A stretch of DNA of 64,000 nucleotides from a virus. This document shows, in pieces, positions 1 to 64,000 of the stretch. The notes under the pieces are model-generated. The model was given only the letters and a program-made list of their open reading frames with translations, was not told the origin of the DNA and ran no database searches. The position numbers were made by a program, and so were the translations under genes. The stretch lies in the IMG/VR virus record IMGVR_UViG_3300030012_002528, positions 1 to 64,000 of that record. One strand, 5' to 3'. How positions within the stretch are numbered: position 1 is the stretch's first letter; every line of letters starts with the position of its first letter.

Positions 1-3000
1 TCGTACATAAGTCCTTTAGCTACAATAGATTTATTTATCTTAATGTCTCCTCTAAATATTTCGTAGTGCGTTATAGAGTTTCTAAAGTCTTGAGTAATTA
101 AATCATTTGTCACCGCCACATCCAAAAATGCTTTAACAACCTCGTTGTCAATATGAAAACCTATAGGGAATATTTTTGTCTCAGTAAAAGGAATTGGCTG
201 AGAAAACAATCCATCATCAGTACCGAAAGTAGGAGATACTGCAAAATCAGGAAACTTAAAGTGTCTAATCGGTTTGCACTTGAAGTTAGCATTAGAGCTT
301 AAGTTATAATAAGGCGTACCTGACATGTAAGTACCAGTAGTGAATGTGTTTCTGAACTCTGTTTGAATACTTGCAGGTATCAGGTTAGAGTCTACCAATA
401 ATGCAGTACCATCGTCTTTAGTGGTGCTGTTGTATAGGTATTCGTTATTCGGGTACTGGTCTGTGGACTCCCAATAAGAAAAGGCTCCCTCTGTTCTTAC
501 AAAAGGGTCGCACTGTATATTTTCATAAGTTTTAAGAGGGCAGCTTGATGTGAAAAAACAACTTTTCTCAAATGATATAGAAGTGTTTGCAACAAATGCT
601 TCTATTTCTTCAATAACTTGGCCCTGAGTTTTAACATTAAAGCAATATGTGGGAGAGGCATAAATATATTTAAATTGGCCTCCATCATTAACGTGAGGAT
701 TACCCCCAAGTCCTTTTCCTCTAAATTCAGACTTCTTTTGATTACCGTCATGTTTTACCCTTACGAGAGGACTGTCTACAGCTATGTATATTGTGTTGCC
801 GTTAAATGGGGACGACAGTCTATCTCTTGCTGCCTTTATATCTAACTCAACTACTCCGTGGATACTTGTATTTATCTCTATTAAGGCAGAATTAAAATCG
901 TCTTCTCCTCCACAATGGTCTAAATCGGTAAAAGGTACTGAACCAGAACCTAAACTTTCAAAGAAAGATACTCTTACTTTTTCAGTATACCACAAGCAGT
1001 CTCTTTTGGACTTTTGTTTGTCTGCCTCTGATGCTTTCGACAAAGAGAAGTATACTTTATCTTTGTTTGTAACATCTATCTTGTACCACATAGCATTAGT
1101 ATGGACTCTTCCCCTAGACCCATAAATAGGGCTTGGAGCAAATCCAACTGTAGTATCATTTATGAATATACCTTTGTAGTCTATGTCATTTTCCTTTACA
1201 CATTGTAGTTTTTTGATTCTTCCCCCTGGCTGTTCAGGTGTGGCTGGAAAAGAACTAGCAAGATAGTTTCTTTCTAGTAATTGAACGGCTTGGTCTAGAT
1301 ACAAGTCGTTATCAGCCATAGGTATTACATCAGTGTCAACGTCATATACTATGTCGGGAAATTCTGGAATAATATAAGTAGAAAAGGCACTATCGTACTC
1401 ATCAAAGTCTACTGGCAAGGTCGTAGCATTTAAAGGCTCTATGCCTCCACTAATAGGAGTTTGTCTTTCAAAAACAAGGTCAAACCTGTCCTTTTTTCCT
1501 CTTTGACCTACAAAGAATTCATATAAAGATAACTTGTCTCCACTATCAAACTCTATCTCTCCTTTCGCATTGATACTCTTAAAGTCTCCTCCGTCATCTA
1601 GTGTAAATGGGAAACAGAAATCAGACATTCCTACTCTATCGTAGTAATCGCAGTCATAATACTTAACATTGACACAAGGGTCTTCGTTTGCAGAAATAGC
1701 TTCAATGACAGTATTAGTCAAACTAGCCTCCCCACAATCATCAGGAAAACCTGGGTCGCAGCAAGGGTATTCTCCTGCAAATAAACCTGTACCCTGATAA
1801 TTATCAAATATAAACCTTTGTGCTAAATTAACTTGGTTAGCTGTAGAGGCAGGGTCAGTGACAATGTCTTTAAATACATCTTGATTTTGTTGAACGTACT
1901 CTTCAAAGTTTAGATAACGTTGATTACCATTCACACAGTCGTCTCCTTCTCCAAAAGAAGGAAGCTCCGCACCTTCTTGAAAAGTTAAGATGAGTGGAGT
2001 TATAGAAGGAATAGCAGGGTCTACTTTTGTTTCTTCTATCTTAGAACATACTTTACTTACATCTCTTTGTATGACAATAGGTTCTAAATCAGTACACCCA
2101 TCGATGATTCCTCCCTGTTGATATGCTGTATTATAATACTGCCATTTAAATATTCTTTCTACGTCAGCGCAATTCTCGTTACCGTATTTTAAAACAGAGT
2201 ATACATCTCTAGCCCATGCTCCTGTAGCAGTCACATCTCCATAGGTGGCTGAAGACTTTATTTGTTGTATAACTGAATTAGTACCATCTGTAGGGCTGTA
2301 TCCTGCTTGATGTGTTGAGTCAAAGAAGTTATCTGCATCCGTGGCTATTCTAGATATTAAAGGGTATACTGGGGTTACATACCCATTGGTTGTAAGAAAT
2401 CGAATACCAAAAGGTACCACCTCGTCTCTCATATACCCTCTAAAATTAGAACTACCAAAAGACTTTTCATACAAGTCTTCATTAGCTATAACAGTTCTCC
2501 ATTTTGCAAACTGACCCATGAAGTTTACCACAGGCTGAAGGTTGGGGTCAGGTCTTGCTTCAAGGTCCCCGAACAATAAAGTGTTGTTAGTAGCCGTTAC
2601 TAACTTAGCTTTAAGGTAATCAGGAAACGCTCTAACTATTTCTGCTGAAGATATTCTGTCTTCGTTTCGATTTACAGACCCACTATATACTACCTCGCTC
2701 TGAGAAGTAGGAAACACTCCCACCGAGTAATAAGACTTAGTTCCGTCCACAGAAGTCGTCTCGACCACTGCTACTTTGTAATGCTCAAAATCAGGATTGA
2801 GGTTTTCAATATTAAGTTTAATGGAAAAATTAGTAAGAGCATCTAATGATGGCTGCTCATAGACTAATCGATTAGGGTCATTAATAGATACGGTGTTAGT
2901 TGCTGAGAGATACCGAGTCATCATATTGCCATTGATGTCTGAGTACCCCACAAAGAATGCGTACTGCCCGTGTCTTAAATTACCTCCTATTACCGTGCCA

Positions 3001-3740
3001 TCTACATTTATACATAAAGGCTCATGCTTAGGTAAAACGTTTAACCTGTCACAATTTATACATACTGGTTTATCTACTGACCCACAATCACAATCAGGGT
3101 CATAGTCTGGACTAGAAGGGTCATCGCTACAGAACTCTGTTTCTACATAATACTGGTCTAAGAAATCAATTTCTAGTCTTCTTCTAGGATTAAGGTCATC
3201 CGTAAAATAAAGTATCTTGTTTCCCTTATCGTCTTTCAATACTGAAGATATTGGGTAATTGATATTGAAGTTAAGACAGTTTGATGCCGCTGCTCCATTA
3301 GGACAATTGTAGTCACTTATAAGAGTTACATATTGACATGTTGCAGCCTGTGCTATATTCTCAAGACCATCTGCTAGTACAGCCTCTACGCTGCACCCAC
3401 ACTTACGAAGAGAGTCCGTAAATGATTGCTGGTTCTCTAGTTCTGATATATAACCTATTTCCGACTGACCTGTTGAGGGATTAGTCAAAAAGAAATAAGT
3501 CCTGTCTGCTGTGATGTCTTTTTGGAAGCCAATGACTTTGAACCCTGTCTTAAATTTAGAACAAAGGATGTTACTCTCCTCATTCTGTAAATTAATAAGG
3601 TCTCCATCTTGCCCTTCATAATTAGCATTGAGGGCGTGGACGTAGCTTTTTTCATCTAGAGAAGTAGGATGATTATCTTTATTCATCCCTATCTTAGAGA
3701 CAGCTACCTGTCTATCGATGTTGTTCCGCTGTCTAGCCAT
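1..3740 (-). CDS. crAss-like tail stabilisation (muzzle) protein, 3'-truncated by window edge
   Basis: Not in the ORF track. ATG at 3740 overlaps the upstream stop (TAATG) and reads MARQRNNIDRQVAVSKIGMNKDNHPTSLDEKSYVHALNAN; no other long ORF occupies 1-3740. The GMNKD start and position after ring/IHF genes fit crAss tail stabilisation proteins. Confidence 0.7.
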   Translation of the reverse strand, partial: MARQRNNIDRQVAVSKIGMNKDNHPTSLDEKSYVHALNANYEGQDGDLINLQNEESNILCSKFKTGFKVIGFQKDITADRTYFFLTNPSTGQSEIGYISELENQQSFTDSLRKCGCSVEAVLADGLENIAQAATCQYVTLISDYNCPNGAAASNCLNFNINYPISSVLKDDKGNKILYFTDDLNPRRRLEIDFLDQYYVETEFCSDDPSSPDYDPDCDCGSVDKPVCINCDRLNVLPKHEPLCINVDGTVIGGNLRHGQYAFFVGYSDINGNMMTRYLSATNTVSINDPNRLVYEQPSLDALTNFSIKLNIENLNPDFEHYKVAVVETTSVDGTKSYYSVGVFPTSQSEVVYSGSVNRNEDRISSAEIVRAFPDYLKAKLVTATNNTLLFGDLEARPDPNLQPVVNFMGQFAKWRTVIANEDLYEKSFGSSNFRGYMRDEVVPFGIRFLTTNGYVTPVYPLISRIATDADNFFDSTHQAGYSPTDGTNSVIQQIKSSATYGDVTATGAWARDVYSVLKYGNENCADVERIFKWQYYNTAYQQGGIIDGCTDLEPIVIQRDVSKVCSKIEETKVDPAIPSITPLILTFQEGAELPSFGEGDDCVNGNQRYLNFEEYVQQNQDVFKDIVTDPASTANQVNLAQRFIFDNYQGTGLFAGEYPCCDPGFPDDCGEASLTNTVIEAISANEDPCVNVKYYDCDYYDRVGMSDFCFPFTLDDGGDFKSINAKGEIEFDSGDKLSLYEFFVGQRGKKDRFDLVFERQTPISGGIEPLNATTLPVDFDEYDSAFSTYIIPEFPDIVYDVDTDVIPMADNDLYLDQAVQLLERNYLASSFPATPEQPGGRIKKLQCVKENDIDYKGIFINDTTVGFAPSPIYGSRGRVHTNAMWYKIDVTNKDKVYFSLSKASEADKQKSKRDCLWYTEKVRVSFFESLGSGSVPFTDLDHCGGEDDFNSALIEINTSIHGVVELDIKAARDRLSSPFNGNTIYIAVDSPLVRVKHDGNQKKSEFRGKGLGGNPHVNDGGQFKYIYASPTYCFNVKTQGQVIEEIEAFVANTSISFEKSCFFTSSCPLKTYENIQCDPFVRTEGAFSYWESTDQYPNNEYLYNSTTKDDGTALLVDSNLIPASIQTEFRNTFTTGTYMSGTPYYNLSSNANFKCKPIRHFKFPDFAVSPTFGTDDGLFSQPIPFTETKIFPIGFHIDNEVVKAFLDVAVTNDLITQDFRNSITHYEIFRGDIKINKSIVAKGLMY

Positions 3741-4696
3741 TAGAATCTATATGGGTTAGGGTTTTGCATAGTTCCAAATCCTGTCACTGCACCTGACTGA
3801 ATGTAATTAGTTTTCAGCGCACCAAGATAAACATCGTATTTATGCATTCTAAACCTATTGTTACCCATTGCTTTAAATAGCGCAACCATATCAATTTTAG
3901 AAGTATCAGCTTTTGCTTTTGCGTGTAAGTCAGTTTCTTGTTGCATATAAGAACTGTAGATGTATTGTTTGTTTACAGTGTCATCTGATAACATTGCATC
4001 TTCCAGAATTTTACGTTTTACGTGATATTCTAGATACTCTTCTAAGTATCCATTAGGAGTGATTGGTATAACTGGTAGACAATCATCGTCCATCGGTATA
4101 CCATAGTATTGAATATATATCGCTCCTTTTTTGAAATTTGCGTATACTGTCTTTCCTTTTATATTTATAGAATAGGGGCTATCTTTTACGTGTCTATTTA
4201 CACAATTAGCCTCACATTGGCTTCTTATTAAATCGTGTCCTATTTTTACATAAACAGGGTTTCGGTAAAGAACGTTTACATTTGTAGTAGGGTTGAGGTA
4301 TAGGTTCTCTACAACTCTATCTGCACAGCTTCCTTCTTCACAAGATGGAAGACATTCTGTACATATGCTATCTTCTGGGCAACTAATTTTTTCTGCATAC
4401 AGTCTTGACTGAACTCTAAGTGGTTCAGTATCTTCTGGCATACTAATTAAATGTGGTTCGCAAAATACAGCAAGAAAAAGAGAGGCAAAGTTTTCAGGAA
4501 GTTCTGCTCTATAATTATCTACATGGATGACTCTTTCGTACTTATCCATAATGTTTCTCCCAAAGTTCTTTAACTTCATAAACACCCACCTAGCGATAGA
4601 TGCATCATCTACGACTTGAGGGTTGTCTTTGAAGTAGTTACTAGCTTTTAAATCAGCTATGAAACTTTCTAGTGGGATGTAAGTTCCTTTGTCCAT
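3740..4696 (-). CDS. putative tail ring/tubular protein
   Basis: 318 aa, YYGIPMDDDCLPVIP motif, crAss tail-module synteny. Confidence 0.5.
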   Translation of the reverse strand: MDKGTYIPLESFIADLKASNYFKDNPQVVDDASIARWVFMKLKNFGRNIMDKYERVIHVDNYRAELPENFASLFLAVFCEPHLISMPEDTEPLRVQSRLYAEKISCPEDSICTECLPSCEEGSCADRVVENLYLNPTTNVNVLYRNPVYVKIGHDLIRSQCEANCVNRHVKDSPYSINIKGKTVYANFKKGAIYIQYYGIPMDDDCLPVIPITPNGYLEEYLEYHVKRKILEDAMLSDDTVNKQYIYSSYMQQETDLHAKAKADTSKIDMVALFKAMGNNRFRMHKYDVYLGALKTNYIQSGAVTGFGTMQNPNPYRF

Positions 4697-5144
4697 TACC
4701 TACTATATTTTTAATATTGTTATGATGACACTTGTATGTTACCCCTTCTTTGCACTTCGCTTGCCATCTTTTCTTATGCTTTCTAATAAGCTCAAAACTT
4801 AGCCCTTTAAGAAAAGTTCGATTAAATATGTAACCGAAGAATTGATTATAATACAAAAGTCCTTTGTTTATAAAATTTGTTTTGTTGACATAAGGTAGCT
4901 TTGCTTTTTTGCTGTAAGCTGGAAAGGCAAAATACCCCATACCATCTAAGACAACTCCGTTGTCTTGTTCTATTAATATGTCTACCACAGTTTGAAAAAA
5001 CTCATCTCTTATCTTGTACCACTCTTGCTCAGTGTATCTACCTTTAAGATGAGGATACTTCTTATGTACTTTTGCATGAAACCTACCTGACAACAAGGAT
5101 TTTACAGGTCCCCAAGAACTTGCTTTTCTCTTAGTTGGTTTCAT
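4653..5144 (-). CDS. IHF/HU-like protein (crAss tail module)
   Basis: Basic 163 aa with VVLDGMGYF resembling the HU/IHF beta-arm; synteny. Confidence 0.45.
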   Translation of the reverse strand: MKPTKRKASSWGPVKSLLSGRFHAKVHKKYPHLKGRYTEQEWYKIRDEFFQTVVDILIEQDNGVVLDGMGYFAFPAYSKKAKLPYVNKTNFINKGLLYYNQFFGYIFNRTFLKGLSFELIRKHKKRWQAKCKEGVTYKCHHNNIKNIVGNGQRNLHPTRKFHS

Positions 5145-5147
5145 TGT

Positions 5148-5840
5148 TTATTTAGCTTGTAGCCCTGCCTTTTGATTCGAATCAAGGTCCGAATTTTCGT
5201 CAGCTGGTATTGACTTTCTAGTTTTAACTAAATACTGTACAACCTGGTCTTTGACTGTTGATATATACTTGTTAGGTATAATTATTTTGTAATCCAAGGC
5301 TGACTCACAACTATCAGCTTCAGAACAAGCTGAAAACTGCTCTGCCTCTAATTGGTCTTCAAAAAGCCCTACTATTGAAATTCTTTCTGGAGTACTACCT
5401 ACAATATAGATATGTCCGTTTGCTATGTAATAGTAGCTAGTAGCTTTTTGAAATTGTCTCTTTTGTTGGCTTTTATAATCAGCCGCAGTCCTTAATGCCT
5501 GATATTCTGTTTCTCCTGTGATATTAGAAACTGAAATAATTATAGGACCAATAGAGGAATTAAAAATATTAGGAAGTTTGCATTCGGATTTCATTACTTT
5601 GTCGCATTTTCTAAATTCTGCAACATCACATTTATCAGAACGAATTTGATTCATTTCGACACAAGTCACCTCTGTAAAGATGGTGCTGTCTCTAAATACA
5701 TCTCTTAATTGTCTTTGAGATAAAATATAACTCGTATAGTCTCTAGCTAAAGAATGAATGAACTTATTACTTATTCTATCATCCTTTCTAATTGCTTGAA
5801 CAGAGTTTTTTACATCTGATATGAATTCTCCTACAGTCAT
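5148..5840 (-). CDS. putative tail ring/tubular protein
   Basis: 230 aa, YYYIANGHIYI motif similar to 17532..18200; synteny. Confidence 0.55.
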   Translation of the reverse strand: MTVGEFISDVKNSVQAIRKDDRISNKFIHSLARDYTSYILSQRQLRDVFRDSTIFTEVTCVEMNQIRSDKCDVAEFRKCDKVMKSECKLPNIFNSSIGPIIISVSNITGETEYQALRTAADYKSQQKRQFQKATSYYYIANGHIYIVGSTPERISIVGLFEDQLEAEQFSACSEADSCESALDYKIIIPNKYISTVKDQVVQYLVKTRKSIPADENSDLDSNQKAGLQAK

Positions 5841-5893
5841 CTCTTAAAAATACGTAAAAATAATGGTTTATACAAATTTATTACAAATACAAA

Positions 5894-5914
5894 GGGGGTT
5901 CACTAAGAACCCCC
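5894..5914 (-). terminator. intrinsic terminator
   Basis: GGGGGTTC-ACTAA-GAACCCCC hairpin with short A-run to its left. Confidence 0.55.
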
Positions 5915-5950
5915 AGCGAGTGGAAAACCAACCAAAACCACCCTTTTATT

Positions 5951-6784
5951 TTATATATAATAACTAAACTCTACAGAAATAGAACCTAAGCCTGTAGCTC
6001 CTGTCACACTTGCTGTGCTTAAATCCTCAGCTAGTACCCTGATTTGAGTAGTCGGTGCTCCTGTATCATTTTGAACAAACACTGGATAAAATTTATTTTC
6101 GTTAGCTGCAGCAAATAATTGTGCAGTACCCGTTCCGTGTAAATTTGAAATTCCTGCAGCAGAAGGTCTAACAGGTACATCTATTGTAAAATCAACATTA
6201 TCATCTACAATAGGTAATAACGACCTATCGCTAATAGATAACTGTAGGTTACCCGTAACTACATTACCTATCCTTTGCCAAATATAAGTAGCATCCGAAA
6301 TGCCAGTAGCTGGTGAAGTTATAGAGAACCTTCCTGACCTCAATGGTCCTACTATATCACTTACTCCTGGTGTGTATAATACTGGGGCAATTGTAAGGAA
6401 AGGAGTGACGAAAGGGTCATTAGTCCTATCTACTAAAATAGTATTAGTCCAAGCAGCCCCATCATATACAGAAACTACATATAAATCAGAAGCTGTTTGT
6501 CCTGCTCCTGTCCCATTTTCTATACAAGTCAAATACTCTGGAATCACTGTGCCGTTAATAGTAACTGTTCCTGTTCCCGAGGAGCTGACGTTAGCAATAT
6601 AGTTTGTAATGATAGTTTGTCCTGCGACTGTTCCTGTGTAAGTAACACTCCAATTATTAGCCCCTAGTGATACGTGGCCAGTAGACTTTATAACATAACT
6701 ACTATGTGGGTCTGTAGTTAAGACCGTGTTTGTGCCCCCAGCGGCTAATATTTCAAATTGTTTTTGATATCTAAAACTTCCCAT
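5951..6784 (-). CDS. putative fibre/structural protein
   Basis: 277 aa, T/G/S/V-rich, WQRIGNVVT fibre-tip-like motif. Confidence 0.45.
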   Translation of the reverse strand: MGSFRYQKQFEILAAGGTNTVLTTDPHSSYVIKSTGHVSLGANNWSVTYTGTVAGQTIITNYIANVSSSGTGTVTINGTVIPEYLTCIENGTGAGQTASDLYVVSVYDGAAWTNTILVDRTNDPFVTPFLTIAPVLYTPGVSDIVGPLRSGRFSITSPATGISDATYIWQRIGNVVTGNLQLSISDRSLLPIVDDNVDFTIDVPVRPSAAGISNLHGTGTAQLFAAANENKFYPVFVQNDTGAPTTQIRVLAEDLSTASVTGATGLGSISVEFSYYI

Positions 6785-6786
6785 TA

Positions 6787-7851
6787 TTATGCTTTAAAGT
6801 GTTTGACTGATATTTGAGTAAGACTAGAAGTGTCTGCCAAACTGCTTGCATCAATTTGATATTGAATACTAATGTTCTGGCTGAAGTCTAGAGTAAATGA
6901 GGCAGACTTTGGTGGTATAAACATAGAACCATTAAAATCATTATCAGGAGCATCTTGAAAGTTCAAAGCAGCTGCTGAAGAGTACTCCATCATTAATCCT
7001 GCAGTAGTGGCGTTAACTCGATTTAAGATAATCTTAAACATTCCCCCTTGTTGAACGAGACCGTACATTCTGCCTAGATAAGATACACCACTTCTAGTGA
7101 TATTTGTAGTCGTAGTGCCGTCTGATATTACAATCCTAAATTCATCTATGTTAGCTATACCGTTTGGTGTATCAAAAGTTACAATAATTTCTAAATGTTC
7201 TCCATCTGAATCTATAGGGTTAGACGCTACTAAAATATTAGTAGTACGCACAGTATCAAATCCTGCACCTGTAGGGGATAATGGTCCTAATGCATAATCA
7301 AGAATAGCGATATTATTGGCTCCTGTAGCTCCCGTTGGACCTGTTGGTCCTGTAGGTCCTGTAGGTCCTGTTGGACCTGCTGGTCCTGCTACACCTGTAG
7401 CTCCTTGTGCGCCTGTTGCGCCAGCAGGGCCTGTGGGTCCTGTTGGACCTGTGGAACCTGTTGGACCTTGAATACCTGCACCAGTTGGACCTACGGGGCC
7501 TATTGTTCCTGTGGCTCCTGTTGGTCCTGCAGGTCCTGTTGGTCCTGCTGGTCCTGTTGCTCCTATACTTCCTGTTGGTCCTGCTGGTCCTGTTGCTCCT
7601 GTAACAGAAGTACTACATATTGTGTCTACTATTGTTTTGATTGCAGAATCATAGTAAGTTCCTGCTGGTATAGTCACTGTCCCACAAACACTAAGAGCAT
7701 TAGTCAGTCTTATACATTTGTCATTAAGGAGATGGCTGCATCCTAAACTGCCACAATTACACCCAGTTTTACAGGTACAAGAGCTGCAATTAGAGTTGCA
7801 GGTGCTGCAAGTATCAACGCAGCTAGAACTATTACAATTACTACAAGCCAT
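6787..7851 (-). CDS. collagen-like fibre protein with Cys-rich N-terminus
   Basis: Long Gly-X-Y run (GPT/GPA/GAT) between a Cys-dense N-terminus and a globular C-terminal domain. Confidence 0.75.
7318..7602. repeat. collagen-coding 9-bp-period tandem repeat
   Basis: Repeated (t/a)ggtcctgt-type units. Confidence 0.85.
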
Positions 7852-7855
7852 TTTA

Positions 7856-8005
7856 TTATTTTTCTTTGTCTTCTAATTTAGAAAGGTTTTGTAGTTTATT
7901 CATAATGGTAATTATTTGTTGAGCTGTTGCTACTTCTTGTTTACCGTTTAGAATTACTGTTTTTATATCATTTACTAAACCTTCCTCTATAATAAATTTT
8001 TGCAT
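7856..8005 (-). CDS. small hypothetical protein (49 aa)
   Basis: Manual translation [49 protein letters not shown] fills the gap between genes. Confidence 0.6.
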
Positions 8006-8022
8006 TGGTTTTTTAATTTATT

Positions 8023-8781
8023 TTATACAGATAGAGTCCATGCAACTACTAACTTGTCACTAGCAGTTAATGTTCTACTTAATTGCCATCCCACTACAAG
8101 TAGGTCTGAGCCTTTAGTAATGCCACCTGCAGGAACAGTGAACTCCTTTCTAAAGCACGTTGAGTACATAGTCTCCCCATAAAAGTTTTCCATCACTATA
8201 TCATTATTAGCAGGTGTAGATGCTTCCACAAGTGGAGTTATTGTGCGAGGCAAAGATGTATCACTACCTGAACACGGACTGAATCCTACCTCTACCTTGC
8301 CATTTACTTGTACGTTGTGGAAGTTACTAAATGTACCCGTAAGAACTATCTTCTCCCCTGCAGCAATATCAAAAGGTACAGGTATACCTGCCATTCTTTG
8401 GTCTGATACAGTAGTAAACCCTGTTTTTGGGGCATCAAGACCTTCTGTGTAATTGTTCTGGTCCCATAAATTCACACCTGTGACTATCTCTCCAGCCCAT
8501 CTGTAATCATCCCCTGGACCTGGAAAGTTAGCCGTACCATCAGTTGCGAAAAACTGATTAGATGCAATTGTATTAAGGCTATCCCCTAATTTATCACTAA
8601 GAGAATCAAGTACAGTGTTTAAGTCTTTACAGTTAAGATTAGGAGCTATACCAGGTAAGTCTGATGTTATAGTGATACATCTATCAGCTAATTTTATTTT
8701 ACACGGAGTACATACGCTATCATCACAATAACATGTTCCGCAAGATGCTGGAGTCACTTCATTACAATTTTTACAAGCCAT
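8023..8781 (-). CDS. Cys-rich fibre-like structural protein
   Basis: MACKNC N-terminus like 6787..7851; C-terminal domain resembles that of 14221..15057. Confidence 0.5.
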   Translation of the reverse strand: MACKNCNEVTPASCGTCYCDDSVCTPCKIKLADRCITITSDLPGIAPNLNCKDLNTVLDSLSDKLGDSLNTIASNQFFATDGTANFPGPGDDYRWAGEIVTGVNLWDQNNYTEGLDAPKTGFTTVSDQRMAGIPVPFDIAAGEKIVLTGTFSNFHNVQVNGKVEVGFSPCSGSDTSLPRTITPLVEASTPANNDIVMENFYGETMYSTCFRKEFTVPAGGITKGSDLLVVGWQLSRTLTASDKLVVAWTLSV

Positions 8782-8794
8782 TTTCTATTATTTT

Positions 8795-9283
8795 TTAGGG
8801 TAACAATGTTGGGTTAGCAGGACACGTAATAGAATCACAGCATAGGCAAACCTTATTTATGATAATTTGAAGCAACTGCTCTAAAGTTGTAGGTGTAGTG
8901 CCGCAAGGGTCTGGAGCTAGACAACATAATTCTAACTTACTAATATCAAACTCAGGAATAACTTTCAAAGTTCCATCAGTATTTAACAGACCTTCCAATG
9001 GTTTTAAATCGCAAATTTCTTCTGTAAGTTTATTTAAGACATTTATAGGCTTAATATCTGCATCAGCCAGTGGAGAATAATCCAAGCAACCTTTTGCGTA
9101 AGTAGACATATCTACATAACTATTGTCTACAAGAGTATACAAATCAGAAATCACTGAATCTAGGTCAGTACAAGTCTCACTTGATAGTGAAGAAATAGTA
9201 GGAAAAGTTTGTTCTACATATACACAAGGTGCAAATATAGACTCTCCACAAGTATCGCTGTATTTATAACTGTTACAACTCAT
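8795..9283 (-). CDS. Cys-rich structural protein
   Basis: 162 aa, many Cys, TLEQLLQIIINKVC. Confidence 0.45.
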   Translation of the reverse strand: MSCNSYKYSDTCGESIFAPCVYVEQTFPTISSLSSETCTDLDSVISDLYTLVDNSYVDMSTYAKGCLDYSPLADADIKPINVLNKLTEEICDLKPLEGLLNTDGTLKVIPEFDISKLELCCLAPDPCGTTPTTLEQLLQIIINKVCLCCDSITCPANPTLLP

Positions 9284-9564
9284 TTTTTATTTTTTTCTAA
9301 GTATATGTTCATTTTCTCTAACATGCAGTCAGTGACCTTATAGTCACAGTCTAAGTCTTGGCAAATCACTGCTTCCATTGTTTTGACAATTAAAAACTCT
9401 TTCATATCAAGATTGTAAGGCTTATCAAAAATATACCTATGGAGAAGTTTATCAGACTGTTTCTGATAATGTCTCTGTATCTTTTCGTAGATAGAGTTTT
9501 CTGTATTAATATGCCGTTGTAGTGTATCCATTTCCGCAATCGTGACCGCAGTCGCATTTTTCAA
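9280..9564 (-). CDS. hypothetical protein
   Basis: ORF within operon; start may be the downstream Met. Confidence 0.5.
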   Translation of the reverse strand: MKNATAVTIAEMDTLQRHINTENSIYEKIQRHYQKQSDKLLHRYIFDKPYNLDMKEFLIVKTMEAVICQDLDCDYKVTDCMLEKMNIYLEKNKK

Positions 9565-10081
9565 TATCTTCTACAATATCACAAGCTTTCTTAAATTTTC
9601 GTTGAGCAGACTTCATATTGCCAAATAGCAAATCAGCTTTAGCTCCTCGAATCATAAATTCAGCTTCCATTAATTTATTTAAACAACTAGAATTAGGCAT
9701 ACAGTCAACATCAAGAGCCATTAACTCTTTCTGTAATTTAACTTCTAACTTAACTGTTCTTAAGTAATGTCTTTCATAAGAAAAATCAGCTCCGTCACAA
9801 GCATATATTTTGATACAATATATGCCATCTGGTAAGTCGGGTAAGTTATCATCGCACCCATTACTACACCCATAATTAAGACTACTACCATTGAAGGTAG
9901 TTACTTTGTTTTTAGGGAAAGGATGTGTGACGGCTGTCTTTGAGCCAGGTAAAGTTACATCTATATATGTAGACTCCTCTACAAGATGTTTCCAGTCAGA
10001 AATATCTGCAATAATAAGCACCCTAGCATCATACGTAGGAAATACTTCAAAATTTAATACTGGCTCTAATGCGCTACTCAT
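9506..10081 (-). CDS. putative tail hub/fibre-attachment protein
   Basis: LPDGIYCIK motif seen in crAss-like tail proteins; synteny. Confidence 0.45.
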   Translation of the reverse strand: MSSALEPVLNFEVFPTYDARVLIIADISDWKHLVEESTYIDVTLPGSKTAVTHPFPKNKVTTFNGSSLNYGCSNGCDDNLPDLPDGIYCIKIYACDGADFSYERHYLRTVKLEVKLQKELMALDVDCMPNSSCLNKLMEAEFMIRGAKADLLFGNMKSAQRKFKKACDIVEDIEKCDCGHDCGNGYTTTAY

Positions 10082-10545
10082 TTCAATAGTTTAATAGTCG
10101 TTATTATGGCTCCAACCTGTAGGAAGTTAAACCCTAAAGATGTCATTCCGACTGCCCTCCATCTGTACCATTTCCTCACCGCCTTCTCTAGTTTGTCTTC
10201 AGTAACATCTGAATATTTTTTGAAACTCTTTTGTAAGTCCGTAGCAATTAATTTTAAAGAGTCTAGGTTTTCCAAAAGTGTTTCGTACTCCATCACAAAC
10301 ATATCGATGTTCCCTACAAGTGCATCGTAGCTTATTGTGAGAGAGTCTTTTATTTCGTTTAGTAAAACATTTTCTCTACCTATCTCAAGAAGTTTTTTAT
10401 AATCATCAGCATAAAACATCACATACGTGGTGTCATCAGCTTCAAACCTAAAGACCTCCATTGTCTCCACTATATTCGGGGATTCCTGAGAGTATGCTGT
10501 CCAAGGGAGTATTGCGAATAATAATAAGAGTAGAATCGGTTTCAT
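10078..10545 (-). CDS. secreted/membrane coiled-coil protein, spanin candidate
   Basis: Signal peptide, coiled coil and hydrophobic C-terminus; overlaps the upstream gene by 98 nt. Confidence 0.4.
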   Translation of the reverse strand: MKPILLLLLFAILPWTAYSQESPNIVETMEVFRFEADDTTYVMFYADDYKKLLEIGRENVLLNEIKDSLTISYDALVGNIDMFVMEYETLLENLDSLKLIATDLQKSFKKYSDVTEDKLEKAVRKWYRWRAVGMTSLGFNFLQVGAIITTIKLLK

Positions 10546-10855
10546 AAATGTTTTCAGTTAGTAGGTTTTCAAAGTTGGTTAATTCAGTATAAATACTTAT
10601 TTGCAGACTGTCCATTTTAGACTGACTGCTTTTTATATCTTCGGTCATTTCAAGAAGAGCGTCTAACTCTTTCTCTACTTTTTTACGTTTATTGATAATG
10701 TCTTGGTCTATGTAACTGTCTTTAAAGTTGCAACCCTTAGTTAACAGTATGCCTATTAAAATTAATAGAATAGAGACACGTAGTAGAAAGTCTAAAACTT
10801 GGTATCCTCCACGCTCTTTAAAATTACGTAAAATATTCTTAATATCCAAATTCAT
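10448..10855 (-). CDS. membrane-anchored coiled-coil protein, spanin candidate
   Basis: N-terminal TM segment followed by coiled coil; follows the holin candidate. Confidence 0.4.
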   Translation of the reverse strand: MNLDIKNILRNFKERGGYQVLDFLLRVSILLILIGILLTKGCNFKDSYIDQDIINKRKKVEKELDALLEMTEDIKSSQSKMDSLQISIYTELTNFENLLTENIYETDSTLIIIRNTPLDSILSGIPEYSGDNGGL

Positions 10856-11448
10856 TACAAAATGTTCTGTATCTGACTGATGACGTTTCTGACTGCATCT
10901 AAGTCCTCATCGTTAAGCGTTGCACCCATATTAACATCAACAGCCAAGAAGATATAACAAAAATTGTTTTTATTATGGATTTCCTTCACATGAAAACAAT
11001 GTGTTTCTGACACTTTTTGTGTTACTAATAAAGGTCGAAGTAATCCATTTTTATTTAAATCCTTTATACTTCTTATAGCTTTACCATCTTGATATATTTC
11101 TTGTACCATGTGTATGTACTCATTATCAAGAGTTTGTTTGTTAAATGTGTGAGTGAATTCTGTGGGGTTAATAATTGTTCCGTAAAGGAGCCCCTCTGGT
11201 TTCACCATGGTCCCCCCGTTAGATACGTGTACAAGAACCGCTTTGTTAACATTAGCCCTGTTTTGTAACAATCTAGCTAACGTATCAAGGTGTAATTTTG
11301 TAGATACTACTTGACCGAAATCAGTTTCCTTCCTCCATCTTTTTGGTAGCATATATTTAAAGGCATCGAAGTTTGAGCTTACCACCCCTAGAATTCCACC
11401 TACAAAAACACTCAAAAGCCCTATAATGGCTATCCATAATTCAATCAT
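10855..11448 (-). CDS. holin-like protein (single TM plus soluble domain)
   Basis: N-terminal TM then alpha/beta domain, T4 gpT-like architecture. Confidence 0.35.
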   Translation of the reverse strand: MIELWIAIIGLLSVFVGGILGVVSSNFDAFKYMLPKRWRKETDFGQVVSTKLHLDTLARLLQNRANVNKAVLVHVSNGGTMVKPEGLLYGTIINPTEFTHTFNKQTLDNEYIHMVQEIYQDGKAIRSIKDLNKNGLLRPLLVTQKVSETHCFHVKEIHNKNNFCYIFLAVDVNMGATLNDEDLDAVRNVISQIQNIL

Positions 11449-11471
11449 CTTAAAATATTTTATATATATTA

Positions 11472-11738
11472 TTAGTCAATGTCACCATCAACCCAACCTG
11501 AATAAACACTAAATGTTCCGTCTAAGTTATAAACATACTTACCTATGATAAACTCATCATCAGGAAGTTGAGTTCCTTCAGGTACATCAACTATTTCTAG
11601 GGGGTCTGTTGAGTTAGCTCTTGTCACTTTATGTGGTGTTGCGTTATCCCAAGCATAGTATACCCCATCACTCTCTAATATAATATTCTCTGCGATTAAA
11701 CAAATTTGCCTATCTGATTGTGTTACTAAAAATTTCAT
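11472..11738 (-). CDS. small tail-fibre-associated protein
   Basis: Directly after the fibre gene; GKYVY...W C-terminal motif. Confidence 0.4.
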   Translation of the reverse strand: MKFLVTQSDRQICLIAENIILESDGVYYAWDNATPHKVTRANSTDPLEIVDVPEGTQLPDDEFIIGKYVYNLDGTFSVYSGWVDGDID

Positions 11739-13135
11739 TACGAATTTGTTATTTCAAAGTTATTCATTACTACACCTCTAAATGCTGTACCTGCTCCTTG
11801 TGTTCTATAAGAAGATATTGCTGCTCCGTGGTCCTTGTCAACTTGACCTATAAATGGCTGTCGCATTGGATGCCCACTTGTTGGATTGGTTGTGTCTTCT
11901 AATACAATGTCTGAATCAAGTGAGTTGTATTTTGACACATCCCAGGTGTTTGCACTTGAATCATAGTACACAGGAAATACTTCCATATCACCTGTGCTTG
12001 AGCCACTATTCCAAAAGGTTGTTCCTAATATATAGTCAGTTTTGCTGTCTTCTTGGCCATTATAATATTTACGCAAAGTATGCTCAAGACCTCGCCTGCT
12101 ACTGTTTCCAAAACTTGCGGGTGTGGCCACTGTAAAGGTTGTGCCATCGTAGGTGCAAGTAGTTAATTCTACATCATAGTTAATCCTATCTAAATACATT
12201 AAAGGAGCCCTACCATCTTCTATGCTCCAAGGAGCATCAAGCATAGGGTGATTAGAGCCGCTTTTATATAGGGTATCACCTATAACTTCTACAAGCGTAT
12301 TGGTGCTTGCATTGTACTCGTATACAGCGTAATACAACACACCTGTCGAAGTTGCTGACTTTACGTAAAATATAGCAAAGCAATGCTTGCCTCCTATCGT
12401 TCCTAAGTTGACAAGTTGATTCATACCATTACCTGAGCCACTTGTACCCATTGGATAAAGTATGCCTCGACTTGTAATTGTTTGTGAACTTATGTCTAAA
12501 TCCCACACTCGTGCATATGGAAAAGCTCCTGGTTTTGTTAGGCCTGTAGATGCAATTGTATATACATTGGCACTTGGGTTATTTATAACTGCAAATTTAG
12601 GTAGCCTGTCTATATAGTTGTTTGTATCTCCATCATTTACTGTGAAGTCTATGGTTATGTTATTTGTACCACCATTATATGTGCACACCTTAAATACGTT
12701 ACCTATCCCTACTTGTGGGACAATCATAACACATTTAGAGTCTGTTAACCTAATCATGCCAAAAGCTTGTCCCCTAGCGTAAGGGTCAAAGTCAGCTGTA
12801 CCGTTAAAAACAAGAGTTGAACTAGAACTTGTGGTCAGAGTTGAACCACTTTGCGTTACACCAATCGCTGTTAAATCTTGGTTGTCTGCATTACCTGCTT
12901 GTGCAAGTATATATACATATCGACCTAATTGAAGTTCAACGCCTCTACCATTTATATTGGCATCGTTACCGCCAGTTATAATATTTGATTGTGTACCAGC
13001 GTTAGTAATCCCAGATATTGTAGAACCACTTGCAAATAGCATCCCATTAATGCTTGTAATAGCAGATGCACCTACATTATCCACTGATGCAATATCAACA
13101 GCTGTTACTCCATTAAGTCTATCTATAGTAGACAT
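11738..13135 (-). CDS. putative receptor-binding/fibre protein
   Basis: 465 aa, short N-terminal repeats (I.S..GV/NV) then a beta-rich, propeller-like body. Confidence 0.5.
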   Translation of the reverse strand: MSTIDRLNGVTAVDIASVDNVGASAITSINGMLFASGSTISGITNAGTQSNIITGGNDANINGRGVELQLGRYVYILAQAGNADNQDLTAIGVTQSGSTLTTSSSSTLVFNGTADFDPYARGQAFGMIRLTDSKCVMIVPQVGIGNVFKVCTYNGGTNNITIDFTVNDGDTNNYIDRLPKFAVINNPSANVYTIASTGLTKPGAFPYARVWDLDISSQTITSRGILYPMGTSGSGNGMNQLVNLGTIGGKHCFAIFYVKSATSTGVLYYAVYEYNASTNTLVEVIGDTLYKSGSNHPMLDAPWSIEDGRAPLMYLDRINYDVELTTCTYDGTTFTVATPASFGNSSRRGLEHTLRKYYNGQEDSKTDYILGTTFWNSGSSTGDMEVFPVYYDSSANTWDVSKYNSLDSDIVLEDTTNPTSGHPMRQPFIGQVDKDHGAAISSYRTQGAGTAFRGVVMNNFEITNS

Positions 13136-13138
13136 AGA

Positions 13139-13423
13139 TTATTCTTCTAACGGTTTAAATCCTCCGTATTTCTTGCCTTGTTTACTTGCTTCTGTTCTAG
13201 CAGCTTCTAAAAGTTTCCTTATAAATATTTCCTGAACAGGTACAACTTCTATATGAGTTGTAAGGTGATTATTTTTATCAGCGTCAAATGTTTTTTTATC
13301 TGCATACACTTTGTATTCCATGTTAGCAGACATAGTCTCCACGTCTATAACAATTTTGTGAACATCAAGATATGCTTTTGGTACTGTTAAACCTTTGAAT
13401 GTGATTGAACCTTGTAATGCCAT
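13139..13423 (-). CDS. small fibre-associated protein
   Basis: 94 aa, MALQGSITFKGLTVPKAYL start, between fibre genes. Confidence 0.4.
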   Translation of the reverse strand: MALQGSITFKGLTVPKAYLDVHKIVIDVETMSANMEYKVYADKKTFDADKNNHLTTHIEVVPVQEIFIRKLLEAARTEASKQGKKYGGFKPLEE

Positions 13424-13436
13424 TTTTTCTAAAATT

Positions 13437-14132
13437 TTAAGATAATAATATAAAGTCAGGAGATGGGTTAAAATAAATTATTGCGTCACCTAGAAGAGGA
13501 GCAGCAACACAATAACCAGCTATTCTAACATATTGTCCTGTAGTTGATGGTGCAGTACCAGAAAAACCTCCATTTACAAAATATACAGGTTGACCTATAC
13601 CTGCTCCAGGTGCACTTGTTCTAACTAACCCTTTTATAAGAAGAGTGTTACCAGTAACTCCTATAGGACTAGGAACAACAACTCCTATCATGCGACTCAT
13701 CTGGGTGGGTGATGTTATATCATCAAGTGCGGCAGCAGAACTATTCTCAAGAAAACCTGTAAGATAAGCAGGAGCTCCTAATGTAAGAACAGTTCCAGTT
13801 GTTGTTTCATATACATCTCCTTTATACTGTCCTGTAAAAGCAGCTATATCAGTATTCTTAAATATAGTAGTTGTAGTATCTGCATCATCCTTCCAAATGG
13901 GTTCTAAGGAAGCATTTAATGCTAACACTTGTCCTTCTGTTCCTGGTGCTGGAAGTTCTCCTTCATCTTTCCATACAGGGTCTAAATCAGAATTAAGTGC
14001 AAGAACTTGTCCTTCTGTACCAGCTGTTGCTGGTTGTTTAATAAAATACTTTGACAAAAGGTCATACTTACTAGAATAAGTACAACTTCCGTCCCATATC
14101 CATTTTTTTGGTATTAATACTTCTTTTGTCAT
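13437..14132 (-). CDS. fibre-like structural protein with internal duplication
   Basis: GTEGQVLALN..L.P.WKD twice; TTGQYVRIAGY C-terminal motif; ATG at 14132 preferred over the track start at 14156. Confidence 0.5.
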   Translation of the reverse strand: MTKEVLIPKKWIWDGSCTYSSKYDLLSKYFIKQPATAGTEGQVLALNSDLDPVWKDEGELPAPGTEGQVLALNASLEPIWKDDADTTTTIFKNTDIAAFTGQYKGDVYETTTGTVLTLGAPAYLTGFLENSSAAALDDITSPTQMSRMIGVVVPSPIGVTGNTLLIKGLVRTSAPGAGIGQPVYFVNGGFSGTAPSTTGQYVRIAGYCVAAPLLGDAIIYFNPSPDFILLS

Positions 14133-14150
14133 TTTATATACATTAAAAAA

Positions 14151-14182
14151 CCCCAATCCCTACTGATAGTAGAGATATGGGG
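14151..14182 (-). terminator. intrinsic terminator
   Basis: Imperfect CCCCAATCCCTACT/AGTAGAGATATGGGG hairpin with A-run to its left. Confidence 0.45.
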
Positions 14183-14220
14183 CTCTTACTTTAATAATTA
14201 ATTGAGCATTTTCATGTTGT

Positions 14221-15057
14221 TTAAATTTCTACGCTCATATTCCATGAACACTGTAGGGTTGTGTTCTGTAATGCATTTAAATTGTTCATTGCCAGTCCTA
14301 ATAACAAAACATCCCCTGCTTCTACTTTCTCAGTAACTGTATGAGAGAGTGTAAAGTTAAAATAGAATTTATCATTTGATGAACAAGATATGTCTGGTGC
14401 TCTATCAGAAATAGACTCCAACATTACTATTGTACTATCACAAGCAGCTGCCTGCATTACATTCGCTTTAGGGAGCTTCATAATAGCACTACAGGCTCCA
14501 AGAGTGTTAGCTGCGACTCCTGCTCTAATTGCTGCAATGTTCCAAGATAAATTGATAATAGAGCCTACTGGGATATCAAAAGGTACAGTAATTCCTGCCC
14601 CTAAGTCTTCTTCAGTAATTACTGCCGTAGACCCACTAGCTGTGTTTATAGTTGCGGTAGACGTGTTTGAACCCCAATCAACTGATGCCCACGTAGAAGC
14701 TACTTTTACTGAGGGAAGACCTGAAATAAAAGAAACTGCTATTGCATATTCTTGAGGAGAAGCTATTGTTTGTGGAAAGTCCACACTTCCTGCGGAAACA
14801 CGAAAGTTAGATGCGCCTAACAATAATTTATCTTTAGCTGGAGAAGCTGTTTTCTTCCCATAAGCTACAATGTTTCCTTCTTCGTTGATATATATTTGGC
14901 AATTTACAAGACCTTTTTCTTTAGCTTCAGCATCGTCTTTGTAAACTGGTAAAGAACCCAAGATAGAAGATAGTCTCACATATCCTGCAGGTATATTACA
15001 GTTTAAACCTAATACTTCCGATTTAGGTATAGCAACATCGAAATTTTTTTTAGACAT
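14221..15057 (-). CDS. putative head fibre/decoration protein
   Basis: Follows the auxiliary capsid gene; N-terminal C.IPAGYVRLSS...LPVY domain. Confidence 0.45.
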   Translation of the reverse strand: MSKKNFDVAIPKSEVLGLNCNIPAGYVRLSSILGSLPVYKDDAEAKEKGLVNCQIYINEEGNIVAYGKKTASPAKDKLLLGASNFRVSAGSVDFPQTIASPQEYAIAVSFISGLPSVKVASTWASVDWGSNTSTATINTASGSTAVITEEDLGAGITVPFDIPVGSIINLSWNIAAIRAGVAANTLGACSAIMKLPKANVMQAAACDSTIVMLESISDRAPDISCSSNDKFYFNFTLSHTVTEKVEAGDVLLLGLAMNNLNALQNTTLQCSWNMSVEI

Positions 15058-15070
15058 AATAATATTTTTT

Positions 15071-15097
15071 AAAAAAAAGGGGGAGGAAACCCTCCCC
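15071..15097 (-). terminator. intrinsic terminator
   Basis: A8 followed by a GGGGGAGG-AAA-CCTCCCCC hairpin. Confidence 0.8.
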
Positions 15098-15114
15098 CGA
15101 TTTAGTTAGGTGAA

Positions 15115-17520
15115 TTATGCTAACGCTTCGCAATCAAGAGACCCTCCGAGAGCATCTATGATTTGAGTGTAGCTACAACCTGCAGCGTGGGGAATCAAGA
15201 AGATATATCTAATGTCTTCTCCCATTCTGCGGCTTGCAGTGCCAGCATAGTTGTTTCTTCTCAACTTAACTGTGAACTTGTCGTACTGAACGCAAGGCTC
15301 AAGTTTAGTTTCGAATCCACTTAAGTAACCTTCAGCGTAGCTCTTTCTTGGAGAGATACCAGCGAAGTATTCTGCAGAAGCTTTCTCTTGCTTCATGTAG
15401 TTGATACCCCAACCAGTTCCATCGAAGTCTCTCTCGTGACGAGTTACTCTAAATGGAGTAGTTACGAATTTGTAACCTTCCATCAACACTGCAGGAGCTT
15501 CACCGCCAGAAACTTGGATTTTAACTCCTTTAGGAGTGAAAGTACCAATTTGGTCAGCAAGCATTGCTGGAGGACACAAGAAAGCGTTCTTAGCAACGAA
15601 TTTGATACCACATTCGCAGTCGTCTGGGAACTCTCCACCAACTCCTGTGATAGTAAGAGTAACTGAACCTACATTTAAAGCATTAAAATCAGCAGCATTT
15701 GTAATGTCGATAACAATTGTATCTCCTATTGAAAGACCTGAGCTAGGATTTCCAGCATCTAGAGTTACAACAACTGCATCTACTGCAGTAGTGCTTAGAG
15801 TTACATCAATGTCAAACTCTGAACCTGCAGGAGCTGTGACAGATGGAGATGCTTCAGTTAAAGCTACTGCACCAGTTGTATCAGCGTTAACTGTAGCTGC
15901 AGATGTATCAATAGAGAAAGAAGTAATCTCACTAGCACCGACTGTTCTTTCAGACCATGCAGAAAACTCATAGTCATCTGGCATAGCTGGGAAAATTGGG
16001 TCTGGAGTTTCACAATCGTCACATACATGCCCAGATGTTAATGTGCCTGTGAAACGTGCTCTACACTCCCCAATATCAGCAGTAGATAAAGCTACGCTTA
16101 ATTCAGGATAAGCAGCTTGCAATTCAGCAAGTTTTGCGTTTGCAGCAGCAGTTCTTGCAGCAGCAGTAGCGAATGGTCCGCAATCTAGGTCTACGTCAAG
16201 CTCGATAGTCTTATTGAAGACATCACACTGCTTTCCTTCAACCCAAGGAATCTCAGTAGCAGAGTAAGTAACAATACAAACATTGTCTCCTTCTCCTACA
16301 AATGATACTTCAATATCACTTGCAGTAATACTAGGGTTAATTCCTATAACAGCTGCTATAATCGCATCAAGACCTGGGTCTGCATCTGCAACTAATACCC
16401 AAGTTACAGAGTTAAGAGGCCCGTCAGCTCTTCCTTGTGAATGAGCTGCAGAAGTAGTAACACCTGCAATAAGGTTAAGGGCATTTACAAGGTTACCATC
16501 ATTAATGTTTCCATCCTCATCGTCTGCAACAAGTTTCCATACATAACCTCCTGGTATTTCTGTAGCACCGCCTGGACAAGTGTCACAGTCAGTAAGAATT
16601 TTAGTTACTTCAGAAGTTCCATTTCTTAATAATGTAGCAGGCTCTCTAAAGTCATTTGCTGGCCCATTAGCGTCAATAACTTGGTAAGTTGAAGTAGAAC
16701 CTTCTCTTGAGATTCTTTCTACAACAACATCGTCAGATAAATCAGGGTCTGTAAGTGCCCAGGCTTGTACTTGAGCAAGTGCTTCGCCAGTACCTTCGTC
16801 ACATCTCTCTAATGTAGAGAAAGTAACTGTACTTGCTGGAGTTAACTCAGGAGCACAAGAGTAAGTACCAATAACTTCTACTAAGTCACCTACTTTGATA
16901 GATGCGCCTGTACCCATATCAGAACCTGTACGAAGTTCGTGCTCTCTGATAGTTTCAACTAAGTCATGTGTAATAGAATGACAAGAAGTGGTAGCACAAG
17001 GGTTAAGACAGTTGTCGCATGCTTCAGGAGAACCTGAGAATACGTTAAATGTCATGTTTGCGATTCCATCTCGGAAACCAAGGTAAGAAAGCTGCTCACC
17101 AAATAATTGTAATGAAACTGTAGTAGCTTCATTCTCTTTCAATTGGATTCCAGTACCAGCTGTACCATTATAACCTAAAGTTACTTCAGAGTAAACTGGT
17201 GCTTTTGCTGTGTCATATGTCACATCAAGAATATCCTCTCTTTTGAAAGGAATGGTAGCAAAGTTTTTGTTTGTCATGTTACCAGCATCCTGAGTTCTTC
17301 CAGTACCTACTTGGATTTGGAATAATTCATTTTTGCCGTAAGCATCCAAACCGTTAACAGCTGCCATACCATTTGCAGTTTTTGAAGCTACTCGGAAAAT
17401 ACCTACCTGCCCATTGGCAAGTCTTAGTGACCCTCTGCCTGCAGGGGCCACTGATTGTTGTCCTAAATCCGATAGGACCATCAGCCTTGAATATGCTGAG
17501 TTGTGGGAACGTGAATTCAT
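15115..17520 (-). CDS. auxiliary capsid/structural protein (crAss gene-73 position), enlarged
   Basis: 801 aa, third large gene after the MCP; Cys-rich with Thr/Ala/Asp-rich inserts. Confidence 0.55.
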   Translation of the reverse strand: MNSRSHNSAYSRLMVLSDLGQQSVAPAGRGSLRLANGQVGIFRVASKTANGMAAVNGLDAYGKNELFQIQVGTGRTQDAGNMTNKNFATIPFKREDILDVTYDTAKAPVYSEVTLGYNGTAGTGIQLKENEATTVSLQLFGEQLSYLGFRDGIANMTFNVFSGSPEACDNCLNPCATTSCHSITHDLVETIREHELRTGSDMGTGASIKVGDLVEVIGTYSCAPELTPASTVTFSTLERCDEGTGEALAQVQAWALTDPDLSDDVVVERISREGSTSTYQVIDANGPANDFREPATLLRNGTSEVTKILTDCDTCPGGATEIPGGYVWKLVADDEDGNINDGNLVNALNLIAGVTTSAAHSQGRADGPLNSVTWVLVADADPGLDAIIAAVIGINPSITASDIEVSFVGEGDNVCIVTYSATEIPWVEGKQCDVFNKTIELDVDLDCGPFATAAARTAAANAKLAELQAAYPELSVALSTADIGECRARFTGTLTSGHVCDDCETPDPIFPAMPDDYEFSAWSERTVGASEITSFSIDTSAATVNADTTGAVALTEASPSVTAPAGSEFDIDVTLSTTAVDAVVVTLDAGNPSSGLSIGDTIVIDITNAADFNALNVGSVTLTITGVGGEFPDDCECGIKFVAKNAFLCPPAMLADQIGTFTPKGVKIQVSGGEAPAVLMEGYKFVTTPFRVTRHERDFDGTGWGINYMKQEKASAEYFAGISPRKSYAEGYLSGFETKLEPCVQYDKFTVKLRRNNYAGTASRRMGEDIRYIFLIPHAAGCSYTQIIDALGGSLDCEALA

Positions 17521-17531
17521 AGTGTTAAAAT

Positions 17532-18200
17532 TTAATTGTTGTTAATAATCCTGTCCTTGTTAATTGTTACTAAATTGGCATCGCCATAATTTCTAAAGAA
17601 TGATTCAGCACACATAGAAATTACTTTGTTGACCCACCAATCGGTGCCTTCTGGGTCTATGTTTGTAGATGCAGTATCATCTATTTTTATGTAACCTTCA
17701 ATATCAATTGGACGAGGGAACCTGTAATAAGTTACTATACCTCTGTCAATTGTGAAGTCTTTTGTGTAGACATTTAGGTTGTTATTACCTATATAATAAG
17801 GTGCTTCTCGGTACCTTATAGAGGGGGCGTTATTAGCGTCTATAGCTAATTGCTCTTGGTCAAAGTTTTTTATCTCGAATAAACTAAGACGGATGTTTTT
17901 ACATTCGTCTGTGTCTACATAAGCATACGCACTTGACACCTCAAACCAATCATCGTTAAGGTCTAACGGTACTATATTATCTATAGCTGGTAAAGGTTGA
18001 ACATTACTATCGACCTCTAAGAACGTCTCGACATCTATAATGTCTTCATCATTTCTGAAGTCTAGACAATAATCGAGGAACCTAATTTGTTCTTCATTAT
18101 AAAGAAGTACGAACCTATCTTTAGAAGCTACTATATTATTAGAGCTTAAGTTTCTATTTACTTTAGTTAGAAATCTTAAGTATGCTTCTTGTACGTTCAT
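17532..18200 (-). CDS. ring/head-tail connector protein (crAss gene-74 position)
   Basis: TYYRFPRPIDIEGY motif; synteny. Confidence 0.6.
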   Translation of the reverse strand: MNVQEAYLRFLTKVNRNLSSNNIVASKDRFVLLYNEEQIRFLDYCLDFRNDEDIIDVETFLEVDSNVQPLPAIDNIVPLDLNDDWFEVSSAYAYVDTDECKNIRLSLFEIKNFDQEQLAIDANNAPSIRYREAPYYIGNNNLNVYTKDFTIDRGIVTYYRFPRPIDIEGYIKIDDTASTNIDPEGTDWWVNKVISMCAESFFRNYGDANLVTINKDRIINNN

Positions 18201-18202
18201 TA

Positions 18203-19114
18203 TTATTCACTCTGCAATTGCTCTAAAAGCTCTTCGTTTCCGACTTTTGTAAGGGTGACGTAAGCTTGTTGAGTAGTTCTTCCTAGCTTTTCTCCTTCAA
18301 AATAGAAGGTGCCTTCTTCTTTAATAATTTTTCTTCTCTTTATAAAGTCACTAATTCTGTTTTTAATTAGTACTTCTTCGTAATCAGTATTTTTGATTGT
18401 CTCTAGAATGTAATCTAGGTTTCTAACATCAGATACCCATCTCTCAAGAAGTGATAACATTACACCTTTTGTGGCACTCTGTCCTCTACGTAAAGCTCCT
18501 ACATATTGTAAATATTGCTTTAGTTTGTCAGTGTCTTTTGCGTACATGTTACCAAACCAAGTCATAACTTCTAATTTCTTTTCAGAAGTAGAAGTTTGGT
18601 CATTGGTAGTCTTTGTAGTATCTACAATAGCATACAAAGAACCGTTGTATCTTGGGTTACTACCATCGCAGCTAGGTGTGATTTGTCCTCCTCTATAAGC
18701 TAAATAAAGCTTAAAGTATTGGTCCATATCTGCTGTATCGATAATAGAATTGTGAGATAAATCAATACCACAGTGTTCTGAAGCTAAAAAGTCCTTTTCA
18801 GTTAAATTAGGATTAGTCTTAATGTAGTTAGCAAGTTTAGACTCATACCAATCGATAAGGTTCTTTCTTTCTTTAAGAATTTTAGTTATCTCTGTTTTAG
18901 ACTTACCTCTAAATTCTGATGAATTTTCATCAAATCCAGTGTCATATCTACCAGTCTCAGGGTTACCTACGAACAAGCATCTTGCTGGTTCAGCTGTGTA
19001 TGATACCATTTTATACCTATTGATTTCTCTCAAGGCTCCTGGTGTTGAATCGTCTACTTTTTCTACAATACGATAAATTCTGTCTTTAGCGACTTCAAAG
19101 CATTCTGAATACAT
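18203..19114 (-). CDS. conserved capsid-module protein (crAss gene-75 position)
   Basis: GRYDTGFDE and YFEGEKLG motifs; synteny downstream of the MCP. Confidence 0.55.
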   Translation of the reverse strand: MYSECFEVAKDRIYRIVEKVDDSTPGALREINRYKMVSYTAEPARCLFVGNPETGRYDTGFDENSSEFRGKSKTEITKILKERKNLIDWYESKLANYIKTNPNLTEKDFLASEHCGIDLSHNSIIDTADMDQYFKLYLAYRGGQITPSCDGSNPRYNGSLYAIVDTTKTTNDQTSTSEKKLEVMTWFGNMYAKDTDKLKQYLQYVGALRRGQSATKGVMLSLLERWVSDVRNLDYILETIKNTDYEEVLIKNRISDFIKRRKIIKEEGTFYFEGEKLGRTTQQAYVTLTKVGNEELLEQLQSE

Positions 19115-19154
19115 AATTGGTTAATTTAAGTGGTTTTTAATGTTGTAAGTTTCC

Positions 19155-19427
19155 TTACTTTAATTTTTTAAGGGTTAGAGCCAGCCGAGCTCTTTGCCCC
19201 ATTTTATCTTTGCGTTTAGCTGTCTTTCTGAGCCAAGATACTTTTATGTTGCCATCTTTATCGATAGCTTTGTCTCTTTTGGCTGCAGCTTTTAGTGCTC
19301 CAGGTTTCTTGATGGCCCCTTTAATCCAGTTTTTGGACTTTCCTTGTTTACCTCCGCTTCTTTTTCTAGAGCAAGAAGATATTCCGTGGGTACCATCACC
19401 TTGAGGATTACTAAATGGAGACCTCAT
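19155..19427 (-). CDS. small basic protein
   Basis: K/R-rich, NWIKGAIKKPGAL...RARLALTLKK. Confidence 0.6.
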   Translation of the reverse strand: MRSPFSNPQGDGTHGISSCSRKRSGGKQGKSKNWIKGAIKKPGALKAAAKRDKAIDKDGNIKVSWLRKTAKRKDKMGQRARLALTLKKLK

Positions 19428-19437
19428 AGGGTATTAA

Positions 19438-19956
19438 TTACCCTCTGAAAGGTGACTTTTTGCCTCCCATTTCTTGGACTCCAAAACCTCCTTTGGTATC
19501 TTTACCTCCAGACATTTTTCTTTTAGCATGACCTCCAGACATTTTTCTTTTAGCCTTCTTAGCTTTCTTTTTCTTGCCCCCATCTTTTTCTTTAGTAGCA
19601 AGTTCTTTTCTAAGAGCATCAAGAGACTCCGTATACCCTGCCACTGGTTCGCCTCCGTATTGTGTCTCCATAATGTTTGTAACAACAGGGTCTCCCTTAC
19701 CTAACAAAGGATTTGAAGGTGGTGAACTCACATTAGCAAACGTTCCCGTTCCCTTAGTAGCAAGTTCTTTTCTAAGAGCATCAAGAGACTCCATATATCC
19801 TGGTACTGTAGTACCCCCGTATTGTGTCTCCATAATTCTTGTAACAGCAGGGTCGCCCTTGCCTAACAAAGGGTTATAACGGGTGGTGTCTGCTACTTGC
19901 TTTCTTGATACTTTTTTTCTTTTTGCTTTACTTTTTGATTTCTTATGATAAGGCAT
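19438..19956 (-). CDS. basic protein with internal repeats
   Basis: About 41-aa duplication (NPLLGKGDP...ELATK) and KRKMSGG twice. Confidence 0.6.
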   Translation of the reverse strand: MPYHKKSKSKAKRKKVSRKQVADTTRYNPLLGKGDPAVTRIMETQYGGTTVPGYMESLDALRKELATKGTGTFANVSSPPSNPLLGKGDPVVTNIMETQYGGEPVAGYTESLDALRKELATKEKDGGKKKKAKKAKRKMSGGHAKRKMSGGKDTKGGFGVQEMGGKKSPFRG

Positions 19957-19973
19957 TGTTACGAATTATATTA

Positions 19974-20186
19974 TTATTTAAAAGGAGACTTCTTAGAGTT
20001 ATCAACACCCATTCTTTGTGTTTCATCTTTTTTAGGAGAAGTCTTTTTAACCGCTACTTTTTCTTGTTTAGAAGAAGAAGAAGAAGAAGAAGAACCTGCT
20101 TCGCTTTTAAGCTGATTAGCAATTTTAATTAATTGATTAGCAATTTTTTCTGCTTTACCTCCGTCCATTTTTCTTTTGTAGCCCAT
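19974..20186 (-). CDS. small basic protein
   Basis: KIANQL twice, poly-Ser, ends KKSPFK. Confidence 0.6.
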   Translation of the reverse strand: MGYKRKMDGGKAEKIANQLIKIANQLKSEAGSSSSSSSSKQEKVAVKKTSPKKDETQRMGVDNSKKSPFK

Positions 20187-20198
20187 TACTTAAAATTT

Positions 20199-20226
20199 AA
20201 AAAGTGGGGGAGGGTTACTCCCCCAT
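20199..20226 (-). terminator. terminator after major capsid gene
   Basis: A-run plus TGGGGGAG-GGTTA-CTCCCCCA hairpin. Confidence 0.8.
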
Positions 20227-20239
20227 TTTAAAGGTTATC

Positions 20240-21910
20240 TTAAAACTCGTTAGTTTCAAGTTTTTCAATCATTACGACTCGAGACTTGTCTGGAATCCAG
20301 GCTGACATTGAAGACATGCAGGTGAACTCTCTACCAGGCTGTGGTCGTGAGTAGTTGAAGCCTTGCTCAAATACTGGTCCGTTAGTAGAACCGTAAGCGA
20401 AATCAGGCACATTTTTAGGCTTAACGATGTAAAGGTTATTTGTACCTTTTGAAGCCTCGTCAATTTCAACTCCTTTTGGCATTACGCTTCTGTCGAAGAT
20501 GTTGCTGTACATTGGGTCAGTGATATCCCACATAACCAAAGTCCAAGAACGCTTAGACAACCCAGCAGAGTATCCTCGGCTGATGTAGTCGCCAAAGCTA
20601 TCGTAGTCAAGAGATGGGTCGTGCTCAACTCTTACGTTTCCGATTCCGTTAAGGAATGCTTCACCGATAGCATATGATTGATACTGTAAGTTGTATCTGT
20701 CGTTACCAGAAAGAACCTTCACTGGAAGAGCCTCTTGGTCGATGTGTACTGGAGTAGTATTCTTGAATTCTTCTTTGAATAGCTCACGAACTAAGTTGTG
20801 TGCGTTGAATCCAGCTTTGAATACCATTCGTCTGTCATGAATCTGGATAGATGTACCATGATAGATGATTTCAGCAGCTTTTTGAATGTACTGACGCAAT
20901 TCGTTAACATTTTTGTAGATGAATCTGTGACCTCTACGTAATTGGTGGTAAAGACCTTCGTTAACAATCTTAGAACCGTTGATTCCTGTGATTGTAGCAC
21001 CTCGGTCAAACATCATACCCATTGCAGTAAGCTTCATTAACTCAGCCATTGCAAGAGCTTCCATGATAGGCTGAACTCGAACTGTGTTCTTAAGTAGTTT
21101 ACCGTTTCTTGGGTTCATTTGACCAACGAAGAAGTAATCACCTCCAAGTTTGTCTTGCATTCTTTGAATTCTGTCTGTCAAGTAAGAAGCTTCTTTACCG
21201 TTTACAGTAAGAACGTCAGCGTAAGAAGAGTATCCTACTTGTACCGCACGGTAGTCTCCTAAAGTATACTGAAGTTTAACAGAGTTCTCAGACATTCCCA
21301 TCATGTTAGGAGCAGAGTATTGAGTATCAAACTCACCAGCAACGTGGTCAATTTTTACATACTCAGTACCTGGCTTCAATTTAGATGCTGGGAAGTACTT
21401 GCTTCTGTCTCTTGTTACAAGCTGTACAGTGTGAACGTATCCGTCACCTTCGTCTACAACTTCTGAATCTTCTACAACGATTACTTGCTCGCCATCAACT
21501 GGGTCATAAGTAAGGATGTCACCAGGAGAGAAGGGGTGAGATAATTTGATATCGAAGTATGAACCGTCAATACCTAAGTAGCTGCCTTCTTCTACATTCT
21601 GTACAACGCAAGGCTTTTCAATATCCATTGCGATTTCGTAGTCGAAACTTCCTCTAATACCATTAACATAGATTTTATCAGAGTTCTTTAACGCATCCTT
21701 AATGAAAGGAACGTTTACGATGCGAGCATTTTCAAATAGCTCAAGCATCCCTAAAGATGTTCTGTCATCTACATAGTCAGAAGCTTTGAGAGCTACTGAA
21801 TCAAGGTAACCAAATTGAGACTGGATGTCACTCTTATTGGTGACCCCAATCACAGTGGAGTCATTAAAGTTGGCTCCAATAAATTGTCCGTTAAAATTTT
21901 CTTTTCCCAT
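20240..21910 (-). CDS. major capsid protein
   Basis: About 556 aa downstream of portal and scaffold; EGLYHQLRRG motif; own terminator; ATG at 21910. Confidence 0.8.
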   Translation of the reverse strand: MGKENFNGQFIGANFNDSTVIGVTNKSDIQSQFGYLDSVALKASDYVDDRTSLGMLELFENARIVNVPFIKDALKNSDKIYVNGIRGSFDYEIAMDIEKPCVVQNVEEGSYLGIDGSYFDIKLSHPFSPGDILTYDPVDGEQVIVVEDSEVVDEGDGYVHTVQLVTRDRSKYFPASKLKPGTEYVKIDHVAGEFDTQYSAPNMMGMSENSVKLQYTLGDYRAVQVGYSSYADVLTVNGKEASYLTDRIQRMQDKLGGDYFFVGQMNPRNGKLLKNTVRVQPIMEALAMAELMKLTAMGMMFDRGATITGINGSKIVNEGLYHQLRRGHRFIYKNVNELRQYIQKAAEIIYHGTSIQIHDRRMVFKAGFNAHNLVRELFKEEFKNTTPVHIDQEALPVKVLSGNDRYNLQYQSYAIGEAFLNGIGNVRVEHDPSLDYDSFGDYISRGYSAGLSKRSWTLVMWDITDPMYSNIFDRSVMPKGVEIDEASKGTNNLYIVKPKNVPDFAYGSTNGPVFEQGFNYSRPQPGREFTCMSSMSAWIPDKSRVVMIEKLETNEF

Positions 21911-21944
21911 TGTACTCAATTAGTGTTTGTGAATTTTATATTAT

Positions 21945-23120
21945 TTAAAGAAAGGGATTTTTAGTTTGCCTATCCCTCGTAGGTCTAAATGAAAAGTCTT
22001 TTTTCTCATTCTGAACTTTTTTAGACTTTTTAATGTCTGTAAATACTTTCTTTTTAGCCTGCTCCACTCTTGATGAAGCTGCCTCCTCCATAAAAGCATC
22101 GAAATCAGTGAGAAATCTATATAGCAATACAGATGCTTGAGGATTGTTTCTAAATTGTAAGAATGCCTTATCAATTTCGGCAAAACCTGTGTCATCTATT
22201 TTAGTCAACCCATCGATAACATTCTTTATTTGATTGTTATTCATGTTTTGACCTTTAAGAGTTTCTCGTACCGTCTTGCGGTAACTCTTAATTGCTTTTG
22301 CTTTTTCAGCGGATACCTTTTGTTGGTTATCCAACAATTGCTGGTGCCTCTGTTTTGCAGCAGTTTGGATGTGGTCGTAAGACATTTGAGCTTCTTCTTC
22401 CAAATCATCCGCATCTCTCATTACTCTAGAAAGATGTTTATTTATCTTTGCATCATCCCATCCTACAAAATTTTTATAGTATGTATAGATAGAGTTAAGT
22501 TTTCCGTTCTTAGAATCAAGGTCTAAATTATCTAATCTATTTACTACAGTTCTAGATTGATAGTAAGAGTCTAAGTCTCCTCCAGCTTTTTTAAAAGCTA
22601 GATATTCTTTTTCGTCTGGGTCTAAGTTAGAAAAAAGGCTACTAGCCAAGGATTCTCTTTTCCAAGCATCTTGTTGTTTAGATAACTGTTCAAAAGTCTC
22701 TTTGTCTATAGTAGTATCTTCCCTACCTTCAAAGTCTTCCCAAAATCCTGATTTAATAAGTTTTGTTGCTACTTCATTAAAATCAAAATCTGAGTCATCA
22801 GAGGATAGTGCCACTTGTACAGCTTCTTCAGCTTGTTTGTCTTGTGTTTCGGCCTCAGCACTACTACCATCATCAAACTCGACTTTTTTATCAAGAACGT
22901 CCTCGATTTCAAGACCCTTATTTTCTTCTTGTGTCGTTTCTTCAGAATCGTTGTCTGCTTTGGGAGCCTGCTCCTCTACAACGTTTTCTACAGGGTCTGG
23001 AGTTGTATTTTGTTCCTCCTCTTTAACATCGTCCTCAGTTATTGTGTTTGTTGATTCTTCGTCAAACTCGATGTTAAAAGGCTTACCAATGGTAAACGGA
23101 TTTTTGTTTTCTTCTGACAT
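21945..23120 (-). CDS. putative capsid scaffolding protein
   Basis: Acidic disordered N-terminus and helical C-terminus, between portal and MCP. Confidence 0.65.
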   Translation of the reverse strand: MSEENKNPFTIGKPFNIEFDEESTNTITEDDVKEEEQNTTPDPVENVVEEQAPKADNDSEETTQEENKGLEIEDVLDKKVEFDDGSSAEAETQDKQAEEAVQVALSSDDSDFDFNEVATKLIKSGFWEDFEGREDTTIDKETFEQLSKQQDAWKRESLASSLFSNLDPDEKEYLAFKKAGGDLDSYYQSRTVVNRLDNLDLDSKNGKLNSIYTYYKNFVGWDDAKINKHLSRVMRDADDLEEEAQMSYDHIQTAAKQRHQQLLDNQQKVSAEKAKAIKSYRKTVRETLKGQNMNNNQIKNVIDGLTKIDDTGFAEIDKAFLQFRNNPQASVLLYRFLTDFDAFMEEAASSRVEQAKKKVFTDIKKSKKVQNEKKDFSFRPTRDRQTKNPFL

Positions 23121-23216
23121 GGTGGTGATTTTCAAGTGTAAAAGTATTAATAAATTTTAAATTATACAATTTTAAAACAATTGTAATTATGGTATTTAAA
23201 ATTATTACAATTATTG

Positions 23217-25940
23217 TTATGATTTCACATCATAACGATTTTTGTTAGTTTCTGCTACTTGAAGTTCTTTTTGGGCCACTTGTTGTCTTGTTTGTAGCTC
23301 TTTTTCCTTCAAGTTTATTTCTCTTTGCTGTATTTGATACCTCCTATCGGAGTCTATTGCCTGCCTTCTCACCATTTCAGCACTCTGAGTATTCTTATAC
23401 TGTTGATTAAGTGCATCTGTTGAAGCTTTAAGCTGGTCAATTACAAGTGATGTCTCTTGAGCAGGCTGTCCCTCTTCAGTAGGCTTAGCAAACCCAAGTG
23501 CTAAAATAGCTTGCTTGTTCAAGGCTATTTCTCCTTTGATTTTTTCTATTTGTATCTTATGCTTCTGCTTAAGCTCTTCTTTTTCCATATCTGCAGCTTT
23601 CTGCATTTCAATAGCTTGCATCTGTTGTTGCTGCTGTTGTTGTTGCATTAGCTCAGTTTGTTTTCTAGAGAGTCTAGCTAATTGTAGTACTTTAGCTGTG
23701 GAGTCTGCTGAAATAACAGAAGCCATGTCTTCTAAAGTCTTAGATATAGTATTGTCTCTGAAGTAGGTTTGCTTTAGTAACTCTAATTCACTTCTTCTCT
23801 TAGAATTATTTTGCGTGTATATTTTAAACCTTCTTAAAGGTAGGTTAGCATCAATCAATGAAACAAATTGTCTCATTCTGTCGCTATCTGTAAAGTTAAC
23901 AGTATTATCTATACCATAACTTTGTACCCACTGTGCAACATTGATATACATTTCTGCTGCTCTTTGTTGGAACTTGGCAAACTTATCAAACCATACTTCT
24001 GTCTGAGAGTAGGATGCATCTTGTGTCACTTGAACACCTGTTGCAGTAGTCTGTTCAGTGGGCATAGCCATTCGTTGAGGAGATAGTCCTAATTTTTCAA
24101 AGGCTCTATTTTTGATAGCTTGGGCAAAGTTTAGTTTACCCATCATGGCTGCTGTAAGGTCCATGTTTACCATCTGAAAATTATTGAAAGCAGTACCTCT
24201 AGCTTGAGAGGAGTCTACAGGAAGAAGACCAAGGTTTCTTGTTACTTCCATTAGTTTACCAATAGCTTCATCTCCTCCGTAGTCTTTTAGAAACTCAGGC
24301 ATATATGCTAGGTCCATTAAGAAAAACAATCCAAGCTCTTTAGACATATAGTCTCTAGCCATATTCATAGAAAGAGAATATTCAATTTGGTCTATCTCTA
24401 CTCTAGATACAAGTGATGTATTTTCCAACATACCACATACAGGCAAAAGAGTATCAAACATTGAGCTTTCTCCTTTTAGCTGATGCTTAATTGGTTCTCC
24501 GTAAAGGTATAGATTTTCTTTTAAGTCTGTGTTCTCCCTAAGAATTTTAACTCCGTATCTTACTTCTGGGATGTAGTCCCACACAATAGTATTTTCTCTA
24601 GGATTCTTTGAGTTTTGGTCTAATGTTACACTCTTTAGTCTTTTTATCCCATACTCATTGATAAGCTCTTTTAGTATCTCATCAGTAACAATTTCACTGT
24701 GTATTTTATTTTCTCCTGGTCTAGAATATGTTAAGTAGCCTATTCTTTTGTAAGAAACCCAGTATCCTTCTACCACTCTGATAAGGTCATATCTATTATC
24801 ATAAGGATTAAAGAACATGTTGACAGCTAGATTTTGGTTAGGGAAACTTCCTCTATAACCTAGGTCAACTCCTGTTTGGTCTTGTATTACCCCGATGTTT
24901 TCATATGGGATGTAGTCAGCGTAAGGCACTCTTTTTAAGTAGCCACCATTGTTTTCCATCCAAGATTGTGTATCTTTTATACCTGATACAGCAACCTCAT
25001 CTGATTTACTGTAATGCTTGGACTTTAGAAGGTCTCTTTTTTCATCTTCTGTAAGCTTATGTCCAAAGTTTTGTATTACCTGGTTCGGTGTGAGGTATTG
25101 TACTCTTCCTACATACTCACCTAGCTCGGTGTATCTTTCGTCTTGAGTTATGGAGGTAAAAGTATTTAGAGGAGACCATCTTTCTGGTCTGAAGTAATCG
25201 TGTCCTATTCGAAAGTGCATAAAACATCTTCCTGTAATAAGATAGTCTCTGAAAAGTTCCCTGTAAAGTTCGTCTAGATGGAAACGTGTTTCTGACTCTT
25301 CTAAGGTTTGTTCAGCCCACTCAATGTACATAGGCTTCCATTCCGTATTCATGTATTTTTCTACATCTGCTGGAATATTCTTTTGCCTTATCTGTTGTAA
25401 CTTTTGAGTATAAGCTTGTTTTTCTTCTTCGCTTTGGAAATTTTGCTTATTAGGGTCAACACCCATTTTTATAAGCTTGAGTTCTAACTCAGCGTTAACT
25501 GCCTCAGATACATTTTTCCATAATGCATCTCTTTTCTTTCTTAAATATTCATTTGTAGACGTAGGGTCATTTGCATGAATAATTGTAGGGTTAGGCTTTT
25601 TAATGTATTCACCGATAAGGGTGTTTACAATAGGTTCAATAAAACCATAATGCTGGAGGTCCTCTGATAGTTCTGACTGTGAGCGTAACATATCTACCTC
25701 AGATAAAAAAGCAGAGGTATTAGTTACATCACTATATGCGTAACTTCCTTCGACTATTCTATAGGCATCTTCAAACCTTCTTCGATATACATTTAATTGT
25801 CTTATGCCTATAGTTTCAAGAGTGTCCATGCAGTCTTTAAACCACGCTTTATTCTTTTTACTATTTGGCAAAGCTTGGGCAGGTAGCCTGAGACTACTGC
25901 CTAAGAAGGGTGCATCTTTTAGATTTATGTCGAAAAACAT
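23217..25940 (-). CDS. portal protein
   Basis: 907 aa after the terminase; LPAQAL...K.K.W start, poly-Q coiled-coil C-terminus. Confidence 0.85.
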   Translation of the reverse strand: MFFDINLKDAPFLGSSLRLPAQALPNSKKNKAWFKDCMDTLETIGIRQLNVYRRRFEDAYRIVEGSYAYSDVTNTSAFLSEVDMLRSQSELSEDLQHYGFIEPIVNTLIGEYIKKPNPTIIHANDPTSTNEYLRKKRDALWKNVSEAVNAELELKLIKMGVDPNKQNFQSEEEKQAYTQKLQQIRQKNIPADVEKYMNTEWKPMYIEWAEQTLEESETRFHLDELYRELFRDYLITGRCFMHFRIGHDYFRPERWSPLNTFTSITQDERYTELGEYVGRVQYLTPNQVIQNFGHKLTEDEKRDLLKSKHYSKSDEVAVSGIKDTQSWMENNGGYLKRVPYADYIPYENIGVIQDQTGVDLGYRGSFPNQNLAVNMFFNPYDNRYDLIRVVEGYWVSYKRIGYLTYSRPGENKIHSEIVTDEILKELINEYGIKRLKSVTLDQNSKNPRENTIVWDYIPEVRYGVKILRENTDLKENLYLYGEPIKHQLKGESSMFDTLLPVCGMLENTSLVSRVEIDQIEYSLSMNMARDYMSKELGLFFLMDLAYMPEFLKDYGGDEAIGKLMEVTRNLGLLPVDSSQARGTAFNNFQMVNMDLTAAMMGKLNFAQAIKNRAFEKLGLSPQRMAMPTEQTTATGVQVTQDASYSQTEVWFDKFAKFQQRAAEMYINVAQWVQSYGIDNTVNFTDSDRMRQFVSLIDANLPLRRFKIYTQNNSKRRSELELLKQTYFRDNTISKTLEDMASVISADSTAKVLQLARLSRKQTELMQQQQQQQQMQAIEMQKAADMEKEELKQKHKIQIEKIKGEIALNKQAILALGFAKPTEEGQPAQETSLVIDQLKASTDALNQQYKNTQSAEMVRRQAIDSDRRYQIQQREINLKEKELQTRQQVAQKELQVAETNKNRYDVKS

Positions 25941-25957
25941 ACTATTACAAACTAGTT

Positions 25958-25990
25958 TGCAAATTTAAGTAAAACTTATGTATTTACCAA
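25958..25990 (-). promoter_or_regulatory. Bacteroidota-type promoter upstream of portal
   Basis: Minus strand reads TTTG-N~20-TAAATTTG. Confidence 0.6.
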
Positions 25991-26001
25991 ATTCATTACA
26001 A

Positions 26002-28149
26002 TTACCTGTACTTACTTCGTCCAAACTTATTGTTGGTAAGTTTTTGGAAAGTATCTCTTTTTATTACGTACTTATCTTCTGACCCTCTAATATTATTAAT
26101 AGATAATTCTTCATCCCATATCAATACGTGACCAAAAGACATTATACGGTCATAGTTTTTGTAGTTACCAAACTTAATAATTTCTTCTAGCAACATAGGG
26201 TCTGTTATTCTAGATACTCCTAGAACAGTTATCTCTTCTCCATTAGGTCCTAGTTCGCCAGTTGGTATCTGTTCCCAGCAATAAGTCTTAAGAAGTTTTA
26301 ACAGATGTTCTTTATTTCTAGCAGTAGCTGGTAATCCATAATCTACATTCGCTCTACTGTTTTCATTTATTCTTAAGTTGGTGCCTTTTGCCTGTGCTAT
26401 AAGATACTCTGCTTTTTGGCTTCTTAGATACTTTACAAATGGTACGTCTGCCTCTGGGAGACACTCTGCATTGTAAAGTTTTAACAGAAGCATGGCCTGT
26501 CTGTAGTATAAACTATCCATGTGAGGTCTACCTGTAAGTTGTGCGACTATTTGATTCTGATATCCTGATACACCAGCCTGTCTTTTAAATATGTACAAGC
26601 AATTCAAAGAATCAGATGTTGTAGATGTAGCGACTTTTGCACCGTCAAATCCTGCAATATAAGTACCTCTTTTAATTTGTCTAGGGTCTTCAAATATAGG
26701 CCTTTCGTATATTACAGCAGGAGCTTCATATGCTCCTCCCCTAAATGGATACTCTTCTACAGGTTCCAACTTAGAAGGGGTTACTGTTATCAGTCCTCCG
26801 TTAATCATATCTAAAGTAACATACTCACCAGTTTGTCCTTCAATTCTTATGAGGTCTTGTTTCTTTTTAGCTTGTTCCACGGGGAACGGATTGTTACCAG
26901 AAAATAGGAAGCAGTCTTCTGGCTGGAAGGGATAGTACATTCTTGCTTTCTTCCCTTTGTCTGGAGACTTGTCATTTTCTGAGTTAATAAATCCTTTTAC
27001 TTTGTCTTGTGATTGTTCCCAGTCAGTGACGAATATATTGAACCCATCCAATGCTTCAATTTGTTCAGCTGTGAAGGTTCTGTCGAGATATTGTACCAAA
27101 GGTATTTCTTTCTTCTGGCCTCCCTTGTTAGACATTTGGGCAGGAACAAATAGGCTAACTTTTTTATCAGTGTCTTGAACATATCTAAAGTGTTCTTCTT
27201 TTACTTCTTTTAAATATTCTTCTACATCAAAGTGAAAGAAACTAGACTTTTCTGTGTACAAGAAATCCATCTCTGCATCTGCTGCAAAGTCTGTGTTACC
27301 CCCTGTACCAATCAATAATTCTACAAATCGTCTTTCACCAAGGTCATTTTCGATAGCAGGTAAAAGTGCAGAACGTTGTTTAGAGTACAAATACTTACCT
27401 ACCTCATCCCATACAGCCTCAGTAGGCGTAATACCTGCTAGTAACTCTTCCTTTGATGTAACTTGACCTTGTTGGAGGTTCCTAACTGATATCCTAGAAA
27501 AAGCAAAAGAGTTATCATTCGGTTTATCAGCAATAGGAAAAAACTCGTAACTAATAGGATTAATTGGGTTTCTGCCTTTTGTTACAATTCTTTTGTTAAA
27601 CTCTATCTCAACGTCCGAGGATGTTGCTTTGTTCCAATCGTTTATTTTTACAAAATCAGAAAAGCAATCAGGTCTCTTCTCGTAGAACTCATCTAAGTAT
27701 TTGGTAATGTTGTTAAGGTCAGACTGTGACCCACCAATAATTAGAGGGTTACTATACTGAAATATAAAAGTATTATAAGCAACTCTTGATGAAATAAAAG
27801 ATGTCTTAGCGAAACGTCTTGTACCAAATGCAAGAATAGGTTGTTTGTCTCTAGAATCAGCTTGTTCATAGCACCAATTGATTAACCATTCATTATCTCT
27901 TAAGTTAGGATTAGTTACTACCCTAACTGAATTACCAAATTCATCTCTCTTATCTATTGATAACTTAAAAAAATTAAGATGCCAATACAGCCAACCAGAA
28001 ACATAAACACCACCGACATGTACACCCGATTTACAATAATTTATATGCTTTATCCAAAAATCAACGTAAGAACCATCCTCTCTGGCAGGCTCAACCTGAT
28101 TAATAAGAAACTCTTTATATGATATATTAGGAATTTCCCTCTTCTGCAT
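26002..28149 (-). CDS. terL: terminase large subunit
   Basis: LYWHLNF, TRRFAKT (Walker A-like), VWDEVGK (Walker B), IGTGG, and AGFD/YDRIM nuclease motifs. Confidence 0.9.
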   Translation of the reverse strand: MQKREIPNISYKEFLINQVEPAREDGSYVDFWIKHINYCKSGVHVGGVYVSGWLYWHLNFFKLSIDKRDEFGNSVRVVTNPNLRDNEWLINWCYEQADSRDKQPILAFGTRRFAKTSFISSRVAYNTFIFQYSNPLIIGGSQSDLNNITKYLDEFYEKRPDCFSDFVKINDWNKATSSDVEIEFNKRIVTKGRNPINPISYEFFPIADKPNDNSFAFSRISVRNLQQGQVTSKEELLAGITPTEAVWDEVGKYLYSKQRSALLPAIENDLGERRFVELLIGTGGNTDFAADAEMDFLYTEKSSFFHFDVEEYLKEVKEEHFRYVQDTDKKVSLFVPAQMSNKGGQKKEIPLVQYLDRTFTAEQIEALDGFNIFVTDWEQSQDKVKGFINSENDKSPDKGKKARMYYPFQPEDCFLFSGNNPFPVEQAKKKQDLIRIEGQTGEYVTLDMINGGLITVTPSKLEPVEEYPFRGGAYEAPAVIYERPIFEDPRQIKRGTYIAGFDGAKVATSTTSDSLNCLYIFKRQAGVSGYQNQIVAQLTGRPHMDSLYYRQAMLLLKLYNAECLPEADVPFVKYLRSQKAEYLIAQAKGTNLRINENSRANVDYGLPATARNKEHLLKLLKTYCWEQIPTGELGPNGEEITVLGVSRITDPMLLEEIIKFGNYKNYDRIMSFGHVLIWDEELSINNIRGSEDKYVIKRDTFQKLTNNKFGRSKYR

Positions 28150-28507
28150 CTTTGGTATTTGACTTGTCTACAGCATTTTTAATGAAATCGGTCATTTCAT
28201 TTATTTCCATACCAGACACGTTCATTAGCTTATCTTTTTCCAAATAGAACGCAGGTTTTATGTCTCTCAACAGTGTTTCTATTTCTTTAGGTACGTCTAT
28301 TACTTCGTTAAATAATTGCTTACAGTGTGTGTAAATTTCTTTTATTTTGAAAAGACACTCTTGGGAAGTAGATACAAGTAAAAACTTAACATACTTATCT
28401 GACTCTTCTTCTTCAGACAATTCCTGTGCTTTTTCCATAAGTTTTTCGTATAACTCAACGTTGTACTTTACAACGTTTTCTACATACTTTAATTGCTCTT
28501 TATTCAT
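28127..28507 (-). CDS. hypothetical protein
   Basis: ORF in terminase operon. Confidence 0.6.
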   Translation of the reverse strand: MNKEQLKYVENVVKYNVELYEKLMEKAQELSEEEESDKYVKFLLVSTSQECLFKIKEIYTHCKQLFNEVIDVPKEIETLLRDIKPAFYLEKDKLMNVSGMEINEMTDFIKNAVDKSNTKDAEEGNS

Positions 28508-28509
28508 AA

Positions 28510-28725
28510 TTACTTATTTTCTTTAAGGTCTCTTACTGTGTCTTCTAATGCTCTTGATAATTGCTCATCTGTCGCATGTAAAAAGAACTTATCAGCTTGA
28601 CCTGTATTTCTATAATTTTTAACTCTGAAAGTTGCTCTTAGTATTTCCATTACCGAAAGGTCTTGGTTATTTTTGATAGCTTCTGACATCAAGTCTGCAA
28701 TATGTGATTTTCTTAGTGATTCCAT
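28510..28725 (-). CDS. hypothetical protein
   Basis: ORF in operon. Confidence 0.55.
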   Translation of the reverse strand: MESLRKSHIADLMSEAIKNNQDLSVMEILRATFRVKNYRNTGQADKFFLHATDEQLSRALEDTVRDLKENK

Positions 28726-29333
28726 TATTCTTCGATTACATCTCCTTTAATTCTTATAACAAACACATCTTTATCCGTGTGTACTTTTAACCTTTTATCT
28801 ATTAGTCCAGGTATCTTTGTATTATACTTTATAGTCATAGTCATATTCTCTCCTTCTTTCAAAGATTTCTTATTATGGACAACAGAAAAACAAGAACAAA
28901 CCTTAGTAAAGATATTATTAAGAGGTATTTCATCAGTTGTAAAATGCTCATAGTCTCCTCTACAATTTATTAAATCAATTTTAAACGCTGAAGTAGATAC
29001 AGGAGCGTTGAGGGTAAGGGGTTCTCTGTAATCTATAACTATGATATCCTCCACAATATCTATGCTGGTTTTTTCAAAATCATGGACTCTTACAGCTACC
29101 CCTCTCCCCTCAAACTCCTTAATGTCGTGCCATAAATTTTCTGGACAAACTTCTTCTGCAACTTTTGTCTTGGCTTTTAACACACACCCACACTGGTTAC
29201 AAGTATCAAGAGCTTTGTTCCTATGTTCACACGCTAAACATGTCTCGTATCTTATCTCGTTGAAAGGAAGCTTTTTACCTAAGAAGTGGTTAGCCCACCC
29301 CTTCAATATTCTTTTTGGCCTTATCTTACCCAT
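28725..29333 (-). CDS. Cys-cluster protein with C-terminal Ig-like domain
   Basis: R..TC..CEH...C..CGC.LKAKT...CP...W; C-terminus CSC...YNT...G..K.L.V resembles DUF1573. Confidence 0.5.
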   Translation of the reverse strand: MGKIRPKRILKGWANHFLGKKLPFNEIRYETCLACEHRNKALDTCNQCGCVLKAKTKVAEEVCPENLWHDIKEFEGRGVAVRVHDFEKTSIDIVEDIIVIDYREPLTLNAPVSTSAFKIDLINCRGDYEHFTTDEIPLNNIFTKVCSCFSVVHNKKSLKEGENMTMTIKYNTKIPGLIDKRLKVHTDKDVFVIRIKGDVIEE

Positions 29334-29730
29334 TCTTCATTAGTTTTGGATTAAACCTAGTCCTAAAAAACCATATTTTATTAACTTTTTCTTTTTTAGC
29401 TTTCTCTATCAAGGTAGACATTCTTTCTAACTTAGACTTGAATATTGATAAGTTTTTTTCTATCTTACCCTTGTCTTCTTGATTTCTATACGAACCTTTA
29501 TCCACAACTCTTTGTAACATATTTATTGAGTTGTGTAATGAGGATAGTGTGTAATATAAGGTTCCAAAGTTAGGAATTCTGTAGGTGACGTTATCTGTTT
29601 TGGATATATCTTCTAGAAGCTCTTCTAACAGTGTCCAATAAAAAGCTTCTGCAGCTTCTCTGTCCCCTCCCCTCTTTTCAAATTCATCTAGGACATCACC
29701 TAAGAAATATATCTTATCCTCTAATTTCAT
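29326..29730 (-). CDS. HU/IHF-like protein
   Basis: YRIPNFGTLY motif; upstream of terminase. Confidence 0.4.
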   Translation of the reverse strand: MKLEDKIYFLGDVLDEFEKRGGDREAAEAFYWTLLEELLEDISKTDNVTYRIPNFGTLYYTLSSLHNSINMLQRVVDKGSYRNQEDKGKIEKNLSIFKSKLERMSTLIEKAKKEKVNKIWFFRTRFNPKLMKNG

Positions 29731-30094
29731 CCTTCATGTACAGCATCTGAACTGCAATATTATCATAATCCTTAATAGATTCTTTTAGCTTCTCTAAATC
29801 AGGATTTAATAATTTTCTATTTTTCTTAGGGTGAAGTAAGATTAATTCTTTTTTCTTTAGCCTAGAAATCATGGTAGTCACATTTTGATGTGTTTTTATA
29901 CCTAAGTTAGCAGAAATAACTTTATTTTTAAAGTCTTTAGAATTTATATCATATAAGAAACATAAAGTAAGTAAATCAATGTCTCTTTTTGTCATATGTA
30001 TTGTTGTAGCACTGTATATTTCTAATAACTTTTGAATTAAATCAACTTTATCTGAGTACCTTAGAAAAAAAGGTAATGTTCTAAATTGAGCCAT
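29714..30094 (-). CDS. putative winged-helix DNA-binding protein
   Basis: NLGIKTHQNVTTMISRLKKKELI is wHTH-like; first gene of the leftward operon. Confidence 0.5.
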   Translation of the reverse strand: MAQFRTLPFFLRYSDKVDLIQKLLEIYSATTIHMTKRDIDLLTLCFLYDINSKDFKNKVISANLGIKTHQNVTTMISRLKKKELILLHPKKNRKLLNPDLEKLKESIKDYDNIAVQMLYMKDEIRG

Positions 30095-30193
30095 ATGTTT
30101 TCTTTAAAAAGCTTTCTTAAATCCTACCCCCTACAACCCTTCCCCTCAAACCCCCTATAGTCCCCCTTTCTCCCCTTCCCTTAAGAAGACAAT

Positions 30194-30312
30194 GCAATTA
30201 TAGTAAAAATATATGACATTTGCAAGCGTTTGTGGATAAACATTGGTTTATATAAAATAGAAATAAAATATGTAATTTACTTGTGTATGTCAAAAGTGTT
30301 TTGTATATTGCA
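30194..30312. promoter_or_regulatory. divergent promoters with central DnaA box
   Basis: Minus strand TTGC...TATAATTG; plus strand TTG...TATATTGC at 30304; TGTGGATAA at 30231-30239. Confidence 0.6.
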
Positions 30313-30330
30313 GAAAATAAACCTTTAGTT

Positions 30331-30561
30331 ATGTATAATGATGTAGAATTACTAGATAGAGAGTACTTCCATGATTATAGGGATTGTGTATTAGATTATG
30401 TATCAGATGATTTATTAGACGATGACCTGTATGACGAAATAGGACAACAATTAGAAGATGTTGTGTTTGAAATGTTTTTATTCAGCATAAAATGTGGTAT
30501 AGCAACACATTTAGTAGAAACTTTTTTGAAAAAATTTAAAGACCAATTGAATAATGAGTAG
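30331..30561 (+). CDS. acidic hypothetical protein
   Basis: ATG at 30331 downstream of the promoter. Confidence 0.55.
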   Translation: MYNDVELLDREYFHDYRDCVLDYVSDDLLDDDLYDEIGQQLEDVVFEMFLFSIKCGIATHLVETFLKKFKDQLNNE

Positions 30562-31543
30562 TAGACTCGATGATGCTCTAGCCAAGCTAAACAAAAACTT
30601 CGGCTCAGGTTCGGTATTTCATTTAGGAGAAAATGAAGCATTTGAAAAACTAGAAAGAATACCAACAGGCTCGCTTGGTCTTGATGTTATTACAGGAGGA
30701 GGCTATCCCCTTGGACGAATCATTGAGCTATTTGGGTGGGAGTCTTCAGGAAAGAGTACACTGTGCATACACGCGATAGCACAAGCTCAATCAATGGGAC
30801 AGAAGTGTGCATTTGTTGATATGGAACATGCATTCGATAAAAACTATGCAGAATCATTAGGAGTAGACACCGAAGACCTTATATTTTGTCAACCAGGTAG
30901 TGGAGAAGAAGCTATAGAAATAACTAAAACACTCGCTGACACAGGAGAAGTGGGGTTAGTTGTAGTAGATTCAGTAGCCACTATGGTTCCTTCTGTTGAA
31001 GCAGAGGGAGAAGCTGGCGAAAGCAAGATGGGCGTACACGCAAGACTTATGTCGCAAGCTATGCGTGTTCTATCCCCTATTGCAAGTAAAAATAACTGTA
31101 CACTAATTTTCGTAAATCAGCTCCGACACAAGATAGGAGTTATGTATGGTTCCCCAGATGTTACCACTGGTGGAAATGCACTTAAATTTTATTCATCAAT
31201 ACGTATTAAACTTACTTCTAGCAAGTCTGCTGGTAATAAAGAGAAGGTTGACGGTGTTGATAGACAAGTATCTAACTTAGTTACCGCAACAACGGAGAAA
31301 AACAAAACACATCCTCCGCTACAAAAGCATTCTTTTCAGCTAAGATTCGGTATAGGTATAGATGCAAAAGAAGAAATAGTAGACATGGCTATAGGTCTGG
31401 GTCTCATAGACAAAAAAGGCGCATGGTATAGTTATGAAGGAACACAACTTGGTCAAGGAAAAAAAGCAGTGTTTGCTTTACTCGAAGAAAACCCTGACCT
31501 TGAAGATACTTTGAAAGAGCAAATAATTAAACATTACAATTAA
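30554..31543 (+). CDS. recA: recombinase RecA
   Basis: GWESSGKST Walker A, VDMEHA, VVDSVA, ARLMSQAMR, GGNALKFY. Confidence 0.97.
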   Translation: MSSRLDDALAKLNKNFGSGSVFHLGENEAFEKLERIPTGSLGLDVITGGGYPLGRIIELFGWESSGKSTLCIHAIAQAQSMGQKCAFVDMEHAFDKNYAESLGVDTEDLIFCQPGSGEEAIEITKTLADTGEVGLVVVDSVATMVPSVEAEGEAGESKMGVHARLMSQAMRVLSPIASKNNCTLIFVNQLRHKIGVMYGSPDVTTGGNALKFYSSIRIKLTSSKSAGNKEKVDGVDRQVSNLVTATTEKNKTHPPLQKHSFQLRFGIGIDAKEEIVDMAIGLGLIDKKGAWYSYEGTQLGQGKKAVFALLEENPDLEDTLKEQIIKHYN

Positions 31544-32217
31544 TGAGAGAGGACTTAAGTACTAGAAGGACAAAAACCAACCCGTCTTTTAAGTACGAAT
31601 TAAGTGAGGAACAAAAGCTAGCAAAAGAACAAATTCTTGACTCTAAGATTGCTATTATCACTGGGAAGGCAGGTACGTCTAAGACATTCCTAGCATCACA
31701 GATAGCTTTGGATTTATTTCTAAAAGGTGGAGTAGAAAGAATGTTTATAGCTAGGCCTCAAGTCTCTACAGAAGACATGGGTTACCTTCCAGGTAACAAA
31801 GACGAGAAGATGCGCCAGTGGTGTGCTCCTGTTATAGAAAATATGGAGATACTGAGAGAGAACGGTAAGAAGGAGGTAGAAAAGTGGCTAAAAGATGGGC
31901 AACTAGAACTACTTCCCCTACAGTTTGCTAGAGGTAGAACCATAACTAATAGTATAATGATTGTAGATGAAGCACAGAACCTAACTAAACTTCAGACATA
32001 TCTATTTTGTACAAGACTTGGTAAAGGTTCTTTGATGATATTTACAGGAGACCTTAAACAGAATGACTTAAAACAACCTAGTAGAAGTGGCTTTGCTCAA
32101 CTGATTGAAACTTCGAACAAACTAGACGAGATGGTTCATGTGGAACTACAACAAAATTATAGAGACCCTATTGTTGCTAAATTTATGGAACAGTATGAAA
32201 AAGTTTGCGGCTGGTAA
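31543..32217 (+). CDS. phoH: PhoH-family ATPase
   Basis: GKAGTSKT, GYLPG, RGRT, DEAQN, TRLG, GD..Q.D. Confidence 0.92.
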   Translation: MREDLSTRRTKTNPSFKYELSEEQKLAKEQILDSKIAIITGKAGTSKTFLASQIALDLFLKGGVERMFIARPQVSTEDMGYLPGNKDEKMRQWCAPVIENMEILRENGKKEVEKWLKDGQLELLPLQFARGRTITNSIMIVDEAQNLTKLQTYLFCTRLGKGSLMIFTGDLKQNDLKQPSRSGFAQLIETSNKLDEMVHVELQQNYRDPIVAKFMEQYEKVCGW

Positions 32218-32693
32218 TGTGGATTTACGATGATAAAAAGATAGACTCTATAGAAAGAGTTCCCAAAGAAGCTATTGGATTTGTTTATTGTATAACTAAC
32301 TTATCCAAGAACAGGATGTATATAGGCAAGAAAAGTTTATACCATTGGAAACGAGTTGGAATAAAACGTTTTCAAGAATTTAAACTCAATGGTATAGAAG
32401 TTAAAAGACATAAAAATAAAAAAAAGTCTAAAAAAGGCTTGCCTGTTTGGGTTTATAAGGCTAAATTAGAGTCCGATTGGTTATTGTATACAGGTTCTAA
32501 CGAACAACTAAACAAAGATATAGCTAATGGAGACCAATTTGAAAAACACATATGGGAGTTTTCTAACTGTGAAAAGAAACTTTCTTTTTTAGAAACGGAA
32601 GCTCAATTTAAGATGGACGTTATTAGGGACAACGGTAAGTATTATAACGGAAACATCTTAGGGAAATATTTCCCAAATGACCTAAATTGTTAA
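32217..32693 (+). CDS. GIY-YIG-like nuclease
   Basis: GFVYCITN...MYIGKK, W..YTGS, YYNGNI. Confidence 0.7.
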   Translation: MWIYDDKKIDSIERVPKEAIGFVYCITNLSKNRMYIGKKSLYHWKRVGIKRFQEFKLNGIEVKRHKNKKKSKKGLPVWVYKAKLESDWLLYTGSNEQLNKDIANGDQFEKHIWEFSNCEKKLSFLETEAQFKMDVIRDNGKYYNGNILGKYFPNDLNC

Positions 32694-32694
32694 G

Positions 32695-33684
32695 ATGGCT
32701 ATAAAGGATATTATACGTAAAAATATCGCTGAAATACTAGAGATATATGCTAAACATGGTAATTTTACATACACAGCAGAGGAGTTTTGTAAAAAGCATA
32801 AGTACAAATACTCTGATTCTTGGAGAAGAGCTGTAAGTAGATACATAAACTCTTTACCTGAAATTGAAGCTGACGAAGCATTAAAAGAAGAAGCACAAAG
32901 TATTAGTCCTGCAAGAGTGCTAATATTTGATATAGAGACAGCCCCTCTAATGGCTAACATATGGAGCCTATGGAATCAAAATGTAGGGTATAATTTATCT
33001 ATGCTAGAGTCAGACTGGTTTATCATTACGTGGTCTGCTAAGTGGCTCTTTGAAGAAAAAATATACACAGGAAAACTTACCCCAAAAGAAGCTAAAGAGC
33101 AAAACGATTCTAGAATAGTAAGAAACTTTTGGGAACTATTAAACGAAGCAGACATAGTTATTGCACACAACGGAGATAAATTTGATATCAAAAGAGTTAA
33201 CACTCGCTTCCTGAAGCTAGGACTACACCCCCCAGCACCGTACCAGACTATTGACACTCTTAAACATGTCAGGAAGAAGTTTAACATCTCTTCGAACAAA
33301 CTAGATTATGTAGCACAGTTCCTTGAATTAGGGGAGAAGATGAAAACTGGTGGCTTTGAGTTATGGAAAGGTTGTATGGAAGGACAACAAGAGTCACTAG
33401 ATAAGATGGAGGAGTATAACATCAAAGATGTAACCCTTCTAGAGGAAGTATATTTAAGAATACGTTCTTGGATTACCCCCCACCCAAATATGGGACTACA
33501 TATAGGGGAGAATGTTACTTGTTGTGCAACGTGTGGAAGCTCAGACCTATCTGTTGTAGGCACCTATAAGACTTATATGTCTGAGTATGATGCACTTAGA
33601 TGTAATTCTTGCGGAAGTGTTAACAGGTCAAGAGCCAGTTCACTTACAACAGAAGCTCGTAAACTCCTAACTAAATCAATATAA
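32695..33684 (+). CDS. RNase H-fold 3'-5' exonuclease with C-terminal Zn ribbon
   Basis: FDIET, AHNGDKFD, IDTL, YNIKDV; CxxC...CxxC. Confidence 0.8.
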   Translation: MAIKDIIRKNIAEILEIYAKHGNFTYTAEEFCKKHKYKYSDSWRRAVSRYINSLPEIEADEALKEEAQSISPARVLIFDIETAPLMANIWSLWNQNVGYNLSMLESDWFIITWSAKWLFEEKIYTGKLTPKEAKEQNDSRIVRNFWELLNEADIVIAHNGDKFDIKRVNTRFLKLGLHPPAPYQTIDTLKHVRKKFNISSNKLDYVAQFLELGEKMKTGGFELWKGCMEGQQESLDKMEEYNIKDVTLLEEVYLRIRSWITPHPNMGLHIGENVTCCATCGSSDLSVVGTYKTYMSEYDALRCNSCGSVNRSRASSLTTEARKLLTKSI

Positions 33685-34043
33685 TGAGTAAGCCAATATT
33701 TTTAGAAGTACAAGCCTACTACCACACTAAAGAAACTTCTTTAAAAGAAGATGCGTGTATGGAATGTCTGAAAGAAGCTAACGAAAAAGCAGAAGTTCTA
33801 GGACTTCCTGCAGAAAGCTTAGAAGAAGAGTGTGATAGTATATGTGGAGAAACCATAGATGAAGATACTACTGGTTTAGAAACTGAATCTATGATTATTA
33901 AACTACAAGATATAAAGAGTATATCTAAGTCTAAGAAGGGTAATGCCATTATACAGACTCAGGGGTCTTTTTTGCCAAGAATGTACGCAACGAAGTACAA
34001 GGATTTAATGGAAAAAATAAAAGACTTAATTATCATTATATGA
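33684..34043 (+). CDS. hypothetical protein
   Basis: Translationally coupled ORF. Confidence 0.6.
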   Translation: MSKPIFLEVQAYYHTKETSLKEDACMECLKEANEKAEVLGLPAESLEEECDSICGETIDEDTTGLETESMIIKLQDIKSISKSKKGNAIIQTQGSFLPRMYATKYKDLMEKIKDLIIII

Positions 34044-34252
34044 CCTTAGAGGGAAAACATATAAAGATATTATCAGACATATCTCGTGCGTGGTATGAGT
34101 ACTCTCAAAAAGGTTTGACTGGGGAGGAAATAGAAGAAGTCTTATTTGAATCCCTTCAAGTGTACAAAGAAATAGACGATTTTGATATTCAACTAATTAT
34201 TGATGAGGTAAAGCTTAGAATAAAGCACGATATTGATAAAAACCTCAACTAA
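34040..34252 (+). CDS. hypothetical protein
   Basis: Translationally coupled ORF. Confidence 0.55.
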   Translation: MTLEGKHIKILSDISRAWYEYSQKGLTGEEIEEVLFESLQVYKEIDDFDIQLIIDEVKLRIKHDIDKNLN

Positions 34253-34354
34253 CGTAATAAATTTGGATAATTAAAATATTATTATTATCTTGTAGCTTAG
34301 TTTTCTATTAAAATTAGGCTATAATATTTTCTATGTGTTTAACAACAAGGTCAA

Positions 34355-34612
34355 ATGGCTAGAAGAGGAAAGTATAAACCTATAAAAGAAGAAAACTTTT
34401 GGGAGGCAAGGGGTAGATACGAAGACATGAAACAATCGGGGGAACTGTACAAAATGGACCCTAAAATGGTTGGATTATGGGCGTATGACATGCCTAAATT
34501 TTTAGAGTTAGATGCAACTCTAGAAAAATGGGAGGAAGAAAAAACAGAGGAACCTATAGATTCCAAAGAGAATAAAGGAGTTGTTTGGTATAATAACAAT
34601 GATTTAAAATGA
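34355..34612 (+). CDS. hypothetical protein
   Basis: ORF downstream of a TTTGGATA...TATCTTGT promoter at about 34262-34293. Confidence 0.55.
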   Translation: MARRGKYKPIKEENFWEARGRYEDMKQSGELYKMDPKMVGLWAYDMPKFLELDATLEKWEEEKTEEPIDSKENKGVVWYNNNDLK

Positions 34613-34769
34613 AAAGAAGAATTTGTTTATTTGTGAAATGGATTACATCAGGTAAAGTTTGCCTTGGATGGTGCACACTTAAAAAAGACTAGATAAAAGT
34701 GTCAATAGAAACTGCTATAGTGATGCTAATATTATTATCGTATATAATTATTGACAAAATAAGACAAAA

Positions 34770-35012
34770 ATGAGAAAGTTTTTTAAAGCAATGTTTTCAG
34801 AAGGAGGAGAAGTATCCTCTAAGAGAGTAGTAACAGCGATGTGCCTGCTTTTTATGCTAATTGCTTTTACATCAAACTTGTTTTGTGATTACACTGTAGA
34901 ACAACACATGTTTGAGTCCTTACAATGGATAGTTATGGCAGGACTAGGGTTCACAGCCTCAGAAAAATTTTCCGAAATAATAAGTAAAAGAAAAAACCAA
35001 AACCATGAGTAA
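34770..35012 (+). CDS. small two-TM membrane protein (holin-like)
   Basis: SSKRV followed by two hydrophobic helices and a basic tail. Confidence 0.55.
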   Translation: MRKFFKAMFSEGGEVSSKRVVTAMCLLFMLIAFTSNLFCDYTVEQHMFESLQWIVMAGLGFTASEKFSEIISKRKNQNHE

Positions 35013-35727
35013 AAAAGTTTACACTATTGTAGGTAACCGATACGGGGGAGAAATAACAATAGGGAAAGTTTCTCAAGAATTTTGTGATTATTGGAAATAT
35101 AAGGACCCAGAGGAGATTGAGTCTTACATCCTTGAAGGGTGGGAAGACAATGAAGATGAGTCTATTCCAAACATGATTAATGGCGAGGACAAATATTGGC
35201 ACGACCTAGACGATATCTTACATTTTTATGGAAGCCACGCTGAAGGGAGCTTAACTTTGATAGACACAGACACCGAAGAAGAAAGAAAGGTAGAACATCA
35301 ATTCTTATGGGGCCGAGAAGGCGGTTTCTTTGATACTGAGGAGCCTGATTGGGATAATTTGTATGCAGAGCTCACTGAAGAGGATTACGTGCCTGTAATC
35401 GCTTGTATGAGCCAAGAGAAGGGATGGATAAATACTTGGACTCTAGAGCTTGAAGAAGGAGAAGAGTTTGATGATAAGAAACTTTCTGCTGGAATACTTG
35501 AAACTAACTTTGGAGAGTTTGTAGAAAAGCTCTACTATGATGGTAAAGAATTAGAAGACGATGGTGGGGGGAGTACTAATGGGAAAGGATTCATTGTAAA
35601 CCTTGGATGGTTTAACACAAAATGGACAGATAGTCTTGAACAATATGCCCCAGGTAGTGAGGGGCTTAAAGAAGCATTACAAGAATTAACGGAACAGCTA
35701 AAATGGGAAGCTGAAAATAACATTTAA
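35005..35727 (+). CDS. acidic hypothetical protein
   Basis: 240 aa ORF. Confidence 0.65.
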   Translation: MSKKVYTIVGNRYGGEITIGKVSQEFCDYWKYKDPEEIESYILEGWEDNEDESIPNMINGEDKYWHDLDDILHFYGSHAEGSLTLIDTDTEEERKVEHQFLWGREGGFFDTEEPDWDNLYAELTEEDYVPVIACMSQEKGWINTWTLELEEGEEFDDKKLSAGILETNFGEFVEKLYYDGKELEDDGGGSTNGKGFIVNLGWFNTKWTDSLEQYAPGSEGLKEALQELTEQLKWEAENNI

Positions 35728-35738
35728 AAATAAATAAA

Positions 35739-36443
35739 ATGCCTAGTTACGATATATCTATTAAACAAGAAAACCTAGTTAAACATGGTTGCGAAGTGCC
35801 TGCAGGGTACGTAAGATTAAGCTCAGTGATAGCAAGATTACCTGCATTTAAAAATGAGGAAGATGCAAGAGCAGCAGGCCTAAAAAACTGTGATATGTAT
35901 TCAATGAGCACTGTTAACTCTATTGCTATTTTGGGTACAGGGGGCACAGGTGGTACAGGAACAGGAAATAGAGACTTTACAAATGCTCTTGACATTGCTA
36001 TTCCTCAAGAGGAAGTTGTAAAGTATGGTTGCCAAGTACCAAATGGTTATGTAAGGTTCACATCTGTTTACGGAAGTTTGCCTGTATACGCTACTGAAGC
36101 AGATGCCGTAGGGGACGGACTTAAAAAATGCGACCCTTATCTTGGAGCAGCTAGTGGAGACTTACGGTTAGTAGTTAGTGACCTTGCCCCCACTAATAAT
36201 GGTGCGGTGGAAAAGAAGGTACCTTACTTTGATATTGCAATTAAAAAAGAGCAAATTCTATACAGAAACTGCAATCTTCCAAAAGGATACATAAAACTTA
36301 GCCAAGTATTGGCTTCATTCCCTGTTTACTCAAAAGAAAAAGCAAAAACTGTTTTACCTGAGTGTGGAGGATACCTTCGTGTAAATACAGCAGGTAAAAT
36401 TACTGATGCAAATGTTTCTTTCAATAGACAAATTGTACCTTAA
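35739..36443 (+). CDS. protein of three tandem copies of the 14221..15057 N-terminal domain
   Basis: DI.I..E.....C..P.GY....S.....P three times. Confidence 0.7.
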   Translation: MPSYDISIKQENLVKHGCEVPAGYVRLSSVIARLPAFKNEEDARAAGLKNCDMYSMSTVNSIAILGTGGTGGTGTGNRDFTNALDIAIPQEEVVKYGCQVPNGYVRFTSVYGSLPVYATEADAVGDGLKKCDPYLGAASGDLRLVVSDLAPTNNGAVEKKVPYFDIAIKKEQILYRNCNLPKGYIKLSQVLASFPVYSKEKAKTVLPECGGYLRVNTAGKITDANVSFNRQIVP

Positions 36444-36445
36444 TC

Positions 36446-36748
36446 GTGCCGAGAAAAAAGAAAGACCCTAAAGTAGGGACTGGCAAGAAGCCTAAAGGTT
36501 CTGGTAGAAGGCTTTATACGGATGAGAATCCAAAAGATACTGTTCGTATAAAGTTTGCTACGCAGAAGGATGCTAGAGACACTGTAAAGAAAGTCAAAGG
36601 CAGTGGCAAGTCTTTTTCCAGAAAAATACAAATCTTAACTGTTGGCGAACAACGTGCTAAAGTCATGGGAAAAGATAAGGTGGTGGAAATTTTTAAGAAA
36701 GGCAAGAACAGTGTAAGAAGAAAGCACGGTAAACCAACTAAAAAATGA
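36446..36748 (+). CDS. small basic protein (LYTDENPKDT family)
   Basis: K-rich 100 aa. Confidence 0.65.
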   Translation: MPRKKKDPKVGTGKKPKGSGRRLYTDENPKDTVRIKFATQKDARDTVKKVKGSGKSFSRKIQILTVGEQRAKVMGKDKVVEIFKKGKNSVRRKHGKPTKK

Positions 36749-36903
36749 AAGACTGGAGTGTAGACATATCTCTTCATTGGCCACACAACAGATGTGCTTT
36801 GGGGTGGCAATACTTGGGGCCTACAGAAGAGGTATGTTGGCATACAACAGAGATATTTTTATTTATAATCACAATAACAATTAACTTAGAACAAAAAAAT
36901 TAG
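36745..36903 (+). CDS. small hypothetical protein (52 aa)
   Basis: Manual translation MKDWSVDISLHWPHNRCALGWQY...; ATGA overlap with upstream gene. Confidence 0.5.
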   Translation: MKDWSVDISLHWPHNRCALGWQYLGPTEEVCWHTTEIFLFIITITINLEQKN

Positions 36904-36908
36904 AAATT

Positions 36909-37076
36909 ATGGCGGATAAGAAAAGAGTTCCAGCACCCAAGGGGTTTCACTGGATGAAAGGTACAGGAGGCAAGTTAAAACTTATGAAAGACCCTTCGAC
37001 TGGATATAAAAAGCATCCTGGTTCTTCCAAATATGCTGAGTTTGGTATCCAAAAAGTCCACAGGAAAAAGAAGTAG
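36909..37076 (+). CDS. small basic protein (55 aa)
   Basis: Manual translation MADKKRVPAPKGFHWMK...KVHRKKK. Confidence 0.6.
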   Translation: MADKKRVPAPKGFHWMKGTGGKLKLMKDPSTGYKKHPGSSKYAEFGIQKVHRKKK

Positions 37077-37169
37077 TGGACCACATACCTAATACAAACA
37101 ATACCCTGGAACTGGATAGACTAATCTACACTGTTACGATTACCTACCATCCAGGGCTAATATATACAC

Positions 37170-37487
37170 ATGGCTACGAACAGTAAGAAATACAACAAGA
37201 AGAACTACAAAAAGTACTGGGGAACTAAGAAGGCCGTTTCTGAACGCTCGGAACGCAACAAGGCCAGACGTATTCTTACAAAGGAAGGCCGTATCAAGAA
37301 AGGAGATGGCAAAGAAGTAGACCATAAGAAGCCCATATCAAAAGGAGGGACTAACTCTAAGAAGAATTTATCAGTCACTACACGCAAAGCTAACAGACGA
37401 AGAGGTGCTGCTATTGCCAACGCAAATAAAAAGAAGAAGACTGGTACTACTAAGAGAAAATCCTCTACTAAAAAGACTAAAAAATAA
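37170..37487 (+). CDS. basic HNH-like protein
   Basis: VDHKKPISKGGTN...NL.......NR. Confidence 0.65.
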   Translation: MATNSKKYNKKNYKKYWGTKKAVSERSERNKARRILTKEGRIKKGDGKEVDHKKPISKGGTNSKKNLSVTTRKANRRRGAAIANANKKKKTGTTKRKSSTKKTKK

Positions 37488-37517
37488 CCGTTAATAGTCC
37501 CATCGTTATTTAGGTTG

Positions 37518-37547
37518 CACCCTCCCCCGTGGAGGGTGTTTTTTTTT
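37518..37547 (+). terminator. intrinsic terminator
   Basis: CACCCTCC-CCGT-GGAGGGTG hairpin plus T-run. Confidence 0.85.
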
Positions 37548-37657
37548 ATGCCCCCTCCCAAAAAATTCACGTTGATGTCGTGTGGAAGTAATATATATTA
37601 CAATACCCCGCTAAAATTTTTTGCAAGGTACCCCCCTGTTGATTTTGCAAGTGTTCG

Positions 37658-37784
37658 CGTGTAGGTTTTTGTGTGGGGGTGGGGGGTGTGTGGAGAGGTA
37701 GGTTTGTGGTGTGTGGTGGTGTGGGGGTGGTGGGGGTGTAGGTATGTTGTTGTTGGTAGTGTTGTTTCTTTGTTTGTGTGGTGG
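37658..37784 (+). repeat. G/T-only low-complexity tract (G-quadruplex potential)
   Basis: About 125 nt almost free of C and A, with four runs of 5-6 G. Confidence 0.8.
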
Positions 37785-37854
37785 CTCGCTGGCGTGCGCT
37801 CGTCTTTTCTTATATATATAAGTTATATTTATTATAATAATAATGTCCTTTTAA

Positions 37855-37886
37855 TTTGGATAATAGAAATATAATTCGTATATTCA
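37855..37886 (+). promoter_or_regulatory. first early promoter
   Basis: TTTG-N20-TATATTCA. Confidence 0.55.
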
Positions 37887-37985
37887 TACTATCGGAGGGG
37901 ATGTATCCTTTGATATTGTTCTTTGAAATCTTGGTAAGTCCTACAGATTGTAGGCAGTATTTTTTTACCTACTAAATTTTGAACA

Positions 37986-38318
37986 ATGAAATTACGATAT
38001 CAACTTGCGATGTTATTCGCTACATTATTCCAATTACTTGCTATGACATTCTTAGTCTTGTTTTATGACCTTGTCTTTCATACCTGTAATGACATATCGC
38101 CAACCTTCGCGCTTGGCTCTTTATATTGTCAGATAGTTGCATTGGCTCTGTACTTTGTTGCTGATTACTTACTCTCTAAGAAAGGCGACTCTCAGCAAAG
38201 CGCACCAAAGCCTAAGCGACATTATAAAGAGTGGTCAGAACGTAGATTCAATATCTTGTTTGCGCTCTGTATCTTTGCTTTGTATGTTTGCTTTATGGTT
38301 TTTATTTGTAGCCATTAA
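37986..38318 (+). CDS. three-TM membrane protein
   Basis: Three hydrophobic segments. Confidence 0.6.
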   Translation: MKLRYQLAMLFATLFQLLAMTFLVLFYDLVFHTCNDISPTFALGSLYCQIVALALYFVADYLLSKKGDSQQSAPKPKRHYKEWSERRFNILFALCIFALYVCFMVFICSH

Positions 38319-38325
38319 TTGTTAA

Positions 38326-38341
38326 GCCCCCGAAAGGGGGC
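38326..38341 (+). terminator. GNRA hairpin
   Basis: GCCCCC-GAAA-GGGGGC. Confidence 0.6.
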
Positions 38342-38367
38342 GTTTGTTTACCCTTTAATTTTTAAAT

Positions 38368-38610
38368 ATGTCAGTAATTAACATTTATAAAAACGAAGCG
38401 TTACAATATCGTGATGCCTTAAGTAACGCCATTGATACGCTTGAATCGGAATTAAAAAAGTTAACCGATAGAGCACCTACAGTAATTGAAACCATCAGTG
38501 ATGGAGACCTTTACTTAATCGAGAGTTACGCTGAGAGCATTCGATTGCTTGAAAAGATGATGAAGCAGATAGAGGATAATGTTTCCACGCCTGCTGAACC
38601 TATTATTTAA
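38368..38610 (+). CDS. hypothetical coiled-coil protein
   Basis: 80 aa ORF followed by a terminator. Confidence 0.6.
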   Translation: MSVINIYKNEALQYRDALSNAIDTLESELKKLTDRAPTVIETISDGDLYLIESYAESIRLLEKMMKQIEDNVSTPAEPII

Positions 38611-38616
38611 CGCACT

Positions 38617-38703
38617 AAGCCTCGCCTTCTGGGTGGGGCTTTTTTTTTGCCTCATCACGGGCAAGCCGTGATAAAGAATTGAGGCGAGCGAGCGAGAAAA
38701 AAA
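38617..38703 (+). repeat. cassette boundary element 1 (terminator, hairpin, GTGATAAAGA, A-run)
   Basis: Core at 38668-38677; ATCACGG/CCGTGAT hairpin. Confidence 0.8.
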
Positions 38704-38761
38704 TGACATAAAAAATTAGGATATGTAAGAAAAATTTTGTATACGTGTGCGTGAGCATTTC

Positions 38762-38880
38762 TTAACAAATTTTAACGAAATTTATTTGCATAGTTTAAAA
38801 TGCCGTCAGAAGCCCATAGAGACGTTTTAAGAGCATTTGGTGTGGTTTTGGATCCATCACACACGAGACTCTGAGTTTTG
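38762..38880 (+). repeat. long direct repeat, copy A
   Basis: Ungapped match to 43695-43813. Confidence 0.8.
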
Positions 38881-39093
38881 CCCTTAGATGCAATTGTTAA
38901 TAACTTTTTCAATTAAATTTGGATAGGTCAATTATTTTTCGTATACGCGCATACGTGTGCATTAGTGTAATGGGTGTTAAAATGCGTTAACATTCCTTAA
39001 CACTTTTTTTATACATAGGATTTGTTTTATCCAAATTGTTTTACTATATTCGTAGAAGAGATGGAGGGGTGGCTTTAACTTAAAAACTGTAAT

Positions 39094-39480
39094 ATGACAG
39101 CGAACGAACGAATACTGACTTGTATCAGTAAAGACTTTCCCGAAGCAATAGTGCAAAGGGCAAAGGAATTGGGTACGACTCTTGTTGACTTTAAAATGGG
39201 GGTTTTTGATGCGGAAACTAATTGCTTGATGGCAACCTTTGACAAGGTCGATGTGGACGATGATTCGATAGTGGTGCAAACGGCTATGACCTTGCAACTG
39301 ATGGAGCACGTAGGCTTTAGAATACAAACGGCTGAGGAGTCGAACTTGACTCTAAAACATCCAACCTTAGTTTTCTTCTTATGCTTTCCACCACAAAAGT
39401 TGATAGACCATGTGCGTGTAGAACTTGACCTTGATGACATACTCAGCAAGGCAATGGATGGAGACGATGACGATGAGTAA
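39094..39480 (+). CDS. hypothetical protein
   Basis: 128 aa with its own promoter at 39021-39052. Confidence 0.65.
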   Translation: MTANERILTCISKDFPEAIVQRAKELGTTLVDFKMGVFDAETNCLMATFDKVDVDDDSIVVQTAMTLQLMEHVGFRIQTAEESNLTLKHPTLVFFLCFPPQKLIDHVRVELDLDDILSKAMDGDDDDE

Positions 39481-39547
39481 AATTGATGGGGTATGGGGCT
39501 ACCTTAACGGTAGCCCCTTTTATAAAAAAATTAAAAATAAAAAACAG

Positions 39548-39691
39548 ATGAAAAAGTTAGTGTATATTGTTATTGGGTTTATTATTGTAGGCATGGTTTC
39601 TACATCATGTAGTAGAATTAACAGTTGTAAAGGACATCCTGGAATAACGCAGGATTTCGAGAACACCCAACCTAAAGGAGAACATTCTTAA
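39548..39691 (+). CDS. small lipoprotein (47 aa)
   Basis: MKK, hydrophobic stretch, then VSTSC lipobox-like signal. Confidence 0.55.
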   Translation: MKKLVYIVIGFIIVGMVSTSCSRINSCKGHPGITQDFENTQPKGEHS

Positions 39692-39712
39692 AATACGGTT
39701 TTTTTGTTCAAT

Positions 39713-39796
39713 GCCTCACCATATGGTGGGGCTTTTTTTTTGCCTAATCACGGCTTTGCCGTGATAAAGAATGCGCCCGAAAAACACGAAAAAAAA
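39713..39796 (+). repeat. cassette boundary element 2
   Basis: Terminator, ATCACGGC-TTT-GCCGTGAT hairpin, core at 39761-39770. Confidence 0.8.
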
Positions 39797-39969
39797 GTTA
39801 TCAACATTGTGTGGATAACTTTATTTGTTTATGTAAATTATTTTTTGTATTCGCGTATACGCATATTTAGATGTTAATTTTTTTTAACATTCGTTAACAC
39901 GTTTTTTGTTGCTTTTAATTTGGATAAAAGGAATTTATTACTATCTTTGTTGAAGTAAAACGAAACATT

Positions 39970-40680
39970 ATGGCAATAAATAATTATAATTTTAGGACAG
40001 GTAACATAGTACATTCTTTAGATGTTAAACATTCGGCAAATTCGAAAATAGGGAAAGGTATAGTATTGCAAACGTATCATTACAGTATTGAACAGGTAGA
40101 AAATAATGATTTTACCTTGGATGCATTTAACTGTATGGACTGTCCATATAGTTTTAATCAAAACAATGGTAAAAGTGGTAAATGCTATACTCATAAAGGT
40201 ATGCAGTTAATGGGGTTATTATCTAAACTTGAAAGCCTACACAAACAAAATTTGCAAGGTAAGATAAAAGAATTTAATTCAGATAATTTTAGAAAGTTTA
40301 TTTCCCATAAATCAATCAAGACAGTTGACCTTATCCGATTCGGTGCCTATGGCGAAGCGGTTACACTACCTTTAGAAGTTAGGGATACATTATTCGATGT
40401 TAAAAATATTCTAAAGTGCAAAGTTACGTCATATACGCATCAATGGAGAACGGCAAACGAAACCCGTTTCATGGCTTCTACGCATAACCTTGCCGAAATG
40501 CTACAAGCGAAAAGACTAGGTTACCGATGCTTTACCGTAACTTCTGAAGCAATAGAAGATGCTTTTAATTGTCCTGCTTCTAAAGAAAGCGAACGTAAAA
40601 AGACCTGTGTACAATGTGGTCTATGCGATGGTCAAGTTAGCGGCAAACGTAAAAAGGATATCTATATCCTTAAGCACTAA
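39970..40680 (+). CDS. Cys-cluster protein, Gp88/radical-SAM-like
   Basis: CMDCP...CY, IRFGAYGE, YTHQW, FMAS, CP...TCVQCGLC. Confidence 0.55.
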   Translation: MAINNYNFRTGNIVHSLDVKHSANSKIGKGIVLQTYHYSIEQVENNDFTLDAFNCMDCPYSFNQNNGKSGKCYTHKGMQLMGLLSKLESLHKQNLQGKIKEFNSDNFRKFISHKSIKTVDLIRFGAYGEAVTLPLEVRDTLFDVKNILKCKVTSYTHQWRTANETRFMASTHNLAEMLQAKRLGYRCFTVTSEAIEDAFNCPASKESERKKTCVQCGLCDGQVSGKRKKDIYILKH

Positions 40681-40745
40681 AAAATAGGGCAATTAATTTT
40701 GCCCTTTCAATTCTTTTTATTAACTTCAATTTAAATTAAAAAACA

Positions 40746-40940
40746 ATGGGATACAAAACAATATTTTATTACGAAACCTACGATGGCATAAGACATCATT
40801 TCCTAACACGATTTTGCTACCGTCCAAGTGCAACATTGGCTTGGAAACAATTAAAGAAAATGCTTAGTGAGAAGAAAGATAATATTCTCTGTATAGGTTA
40901 TGATATAGGAGATGAAAATATTATTGAAATTAAATCATGA
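40746..40940 (+). CDS. hypothetical protein
   Basis: 64 aa ORF. Confidence 0.5.
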   Translation: MGYKTIFYYETYDGIRHHFLTRFCYRPSATLAWKQLKKMLSEKKDNILCIGYDIGDENIIEIKS

Positions 40941-41074
40941 ATATATCAGTTAAACTAAACTATAACGGAAGTATAACTTTATTTGCAGTAGTGCAAGGAC
41001 AGTTAATAAGTAAAGAATATTCTTGTGGAGTAGGTAAAGCGAAAAAACTTTTTCAAGAAAAATTTGGAAATTAG
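40937..41074 (+). CDS. small hypothetical protein (45 aa)
   Basis: Manual translation MNISVKLNYNGSITLFAVVQGQL...; ATGA overlap. Confidence 0.5.
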   Translation: MNISVKLNYNGSITLFAVVQGQLISKEYSCGVGKAKKLFQEKFGN

Positions 41075-41110
41075 AAAAACATTTTGTAACTTAGAGGAAA
41101 CAATGAAACA

Positions 41111-41314
41111 ATGAAAAAAGAAATTTATAAAATAGGAACACTACTAAAAGAGACTAAACTATCAAATGCTCAATTAACGAAAGTTATACAGACAAGTATG
41201 GATGACTTAATCCAAGCAGGAGATACAGAAGACGAAGCCCTAGATAGACTATCCAAGATAATGAATATATCAGGAGTCAAAGTAAGGAAAGCATACCTAG
41301 GGAATTTGAAATAA
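41111..41314 (+). CDS. small helical protein (possible HTH)
   Basis: 67 aa, LSKIMNISGVKVRKAY. Confidence 0.5.
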   Translation: MKKEIYKIGTLLKETKLSNAQLTKVIQTSMDDLIQAGDTEDEALDRLSKIMNISGVKVRKAYLGNLK

Positions 41315-41334
41315 TTTGTTTCGTTGTTCATTTG

Positions 41335-41454
41335 AGCCTTGCTCTCACTAGACCGAGATGCTTTAGATTAGCACGGGGTCTACCGAGGGTAAGGCTTTTT
41401 TTTTGCCACGATAAATCGTGATAAAGAAGTGAGGCAAATAAAAAATAAAAAAAA
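41335..41454 (+). repeat. cassette boundary element 3 with extended hairpin
   Basis: 62-nt hairpin, T-run, CACGAT-AA-ATCGTG, core at 41418-41427. Confidence 0.8.
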
Positions 41455-41593
41455 CAGGCGTAAAAACAAAGATACGACTTTTTTTTAAATTATCCAAATT
41501 TTTCTTGCGAAAGTTACCAACATATTGTCGCTGAGAATGTTGATAAGTTTTATTTGGATTTTAAATTTATTTGTTTTATATTAGAGGAAACAA

Positions 41594-41947
41594 ATGAGAT
41601 ATATTATGCAATTAAACACTATTGAAGACTTGAGACATCACGGAGACTTGGCTCTCTTATTACTTAAGATAAGAATGACCTTAACCTATAAGAAGGTAGA
41701 AGGATTCATTGTACACGCTGACGAGGATAAGATAAGTTTTATTCCCGAAGGAGAGTACCATCCAACTCTTTGTAAAAAAGAACTTGCACCCAGTGGTTAC
41801 GAATGGGACGAGGGGAGAGATGTTCTTGAAATTTGTGTAAACTGCGAAGAGAACTACGAAGGATGCGAGCCCACCTTACCATACAATAAACTTGCGGAGG
41901 TATTATGTGGAGGCAAGTTTTACGGAGACGTTGCTTTCGGTAAGTAA
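41594..41947 (+). CDS. hypothetical protein
   Basis: 117 aa with its own promoter and terminator. Confidence 0.6.
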   Translation: MRYIMQLNTIEDLRHHGDLALLLLKIRMTLTYKKVEGFIVHADEDKISFIPEGEYHPTLCKKELAPSGYEWDEGRDVLEICVNCEENYEGCEPTLPYNKLAEVLCGGKFYGDVAFGK

Positions 41948-41977
41948 CGCACACTGGTAGCACTGTTTTCGGTTAGA

Positions 41978-42066
41978 GTCCTCACCCAATGGGTGGGGAT
42001 TTTTTTTAACTTTTTTTTTGAAATTTTTTTTGTGATAAAGAGTGTGCGCCCGAGGTGAAAAAAAAA
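41978..42066 (+). repeat. cassette boundary element 4
   Basis: Terminator, T-runs, core at 42032-42041, A-run. Confidence 0.75.
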
Positions 42067-42245
42067 GAGTCCTCCACAAAGATACAACTTTTTTTCGATA
42101 TATCCAAATTATTTTAGATAAATTTTTTTAACGTTTATTAACAGCGTGGTAATAAATTAAGTTTGGTATTTCCATTTATTTTAACTAACTTTGAGAGGTC
42201 AACGACCTCGAACGGGGTTGCTTTTTTTAACCTTAAATGTAAACA

Positions 42246-42497
42246 ATGAAACATTTAGCATTAAGTGAGATGAATGGAAATACTTTCTATTCAAATTCGT
42301 TAGGAATGACTCTTAGCGTAAAAGACAACAAAGTCTTTGATTACAAAGGTATTGAGATGCCTATTGATGACTTGCAAGTAGACACCTTGTACGTTGAATT
42401 TCTTGACCAACCAAAGTTTCAAGAACAAAGGTACAAAGAGTATCTTGCAAAGGTAAAAGAAATGGGCAACTATTCGCCTCTATTGTTTAACTCTTAA
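42246..42497 (+). CDS. hypothetical protein
   Basis: 83 aa, promoter at 42162-42193. Confidence 0.6.
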   Translation: MKHLALSEMNGNTFYSNSLGMTLSVKDNKVFDYKGIEMPIDDLQVDTLYVEFLDQPKFQEQRYKEYLAKVKEMGNYSPLLFNS

Positions 42498-42508
42498 ATT
42501 GTTTTCAA

Positions 42509-42772
42509 ATGGAAAATGCTTTAAACCCAAATGTCACTGGCATTTACATCTTGGAAGGTAGACCTACCCTTCCCTACCGTTACTATCTCAAGAAGATAGA
42601 TTCTACTCATTTTCAAATGGCATACGTTGCTGATGGCGAGGATGCTTCGATTGTGAATGATGCTTTTTGTTACCATATTGGCGAGCATCGTCAGAGACCT
42701 TACTATGCTGACGTTAGGTCTTGGCTAAAAGGAGGCGAAGCCCCAACTGACAAGACCTACACTTGGGAATAG
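42509..42772 (+). CDS. hypothetical protein
   Basis: 87 aa ORF. Confidence 0.6.
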   Translation: MENALNPNVTGIYILEGRPTLPYRYYLKKIDSTHFQMAYVADGEDASIVNDAFCYHIGEHRQRPYYADVRSWLKGGEAPTDKTYTWE

Positions 42773-42775
42773 GCT

Positions 42776-42885
42776 CACGTGCCCACCGAGAGGTGGGTAT
42801 CGTGATAAAGAGTGTGCGAGAAAAGACCGAAAAAAAAAGCAATGGGAGGGCGAGAAAAGAAAAAAATCAAAAATGTCTTTATCAC
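42776..42885 (+). repeat. cassette boundary element 5 plus inverted core
   Basis: Core at 42802-42811; reverse-complement copy at 42876-42885. Confidence 0.8.
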
Positions 42886-43062
42886 AAATTCAAGACTCCT
42901 CCACTAAGATACAAAATACTTTTCAATAATCCAAACACTTTAACATTTTTTTTAATTTAATTTTAACACTCGTTAACTTGTTTTTAACACCCTTTAACAT
43001 TTTGGCTATTGCATATGTCCTTACAATGTACTACTTTTGTCTTAAACAAATTATTTAAATTT

Positions 43063-43224
43063 ATGAAAGCAGTAATCCGTAATATCAAGACAGGTAAGTA
43101 TCGCGTAGCCCCTGTGTACGCACGTTATAAAAAAGACCGCGTTGAGGTCATACGCGCGTTGGAGCAGTCGCTACCCGCCCACGAGCGGGTGGTGGAGGTG
43201 CATCTGAACGAAAGGGGCAAGTAG
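43063..43224 (+). CDS. small hypothetical protein (53 aa)
   Basis: ATG at 43063 after a TACTTTTG promoter box; GC-richer codons. Confidence 0.55.
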   Translation: MKAVIRNIKTGKYRVAPVYARYKKDRVEVIRALEQSLPAHERVVEVHLNERGK

Positions 43225-43230
43225 CCCCAA

Positions 43231-43288
43231 GCCCACCGAAAGGTGGGCATCGTGATAAAGAATGTGCGTGAGCAAAAAAAAAAAAAAA
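43231..43288 (+). repeat. cassette boundary element 6
   Basis: GCCCACC-GAAA-GGTGGGC, core at 43252-43261, A15. Confidence 0.8.
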
Positions 43289-43694
43289 TTATCCCATACT
43301 AAGTTACGATTTTTTTTTGATATATCCAAATAAAGTTATCAACACGATGTGGGTAAGTTGTAGGTGTTAAATTATGTTATATATTAGGTTATATCAGATA
43401 AATTAACTATATGGGGGTGTCGGCATTTCGGCAAAGTTATTTTACCTACAATAGTTAACATACTTTAACTATATATATTATTATATATAACATATATATA
43501 CTATAGAGCCATATAACGGCATATTCCTTTTCCTTTTAGATAAATTAACGTGTTGCGTTAACACTTTTTAACGCAGAATACTTGCGTATGTGCAAGTTGT
43601 GACAGGTAGAGTCTTCTCACACTCGGTTTTTTGGGTTTGGAAAATAGTGGTAAAATGTGTAACTTAGTGGGTTATTATAAGCATACTTTTGCAA

Positions 43695-43813
43695 TTAACG
43701 ATTTTTAACACAATATATTTGGATAATTTAAAATCCCTTGAGAGGCTCATATTTGCGTTTTAAGGGCATTTGAGGTTCTTTTGGAACAACCACACACGAA
43801 GGTCTGAGTTTTG
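43695..43813 (+). repeat. long direct repeat, copy B
   Basis: Ungapped match to 38762-38880. Confidence 0.8.
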
Positions 43814-44068
43814 AGCATACAGACGATTTGACCTATGATTAGGACATATGGTGTTGGTAAGTTGTTAGTAACTATATATATGTATATTTGGATATGTCAT
43901 ATATTCTTATATACGTGTGCGTGTATTCCTATTGTAGGTAAATTTCTTAGCCGAAATTTTTTTAACATCTGTTAACACGTAGATTGATAATTTAATTAGA
44001 ATAATTCAAAATGAATCACTATATTTACATCAGCGATGGAGGGGATGCCTAATACTAAATAATACATT

Positions 44069-44974
44069 ATGAATTTAGAAAACTTATTGAACAACATTGA
44101 AAACGCTAACGCAAAGGCTACTGAAAACCTTAATGGTATTCGTGAGAAGTTATTCGAAGTCCAAGACATCACGATTGATGCTCCTTTCGAAAACTATGAG
44201 AATCCAAAAACGCAAGTCATCTACACAAGCGATGGGCGTTACTTAGGAACGTGTGGAGATAAGTACAAGTCTATACAGCCAAGTACGTTTCTTGACCAAG
44301 TGGTGCAGTCTGTAGAGGGTTGTGGTTCTGAGAAATTTGATTTATCCAAATTAACTTACAGGGAAGTAAAAAACGGATGCGAAATTATCTTCCGACTACC
44401 TTTAGGTAATTCAACTTGGATTAATCGAAATGGCAAAAGTGAGGATAGACAAAACTTCATTGACTTCCGAACAGGGTTTGGAGGTACGGCACGTACTCAA
44501 ATCAGCACATACGAATATCGTCTGATTTGCTCTAATGGAATGATGGGATGGGCTGAGCAGTCTATGCTACAAGCGAAGCATACGGAACGTATGAATGCCA
44601 AAGCATTGCTTTTCTGTGATGCGATTGTTCAACTTGCTGAGTCTATTGAGAACACTACGGAGTTGTACAAGCACTTAGACAAGATATCGGTAACTGATAA
44701 GGAAATTGATGCCTTTGCTCGAAAGTTATCTAAGATAAATTTAACTGAGGATATGGATAAGGTGTCCACACGTAAAACGAACATCTACAATTCACTACGT
44801 GAGTCCATCGCTATCGAATTTGCTCGGAGTGGTACATCAGCATATGGATTGCTACAAGGTGCCACGCACTTCACTAACCACGTTGCAAGTGGTCATGGAG
44901 AGGAATATATCCTTGCTCGGAGTGGTGCCAAGACTAACGCACTTGCTCAGTCTTTGGTAACTGCAATGGTATAA
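44069..44974 (+). CDS. DUF932-family protein
   Basis: LG.CGDKY..IQ, RLICSNGM, KHT, GTSAYGLLQGATHF..H. Confidence 0.75.
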   Translation: MNLENLLNNIENANAKATENLNGIREKLFEVQDITIDAPFENYENPKTQVIYTSDGRYLGTCGDKYKSIQPSTFLDQVVQSVEGCGSEKFDLSKLTYREVKNGCEIIFRLPLGNSTWINRNGKSEDRQNFIDFRTGFGGTARTQISTYEYRLICSNGMMGWAEQSMLQAKHTERMNAKALLFCDAIVQLAESIENTTELYKHLDKISVTDKEIDAFARKLSKINLTEDMDKVSTRKTNIYNSLRESIAIEFARSGTSAYGLLQGATHFTNHVASGHGEEYILARSGAKTNALAQSLVTAMV

Positions 44975-44982
44975 AGTAAAAT

Positions 44983-45043
44983 CCCCTCTTCGGAGGGGTT
45001 AACTTTCTTTAACAATTGGATTGATATATTATCCTTAACTTAG
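44983..45043 (+). promoter_or_regulatory. UUCG hairpin followed by TTAAC-box promoter
   Basis: CCCCTC-TTCG-GAGGGG; TTAAC-N5-TTAAC-N22-TAACTTAG. Confidence 0.7.
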
Positions 45044-45057
45044 ATAAAAATAAAGCA

Positions 45058-45417
45058 ATGAAATTACACGAATTAAAATCAGTAGGCAGTTGGATTGACC
45101 TTGAAGGGGGTGTAGTGTTTCCCTCACTAAAGCAAGATAGGTACATAGTTAGGTGGTATAGTCACATTAAAGGCGATTACGAAGAAGTGTATTTGGGTAA
45201 GTCCATATCTGATGCAGAAGCAAAGATAGATTCCTTAAAGGGGAGTGGTTATCCATCTTATCTACAAAACATTGAATTTACAATCGCTGATGTGCGTTAT
45301 CCTACCTCTCTAAAAGATGATGAAGTTTCTGAGGAGTGGTATAGTAAATTAAGTGAAAGGGATTACGAAATAATCAGAACATTTTTACCTTACTTAAAAT
45401 TATCTAAAAAGAAATGA
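45058..45417 (+). CDS. hypothetical protein
   Basis: 119 aa ORF. Confidence 0.6.
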   Translation: MKLHELKSVGSWIDLEGGVVFPSLKQDRYIVRWYSHIKGDYEEVYLGKSISDAEAKIDSLKGSGYPSYLQNIEFTIADVRYPTSLKDDEVSEEWYSKLSERDYEIIRTFLPYLKLSKKK

Positions 45418-45599
45418 TGGCAAAGCAAGGTAAGTGGTACAAGCACAAGAGAAGTGGCAACGTATGGCAATTAAATTGGTTGGACGTTGAAGACAATGAA
45501 GCCGTAATGGTAAAAAGTAGTGGGAAACCTCTGACCAAAAGAATTAAGTTAAAAAACTTTGAGAGCAATTGGGAAGAGTATTCATATAATTTTAGATAA
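45414..45599 (+). CDS. small SH3-like hypothetical protein
   Basis: GKWYKHKRSGNVW. Confidence 0.5.
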   Translation: MMAKQGKWYKHKRSGNVWQLNWLDVEDNEAVMVKSSGKPLTKRIKLKNFESNWEEYSYNFR

Positions 45600-45608
45600 A
45601 AAGAAATA

Positions 45609-45827
45609 ATGGTAAAGTACTTAGTTATACATAATGGCTCACACCATTTCAAGTTAATAGATGCCAATAAAGATACTTACTTTGTTCCGTTTTGGGGAGA
45701 AGATGGTTACCACAAATGGTTGGGTAACTATGTACCTACAGATGAAGAGGTCAAGATGGGAATGATGGAACGTCACGACTCTTGCTTTTCCAAGTTCGTG
45801 GAGGAAGTACACAACATTAAATTTTAG
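45609..45827 (+). CDS. hypothetical protein
   Basis: 72 aa ORF. Confidence 0.55.
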   Translation: MVKYLVIHNGSHHFKLIDANKDTYFVPFWGEDGYHKWLGNYVPTDEEVKMGMMERHDSCFSKFVEEVHNIKF

Positions 45828-45841
45828 ATAAAAAGAATTCG

Positions 45842-45886
45842 TTAACATTTTTTAACAAATGAATTCACATTTTATTCATATATTTG
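45842..45886 (+). promoter_or_regulatory. TTAAC-box promoter
   Basis: TTAAC-N5-TTAAC-N22-TATATTTG. Confidence 0.75.
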
Positions 45887-45906
45887 TGGAAACAACATTA
45901 GAAAAC

Positions 45907-46071
45907 ATGAAGGAAATATCAATGAGTACATATCAAGAGATGCGTAACGCAGAGTGGGATATGGCAGTAAAAAACAATTTGGTTGAAGATACGAATGACA
46001 ATTGGGAGAACTTTGACGAATCCTACTACGAATATCTTCTTTGGGAAAAAGGCTACACGATAGTCGATTAA
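45907..46071 (+). CDS. small acidic protein
   Basis: Start placed downstream of the promoter. Confidence 0.5.
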   Translation: MKEISMSTYQEMRNAEWDMAVKNNLVEDTNDNWENFDESYYEYLLWEKGYTIVD

Positions 46072-46092
46072 ATAATTTTAAATAAAAAAGAC

Positions 46093-46392
46093 GTGAAAGA
46101 AAATAAAATAACATTATTTGACCAAGAAATTTACAACACAATTCTAATACATACTGCGAGAACGTGGGAACGTATTAGAGTTAAGCAACCACATCGAGAA
46201 ATGGCTTTAGACAATATAGGCTCAACAGAATGTATTGAACAAGTAGCAATTCATATCATTTATGACGATGTTATCCAAGAGTTCTTAGAAACAAGAGATG
46301 GAGAGGTGTGGGCAAAAGTAGATGGTGGTACAAGTGATTCTTACATCGAATCAATGGCAGAAGAAACAATAACAAAACATTATCTTAAATAA
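46093..46392 (+). CDS. hypothetical protein
   Basis: 99 aa ORF. Confidence 0.55.
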   Translation: MKENKITLFDQEIYNTILIHTARTWERIRVKQPHREMALDNIGSTECIEQVAIHIIYDDVIQEFLETRDGEVWAKVDGGTSDSYIESMAEETITKHYLK

Positions 46393-46398
46393 AAAGAA

Positions 46399-46542
46399 AT
46401 GAAAGAAATTAAATATCAAGGGATGGAAATTGGAATCTATTACTACATAGATGAAAAAACTAATCAAAAGGTTTACGATGTAGAGTACATCAGAGAAGAA
46501 TTCGAAAGTAAACTTGAGGAACTTTTAAATGAGGACAAATGA
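46399..46542 (+). CDS. small hypothetical protein (47 aa)
   Basis: Manual translation MKEIKYQGMEIGIYYYIDEKTNQKVYDVE... Confidence 0.5.
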   Translation: MKEIKYQGMEIGIYYYIDEKTNQKVYDVEYIREEFESKLEELLNEDK

Positions 46543-46880
46543 AAGAGAACAAGTTAATAGCAGAGTTTGAGCAGTTACCTACAGAGGTATTCAAGCCAAA
46601 TGATATTTTGAACTATTACCACAATGGTGCTTGGTATGAGGAACACGAACTATCTTATGAAATATCTTGGGATTGGTTGATGCCTGTAGTGGAGAAGATA
46701 AACTTATTAGACGATTATAGATACACTTTCCTTATTGCTTCAATGGATACTCAAATTGTAGACAACATCACGAATGATGTGATTGTAGAGGTCAGTTGCA
46801 AACACTCTGTTGACGAGTTAATTAAAAGTGTGTACGAAGCAGTCGTAGAATTTATTAAACAATTAAATAAGGAATCATGA
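46539..46880 (+). CDS. WDWLMPV-family paralog 1
   Basis: ENKLIAEF / SWDWLMPVVEKI / YEAVVEFI. Confidence 0.75.
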   Translation: MKENKLIAEFEQLPTEVFKPNDILNYYHNGAWYEEHELSYEISWDWLMPVVEKINLLDDYRYTFLIASMDTQIVDNITNDVIVEVSCKHSVDELIKSVYEAVVEFIKQLNKES

Positions 46881-47272
46881 AAGAGAATAAGTTAATAGCA
46901 GAATTTATGGGTGCGAAACCCATTGTACTTGGTAACTCAACCGAATATGAAATGTATGGGATTGTCGAATGCATCAATGATGGTGTAGATGAAAAGCATT
47001 TTTTTATTGATGATGAAATGGAATACCACACATCTTGGGATTGGTTGATGCCCGTAGTGGAGAGGATTAGGGGACTTGAAGAAGGTATGTTAGTAGAGAG
47101 GATAGACATTATGCCAAACGATGGAGTAGCAATTCATTATTCGCACCCACCTAAGATGATTGTAGTAGACACATCAAAACGTGTAAATACTTTAAATGCT
47201 ACCTACGATGCAGTCGTGAAGTTTATTGAAGAATATAATAAAGTAAAAAGAAATGAGTTACAAGGTCTTTGA
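46877..47272 (+). CDS. WDWLMPV-family paralog 2
   Basis: Same three blocks. Confidence 0.75.
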   Translation: MKENKLIAEFMGAKPIVLGNSTEYEMYGIVECINDGVDEKHFFIDDEMEYHTSWDWLMPVVERIRGLEEGMLVERIDIMPNDGVAIHYSHPPKMIVVDTSKRVNTLNATYDAVVKFIEEYNKVKRNELQGL

Positions 47273-47335
47273 ATTGCTAATGATATTAGGTATAATTACT
47301 TTGAGTGGAATGTTTTTACTTAGTTTTATTTTGCT

Positions 47336-47380
47336 TTAACATTTCTTAACAAACGCCCATCGGAATAATTTGTATATTTA
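47336..47380 (+). promoter_or_regulatory. TTAAC-box promoter
   Basis: TTAAC-N5-TTAAC-N22-TATATTTA. Confidence 0.7.
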
Positions 47381-47404
47381 CATCAGAAAAAAACAACAGA
47401 AAAT

Positions 47405-48412
47405 ATGGAAAACTTAAAACTGATAAAAGAAGGATTAGGGGAATTGAATATGAACCTACTTACATCGTCTGAGATAGACGATATGAATGACCGACTAAGA
47501 CAAGGTCACACAATATGGATGGCGAATGAAAGGATTCGTGAGAAGATATGGAACGAACGTCTATCCCTTAACAATTGGGCAAAGGATACATTCAAAGAAA
47601 TTTTCCAAGACTTAATGTTTGGAATCTTGGAATGCTATGCTGATGCATCTTCAGATGATAGGGGATTAGTGATTGATGGCGATGACTCTGACAAGAGTTT
47701 CTTGATAGAAACTGAGTACAGATACGACCATATGTTTGTAAAATTTAGATGTGGGGAAGCCAAGAATCTACATTGGCATTCCGATGTGACTATTGTACTA
47801 CGTACTCCTCACAAAGGAACTAGTCTTCATGATGCTGAACCTTTGTTCGAAGTAAAAATGGATTTACCTAAATTAAGTTCGAGCAAAGACGATAGAAAGT
47901 TTTTTGACTACGATGATAACATAGAGTTCTTAGAATCGAGAGTAAAAGTATTCGAGTTTATTCGCAGTAAGAAAAGCGAAATAGATAGTTTTTTATTTGA
48001 TTTAAAAATTCGGTACAATCATTTTATTGCGTGTGAAGAAACGCAGTCTAAGTACAAAGTAGAGATTCCAAGAGAGTTTAGTGGTAGTGCTGAGTCAATG
48101 GTAAGAAATGCATTGATGGAAAAGTTTAAGGAAGGTCACGAGATACTTGTACCTACTCAGTTAGGTACTGATAAGTATTTTGGATTGGAAGCAAGGGATT
48201 GGCGTATAAGTGGAGGTCACTCTTTTAAATTACTTAAAACGAATAAGCGAGATGGCGACATCAAAAGTTATCGCATAGAGATAACTGATGGCACATTAAA
48301 GGGTAGAGATATGTTAATCGAATCATATGCTATATACCATCTATTTGATAAGATAGCGAATGAAGATGTAGTGACCACCGAAGCAGAGACTATCGAAGAG
48401 AATTTCAGTTAA
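47405..48412 (+). CDS. hypothetical protein
   Basis: 335 aa with its own promoter and terminator. Confidence 0.7.
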   Translation: MENLKLIKEGLGELNMNLLTSSEIDDMNDRLRQGHTIWMANERIREKIWNERLSLNNWAKDTFKEIFQDLMFGILECYADASSDDRGLVIDGDDSDKSFLIETEYRYDHMFVKFRCGEAKNLHWHSDVTIVLRTPHKGTSLHDAEPLFEVKMDLPKLSSSKDDRKFFDYDDNIEFLESRVKVFEFIRSKKSEIDSFLFDLKIRYNHFIACEETQSKYKVEIPREFSGSAESMVRNALMEKFKEGHEILVPTQLGTDKYFGLEARDWRISGGHSFKLLKTNKRDGDIKSYRIEITDGTLKGRDMLIESYAIYHLFDKIANEDVVTTEAETIEENFS

Positions 48413-48430
48413 TTTGTTTTTTCGTGTTTT

Positions 48431-48500
48431 GCCCCACCTGTAGTGGGTGGGGTTTTTAACATCTCTTAACATAATAATTAACATTTTATTAATATATTTG
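48431..48500 (+). promoter_or_regulatory. terminator plus TTAAC-box promoter
   Basis: CCCCACC/GGTGGGG hairpin; TTAAC-N5-TTAAC-N22-TATATTTG. Confidence 0.75.
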
Positions 48501-48520
48501 TGAAAACAAAATTAGAAAAT

Positions 48521-49060
48521 ATGGGATACGTAGCAAACTACACAAAAGAAAGCATTGATTACCGAGAAGACTTAGCACTACTAAGAGTGATAGGTGTACC
48601 ACTAAAGTATAATGAAGAGAAGGGTTGGGAATGCATAATTGAGGATTCTGAATTTACTTACGATTTAAGCCATACTACAGATGACAAATGGCAGTCAGTA
48701 GATTCAATATATAAGTCTTGGAGATGTGTCTTCTTTATTGCGAGAGAAGTATGTACTTCCATAGGGAGTGCAACACACAGAATATCTTCTTTAAAAGAAT
48801 CTTTAGCAGAAGCCTTACTGCATCACGATAAAATTATGGTAATGGATTGTGCCAAACGTCTTGCAATGGAAAAATCAAAAGTAACAGATGCAAAGGTTCT
48901 ACGTGAACGATTGATGCACTATTACGAATTTGATTTAGGTAATAACCTCATTAGTGAGTTAGAGTTGGACAAGTTAATTAAATTGTACTTGACAAATGAT
49001 GCCGAGAGGATAGCATTCCTTGATAGTTACATAGAGTACTTAATTGAGATAAACGCTTAG
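48521..49060 (+). CDS. hypothetical protein
   Basis: ATG at 48521 preferred because the track start overlaps the promoter. Confidence 0.6.
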   Translation: MGYVANYTKESIDYREDLALLRVIGVPLKYNEEKGWECIIEDSEFTYDLSHTTDDKWQSVDSIYKSWRCVFFIAREVCTSIGSATHRISSLKESLAEALLHHDKIMVMDCAKRLAMEKSKVTDAKVLRERLMHYYEFDLGNNLISELELDKLIKLYLTNDAERIAFLDSYIEYLIEINA

Positions 49061-49062
49061 AG

Positions 49063-49260
49063 ATGCAGAGTAACGAATACGTAATTTACGACAGAGCAAA
49101 CGATAGAATGCTACGTTTTGAGGAGAGTGGAGAGGTAATCATCTTTGGCAACAAGCAAGAAGCAATTGATGACTTGTACGGAAACGAAGAGGTTGTAGCG
49201 ATTGCAGACTTGTCAAACGATAATAAACAAATTATCTTAAAACAAATCGAAAATGAGTGA
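49063..49260 (+). CDS. hypothetical protein
   Basis: 65 aa ORF. Confidence 0.55.
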   Translation: MQSNEYVIYDRANDRMLRFEESGEVIIFGNKQEAIDDLYGNEEVVAIADLSNDNKQIILKQIENE

Positions 49261-49444
49261 GGTATTGATGGACAACTTTGGATTGGAGTGGAAGACTAGC
49301 AAAGGAGAGATAACCTATGGCGATTGGGCATACAATTGGGATAGTGGCGATGTGGTAGGTGTAGATGAAGATGATGATTTATATCTAAGAAATGAAACTT
49401 GCACAAAGGTAGTTCCGTTTGATGAAGCAAATGATTGGTTTTAA
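49253..49444 (+). CDS. hypothetical protein
   Basis: 63 aa ORF. Confidence 0.55.
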   Translation: MSEVLMDNFGLEWKTSKGEITYGDWAYNWDSGDVVGVDEDDDLYLRNETCTKVVPFDEANDWF

Positions 49445-49454
49445 TTAAAAAGAA

Positions 49455-49679
49455 ATGGAAGAGAATAGATTAATAGCAGAATTTATGGACGTTAATCTCA
49501 TTGAAGGTCAACGTGGAGACTACCACACCTCATGGGATTGGTTGATTCCCGTAGTGGAGAAGTGTTTTCAAGAAGAAGGTAAACACTACGTCATTAACGA
49601 TGCACTACTAACCATCAACATAGATGAAGTTCACGAAGCAGTCGTGAAATTTATTAAGGAATACAATAAGAAATCGTGA
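49455..49679 (+). CDS. WDWLMPV-family paralog 3 (minimal)
   Basis: Same blocks with the shortest linkers. Confidence 0.75.
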   Translation: MEENRLIAEFMDVNLIEGQRGDYHTSWDWLIPVVEKCFQEEGKHYVINDALLTINIDEVHEAVVKFIKEYNKKS

Positions 49680-49990
49680 AAGAAAATAAACTAATTGCAG
49701 ACTTTATGGGTGTGCAATACAAGTCAGATGAAGACTACTTTAAAGAGTTGGCAGAGATGCGAGAAGATGGTATCTTCTACGAGCAAGGATATATGGAGAG
49801 TCAACTCAACTACCACGAGTCTTGGGATTGGTTAATGCCTGTAGTAGGTAAAATAACACGAGATGAAAAGTATTGGGAGAACGAATACCGAGAGTATCTA
49901 ATGGATATTATTCCTTACGCAATCATAGAAGATGTCTACGATGCAGTAGTAGGATTTATCAAAAATTGTGTATCTTTAGAGAAAGAATAG
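49676..49990 (+). CDS. WDWLMPV-family paralog 4
   Basis: Same blocks. Confidence 0.75.
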   Translation: MKENKLIADFMGVQYKSDEDYFKELAEMREDGIFYEQGYMESQLNYHESWDWLMPVVGKITRDEKYWENEYREYLMDIIPYAIIEDVYDAVVGFIKNCVSLEKE

Positions 49991-49992
49991 AG

Positions 49993-50484
49993 ATGAATAT
50001 ATTTGTACTACATAAAGACCCAATTGTATCTGCAAAGATGCATTGCGACAAGCACGTACCTAAGATGGTCGTGGAGTTATATCAGCAGATAGGCTCTGCC
50101 TTGCGTAGGTATGGTGCAACAGATGATGTTATGCCGACAACCAAAGGTGGTACGCCATTGAAAGGTGGCTACCACAATCATCCTTGTACACGATGGGTAG
50201 GAGATAGCCGAGATAATTTTAGATGGGCAGTACAACATGGGTTAGCGTTGTGCGAGGAATTTAAACTTAGATACAATAAACCTCACTACTGCGAGGATGG
50301 TATCCGTATGATGGGAGAGTTGGCAGACTTGATTCCTCAAGGGGAGTTGACTGAGTTTGCTCAAGCAATGCCCGATGAATGCAGACAACCAAGTGCAGTA
50401 CTTGCGTATCGTATCTACTACAAAGTAGATAAGTCACGCTTTGCTAAGTGGGAGAGAGGAAGAGAAGCACCGAGTTGGTGGTAA
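49993..50484 (+). CDS. pyrimidine-dimer glycosylase (DenV)-like protein
   Basis: MNIFVL..DP...HCDKH..KM..E..Q, HNHPCT.W, AMPDE, AYR.YY. Confidence 0.7.
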   Translation: MNIFVLHKDPIVSAKMHCDKHVPKMVVELYQQIGSALRRYGATDDVMPTTKGGTPLKGGYHNHPCTRWVGDSRDNFRWAVQHGLALCEEFKLRYNKPHYCEDGIRMMGELADLIPQGELTEFAQAMPDECRQPSAVLAYRIYYKVDKSRFAKWERGREAPSWW

Positions 50485-50506
50485 TGTTAATTTTAAATAA
50501 AAAGAA

Positions 50507-50824
50507 ATGACTGATAAGTTAGTTAATTCGCTATGGGAAGCGATAGAAAGAGAAGGATATTTTAAAGAAGATGTTTTAAGTTCGTCACGTAAGCGTGAGT
50601 TTGTAGATGTTCGTGTTGCTTTATCCCAATTACTTTATTATAGATTAGGACTTACGCAGTACAAAATTGCACTAATTCTTAATCGCCATGAGCATTCTAC
50701 TATAAATCATTATGTCAATCACATGGATGAGAGAGATAATTTTGATTACAAAGAACTGACAAGGGTACTCAATAGAGTTGTAGACAAATACGAGGAACAC
50801 ATTGAAAAATTTCAGTACGCATGA
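50507..50824 (+). CDS. DnaA domain-IV-like HTH protein 1
   Basis: SSRKREFVDVR...KIA..LNRHEHSTINH. Confidence 0.7.
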   Translation: MTDKLVNSLWEAIEREGYFKEDVLSSSRKREFVDVRVALSQLLYYRLGLTQYKIALILNRHEHSTINHYVNHMDERDNFDYKELTRVLNRVVDKYEEHIEKFQYA

Positions 50825-51192
50825 AAAGTAATTTAGTTGATGAACTTTGGCAAGTCGTTGAGAATCAAGGATTTAACAAAGAAGAAATTGTAGGCAGTTC
50901 ACGTAAGCGTGACTTAGTTGATGTGCGAATAGCAATGGCTCACGTATTACATTTTAGAGTGGGAATGACTCAATCAAAGATAGCCAAGATACTTGGACTT
51001 GCAGACCACACTACTATCAATCATTATGTTAACAAATGTAAAGCACGTAATGATTATGATTATAGAATAATGATGAACGAGTTTGCAGAAGTTATTGAGA
51101 AGTATGAGGATGCTGAAATTTTAAATGAGATAAAAAAAGTTTGGAATAAGCATAAGGGAGGTATGTTAGATTTTTATCCACCAATAGACTAA
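50821..51192 (+). CDS. DnaA domain-IV-like HTH protein 2
   Basis: SSRKRDLVDVR...KIA..LG.ADHTTINH. Confidence 0.7.
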   Translation: MKSNLVDELWQVVENQGFNKEEIVGSSRKRDLVDVRIAMAHVLHFRVGMTQSKIAKILGLADHTTINHYVNKCKARNDYDYRIMMNEFAEVIEKYEDAEILNEIKKVWNKHKGGMLDFYPPID

Positions 51193-51193
51193 T

Positions 51194-51415
51194 ATGAAAG
51201 CACGATTAGATAAAAAAGACGAGCAACTAAAAGTTGCTAAACATTATCTTTTGGAAGCGAGGACTTCTATCCTCAAGGCAAATAAGATTGCAGAGAACTT
51301 ACACGAGGAAACTCAAAACGAATTAAATAAAAAAGTCATCTTATTGATTACTGAGATTGAGATGATGGAGAAGGCTTTTGAGTGGGAACTTGATGAAAGT
51401 TTTAACATTTCTTAA
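51194..51415 (+). CDS. hypothetical coiled-coil protein
   Basis: 73 aa ORF. Confidence 0.55.
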   Translation: MKARLDKKDEQLKVAKHYLLEARTSILKANKIAENLHEETQNELNKKVILLITEIEMMEKAFEWELDESFNIS

Positions 51416-51446
51416 CATTTGATGTCAAAAATAATCCATATATTTG
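51402..51446 (+). promoter_or_regulatory. TTAAC-box promoter
   Basis: TTAAC-N5-TTAAC-N22-TATATTTG. Confidence 0.75.
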
Positions 51447-51468
51447 TGTAAACAAATTATTAAATACT

Positions 51469-51906
51469 ATGAAACAAGTTTGGAAATTCAATGATGGAGG
51501 TAGAGCAGATGCAGGGTTCAAAGGACTCACAGGGGATTGTGGGGTTCGTGCTTTGGCTATCGCCTTGCAACTACCTTACAAAGAAGTCTATGACAAGGTT
51601 AATGAGTTCTGTAAAGAAGAGAAGCCGAGTAAGAGACGTAGAGGTAAGTCCTCTGCAAGAACAGGTATTCACACTCACACCTTTCATAAGATAACCGAAC
51701 ACTATGGATTAAAATGGATTCCTAAGATGACTATTGGTTCGGGGTGTACCACGCATCTTAGAGAAGACGAATTACCAAAGGGAAGGATTATATGTAGAGT
51801 GAGTAGACATTATACGGCAGTAGTTGACGGCACCATCAACGACACATATGATTGTTCAAGAGGAGGTACGAGAGCCGTATATGGATATTGGGTATTACCT
51901 TGTTAA
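51469..51906 (+). CDS. conserved phage protein (GDC.VRA family)
   Basis: GDCGVRA...H.TAVVDG...DTYD, a possible Cys-His-Asp papain-like triad. Confidence 0.55.
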   Translation: MKQVWKFNDGGRADAGFKGLTGDCGVRALAIALQLPYKEVYDKVNEFCKEEKPSKRRRGKSSARTGIHTHTFHKITEHYGLKWIPKMTIGSGCTTHLREDELPKGRIICRVSRHYTAVVDGTINDTYDCSRGGTRAVYGYWVLPC

Positions 51907-51947
51907 CATTTTTTAACAAACGATTAACAAGTAAATTATTAACTTAG
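51903..51947 (+). promoter_or_regulatory. TTAAC-box promoter
   Basis: TTAAC-N5-TTAAC-N22-TAACTTAG. Confidence 0.7.
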
Positions 51948-51963
51948 AGTAAAATTAGAAACT

Positions 51964-52470
51964 ATGGGATTAGATATGTATTTTTCAAGACGTACTTACG
52001 TTGGTAAATTAAAAAACACTAAAGATAGTGACGATAGGTGGAGTGAGCGAGATGTCAACAACATGGAACTTAAATTTGATGATGCTGACCTTTCGCACAT
52101 AAACCTAAAGAATGTTCGGTACATCGAAGAAGTCTTTGGAGAGTTTAGAAAGTTCAATGCTCTTCATGGATATGTAGTAGACAACTTTGCGAGTGGAGTA
52201 GACAACTGCCAAGTTATTTACTTAGATATAAATGAATTGATACAAATACACGAGATGTTATCTTTAGTTAAAGAGAGTCTTAGTATTGGGGATAAGGTTA
52301 TCGCAGGGCAAACACTACCACCACAAGAAGGTTTCTTCTTTGGTAGCACCGAGATAGATAAGTGGTACGAGCAAGATGTGAACGAAGCAGTTGAGGTGTT
52401 CGGTAAAATTATCGAAGAGCATTCGATTGTTGGTTACGATGCAAGTTATTCATATCAAGCGAGTTGGTAG
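51964..52470 (+). CDS. conserved phage protein (MGLDMY family)
   Basis: MGLDMY, RK.NALH, GFFFGS, YQASW. Confidence 0.65.
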   Translation: MGLDMYFSRRTYVGKLKNTKDSDDRWSERDVNNMELKFDDADLSHINLKNVRYIEEVFGEFRKFNALHGYVVDNFASGVDNCQVIYLDINELIQIHEMLSLVKESLSIGDKVIAGQTLPPQEGFFFGSTEIDKWYEQDVNEAVEVFGKIIEEHSIVGYDASYSYQASW

Positions 52471-52472
52471 TT

Positions 52473-52760
52473 ATGAAGTATGTATTACCTATTGATTACA
52501 CTAAACTACATTCAAGAGAACGTAGAAAAGTCAGAGAGCAATACATTTCAGAACAAAAAGGTAAGTGTTATTATTGTGGGGGTGATTTAAGTAAAGAGCC
52601 TCCACAATACATAACAGAGAAAGAAATCAATTGGGATTTATTTCCACCTAACTTTTTAAAGTATCCTGTTCACTTACAACACAATCACGATACAGGGATG
52701 ACAGAAGGTGCAGTACACGCTTATTGTAATGCAGTTATGTGGGAATACGAAGGAAGATAA
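52473..52760 (+). CDS. endonuclease VII-like HNH protein
   Basis: Q.GKCYYC...LQHNHDTG...H..CN. Confidence 0.6.
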   Translation: MKYVLPIDYTKLHSRERRKVREQYISEQKGKCYYCGGDLSKEPPQYITEKEINWDLFPPNFLKYPVHLQHNHDTGMTEGAVHAYCNAVMWEYEGR

Positions 52761-52762
52761 TT

Positions 52763-53068
52763 ATGAGTAAAAAACTTAAAACAGAGCAAGTAAAATTGCA
52801 ATTAGAGGTGCAGTCTAATGGAATTAACATTGTGTGTTGTGCTAACTGCGACACAATTCTACTGCACAGAATAAACGATAAGCATATCGTATGTCACGAT
52901 TGTGGGGAGCATATGGCACTGAATGATTGTTGTGACCTATACTATGAGGATATGCCTAACTCGTTCCCAATAAGGGACAAGGTAAAAGGGGGGATGCCTA
53001 TTCAACGTGATGCTATAAATGTATGGAGGAATAGTAATCCTAATGATGACTATATATTCTATCACTAG
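52763..53068 (+). CDS. Zn-ribbon protein
   Basis: CANC...CHDC. Confidence 0.55.
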   Translation: MSKKLKTEQVKLQLEVQSNGINIVCCANCDTILLHRINDKHIVCHDCGEHMALNDCCDLYYEDMPNSFPIRDKVKGGMPIQRDAINVWRNSNPNDDYIFYH

Positions 53069-53146
53069 TATGAATGATTTGATAGTATTGGCTATTTGCC
53101 TTTTTGTAACGTGGATTAGTTTAAGATAAATTAAAAATTAGAAATT

Positions 53147-53809
53147 ATGCCGAATTGGTGTTTAAATAGATTAGAAGTGTGTGGGACTAAAGAACATATG
53201 TCTGAGTTCTACAGAATAATTGACTTGAGTGGTGGTAACTTTTGTATGGAAAGTTTTATGCCGACTCCAAGAAAACAGACAGACAAGGGTGGAGAAGAAC
53301 TAAGAGATGATTGGTACGAATGGAGATGTTCTCATTGGGGTACTAAATGGGATGTAGATTCTATAAGTAGTTATGAGAATCAAAGAGATGATGATTACTA
53401 TTCAATAGGTTATGATACGGCTTGGTCACCTAACGTAGAGTTTATTTTAACTATCTCTAAAGCATTCCCTAACCTATCGTTTACTTTGGAGTATGAGGAA
53501 TGTGGTTGCCAAATCGCAGGAGAGGTTAAAATACAGAACGGAGAAGAGTTAGAACACACGCACCACCCTTACTATAGCGTATGGTTCAAGTTATTGGAAG
53601 ATAATAAGTTTGAGTTCGTAGAAATAACGATGGCTGATAATGGTAGTGGGGATATGTTGTATGATAACAATTACGAATGTTGTACTGAATTGGCTGATAG
53701 GTTGCCCGAAGCAATAGAAAACGTTACCTATGTAGATGAATTGCAAGGGTGTGGAGAAATAATTAACGAAAATGATTTGGATAAGTCACTGAATAGTCTT
53801 ATTTTGTAA
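53147..53809 (+). CDS. DUF1281/YubB-like ferredoxin-fold protein
   Basis: MPNWC, WYEWR..HWGTKWD, DTAWSP. Confidence 0.7.
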   Translation: MPNWCLNRLEVCGTKEHMSEFYRIIDLSGGNFCMESFMPTPRKQTDKGGEELRDDWYEWRCSHWGTKWDVDSISSYENQRDDDYYSIGYDTAWSPNVEFILTISKAFPNLSFTLEYEECGCQIAGEVKIQNGEELEHTHHPYYSVWFKLLEDNKFEFVEITMADNGSGDMLYDNNYECCTELADRLPEAIENVTYVDELQGCGEIINENDLDKSLNSLIL

Positions 53810-53829
53810 AAAGTTTAAAAATAGATACA

Positions 53830-54336
53830 ATGGAATTGCAAACACAATTAGGAAAAGAATTACTTAGTCTTGTGAATAGAACTGCGAATGATGCAGTGCT
53901 TGGCGAAAAGGTAAGAAATTTAGTAACAGAGTACGGACAAACGTGCGACTTTGACAAACCATCATATGGAGAGTCATTCGAATTGTTTATAGATAGTGTA
54001 TGGTACAATTGGGAATCAAACAGATGGATGTTGTTTGGGGAGAAGTTGGGTTGGCGAACAGGAGTTATCAGTCCATCTGAGAACGATAGTATGTTAGGTT
54101 GTTTTACTATTTCAGATGAACACGACAATCCTATTTGGTATTGTGAGATAGTTGGTGGGGATGATGTAGAACCTACACTATACTACAATCCTTACTACCG
54201 AACATTGGATGGTAAAGAACATCAGTTTGATTCTACAACTTCTTTTTGGACTGAGATACAAGACACGAAGAATGATTTAATTGAAATTGATATGTTCGTG
54301 AAGGAAGCAAACAAGCGTTTAAATAATTGTAAGTGA
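53830..54336 (+). CDS. hypothetical protein
   Basis: 168 aa ORF. Confidence 0.6.
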   Translation: MELQTQLGKELLSLVNRTANDAVLGEKVRNLVTEYGQTCDFDKPSYGESFELFIDSVWYNWESNRWMLFGEKLGWRTGVISPSENDSMLGCFTISDEHDNPIWYCEIVGGDDVEPTLYYNPYYRTLDGKEHQFDSTTSFWTEIQDTKNDLIEIDMFVKEANKRLNNCK

Positions 54337-54677
54337 TGATAGAGAATTTTATAGAGATAGAAGTTTTTAATTTTATTTTAGTTCCCACTACAAATGAGTG
54401 GGTGCTAGAAGCAAATTATTCAACGATAGCGCAGGGTGTCCTTAAAGATTTTAAGTACGGAGAAACGTCAGATAAAACTTTTAGAATAAAAGACGGCAAA
54501 GCACATATACTACAAGCAAAACTTTTCAAGGATGGAGATGTGTATAGGTTGTTGCTTAACCCATTGTACAGAAAAAATAAAAATAGTAAATTGCTTGTAG
54601 ATGAAATGACATCACACGAAATTGATGTTAATTTAATGACAGAGGAGGATTACTTTTCCTATTCTTTCGAAATATAA
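54333..54677 (+). CDS. hypothetical protein
   Basis: 114 aa ORF. Confidence 0.6.
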   Translation: MMIENFIEIEVFNFILVPTTNEWVLEANYSTIAQGVLKDFKYGETSDKTFRIKDGKAHILQAKLFKDGDVYRLLLNPLYRKNKNSKLLVDEMTSHEIDVNLMTEEDYFSYSFEI

Positions 54678-54678
54678 T

Positions 54679-54981
54679 ATGGATAAAATGATTGATGATT
54701 TTTTTACTTTTAATAAAGACTTTGAATTTAGTTTTGACCCTACATCGTTTAGTTTAAATGTGTGTCGTAAAATTTGCGATGCTTTAGATGAAGGTAAAGA
54801 CCAATGTGATATAGTATCCGTTGGTAAAGATGACTACGAGTTTAATATGATTGCAGAAGAGTCTGAGTTCTTAGACATACTTGAAAAGAATATATCAAGA
54901 GTTGAGGAAACAGAAGACTATGAATTGTGTGGAAGAATTCTATCTTGGATAAATAAATTAAAAGAAAATGGCAAAAGTTAA
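54679..54981 (+). CDS. protein with C-terminal UVR-like helix pair
   Basis: EETEDYELC..I. Confidence 0.5.
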   Translation: MDKMIDDFFTFNKDFEFSFDPTSFSLNVCRKICDALDEGKDQCDIVSVGKDDYEFNMIAEESEFLDILEKNISRVEETEDYELCGRILSWINKLKENGKS

Positions 54982-55105
54982 ATACGGAAGCGAAGCGTTG
55001 GCTACTCCTAAAAGGAAGCGTAAAGGTGTTCACGCCAAGAGTAAGAACTCTAAGCATAAGGGGGCTAAGTATTATGCTAAAAAATATAAAGGACAGGGGC
55101 GATGA
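54968..55105 (+). CDS. small basic protein (45 aa)
   Basis: Manual translation ...KRKRKGVHAKSK...KKYKGQGR. Confidence 0.6.
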   Translation: MAKVKYGSEALATPKRKRKGVHAKSKNSKHKGAKYYAKKYKGQGR

Positions 55106-55278
55106 AAAAATTAGGTAAAATAACAAGGTCAGCAATAATTAAAAGACTGATGAATGTGTTACCTAAAGAGTTGGCAGTAGAAGAAGACTTGGAATGCAGG
55201 GGTAATGAATCACTAAGTGATATGTATCTCATAGCCACAGGTCAATTATTTGAAGTTATAGAGAATGATGAAAATTAA
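55102..55278 (+). CDS. small hypothetical protein (58 aa)
   Basis: Manual translation; ATGA overlap. Confidence 0.5.
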   Translation: MKKLGKITRSAIIKRLMNVLPKELAVEEDLECRGNESLSDMYLIATGQLFEVIENDEN

Positions 55279-55702
55279 ACTGACATTTGTCTTTATCACG
55301 TTTTTTTGTTTATCAGTTTTTGGACAATTAAGCGAAGGTGTTTTTTATAAGGTAAAAAAAGTTGTAGATGGTGACACCTTTTGGTTGTACGATTCTGATT
55401 GGGATACTTATAAAGTAAGACTCATCGGTGTGAATACTCCCGAAGCCTACACATTTGAAAATGTAACAGAAGAAGTAGGAGGTAAAGAAGCATCTGCGTA
55501 CACGAGGTATTTAATAGAAGGAGAGTACGTGAGACTTGAATTTGATGTGGAAAAGTATGATAAGTATAACAGAGTTTTAGCGTATGTTTGGTTACACAAC
55601 GGAGAAATGCTAAATGCTAAACTTATAGAAAAAGGTCACGCTGAAGTGGTAAGGTATTATCCTAATGTAAAGTATTTTAATTACTTTAAGCGTTTGGAAT
55701 AA
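55265..55702 (+). CDS. thermonuclease (SNase-like) with signal peptide
   Basis: VVDGDT, VRLIGVNTPE, DKYNRVLAYV. Confidence 0.9.
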   Translation: MMKIKLTFVFITFFCLSVFGQLSEGVFYKVKKVVDGDTFWLYDSDWDTYKVRLIGVNTPEAYTFENVTEEVGGKEASAYTRYLIEGEYVRLEFDVEKYDKYNRVLAYVWLHNGEMLNAKLIEKGHAEVVRYYPNVKYFNYFKRLE

Positions 55703-55708
55703 CAATAT

Positions 55709-55782
55709 GCTCCCTTAGCTCAACGGGATAGAGCAACAGATTTCTAATCTGTAGGTTAAAGGTTCGAGTCCTTTAGGGAGTA
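55709..55782 (+). tRNA. tRNA-Arg(UCU)
   Basis: Acceptor GCTCCCT/AGGGAGT, anticodon arm ACAGA-TTTCTAA-TCTGT, GGTTCGAGTCC T-arm; CCA not encoded. Confidence 0.92.
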
Positions 55783-55795
55783 CTAAATTTATACT

Positions 55796-55966
55796 ATGAA
55801 AATTTCTAAATCAAATTTAATTATATTAGGTACGGCTGTTATAAGCCTTGTTTTTTCTGAATACTTTTACTTTACAGGTAATGTAGAACAAGCGATGTTC
55901 GTAGGGCAGTGGGTTCCTTCCATCTTATGTGCAGGAGTCTACTTTAACATTCTAAAAAATAAGTGA
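55796..55966 (+). CDS. small two-TM protein (56 aa)
   Basis: Manual translation ...AMFVGQWVPSIL... Confidence 0.55.
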   Translation: MKISKSNLIILGTAVISLVFSEYFYFTGNVEQAMFVGQWVPSILCAGVYFNILKNK

Positions 55967-56160
55967 TGGTAGAGTTACTTGCAGTATTCATCACCATAAT
56001 GTTCTCTTATGGTATTTACTCCCTAATGTCAGAGGGTGATACTGAGAATGACCCTGTTGGTGACATAGATTCAAGGTTTATTGGGAAGATGATTAGGTTC
56101 TTCTTGATGTTTATTTTTAGCATATTTACTATTGTAATAGTAGGTTATAATTTATTTTAA
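55963..56160 (+). CDS. small two-TM protein
   Basis: Two hydrophobic segments. Confidence 0.5.
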   Translation: MMVELLAVFITIMFSYGIYSLMSEGDTENDPVGDIDSRFIGKMIRFFLMFIFSIFTIVIVGYNLF

Positions 56161-56164
56161 TACT

Positions 56165-56590
56165 ATGAAAAAGTTTTTTATATTTGTTGCAACAATGGTT
56201 ACACTAAATGTTTATGCACAAGACCAAGTTCCAATTGAGTTCTTGGTGGATGCAATGATTCACGTAGAGTCACGAGGGGATTCAACTGCGATTGGAGATG
56301 GAGGTAAAGCAGTAGGCGTATTACAGATACATCCTATCATGGTTCGTGAAGTGAATAGGATATTAGGGAAGAATGGTAGTAATGTTCGGTATACCTATGA
56401 TGATAGATATAGCGTAGAGAAGTCTAAAGAGATGTTCTATGTATGGAAAGAATACTATCACCCAAACTCTTCATACGAGAAGATAGCAAGGTGCTGGAAT
56501 GGTGGAACGAATGGGCATATGTTTTATTGTACCAATCGTTATTGGAGAAAGGTAAGTGACCAATTGGAAACTTTAGCAATGGTAGACTAA
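56165..56590 (+). CDS. lysozyme-like/lytic transglycosylase with signal peptide
   Basis: VES, AVGVLQI, AR.WNGG, YW.KV. Confidence 0.75.
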   Translation: MKKFFIFVATMVTLNVYAQDQVPIEFLVDAMIHVESRGDSTAIGDGGKAVGVLQIHPIMVREVNRILGKNGSNVRYTYDDRYSVEKSKEMFYVWKEYYHPNSSYEKIARCWNGGTNGHMFYCTNRYWRKVSDQLETLAMVD

Positions 56591-56778
56591 TGAAATATAA
56601 AGTAATAGTAGACGGAGTAGAAAGATATCTAAGTAGTTTAGATGTGGATTGGATGGTGTCAAGGGAATATGTTAAGTTCCGTTACGACCATTATGAGTCT
56701 CACGATGATAGCGTGGATATGGTTTGTAAAAAGTTCAACCTAAAAAAAGAGTTGGTTGAACATATGGTTTTAAATTAA
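56590..56778 (+). CDS. hypothetical protein
   Basis: 62 aa coupled ORF. Confidence 0.5.
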   Translation: MKYKVIVDGVERYLSSLDVDWMVSREYVKFRYDHYESHDDSVDMVCKKFNLKKELVEHMVLN

Positions 56779-56783
56779 ATAAA

Positions 56784-57233
56784 ATGGGAGAGAAAAAAGA
56801 ACACACCCTTTTTGCAGATGGGTTTGATGATGCGATATTAGGATTTAGTCACGAATGGACTGAAACACCAAAGGTAGTTTATTCTAAATTAAAAATGGTG
56901 GAGGTTTGTGAGGAACAAGGCATGAGCGTAGAGGAAGCCATCGAATACTTAGAGTATAATGTGTGGGGTGCTTATGTCGGTGATGGAACTCCCATCTACG
57001 CTGATGACCTTGCAGGTACTAAGAGAGAGGACGTTGCGTACACTCTCGACCTATATATGGGTGGAGATGGTAGTGGATATAACCCTACCTTTCCTTTATG
57101 CCCTCCTGAGGACTCCCCACAACTTAGTGAGAGCGACTCCGATGGCAATACCACCGAGAAGGGGCAAACCCTTAAAGAAAACGACTCCACCGAGAACAGC
57201 CGAAGCAGTAGCGATGAAGATGTCAGAAGTTAA
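56784..57233 (+). CDS. conserved phage protein
   Basis: ADGFDDAILG...EEAIEY.EYNV.GAYVG..TP. Confidence 0.6.
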   Translation: MGEKKEHTLFADGFDDAILGFSHEWTETPKVVYSKLKMVEVCEEQGMSVEEAIEYLEYNVWGAYVGDGTPIYADDLAGTKREDVAYTLDLYMGGDGSGYNPTFPLCPPEDSPQLSESDSDGNTTEKGQTLKENDSTENSRSSSDEDVRS

Positions 57234-57330
57234 TACCGATTTAATTTTATCTGTGATTTTCATGTTGTTATTTTTTTAATAATTTCATTTAAAAGTACTA
57301 ATTTTATTTGAATTAAACAAATATGTTACA

Positions 57331-57690
57331 ATGTATAAAAAGAGTAAATTTGGAAGACTAAGAAAACATAATTTGAAACCTTTAATTGAAAGCAAAGTAC
57401 CATTGGTTGTTTGCGAACAGGAGGAAACAAGGTTTACAGGTTACAATGTTAGACCTATAGATGTTTTCGTAGCATTCCCAAAAAAATACACAAGCATGGT
57501 TGAAAGCCCTTTAAAAGTAAAAGACCCTAATAGGAAAGACCTTGTTATACTGCCCCTGTCAGTAGTAGACAAGGCATATTTTGAAGAAAACTTAAATAAA
57601 TTTAATAAGTCTTATGAAACAGCAGGAGAGAGAGTATATGAAACTTCATACAAATCACTCAAAGAATACCTCAACAAAGGAAAGGTTTGA
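57331..57690 (+). CDS. hypothetical protein
   Basis: 119 aa ORF. Confidence 0.55.
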   Translation: MYKKSKFGRLRKHNLKPLIESKVPLVVCEQEETRFTGYNVRPIDVFVAFPKKYTSMVESPLKVKDPNRKDLVILPLSVVDKAYFEENLNKFNKSYETAGERVYETSYKSLKEYLNKGKV

Positions 57691-57862
57691 GAAAAGAAAG
57701 AGTGGTGATTTTATTTTCATTTACGACAATAAAAACAAGAAATACATACCTAAAGAATTTTATGCACCAAGTGGTGGAGAAATAGGTTGCAACATTTTCT
57801 TGCGTAAGTTAAAAGAAAATAGTAAATTAGCGTACAATACAAATAAAAGAAGAAATGGTTAA
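57614..57862 (+). CDS. hypothetical protein
   Basis: 82 aa overlapping ORF; start uncertain. Confidence 0.4.
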   Translation: MKQQEREYMKLHTNHSKNTSTKERFEKRKSGDFIFIYDNKNKKYIPKEFYAPSGGEIGCNIFLRKLKENSKLAYNTNKRRNG

Positions 57863-58286
57863 TTTTAATAAGACAGGTAGAAAGGATTATACAGAATATG
57901 AAGTTTATACTGACGAGTATTCTGGAGGTAATGGTACAGAGCAATTAGCAGGTTATGTTACCAAGTTTGGAGACAAGAAATGGGCATTTAGAACCATTGA
58001 CCCTTTCTTTACTGATGTAATGCCTACTGATACCTTTGATTCTCGTAAAGATGCAGTATTTAATGGAATAGAGTCTCTACGATTTGTAGCAGTTGCTAAA
58101 CCTGTTTCTGAGCCTATAGAAAAGGAAATAGACTTATCTATGCTAGGTCAGTATAGAAGAGTCAATAATAATAGAAAGCCAACAAGAGGTAGAAAAATTC
58201 AATATATCCAACGTGCTAAACGATTGGACAATGGCGAGTTAGTTTATTTAAATTCATATAAGAAAATACATCACGAGCGTGTATAG
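57855..58286 (+). CDS. hypothetical protein
   Basis: 143 aa ORF. Confidence 0.6.
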   Translation: MVNFNKTGRKDYTEYEVYTDEYSGGNGTEQLAGYVTKFGDKKWAFRTIDPFFTDVMPTDTFDSRKDAVFNGIESLRFVAVAKPVSEPIEKEIDLSMLGQYRRVNNNRKPTRGRKIQYIQRAKRLDNGELVYLNSYKKIHHERV

Positions 58287-59202
58287 ATATGAGTATGCCA
58301 AAGCAAGGCACGGAAGAAATTTCAAAGTCAACTGCCCTCGATGTGGAGGAGTTAAACGATTTAATTTATTCTTTGACAATAAAGAAGATAAGTTATGTGA
58401 TTCGCAGTATGGTAAATGCGACAGAGTTTACCAATGTGGGTATGAGAATCGTCCACAAGGTCAAGCAGTTTTAAAACAAGATGAAATAAAAACAGAAAAA
58501 CCTCCACTTTCTGTTATGCCCTTGTCTATTGTCAAGGATTCTATACAAAAATGTTGGAGCAACACAGATGCTCTCTTAGGCTTTATAATGGACAAGTGGG
58601 GAGTAGATATCGCTACTAAGGTGTTCGTGCGTTACAACCTTGTTTCTGTGCCTTTTAATGGGGGTTTTGCCCCTATGTTTTGGTTCATAGATGACAAGAA
58701 GCAAGTTCGTAGTGGTAAGATAATGAATTATGAATTAAGAGGAGGAGAACCTCGCAGGACTAAACACGACAAGGCTTGGAAAAATGTGAAATGGCTACAC
58801 TCTAAAATAGATAATTACAATTTTGAAATGTGTTTCTATGGCTCGCATATTCTCACAATGATGCCCGATGCAGAAGTACACATAGTAGAGTCAGAGAAAA
58901 CTGCATTGATAATGTCTTGTGTAAAGCCTCAACACATTTGGTTAGCGACATCATCTGTTACTAACTTGCAAGAACACTTTTTACCTAATTTAAAAGACAG
59001 AAAAGTGGTACTGCACCCCGACAAAGGAGAAAGGAGTTTTGGATATTGGAAACTTAAAGCAGAAGAGTTTAGAAAAAAAAATTTGGCAAAGTCAATAAAT
59101 ATATCTACCTTTGTACAAGATACAGAATTTTTAGGTGAGGGAGATGACCTTGCCGATTACGTTTTAAAAACAACAAAGTATGAGAGCATTAAAAAACATT
59201 GA
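58279..59202 (+). CDS. Zn-finger/TOPRIM primase-like protein (DUF6371-like)
   Basis: CPRC...GKCDR...CGY, GKIM.Y, IVESEKTA, WLAT, GDDLADY. Confidence 0.7.
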   Translation: MYRYEYAKARHGRNFKVNCPRCGGVKRFNLFFDNKEDKLCDSQYGKCDRVYQCGYENRPQGQAVLKQDEIKTEKPPLSVMPLSIVKDSIQKCWSNTDALLGFIMDKWGVDIATKVFVRYNLVSVPFNGGFAPMFWFIDDKKQVRSGKIMNYELRGGEPRRTKHDKAWKNVKWLHSKIDNYNFEMCFYGSHILTMMPDAEVHIVESEKTALIMSCVKPQHIWLATSSVTNLQEHFLPNLKDRKVVLHPDKGERSFGYWKLKAEEFRKKNLAKSINISTFVQDTEFLGEGDDLADYVLKTTKYESIKKH

Positions 59203-60031
59203 GTTAGGAAAGGTACTATTCATCAGTATTGAGTGCGTACCCCAAGAAAATGACTTCCCTATTGAAGGACTACTCTATGATAGTTGGACAGACGGAGGCA
59301 ATGAGACAGAAGCGTATGCAGAGACAGCACCATTATTCCCTGAGTATGGTAGAATTTTCTGTGTGTCTTTAGGATATGTTAGTAATCATCAATTAAATAT
59401 CAAGACAATTAAGGGGGAGGAGAAGGAAATCATTGAGACATTATTCAAAATGGTGGATGCTTTTCAAAATAGTTGGAGTACTATTCATCTATGTGGGCAC
59501 TCTGTAAAGAGTTTTATTTTACCTTATGTTATGCGTAGAGCAATCGTCAACGATATTCCTGTTCACTACTTATTTGATGCTTCGGGTCTTAAACCTTGGG
59601 ATATCACTTGGATGTACGACATCAAAGAGTTATGGCAAGGTACTGCTTACAAATCAGCCTCTCTTCTATCACTTGCTCACACTTTTAACTTAGACTATGC
59701 AGAAAGTATTATTTTAGGTAAAGATGTGTCTACTATGTACGTGAATGATGAGATAGAAGAAATCACTCACCGATGTGAAGTAAATGTTCGCCTATGTCAC
59801 GATGTTATAAAAAAGATGGCAGGAATCAAAACTGATTGGAAAGACGAGGTGATTGAAGATAAGAACTTAGGCACATTAGAAAAGGCATATTATAATGTAA
59901 TTAACATAAAAGACATAAAGGGTTTAAGAGATAAATTGGCCTCAATGAATCTAGATAAGGATGCTACTAAGAACATTTTAGAAACAATGTTTAAAGGGAA
60001 TGTGCCTTCAGAATTACAAGAACTCTTGTAA
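59180..60031 (+). CDS. PolB-type 3'-5' exonuclease homolog with degenerate active site
   Basis: A.L.PEYGRI.C.S.G, LCGH..K.F..PY..RR, KPW. Confidence 0.65.
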   Translation: MRALKNIELGKVLFISIECVPQENDFPIEGLLYDSWTDGGNETEAYAETAPLFPEYGRIFCVSLGYVSNHQLNIKTIKGEEKEIIETLFKMVDAFQNSWSTIHLCGHSVKSFILPYVMRRAIVNDIPVHYLFDASGLKPWDITWMYDIKELWQGTAYKSASLLSLAHTFNLDYAESIILGKDVSTMYVNDEIEEITHRCEVNVRLCHDVIKKMAGIKTDWKDEVIEDKNLGTLEKAYYNVINIKDIKGLRDKLASMNLDKDATKNILETMFKGNVPSELQELL

Positions 60032-60276
60032 TGAGAACTATATGTTTTCTTGTTTCATTTTTATTTTGTATATTTGCAAAAGGTCAGCACATCTATTTTG
60101 ATGTGACCCTTGAAGAAATTGATACAGTGGCAAATGAAGATGGATATAGGGTAGTTAAAACCCTAGAACAAGGAAACATAGTGTGCTATCTATACTTAGA
60201 AAGTGACACGATTAAAATAGGATACAACAACGAGATGAGTAAACCCTCATTCATAATTTATAGAAAAGAAGAGTAA
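60031..60276 (+). CDS. small secreted protein
   Basis: Signal-peptide-like N-terminus. Confidence 0.5.
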   Translation: MRTICFLVSFLFCIFAKGQHIYFDVTLEEIDTVANEDGYRVVKTLEQGNIVCYLYLESDTIKIGYNNEMSKPSFIIYRKEE

Positions 60277-60392
60277 GATGTTTAGTGCAATAATTATTAT
60301 AGTTTGTTTAACAATCATATTTGGTATATTTTACTATGCAGGTAAGACTATGCCCGAAGGAGACTTCTTAGAGAATGATGATTTTAACATAG

Positions 60393-61142
60393 ATGACGAA
60401 GAATAAGATGAGTTTAGAATTACCTAAAACGTATAGTAAAGAACAATGGGAACGTGGGGGCAGTCGTCCCGAACACGAGAAGTTCATAGGGATGCCTGTA
60501 ACAAGTTGGTCACAAGTAGAGTCTTGGACGGCTAAGAAAGGATTCAACACAGGTATGGTAGGTAACAAAGAGTATATGATTAGATACTTTTTAGGTGAGC
60601 GATTCCCTGATATGGGTTGGGGACAGTTTGGTACTGAGGTGGAGGATTGTGTTACTCTTGGCGATTGCGAACCATTTACTCCTAAAGAACTTGAAACTAT
60701 AAAAGACATCAAACCTCTTGGGGTATTTCAAGAAGAGATAGTCATTGATTTTGGTGACTTCTGTCTTCTTGGTTATATTGATGATATGTCTGAACCAAAA
60801 GATGGTGTAGTAGATATAGTGAGAGACTATAAGACTAAATCAAAAAGTTCTAAGGCTGACTTACACGACCCAAAGAAACTTCAATTAGAATTATATATCT
60901 TAGGTCTTCAGCAAAGAGGATTAAAAGTAGAGAACGCAGAGTATGTTATCATAGAAAGGTTGGGGGGTAGAGAGTGTATGAATGGTGCAGGGAGAAAGTC
61001 TTTACGTATAGGCACTAATGTTTGGAGAGAAACATATATGTTTTCTGATAAGTCTATAGCAAGAGCAGAAGCTATTGTAAGAGAGACGGTGAAGGAAATA
61101 TCTAATCATTATAAGATATTTAAAATATTAAATGCTAAGTAA
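60393..61142 (+). CDS. PD-(D/E)XK nuclease
   Basis: SWSQ, GYID, DYKT, QLELY. Confidence 0.75.
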   Translation: MTKNKMSLELPKTYSKEQWERGGSRPEHEKFIGMPVTSWSQVESWTAKKGFNTGMVGNKEYMIRYFLGERFPDMGWGQFGTEVEDCVTLGDCEPFTPKELETIKDIKPLGVFQEEIVIDFGDFCLLGYIDDMSEPKDGVVDIVRDYKTKSKSSKADLHDPKKLQLELYILGLQQRGLKVENAEYVIIERLGGRECMNGAGRKSLRIGTNVWRETYMFSDKSIARAEAIVRETVKEISNHYKIFKILNAK

Positions 61143-61365
61143 GTATGATTATATCAAACTTTTCAGGGGAGAAAAGGCGAATGATAAGACTAGAATGGTT
61201 TTCTTGAAACATTGGTGTAAACAAGAAGGAAAAAACTTCTATGATTTAAAGTTAATCCTTAACTTTACTAATTATGGGTTTGATAATATGACTTATTATT
61301 TTGATAATAAATATAAAGTTAGTATATTAGTAGACCAAAACGGTGTTAAATTAAAAGTTATATGA
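61132..61365 (+). CDS. hypothetical protein
   Basis: 77 aa ORF. Confidence 0.5.
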   Translation: MLSKYDYIKLFRGEKANDKTRMVFLKHWCKQEGKNFYDLKLILNFTNYGFDNMTYYFDNKYKVSILVDQNGVKLKVI

Positions 61366-61931
61366 GTGATACAGCAAAACAATTGGTAGACAAGATAGTC
61401 GAATGTACAGACCAACTATGTGCAGTAGATATTATAAAAGAGGTTATAAGTAACCTAAAAGTATCTAGAAACTATCAAAGAATGGTGGAAGTGGAAGGAG
61501 GTATTAGAGAATTAGAAAGAGCTTTCTCAAAACTTCAAGAAGAGTTCCACAGGATGGAGTTACCAAGACAATATAACCTTGTTCAAGAGACAAGAACAAA
61601 AGCTAATTTCATTTATCGTGAATTAGTAGACCACTATGTTCACGAAGTTAATCGTGTAAAGATGCTTTTAGAAGAATCAAAGACAGTTGAAAGAGCAAAA
61701 GCCTTGCAATATCTAAAAGAAAGTAGTACCTTTGGCAGTATAGCGAAATCAACATTAAGAGACTACCTTGGGGCATCACCTAATTACGAGGAGTGGATTA
61801 GGGATTATTCAATGGCATATGCAAATTATCAGTATTTGTCGAAAGTTTTAGAAAGTATTCGTATATTTACCGATACTTGTGCATCCGAGCTTAGGGGTCT
61901 CGGTGTAGTGGAGAAAAAAGATGTAAAGTAA
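61362..61931 (+). CDS. helical protein, possible UvsY-like recombination mediator
   Basis: Coiled-coil 189 aa next to the SSB gene; function is a guess. Confidence 0.35.
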   Translation: MSDTAKQLVDKIVECTDQLCAVDIIKEVISNLKVSRNYQRMVEVEGGIRELERAFSKLQEEFHRMELPRQYNLVQETRTKANFIYRELVDHYVHEVNRVKMLLEESKTVERAKALQYLKESSTFGSIAKSTLRDYLGASPNYEEWIRDYSMAYANYQYLSKVLESIRIFTDTCASELRGLGVVEKKDVK

Positions 61932-61949
61932 ATTTTTAAAATCAGTATT

Positions 61950-62591
61950 ATGACACATTACTTAAAAGTAAATTATTCAAACGGAGCAATCCAAGAAAGT
62001 TCAAAGGAGCCACAAGAGGGGTTTGAGAAGAACGAGTGGTCAGTTGGCAACAAGTCAGGAGTCAACTATAAGAAAATTTATAGAGAGCCTGTAGAGGGAA
62101 CTCTTGTAGATGTAAAATTTAGAGACACTCAGTATGGACAAAGAGTTTCATTCACTCTTAAAGGAGATGAGTATTACAACATAGAGTTCCCTTTCCTTAT
62201 GGGAGAAGAGGTGAACCCTTTCACAACTGATTTCGTTCGTCAGCTACCTAACCTACAGAAAGGTCGAACTTACACAGTCAATGCTTATGTATATCAGCCT
62301 GAGAATGCTAAGTATCCTTACAGAGGGTTTACGTTCCGAGTTGACGGAGAAAAGGTAGAAAAAGCTCTATCATATCAGTCAGCTAAAAACGAAGACGGAG
62401 ACATCCCTTCAATTGTGTGGGAAGAAAAAATGGGTAAGAAGAAACCAAACTTCGATAACAGAAACGAATACCTATACAACTTCCTACAAAAACAAATTGG
62501 TGAAAACTTCGCTAAAGATGAAAATTCCTCAACACCTGAACCAACAAAAGCTGAGGTTAAAAAGCCAAGTATTGAAGACTTACCATTTTAA
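61950..62591 (+). CDS. single-stranded DNA-binding protein
   Basis: Beta-rich core and acidic tail ending EDLPF. Confidence 0.65.
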   Translation: MTHYLKVNYSNGAIQESSKEPQEGFEKNEWSVGNKSGVNYKKIYREPVEGTLVDVKFRDTQYGQRVSFTLKGDEYYNIEFPFLMGEEVNPFTTDFVRQLPNLQKGRTYTVNAYVYQPENAKYPYRGFTFRVDGEKVEKALSYQSAKNEDGDIPSIVWEEKMGKKKPNFDNRNEYLYNFLQKQIGENFAKDENSSTPEPTKAEVKKPSIEDLPF

Positions 62592-62599
62592 TTTAAATT

Positions 62600-62911
62600 A
62601 TGACTAGAGAAGAAGTTTATAAGCGTTACGCATTCCTTGAAGAAAAAAGAAGGGATATTGAAAAGGAACAAGCTGAGTTGAAAGAAAGACTCAGTGAATA
62701 CTTACCCGAAGAGGGTACGAAGTTTTACTTCGGCTCATACTCTTGGCAGAATAGAAAAAAGTGGTCTTATTCTGAAAAGGTAACTGAAATGGAGACTGAA
62801 TTAAAGTCTCTGAAGAAGCTAGAAGAGAAGGAAGGGACTGCCTCTTGTGAAGAAAAGAAGTCAGTTGTATTTAGGTACAATAAGCCTGTAAGAGATAATT
62901 TACCTTTCTAA
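62600..62911 (+). CDS. coiled-coil protein ending DNLPF
   Basis: RKKWSYSEKV...E..LK..K..E. Confidence 0.55.
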   Translation: MTREEVYKRYAFLEEKRRDIEKEQAELKERLSEYLPEEGTKFYFGSYSWQNRKKWSYSEKVTEMETELKSLKKLEEKEGTASCEEKKSVVFRYNKPVRDNLPF

Positions 62912-63018
62912 TAACAATTGTTTCTTATTTGGAAAATTCAATTGTTCTTAGTATATTGCATCTCTTTACCCATCGAATTTTCGGTGGGTTTTTTATCTAA
63001 TTTTGTTAAACTTAAACT

Positions 63019-63972
63019 ATGTATTTAAACTCTAAGGATTTAGGGAAGAGGTATTCTATTTTCCCATTGTCCCATACTGATTTGTGGGATTATTATAAAA
63101 AAGCAGAAAAGCAAACGTGGGTTGCTGAAGAGGTTGACTTGAGTTCTGATGACTTCGATGCGTTGTCAGAAGATGAAAAAAGTTACTTGAAAAACATCCT
63201 TGCATTCTTTGCTATCTCTGATGGTCTTGTGATAGACAACTTGGCTACCAACTTTATGAATGAAGTAGAGCTACTTGAAGCTCAGTATTTTTATGGACAT
63301 CAAACATTCATTGAGCAGGTTCACGCCAATGGGTATTCACTCCTTATTGATACATACATTAAAGACAACCAAGAAAGAAACGATTTATTTAATTCAATGT
63401 CTACCAACCAAGCAGTAAAAGACAAGGCTTCTTGGGCAGAGAAGTGGATTGACCATCCATCATTTGCTCACCGACTTGTGGCATTTGCTTGTGTGGAAGG
63501 TATTGCTTTCTCCTCTGTATTCGCAGGAGTGTTTTGGTATAGGTCACGTAACAAGATGAATGGCTTGGGTTCTATGAACGAATTAATCCTTAGAGATGAA
63601 TCCTTGCATTATGAGTTTGCTCAGTACCTATACAACAACTACATCAAGGATGAGTACAAGATTCCTACCCACGAAATTCAGAAAATCATTCTTGAGTGTT
63701 TCGATGTAGAGCAAAAGTTTGTTTTAGATAGTATGCCTAACGGCTTACAAGGTCTTACAAAGGAAGAGATGCTGGAGTACGTTAAATACGTTACTGATAT
63801 CGTCTTAGAAGACTTCGGATGTGGTAAGTATTTCAATGTTAGAAACCCACTTGACTACATGGCTCGTATTGGGTTGTCAGCGAAAAACAATTTCTTTGAA
63901 CAAAGAACAGGTCAGTACACTAGAGTAGATATTCCTACTACTACTGAAGGCATGTTCACAGACGAGTTTTAA
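63019..63972 (+). CDS. nrdB: ribonucleotide reductase class Ia beta subunit
   Basis: W.AEEVDL, FFAISD, EQVH..GY, VEGI.F, RDE.LH, NFFEQR. Confidence 0.93.
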   Translation: MYLNSKDLGKRYSIFPLSHTDLWDYYKKAEKQTWVAEEVDLSSDDFDALSEDEKSYLKNILAFFAISDGLVIDNLATNFMNEVELLEAQYFYGHQTFIEQVHANGYSLLIDTYIKDNQERNDLFNSMSTNQAVKDKASWAEKWIDHPSFAHRLVAFACVEGIAFSSVFAGVFWYRSRNKMNGLGSMNELILRDESLHYEFAQYLYNNYIKDEYKIPTHEIQKIILECFDVEQKFVLDSMPNGLQGLTKEEMLEYVKYVTDIVLEDFGCGKYFNVRNPLDYMARIGLSAKNNFFEQRTGQYTRVDIPTTTEGMFTDEF

Positions 63973-63973
63973 G

Positions 63974-64000
63974 ATGAGGATTACCAAGAGAGACGGAAGC
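63974..64000 (+). CDS. nrdA: ribonucleotide reductase alpha subunit, 5' fragment
   Basis: MRITKRDGS ATP-cone start immediately after nrdB. Confidence 0.65.

Follow-up and report, generated by a model that had tools for sequence, protein, structure and literature searches.

An uncultured, marine-type phage carries a stretch of 24–31 kb, composed of small early genes, from which at least seven restriction-type short words are nearly gone while being retained across the rest of the genome. This stretch is probably an early gene module that is exposed first to host restriction, like the first-step-transfer DNA of T5 or the leading DNA of T7-type phages. Restriction pressure on only part of a genome is experimentally known in few model groups, namely the T5-like phages and (2025) T7-like marine phages. 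T5-like phages are subject to Type I and Type II restriction only when sites fall in the first-step-transfer DNA (PMC10644984), and Murciavirus is subject to Type I restriction only when the motif lies in the first-injected region; prior whole-genome analyses ignored where sites sit in the genome (PMC12455610).

The DNA studied here is IMG/VR record IMGVR_UViG_3300030012_002528, a contig of 92,261 bp of which positions 1–64,000 form the window, i.e. the whole stretch of 64,000 nucleotides. The earlier note on this DNA had placed it in a crAss-like phage, a loose term of which a distant likeness stands. TerL is 31% identical over 93% of its length to that of the Cellulophaga Lightbulbvirus phages phi17:2 and phi4:1, and about 25% identical across 40–60% of the length to that of Crassvirales; PHROG terminase and portal matches were found. 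A giant virion RNA polymerase with a DFDxD motif is a Crassvirales trait (10.1101/2020.03.07.982082). The motif is absent from four giant ORFs here and from the ORFs of at least 800 aa of the relative G001, in a scan that may miss a divergent enzyme, and the 2379-aa protein has no solved-structure match. The phage is only distantly crAss-like.

Depletion of AGCT and of other words

AGCT occurs 366 times on the whole contig and 214 times in the window, as computed directly from the positions. The earlier note had described AGCT as abundant on both sides of a block that holds a single copy, in a tRNA D-arm, where dozens would be expected by chance. Direct computation agrees on all three points: the flanking sites lie at 37388 to the left and 61070 to the right, and the sole AGCT between 37,389 and 61,069 is that at 55717, in the D-arm of tRNA-Arg(TCT). 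The expected number is 42–135 depending on the model: approximately 126 from the rest-of-genome density (Poisson P about 2e-53 for the one observed; 135 in the comparison with the other words below), 42 from the trinucleotide content of the block itself (Markov), and 52 with synonymous codons permuted inside the block or 71 with codons drawn from non-block usage (minimum over 300 shuffles, 37), the codon-aware expectation being 50–71 overall. The non-coding DNA inside the block (3.9 kb) contains only the tRNA copy, and the G+C content of the block is the same as elsewhere in the genome. Codon usage is nearly normal (GCT 29% in the block versus 45% in the rest, AGC 10% versus 8%), and the loss of AGCT therefore sits in codon context and not in codon choice.

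The purge is not restricted to AGCT, the word reported in the earlier note; six further word classes are purged from the block as well. Set against what the remainder of the genome predicts, the observed numbers are 11 versus 79 for CTAG, 9 versus 104 for CCAG/CTGG, 0 versus 31 for GGNCC (GGCC being included in the purged class), 1 versus 40 for GCWGC, 1 versus 21 for CCWGG and 17 versus 72 for ACNGT. CCAG, a bare four-base asymmetric target, is unusual among known enzymes. Control words in the block are close to expectation (GTAC 84 versus 86, TGCA 91 versus 98, GANTC 80 versus 68), and palindrome counts under a codon-aware model, which the earlier note had proposed as a check, give a low AGCT. 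Codon-aware shuffles for the other words likewise preserve the depletion in the block and leave genes outside it normal. The non-palindromic words are depleted in both orientations, i.e. symmetrically over the strands, which points to recognition of double-stranded DNA rather than mRNA; the depletion is not an artefact of strand or codon bias. A second tier acts genome-wide: GATC (0 versus about 200), CCGG and CGWCG are missing both here and in all close relatives. The sole GATC of the genome is at 38851, in a cassette array described below.

The words differ in the extent of their purge, as shown by the following intervals.

37392..61069, no strand: AGCT-free block as given in the earlier note, single AGCT seen
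42576..60124, no strand: purge core, ACNGT absent (gap scan)
61070..64000, no strand: start of the tail, GGNCC, GCWGC, CCWGG and CCAG still purged (gap scan, bins)
61070..62820, plus strand: AGCT-rich island of this genome only, 10 sites (four-way alignment)

Between 44 and 60 kb, 2 kb bins contain no GGNCC, CCWGG, GCWGC or AGCT (the tRNA copy excepted) and two CCAG/CTGG. The left gap edges are clustered at 37.1–42.6 kb, at a non-coding landmark, and the right edges are scattered over 54–71 kb: the gaps end at approximately 54–60 kb for CTAG and ACNGT, at 61–69 kb for AGCT and at 66–71 kb for GGNCC, CCWGG, GCWGC and CCAG. The purge of the last four thus extends past the right edge of AGCT to approximately 66–71 kb of the contig, beyond the window and through ribonucleotide reductase genes. 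Of the two edges proposed by the earlier note, the left is as claimed, whereas the right edge at 61,069 is valid only for AGCT in this genome; nine of the ten AGCT sites of the island are one-base variants in the relatives G001, G006 and G007.

Organization of the module

The block and its borders comprise the following features.

37170..37487, plus strand: small basic HNH-like ORF, last gene ahead of the block, containing the AGCT at 37388
37517..37548, plus strand: strong intrinsic terminator (9 bp G+C stem, T9 run) that ends the upstream plus-strand genes
37549..37985, no strand: non-coding landmark of approximately 440 bp, containing runs of C6 and G6 together with a G-rich repeat tract (repeat family D12)
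37986..43330, plus strand: cassette array of short promoter–gene–terminator units with repeats D4, D11, D14, D18 and D19 and terminators
38762..51929, plus strand: approximately 17 promoter-associated TTAAC-N4-6-TTAAC boxes (repeat families D1, D3 and D10)
44069..44974, plus strand: DUF932 protein (Pfam PF06067, E 1.8e-12), first conserved gene of the module
50507..51192, plus strand: pair of neighbouring small proteins, each bearing a DnaA C-terminal HTH (Pfam Bac_DnaA_C)
53147..53809, plus strand: very acidic protein with a DUF1281_C domain (220 aa, pI 4.25, net charge −28)
55265..55702, plus strand: Staphylococcal-nuclease-like protein (Pfam SNase, E 7e-17)
55709..55783, plus strand: tRNA-Arg(TCT) (ARAGORN), containing the AGCT at 55717
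56784..57233, plus strand: acidic protein with a disordered acidic tail (149 aa, pI 4.08, net charge −22)
59180..60031, plus strand: 3′-5′ exonuclease (Pfam/PHROG matches)
60031..60276, plus strand: small 81-aa ORF between the exonuclease and the next nuclease
60393..61142, plus strand: PD-(D/E)XK nuclease (Pfam/PHROG matches), inside which AGCT reappears at 61070

The HNH-like ORF scores 21.1 bits against Pfam HNH, slightly below the cut-off of 21.4; a homologue in the same layout is present in G002, G004 and G005, which also keep the terminator. The purge begins on its left at the landmark, a candidate for the leading genome end, and G015, G012, G014, G008, G001 and G002 likewise have C/G homopolymer runs at the corresponding syntenic boundary. 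To the right of the landmark lie approximately 50 small rightward ORFs with many terminators and their own rightward promoters. On this side the plus strand carries every credible ORF and each of the 17 TTAAC-box promoters; genes and promoters thus point away from the landmark, as they do from a T7-type leading end, if the landmark is indeed the end. A pattern search of the whole genome on both strands found the boxes only in the block, many of them followed by a TAnnTTTG −7 element. The two DnaA-HTH proteins (Bac_DnaA_C scores of 19.5 bits for the first and 34.1 bits, above the cut-off, for the second) may bind these boxes. The cassette array lacks AGCT, GGNCC and GCWGC, is purged less of CCAG, CTAG and ACNGT, and carries most of the CGCG and GCGC of the genome. 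The genes from the exonuclease to the PD-(D/E)XK nuclease (59180..61142) form the conserved close of the small-ORF module.

No member of the known anti-restriction families was found among the block ORFs by Pfam and PHROG searches, and the only candidates are acidic proteins; the block gave no match to an Ocr-type DNA mimic or a SAM lyase family, and in these general searches no match among the block ORFs searched pointed to the T5 pre-early A1, A2 or dmp. On charge alone, the product of 53147..53809 is a candidate DNA-mimic-type anti-restriction protein, and that of 56784..57233 would be a second candidate on the same basis; the latter has 153 homologues, none of them named, and a poor AlphaFold2 model (pLDDT 60). 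Conjugative elements commonly carry DUF932 genes, and our literature search found no paper tying DUF932 to anti-restriction. DNA methyltransferases (C5, N4/N6, D12) were likewise not found in this genome or in G001, G006, G008, G015 and G021, which makes self-methylation unlikely as the protection of the remaining genome.

Maintenance and conservation of the purge

The purge is maintained by present-day selection. G006, which has diverged by 16% from this genome, and G007 both keep it, and in both the tRNA-Arg(TCT) also retains its AGCT. Under a neutral drift model G006 should have 17 AGCT (never below 8 across 200 simulations) and 18 CTAG, compared with 0 and 3 observed, whereas GTAC and TGCA are unaffected.

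The distant complete relatives G015, G012 and G014, the TerL of which is about 30% identical to that of this phage, have a strong multi-word purge in the same syntenic module. The order of this module is the non-coding landmark, the DUF932 gene, approximately 50 small ORFs and the exonuclease; DUF932 orthologues start it and the exonuclease and PD-(D/E)XK pair follows it in all three. The ACNGT and CCAG purge is common to these relatives and the remaining words are lineage-specific; such recurrence with different word sets would be expected if restriction by hosts acted on only part of the genome. In G015 the gap edges have the same shape, clustered on the left and spread on the right. Several points run against the main reading: AGCT and CTAG are present in the first genes past the landmark in G004 and G005, and depletion of the module is weak in phi17:2 and in G008, the closest complete relative (TerL 60%); the block is also much larger than its T5 and T7 counterparts, yielded no known anti-restriction family, and lacks CCAG, which would be an unusual enzyme target. 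The true crAss-like phage phi14:2 has no such purged block. The close relatives are all `linear' fragments, the present contig lacks about 20 kb, and the complete relatives have end repeats (46–127 bp) of the kind produced by assembly overlaps.

Proposed explanation and its alternatives

We propose that the early module meets host restriction enzymes before the phage neutralizes them, and that selection on this early-exposed DNA would strip it of the target words of host restriction–modification systems on both strands; words of systems that are never neutralized (GATC, CCGG and CGWCG) would be stripped genome-wide. Exposure would most likely be confined to the block by polar, staged or slow entry, with the end of the virion DNA in the landmark at about 37.5–38.0 kb and with entry rightwards, in the direction of the block promoters. 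The early products would then protect the later-entering DNA or outpace restriction there. The graded right tail is more in keeping with gradual entry than with one injection stop. The depletion, its current maintenance, its coincidence with an early-type module and its recurrence in distant relatives partly support the reading of the earlier note, in which the block would enter first and would encode the function that shields the rest. A bolder extension, which we regard as doubtful, is that the nested, word-specific purge lengths are a readable record of slow, transcription-paced entry, each point of return of a word marking the moment at which the matching host system is neutralized, and that the C/G-run landmark and terminator mark a leading end throughout the clade.

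Several other explanations can be considered. The whole genome might enter at once, with late DNA shielded by a co-injected coating protein, a compartment or an unrecognized base modification that spares the early module, or with the early module alone having to survive until it is transcribed. The giant virion proteins encoded by this phage (1246+, 1772, 728 and 2379 aa) could be ejected cargo, DarA/DarB of P1 are cited as a precedent for co-injected protection (as mentioned in PMC12455610), and genes for a GT2 glycosyltransferase and for a homologue of AdoMet decarboxylase (the latter at 66,984–67,355 of the contig) lie downstream. We nevertheless consider this improbable: no mechanism is known by which a single contiguous quarter of a genome is spared while everything else is coated or modified, genes for DNA modification were not recognized, and a polar process accounts better for the sharp left edge and the graded right tail than does whole-genome entry with shielding. 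Self-immunity is also unlikely; here the phage's own nucleases would destroy host DNA and the early module would lack their target words, the remaining genome arriving or replicating once these nucleases are shut off, so that staged exposure is still needed. SNase-like, EndoVII-like, PD-(D/E)XK and HNH-like proteins are indeed encoded in the block or at its edges, and the pre-early genes of T5 degrade host DNA while the escape of the phage DNA is unexplained (PMC10644984). The purged words, however, number at least seven and are unrelated to one another, and the sets differ among lineages with the same nuclease genes, the exonuclease and PD-(D/E)XK pair being conserved although the word sets vary. 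To our knowledge, moreover, nucleases of the SNase and EndoVII types have no sequence specificity.

A mosaic history without positional selection, in which the block is an exchanged pool of accessory genes that inherited its word poverty from donors avoiding the words genome-wide, would account for the variability of the region: G001 has approximately 5 kb of the array (37.5–42.5 kb) replaced by approximately 1.1 kb (alignment gap), the contigs of relatives break within the block or at its edge, there is a recombination joint close to 62.9 kb and the array differs in its word profile (CGCG, GCGC and the single GATC). It is quite unlikely, because the block matches the rest of the genome in G+C content and codon usage and shares its loss of GATC and CCGG, approximately 17 AGCT should have arisen by drift after the split from G006 and none did, the gains and losses in the right flank are in-place point changes, and the purge follows the syntenic module across about 70% TerL divergence; a purge of part of a genome would also be useless unless the remainder is safe by other means. 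A cause unrelated to nucleases, namely avoidance of the words as harmful transcription, replication or binding signals in early genes, could draw on the dense set of cis-elements of the block itself, but is very unlikely, since the avoided words, being short palindromes or of restriction type, are lost from coding and non-coding DNA on both strands and shift among lineages that have the same module.

Comparison with known systems

Early exposure of the module to host restriction, as we propose it, has its closest counterparts in T5 and in T7-like phages. In T5, BF23 and Tequintavirus restriction sites matter only in a contiguous early-gene region and the rest of the genome is site-rich yet insensitive (PMC10644984); the region studied here is alike in that the target words are gone from it but frequent elsewhere, in its long non-coding boundary with repeats, and in containing nucleases alongside numerous small genes whose function is unknown. 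It differs in that at least seven words are purged together, with nested extents, in a phage of unrelated lineage and host phylum; in T5 the region spans about 10 kb (about 8% of the genome) within a terminal repeat, and its two-step entry has been shown experimentally. At 24–31 kb, or approximately a quarter of a genome of approximately 112 kb (the contig plus the missing 20 kb), the block far exceeds the T5 and T7 regions. In the T7-like Murciavirus restriction is confined to motifs in the first-injected DNA, and the leading region is hypervariable, is thought to be a site of anti-defence genes and enters in a polar, transcription-paced manner (PMC12455610), which would yield a graded edge resembling that of the block. 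Murciavirus differs in concerning one Type I motif over a few kilobases, established experimentally, against Type II-like words over tens of kilobases here, seen in sequence only; unlike T7-type phages, this phage has no Ocr homologue that we could find. In conjugative plasmids the leading region differs in its single-stranded conjugative transfer, as opposed to phage ejection. Avoidance of Type II palindromes over whole phage genomes (PMC6286503) is matched here by GATC, CCGG and CGWCG, unlike the present purge, which is limited to one module.

The signature is very clean, with near-absolute loss of about ten words over 16–24 kb and lineage-specific sets across deep divergence, in an uncultured clade the closest cultured relatives of which infect Bacteroidota. 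It makes predictions about the position of the virion DNA end, the direction of entry and the restriction specificities of the hosts, and bears on the design of engineered and therapeutic phages. Few Type II restriction inhibitors are known to us, and the approximately 50 small genes of the module are a place to seek them. If the nested purge lengths do record entry, the leading end, the polarity of entry and the order in which host defences are defeated would be readable from sequence alone in uncultured phages.

Depletion of AGCT in one block

By direct count, the tetranucleotide AGCT has 214 copies in the window (contig bases 1-64,000) and 366 in the full 92,261-bp contig. Between the copies at 37,388 and 61,070 a single one is found, at 55,717 within tRNA-Arg(TCT) (55,709-55,783). 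The density elsewhere predicts 126 copies in this 23.7-kb block (Poisson P ~2e-53), and the block's own trinucleotide composition predicts 42; permuting synonymous codons among the block genes gives an expectation of 52, and drawing codons from the usage of the remaining genes gives 71. The depletion described in the earlier note, and its coordinates, are thus correct. Codon choice, which that note had named as a possible cause, does not account for it: the lowest count in 300 codon shuffles was 37. Since codons able to build AGCT are still in use (GCT for 29% of Ala, AGC for 10% of Ser and CTN for Leu at about the frequency elsewhere), what has been lost is their juxtaposition. The block has a G+C content of 35.6%, versus 37.0% outside.

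Other purged words

All 4- to 6-mers and degenerate palindromes were scanned, with the expectation taken from the rest of the genome.

Word counts in the block (observed; expected)
CTAG: 11; 79
CCAG/CTGG: 9; 104
GGNCC: 0; 31
GGCC: 1; 18
CCWGG: 1; 21
GCWGC: 1; 40
ACNGT: 17; 72
CTGCAG: 0; 10
GTAC (control): 84; 86
TGCA (control): 91; 98
TTAA (control): 249; 189
GANTC (control): 80; 68

Codon-aware shuffles strongly support the loss of AGCT, CTAG, CCAG and ACNGT (z of -5 to -10) and give weaker support for the rarer G+C-rich words (GGNCC, 0 versus 8; GGCC, 1 versus 12), because the block proteins would yield few of these anyway. Genes outside the block agree with their own shuffles (AGCT, 337 versus 289; CTAG, 195 versus 189). 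For words that are not palindromic, the loss affects both coding-strand orientations (CTGG 2 and CCAG 0; GGTCC 0 and GGACC 0; GCAGC 0 and GCTGC 0), which points to the recognition of double-stranded DNA and rules out an mRNA-level cause. Very-short-patch repair, which is expected to enrich CCAG/CTGG, is likewise ruled out as the source of the CTAG loss, as CCAG/CTGG is lost as well. A further set of words is depleted throughout the genome: GATC has one copy in 92 kb (38851, in the cassette array described below) versus ~200 expected, CCGG and CGWCG are absent, and GACGC and CATG are reduced. GATC and CCGG are also missing from all close relatives.

Longest gap for each word (contig coordinates)
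GGNCC: 37,078-68,032
AGCT: 37,388-61,070
GCWGC: 37,407-71,209
CCWGG: 39,638-66,354
GCNGC: 40,640-65,888
ACCAG: 41,954-68,309
CCAG: 42,537-56,494
ACNGT: 42,576-60,124

These gaps are nested, with clustered left edges, the residual spread of which falls within the cassette array, and right edges scattered over 17 kb. In this genome the lowest gap P-value is 1e-29. The same scan of the Cellulophaga phages phi14:2 and phi17:2 gave at best only 1e-4.7 to 1e-4.8, and only for A+T-rich or non-restriction-type words, so that the scan alone does not generate such signals.

Genome layout and the left edge

The contig comprises a leftward structural arm (1-30 kb), a rightward arm (30.5-77 kb) and a leftward giant-protein arm (1246+, 1772, 728 and 2379 amino acids; window 1-3740 and contig 77261-92261), within which it breaks. 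The first genes of the rightward arm encode a RecA/UvsX-like protein and a polymerase exonuclease subunit. Past the non-coding tract lie ~50 small ORFs, the majority without a family, and downstream of the block are ribonucleotide reductase genes, an AdoMet decarboxylase homologue, a helicase, a family A DNA polymerase and a DnaB-like helicase.

Features of the contig
26,002-28,149, leftward: TerL, in the structural arm with portal and capsid proteins
37,517-37,548: strong terminator after an HNH-like ORF, closing the first part of the rightward arm
37549-37985: non-coding tract of ~440 bp with C and G runs, directly past the terminator
44,069-44,974: DUF932, the first conserved gene of the block
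50507-51192: two adjacent DnaA-C HTH proteins, amid TTAAC boxes
Other block ORFs with a family: T4 endoV-like glycosylase, EndoVII-like protein, DUF1281_C protein, SNase-like nuclease, DUF6371 protein with a zinc ribbon, 3'-5' exonuclease and PD-(D/E)XK nuclease

A TTAAC-N4-6-TTAAC box is present in ~17 copies at 38.7-51.9 kb, all on the plus strand and essentially nowhere else in the genome. Many are followed by TAnnTTTG, the -7 element of Bacteroidota promoters, and terminators are three times commoner than in shuffles. Judged by these signals, the block is a module of early type, made up of numerous short transcription units that run rightwards, and the two DnaA domain IV-like HTH proteins may bind the TTAAC boxes. 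In window 37986-43330, short cassettes of promoter, gene and terminator form an array whose boundary elements recur (CGTGATAAAGAA past terminators; a repeat of 134 nt at both 38762 and 43695); the array carries the bulk of the CGCG and GCGC of the genome. A four-copy family of small paralogous genes (window 46539-47272 and 49455-49990; repeat families D2, D5, D6, D16 and D17) is united by an N-terminal start resembling MKENKLIAEFMG and by the motif SWDWLMPVV.

The tract at the left edge of the purge has runs of at least six C and G in every lineage examined (window 37549-37985 here; 39900-40670, ~88.7 kb and ~45.6 kb in the distant relatives G015, G012 and G014, respectively). Our guesses for it are a genome end, a packaging site or an origin. 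Contig ends of relatives near 37-38 kb are non-coincident and were rejected as physical ends, being assembly breaks.

Close relatives and present-day selection

Neither the block nor the structural region gave a near-identity match among GenBank phages. IMG/VR holds relatives with TerL identities of 85-90%. One of these close relatives, G001 (89.8 kb), spans all but the block, its ends mapping to 42.8 and 62.2 kb; ~5 kb of the cassette array (37.5-42.5 kb) is replaced by ~1.1 kb in it. Comparison with G001 shows ~20 kb to be absent between the contig's own ends, which rules out the circular contig suggested by an ORF across the junction. The IMG/VR/CheckV completeness of the record is 61%.

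In two other close relatives, G006 and G007, the homologous block is 70-94% identical in nucleotides and is still clean (AGCT, 2 versus 69 and 4 versus 68.5 expected; GCWGC, 0 versus 28 and 0 versus 20), with the tRNA AGCT retained in both. When the 9.6 kb of G006 alignable to the block was mutated by the observed substitution matrix to 16% divergence (n = 200), drift predicted 17 AGCT (minimum 8), 18 CTAG and 17 CCAG/CTGG, whereas 0, 3 and 2 are observed; GTAC and TGCA are at or above expectation. The purge is therefore maintained now, at this position. On the right flank the boundary shifts by point changes: ten AGCT at 61,070-62,817 are found only in this genome, nine of them being one-base variants in G001, G006 and G007, in which AGCT runs at ~1.3 per kb up to ~69 kb. 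The level of identity changes near 62.9 kb, a sign of a possible recombination joint.

Distant relatives

A TerL profile retrieved complete or nearly complete genomes with TerL identities of ~30%. Three of these (G015, G012 and G014) share the gene order RecA, terminator with C/G-run non-coding tract, DUF932, ~50 small ORFs, exonuclease and PD-(D/E)XK nuclease, and in each of them several words are strongly purged from precisely this syntenic module.

Purged words in distant relatives
G015: ACNGT gap 40,535-56,095 (P 1e-16); CCAG, CATG and CCWGG also purged; GATC partly lost; AGCT normal
G012, 88.3-108.8 kb: TCWGA, ACNGT, GANTC and CCAGA
G014, 44-71.5 kb: CTNAG, ACNGT, CCAG and GANTC

ACNGT and CCAG are common to this genome and the distant relatives; the remaining words are lineage-specific. 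Within the G015 block lacking CCAG/CTGG and ACNGT (40000-56000), CTAG is enriched two- to threefold, and may be a replacement spelling. The module is weakly depleted in G008 (TerL 60%) and phi17:2, and no comparable purged block was found in G013, G016, G018, G020, G021 or phi14:2, which have no such synteny.

Candidate shielding functions

Methyltransferase-based explanations were set aside, as PF00145, PF01555 and PF02086 gave no match in six genomes (this one, G001, G006, G008, G015 and G021); phi17:2 has three annotated DNA methyltransferases. Suggested candidates for a shielding function are DUF932, two very acidic proteins (53147-53809 and 56784-57233; net charge -28 and -22, respectively) and the AdoMet decarboxylase homologue. 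A literature search found no link between DUF932 and anti-restriction. The acidic proteins fall only in unnamed or DUF1281_C clusters of the ESM Atlas, and an AlphaFold2 model of the 149-residue one (pLDDT 60) was too poor for fold comparison. No loci were recovered by a peptide-pattern search based on the exonuclease. The S-adenosylmethionine decarboxylase homologue (contig 66984-67355) lies at the end of the purged tail; speculatively, it could lower SAM for SAM-dependent defence systems.

Interpretation

Since a single cut anywhere is lethal to the genome, a purge of one quarter is of use only where the remainder is safe on other grounds; the known reason for such safety is the order of exposure. 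We consider it fairly probable that the block is the leading region, entering rightwards from the landmark at ~37.5-38 kb, as the earlier note had in part proposed. The purged words would be the sites of host restriction enzymes, and an early shielding function would cover the DNA that enters later. This reading, based wholly on sequence, draws on the early nature of the block and the single direction of its promoters. It also draws on the shape of the purge, which begins sharply at a conserved non-coding landmark and fades gradually to the right, and on the words themselves, which differ between lineages and fall into two tiers, some tolerated nowhere and others in late DNA only.

Self-immunity, in which the block would be spared by nucleases that the phage itself makes early, is a less probable reading; it leaves unexplained the many words that differ between lineages with the same nucleases. 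A mosaic origin of the block is contradicted by the drift test, by shared composition and by conservation across deep divergence, and a regulatory cause of the avoidance is unlikely, given that the loss is symmetric between the strands and that the words are short palindromes or of restriction type. Less probably than under the leading-region reading, late DNA would owe its protection to a protein injected along with it or to a modification that escaped recognition; the sequence offers no support for either.

The earlier label of crAss-like phage fits only loosely, and the phage is probably not a member of Crassvirales in the narrow sense. For TerL, phi17:2 and phi4:1 of Cellulophaga match best (31%), with Crassvirales at ~25% along part of its length. 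No DFDxD RNA polymerase motif turned up in the four giant ORFs here or in G001 ORFs of at least 800 residues, and phi14:2, unlike this phage, has no such purged block.

T5-like phages are subject to Type I and II restriction only via sites in first-step-transfer DNA (PMC10644984), and in T7-like Murciavirus phages restriction acts only when the first-injected DNA carries a Type I motif (PMC12455610); the authors of the latter study argue that restriction is a sub-genomic filter on leading DNA, acting only in phages with defined ends. No description of region-limited palindrome avoidance in the present clade was found in the literature. By analogy, the phenomenon is of the same kind as in T5 and T7; it differs in that the block is larger (24-31 kb), about ten words are purged simultaneously, the extents of the purge are nested and the clade is uncultured, its nearest cultured relatives infecting marine Flavobacteriia.

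Follow-up and report, generated by a model that had tools for sequence, protein, structure and literature searches.

Gene cassettes and boundary modules of the array

The window, i.e., the whole 64,000-nt stretch of DNA that was analyzed, is part of a 92,261-nt IMG/VR record (G000) and derives from an uncultured marine crAss-related phage. Promoters in the record follow a Bacteroidota-type grammar (-33 TTTG / -7 TAnnTTTG, i.e., TTTG-N17-22-TAnnTTTG). In one scan of a genome collection the phage RecA had matches of only ~46-48%, mostly from Brevundimonas and other Alphaproteobacteria. An array of cassettes opens a 23.7-kb block from which AGCT, CTAG and GGCC have been purged; with its small early genes it lies in the first ~6 kb of this block. 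An odd G/T-only tract adjoins the array at the edge of the purged block. Spacers of 240-610 nt are found mainly in the array, the rest of the genome being tightly packed. The cargo ORFs have almost no family matches and are, as had been proposed, unrelated to each other (no BLASTP match at 1e-4 among the array ORFs).

The spacers share the decamer GTGATAAAGA, which occurs in eight exact copies in the window, including all those listed in the original prediction. Dinucleotide shuffles contained 0.19 copies on average and two at most, and none of 100 reached eight. No further copy was present in the whole 92,261-nt record. Six copies on the plus strand (M1-M6) are packed within 4.6 kb. An inverted decamer (42876-42885, minus strand) follows M5 by 64 nt and is the counterpart of an inverted pair found in a second lineage, and the copy at 55290 (minus strand), which lies inside a coding region, may be a chance occurrence.

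All modules have the same order: a GC hairpin, the decamer (0-35 nt on), a stub of 12-19 nt and an A-run, which measures 7, 8, 8, 9, 9 and 15 nt behind the six plus-strand decamers. The stub had been described as GC-rich; its presence was confirmed, but purine-rich is the more fitting label, as the purine fraction is ~0.7-0.9 at most positions from +1 to ~+25 of the decamer (33 non-redundant copies, both lineages pooled). The distance of the decamer to the upstream hairpin is fixed, whereas that to the next gene varies between 176 and 817 nt. Boundary hairpins have stems of 5-13 bp and loops of mostly 3-5 nt, with folding z-scores from -2.7 to -5.9.

At the first boundary, a terminator hairpin CCTCGCC/GGGTGGGG with a T9 tail (38617-38648, +) closes the gene pair 37986/38368. 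It is followed by a small hairpin, ATCACGG-N5-CCGTGAT (38654-38672, +), the 3′ arm of which is the 5′ half of decamer M1, and by the boundary core itself (38668-38703, +; decamer 38668-38677, stub 38678-38696, A7 38697-38703). Unit 1, consisting of a 128-aa ORF and a small membrane ORF, is closed by a terminator hairpin with T9 (39713-39741, +), behind which the small hairpin ATCACGGC/GCCGTGAT, decamer M2 (39761-39770), the stub and A8 (39789-39796) extend over 39747-39796 (+). A long terminator hairpin with T9 (41335-41404, +) closes unit 2 (ORFs of 236, 64, 45 and 67 aa) and precedes the hairpin CACGAT/ATCGTG, decamer M3 (41418-41427), its stub and A8 (41407-41454, +). The fourth boundary (41975-42066, +) combines a terminator hairpin, three T-runs, the unpaired decamer M4 (42032-42041), a stub and A9. 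The remaining two boundaries are of a different type, termed type B. One has the structure CACG-TG-CCCACC-GAGA-GGTGGG-TAT-CGTG and no T-run, with decamer M5 (42802-42811), stub and A9 (42776-42838, +), and the other the hairpin CCCACC-GAAA-GGTGGG, decamer M6 (43252-43261), stub and A15 (43232-43288, +).

The original prediction placed each copy directly behind a terminator. A hairpin indeed precedes all six plus-strand decamers, but only four of them, at 38617, 39713, 41335 and 41975, are canonical terminators with a T8-9 tail. In a test for intrinsic terminators (GC hairpin and U-tract), the units ending at 38648, 39741, 41404 and 42007 were positive, whereas the type-B hairpins (42776-42804 and 43232-43247), which have GNRA loops and no T-run, failed. 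The stems are mutually related and display the pattern CCyCACC...GGTGGG, in agreement with the prediction. CGTG was also proposed to form the 3′ stem arm in four copies with a co-varying stem. The pairing holds, since CGTG or CGTGAT is paired in four of six modules, while the decamers M4 and M6 are predicted to be unpaired. The apparent co-variation is not compensatory change, because the 3′ arm is the invariant decamer and the complementary arm merely copies it. Across the copies, the hairpin involving the core is missing in about a quarter.

Each cassette has its own predicted host-type promoter, located elsewhere in the spacer than the decamer; neither the decamer nor its flanks match the TTTG-N17-22-TAnnTTTG grammar. 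The sense promoter of unit 2, TTTG-N19-TATCTTTG (39919-39949, +), has a TTAAC-N5-TTAAC box upstream (39884-39898) and has its equivalents in two further sense promoters, at 42162-42193 and 43688-43721 (both +). Four further promoters are antisense (minus strand). A consensus Bacteroidota-type promoter, TTTG-N20-TATCTTTG (41467-41498), is directed leftward over the A-run, the stub and M3; a second consensus promoter (42077-42108) faces M4. Near-consensus versions are found at 42904-42935 (TATCTTAG) and, facing M6, at 43299-43330 (TAACTTAG). Two inverted DnaA-box-like pairs complete the spacers, one directly after the A-run of M2 (39798-39818, TTATCAACA / TGTGGATAA) and one at 43336-43356. The phage also carries ORFs resembling DnaA domain IV.

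Conservation of the decamer and cassette order in relatives

A motif search in relatives retrieved the decamer from the IMG/VR relative G001 and from 22 metagenome contigs. It is unchanged in 43 of 44 copies with full flanks (the 43 copies represent 33 non-redundant ones), the single variant being ATGATAAAGA, and the flanks diverge; since the pattern used to collect the contigs included the decamer, the seeded copy is invariant by construction and only the additional copies per contig are independent. In a second lineage the decamer occurs as an inverted pair, 28-32 nt apart, which forms the base of a second hairpin (H2). Two adjacent hairpins, H1 and H2, are kept there in 13 copies; three sequences have an A-U pair of H1 swapped to U-A, and the apical stem of H2 carries compensatory changes in four predicted pairs. 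The type-B boundary of M5 is found in this lineage with 36-39 nt at 88-97% identity. The four antisense promoters, which run across four decamers of the window, are kept in relatives as well.

The predicted variability of gene order was borne out, as cargo families are reordered among G000, G001 and the metagenome contigs. With cargo families numbered and the module written as M, the orders are c6-c8/M/c9 in G000, c0-c8/M/c2-c4/M/c7-c15 in the contigs L053/L059 and c8/M/c10/M/c15 in L041. The points at which homology between contigs switches coincide with the decamer and fall within 0-3 nt 3′ of it. Where contigs share the upstream cargo and differ in the downstream spacer, exact identity ends 0-3 nt past the decamer in eight of nine pairs; where they share the spacer and differ in the upstream cargo, the start of identity is either the hairpin base or a point 0-1 nt ahead of the decamer. 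The compared contigs are related, so that these pair counts do not represent independent events. Across a joint, as little as 10-14 bp of identity can be shared. At the level of sequence, the hairpin accompanies the upstream cargo; the downstream cargo brings along the stub, the A-run and the spacer, and the decamer alone is common to both sides.

Internal ends of homologous segments fell into boundary windows in 80 of 376 cases, a 4.5-fold enrichment over the expected 4.7%. The other 79% of the break points are found elsewhere, where genes start and at further spacer blocks that are shared, and therefore the decamer is a preferred joint and not the sole one. As judged from these alignments, the module is conserved across relatives and serves as preferred joint for the exchange, reordering, gain and loss of cassettes.

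Cassette shuffling compared with PeSLs and integrons

Taken as a whole, we interpret the decamers as invariant cores of boundary modules in a PeSL-like cassette shuffling and assign a probability of about 0.62 to this reading. PeSLs (promoter-early stem-loops) are known from the T4-type phages RB49/phi1, T4/PST and KVP40/nt-1 as conserved regulatory elements, short and composite, that include a GC stem-loop and flank ORFan cassettes in a hyperplastic region (PMC2839356, PMC4122927). Their motif carries a host early (sigma-70-like) promoter, and neighboring PeSLs recombine to mini-circles, as detected by inverse PCR (PMC2839356, PMC4122927).

The array described here resembles the PeSL systems in several respects. 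Composite stem-loop elements flank ORFan cassettes in a hyperplastic region, the ORFans differ between close relatives at these elements with joints at the motif, and a conserved intergenic stem-loop, predicted to be able to terminate upstream transcription, precedes all six decamers. In both systems the cassettes are transcriptionally self-contained and no dedicated recombinase is known. Unlike PeSLs, the motif has no host early promoter within it: the core is a 10-nt non-promoter word 3′ of the hairpin, and the host-type promoter follows 100-400 nt further on. Further differences are the carrier, a crAss-related podophage of Bacteroidota (by promoter grammar) instead of a T4-like myovirus, the identity across joints of down to 10-14 bp, the inverted core pair making a second hairpin in the sister lineage, and the antisense promoters and DnaA-box-like operators in the spacers.

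According to this interpretation, modules of terminator-type GC hairpin, GTGATAAAGA, purine stub and A-run would separate self-contained ORFan cassettes, which probably shuffle via short-homology or microhomology recombination or by template switching at the hairpin. The phage encodes RecA, an endonuclease VII-like protein and a PD-(D/E)XK nuclease, and such general recombination genes would perform the shuffling with no need for a dedicated integrase, followed by selection for intact boundaries. For recombination of the RecA type, 10-14 bp of joint identity is little; alternatively, the joints may stem from a site-specific enzyme or from selection alone acting on illegitimate events.

The suggestion that the elements are recombination sites for cassette shuffling stands in its PeSL sense, as the motif is kept, order and content vary and homology switches at the core. 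It does not stand in the sense of integron attC sites. As in integrons, small genes without mutual relationship are lined up in one direction, each cassette has a hairpin-forming element as its 3′ end, and the joint has a short conserved core that pairs in part with the 5′ base of the hairpin. However, the array lacks an adjacent IntI-type enzyme: a search for tyrosine recombinases (PF00589) gave no match in G000 or G001, whereas all 14 control genomes matched, and resolvase (PF00239) and Y1 HUH transposase (PF01797) are likewise absent from G000 and G001, which together represent nearly the whole genome. Moreover, the cassettes of this lytic phage genome have their own promoters and hairpin terminators, joints occur elsewhere too, and the core GTGATAAAGA is not GTTRRRY. 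We therefore rejected an integron cassette array in favor of PeSL-like modular shuffling.

Candidate readers of the decamer

Within the PeSL-like reading, the decamer would be a cis-signal recognized at the junction of stem and single strand, with CGTG(AT) paired and AAAGA free, and its reader is probably a phage-specific factor and not the host sigma-A holoenzyme. A phage-specific transcription start or loading signal is conceivable, though we hold it with considerable reserve; a structured protein-binding or RNA-processing/insulator element is a similarly doubtful candidate, and the remaining weight is spread over minor options.

Tentatively, hairpin and decamer could serve a virion-delivered (crAss-type) RNA polymerase as early promoter or as loading site, a role for which the original prediction had cited N4, with N4-like starts in the purine stub 3′ of the decamer and shuffling as a by-product of the repeated promoter. 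The promoters of the N4 virion RNA polymerase (vRNAP) are hairpins with a stem of 5-7 bp, a 3-nt loop and -11G, and transcription starts ~11 nt downstream on a single-stranded template (PMC13492108). The module likewise presents a hairpin with a stem ending in CGTG(A), a short conserved single-stranded tract of ~6-7 nt and, behind it, a purine-rich tract, like the N4 P2 template oligo (PMC13492108), in a probably early-entering part of the genome. A vRNAP is reported to be encoded by Epsilon crAss-like phages (PMC11054128), and the group is said to carry a virion RNA polymerase needing a single-stranded template, as is the case for phi14:2 gp66, which has no defined promoter. The absence of a match to host-type promoters and the opening of the array in the AGCT/CTAG/GGCC-purged block, as expected of first-exposed DNA, also agree with such a promoter, and the DnaA-box-like operator pairs and antisense host promoters just downstream could shut off its starts. 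The N4 geometry is not reproduced, however, with stems of 5-13 bp, loops mostly of 3-5 nt, two of six decamers unpaired and at least six copies that all follow a terminator and are distant from the genes. The next gene begins only 176-817 nt from the decamer, every cassette already has a host-type promoter, and the inverted pair of the second lineage would make convergent promoters. In phi14:2 the decamer is absent and early transcripts share no common motif. A polymerase was not recovered either: the DFDxD motif was not found in G000 or G001, the giant virion proteins of the record had no PDB or PHROG RNA polymerase match, sigma r2 is absent, and PF00940 (T7-like RNA polymerase) gave no match in the incomplete record, in a search in which the control matched nothing as well.

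Equally, the module might be a structured element ending each cassette, the stems and the decamer base of which are bound or cut by a protein, i.e., for RNase III-like processing, mRNA stabilization or factor-dependent termination or insulation; this, too, we consider possible and no firmer than that. A duplex over the decamer would arise from the inverted copy in cis or from antisense RNA in trans. The retention of H1 and H2 in the 13 copies of the second lineage, with the swap in H1 and the compensatory changes in H2, argues for such an element, as do the GNRA loops of all type-B hairpins, which cannot be plain intrinsic terminators because they lack a U-tract. The conserved antisense promoters across four decamers and the position of the decamer, fixed to the upstream hairpin and variable to the downstream gene, point in the same direction. 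Against it, both an inverted copy and an antisense promoter are missing at M1 and at M2, the structure prediction leaves M4 and M6 unpaired, and an antisense RNA forms a duplex whatever the sequence, so that antisense transcription alone does not explain an invariant 10-nt core.

A crossover core of a dedicated hairpin-guided, site-specific recombination (attC/HUH-like) by an unrecognised enzyme, e.g., the HNH-like ORF 37170-37487, is improbable. The joints on a 10-14 bp core beside a hairpin, the single orientation of the six plus-strand array copies, and a hairpin whose lower stem involves the core and whose internal loop is asymmetric, which formally resembles the R″/R′ pairing of attC, would suit such a system, and in G000, G001, G002 and L059 no conserved gene lies between the HNH-like ORF and the array. 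Yet its HNH match is borderline (21.1 bits vs. a cut-off of 21.4), no tyrosine, serine or Y1 HUH enzyme was detected in G000 and G001, promoters and terminators come with the cassettes themselves, many joints coincide with gene starts or with other blocks of the spacers, and in about a quarter of the copies the core has no hairpin pairing.

The SPO1 terminal-redundancy operons and the T5 first-step-transfer region are host-takeover or pre-early modules using host promoters, and T5-type staged entry accompanies protection of late-entering DNA. Like them, the array gathers many short early transcription units, all equipped with strong signals of their own, in the leading part of the genome; it differs by an invariant decamer at each terminator, and the SPO1 and T5 modules are not known to have such an additional decamer. 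It is highly unlikely that the decamers are polar signals in the DNA for a staged entry of the genome, akin to the pause signals of the original prediction, or boxA-like antitermination sites on the antisense strand, unrelated to recombination and sense-strand starts: the array does lie at the edge of the restriction-site-purged block beside the G/T-only tract, and the reverse complement (Y)UCUUUAUCAC, just downstream of antisense promoters, contains CUCUUUA, like the core of boxA, but the sequences of G000 and of one TARA contig continue across the region, M1 and M2 lack antisense promoters, and the RecA scan for a host with a boxA to compare gave only the ~46-48% matches mentioned above.

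For the PeSL-like shuffling preferred here, the designation as an undescribed system is overstated, since the principle of cassette shuffling is already known from the PeSLs of T4-type phages. The shuffling in this phage is a variant of the known T4-type promoter/terminator cassette shuffling, with a 10-base core that is not a host promoter.

Cassette boundaries in the early region of a crAss-related phage

The window, positions 1-64,000 of an IMG/VR virus record 92,261 nt long, derives from a phage whose portal, terminase and head proteins matched crAss-type PHROGs. Identity of the portal is 36% with its counterpart in crAssE-Sib, an epsilon crAss-like phage, and 29% with those in the Cellulophaga phages phi17:2 and phi4:1. 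Structural genes occupy the minus strand up to about 30 kb and are followed by a tightly packed plus strand arm encoding RecA, PhoH, exonucleases and RNR; an Rfam search of 30-64 kb returned a tRNA as sole match. Promoters of the Bacteroidota type (TTTG-N17-22-TAnnTTTG) were found 13 times versus approximately four in shuffled sequences, which suggests that the host is most likely a marine member of this phylum. A RecA query against a genome collection gave only matches of about 46-48% identity, mostly from Brevundimonas and other Alphaproteobacteria.

The decamer GTGATAAAGA occurs in eight exact copies in the window versus 0.19 expected and is absent from the remaining record, so that the repetition claimed in the original prediction is strongly non-random. 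Six copies on the plus strand (M1-M6, 38668-43261) separate small cassettes, an inverted copy lies on the minus strand 64 nt beyond M5, and the copy at 55290 is located within a gene and may be due to chance. All plus strand copies are preceded at 0-35 nt by a GC hairpin and followed by a stub of 12-19 nt and an A7-A15 run. The predicted position right after a terminator therefore holds for the hairpin, which was present before all six copies, and only in part for the terminator itself: four hairpins carry T8-9 tails, while those of M5 and M6 lack a T-run and are capped by GNRA loops. According to folding, the 5′ half of the decamer forms the 3′ arm of the stem in four copies and AAAGA is unpaired in all. 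The co-variation that had been read from these stems could not be upheld, since the paired arm is the invariant decamer itself. Spacers of 240-610 nt cluster at 37.5-44 kb within an otherwise compact genome and are assembled from a common set of elements. The ORFs of the array have almost no family matches and no detectable similarity to each other, as had been proposed for the cargo genes. No biological use of the decamer was found in the literature.

The array is situated at the left edge of a block (37392-61069) which is purged of AGCT (1 versus 42 expected), CTAG (11 versus 60) and GGCC (1 versus 21); in the remainder of the 92-kb record these words occur at expectation. This pattern may point to DNA that is exposed first, or is unprotected or unmodified, on early entry. 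GATC and CCGG are avoided throughout the genome. Directly before the array a tract of about 130 nt (37660-37790) is composed nearly exclusively of G and T (repeats of the type GTGTGGGGGTGGGG...) and could serve as a terminus, pac site or origin element; the relative G002 has a comparable G-rich patch. The tract follows the last conserved gene, a 105-aa HNH-like ORF (37170-37487; 21.1 bits, just below the Pfam cut-off), which occupies the same position ahead of the variable array in the relatives G001 and G002 and in the metagenome contig L059.

Exchange of cassettes at the decamer in two lineages

Terminase-anchored retrieval from IMG/VR yielded 11 relatives with 85-90% identity. Among the five longest contigs checked, G001 alone reaches the array and ends inside it, with two decamers. 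Exact scans of IMG/VR with the extended motif found nothing beyond chance singletons and G001, and contigs retrieved by the proteins of flanking genes mostly stop short of the array, which suggests that assemblies break there. When metagenomes were scanned with hairpin arm and decamer combined, 30 loci were obtained. Eight of these are chance matches within coding sequence, and the remaining 22 are short contigs of marine and other environmental origin, of which 15 contain at least two decamers. The 43 copies with full flanks (33 non-redundant) are exact by construction, which applies to the seeded decamer of each contig and not to its additional copies. When up to two mismatches were allowed, one more boundary copy (ATGATAAAGA) was obtained, besides a low-complexity match discounted as chance. 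A simple duplication remnant was ruled out, as 43 of 44 counted copies are exact and their flanks unalignable. Of the cultured distant relatives, phi17:2 is tightly packed and lacks an array of long spacers comparable to this one, and phi14:2 has long early spacers, but without the decamer, DnaA boxes or TTAACA boxes.

The search for the motif in relatives, as the original prediction had suggested, revealed that cargo is swapped at the decamer. With M for a boundary decamer and c-numbers for cargo protein families, the order in the present record is c0 c1–M–128 aa–M–c15 c16 c25 c18–M–c10–M–c6 c8–M–c9–M–DUF932. In G001, L053 and L059 it is c5 c0 c8–M–c2 c4–M–c7 c15..., in L045 and L043 c6 c3–M–c11 c19–M–c12 DUF932 and in L041 c8–M–c10–M–c15. 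Where two contigs have the upstream cargo in common and differ in the downstream spacer, exact identity stops 0-3 nt past the decamer (eight of nine pairs). Conversely, where the spacer is common and the cargo different, identity starts 0-1 nt before the decamer if the hairpin types differ, or at the hairpin base. The hairpin therefore travels with the upstream cassette, and stub, A-run and spacer with the downstream one; judging from these alignments, the decamer is the sole word common to both sides of the joint. Boundaries account for 80 of the 376 internal ends of homology segments between contigs, a 4.5-fold enrichment. The remaining 79% are found at other positions, such as the start codon at which c3 replaces c8. 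Comparative data support the general logic of the cassette shuffling put forward as one of the original hypotheses, with exchange at boundary signals that recur. Four small paralogous genes (46496-47241 and 49441-49845; shared N-termini MKENKLIAEF... and a WDWLMPV motif) make up a family of which L045 lacks some copies.

Seven contigs represent a second lineage with a different architecture. Instead of hairpin, decamer, purine stub and A-run, their boundaries read CACG-NN-CCCACC-GNRA-GGTGGG-NATC-decamer-N28-32-inverted decamer, and the decamer pair forms the 10-bp base of a second hairpin (H2). The GC apical stem of H2 contains compensatory changes in four predicted pairs, and the first hairpin shows an A-U to U-A swap in three copies. 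An origin of the inverted pair from a MITE or TIR was ruled out by the lack of consistent target duplications. The cargo families c0, c1, c2 and c3 are common to both lineages; the hairpin-plus-decamer element of 36-39 nt is 88-97% identical between them, and the remainder is about 70% identical or unalignable.

Candidate readers of the decamer

We consider, with a probability of about 0.3, that the junction of stem and decamer is a signal for a phage machine, for instance the site at which a crAss-type virion RNA polymerase (vRNAP) loads or starts, or the target of an integrase-free, hairpin-guided nuclease or recombinase which moves cassettes at the 10-bp core. If either is true, one portable early-gene “plug” would be common to a whole pool of marine phages.

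A phage-specific start signal is a tentative reading which agrees with the geometry of stem and single strand, the purine-rich tract downstream, the placement at the front of the early block, and the antisense promoters and operators immediately behind. It has to contend, however, with the host promoter already available to every cassette: genes are preceded by TTAAC-N5-TTAAC boxes and a -33/-7 promoter, and the decamer lies outside it. Furthermore, promoters at the inverted decamers of the second lineage would converge, and searches found no virion or other phage RNA polymerase and no sigma factor. The giant virion proteins (1772, 728 and 2379 aa; 77261-91916 of the record, beyond the window) gave no vRNAP match in motif, PDB, PHROG and tblastn checks, and the DFDxD polymerase motif is absent from them as well as from those of G001. 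Their DNA does not align with the counterpart region of G001 (37.6-74.8 kb), though the terminases are 88% identical. ORF 3..3740 was rejected as a polymerase, being a homologue of the crAssE-Sib “muzzle” protein.

Equally tentative is a structured element for protein binding, RNA processing or insulation, which agrees with the covarying H2, the GNRA loops and the hairpins without U-tract, but explains M1, M2, M4 and M6 poorly. The antisense promoters fit this possibility as well. Four predicted minus strand promoters of the Bacteroidota type (41467-41498, 42077-42108, 42904-42935 and 43299-43330) lie 36-93 nt right of M3-M6 and would fire leftward, against all genes, over the A-run, the stub and the decamer. 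The spacer is 20 nt in each; two of the four are consensus, the other pair is near-consensus, and they account for the blocks ATATCCAAAT and AAGATAC recorded in the original prediction. Relatives retain the -33 and -7 boxes of these promoters, also in cases of divergent spacer sequence.

Inverted pairs resembling DnaA boxes follow directly after the A-run of M2 (39798-39818) and about 50 nt past that of M6 (43336-43356), and L043 contains three perfect TTATCCACA boxes. Two adjacent ORFs are likely operator-binding regulators: 50821-51192 resembles DnaA domain IV with its C-terminal HTH (34.1 bits versus a cut-off of 31.5), and 50507-50824 is a weaker paralogue. Two long spacers share a repeat of 134 nt with 75% identity (38762-38895 and 43695-43828), which is preceded by a TTAAC-N5-TTAAC box and a -7 box. 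It is also present in metagenome relatives and is a candidate small non-coding RNA, recalling the abundant intergenic RNAs reported for phi14:2.

A coding function of the boundary was rejected. ATG or GTG at +1 or +2 of many decamers opens Lys-rich frames of 9-31 codons across the A-run, and TGA-TAA within the decamer gives an in-frame double stop, but the frame varies and such ORFs are missing from the second lineage; they were judged a by-product of the purine tract.

Relation to known shuffling systems and significance

Cassette recombination of the integron type, also put forward in the original prediction, fails its defining test, since neither G001 nor the present record, which together span nearly the whole circle, encodes a tyrosine recombinase, a serine recombinase or a Y1 HUH enzyme. 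The array pattern agrees with the promoter-early stem-loops (PeSLs) of T4-type phages, described by Arbiol, Comeau and Krisch as conserved composite regulatory elements with a stem-loop which flank ORFans of hyperplastic regions and serve as recombination sites (PMC2839356, PMC4122927). In contrast to PeSLs, the core conserved here is no host promoter and lies 3′ of the hairpin, distant from the gene, and identity spanning the joint can be as little as 10-14 bp. For exchange of the RecA type this is short, and joints may be formed by template switching at the hairpin, by a site-specific enzyme or by selection on illegitimate events.

The array thus adds a further variant to the already known PeSL-type shuffling, and its molecular reader is experimentally tractable. 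As the decamer is not a host promoter, it offers a clean, short bait for the factor reading it. For crAss-type virion polymerases a promoter is yet to be defined. The array would also account for the breaks that assemblies of these phages show here. PeSL-type modular shuffling, described in T4-like myoviruses, now also takes in crAss-related phages, probably of marine Bacteroidota, with an unusually sharp joint, an invariant 10-nt word common to two lineages which use one cargo pool. Finally, the array flags the small ORFan genes with the fastest exchange, which are probably genes for host takeover or anti-defence.
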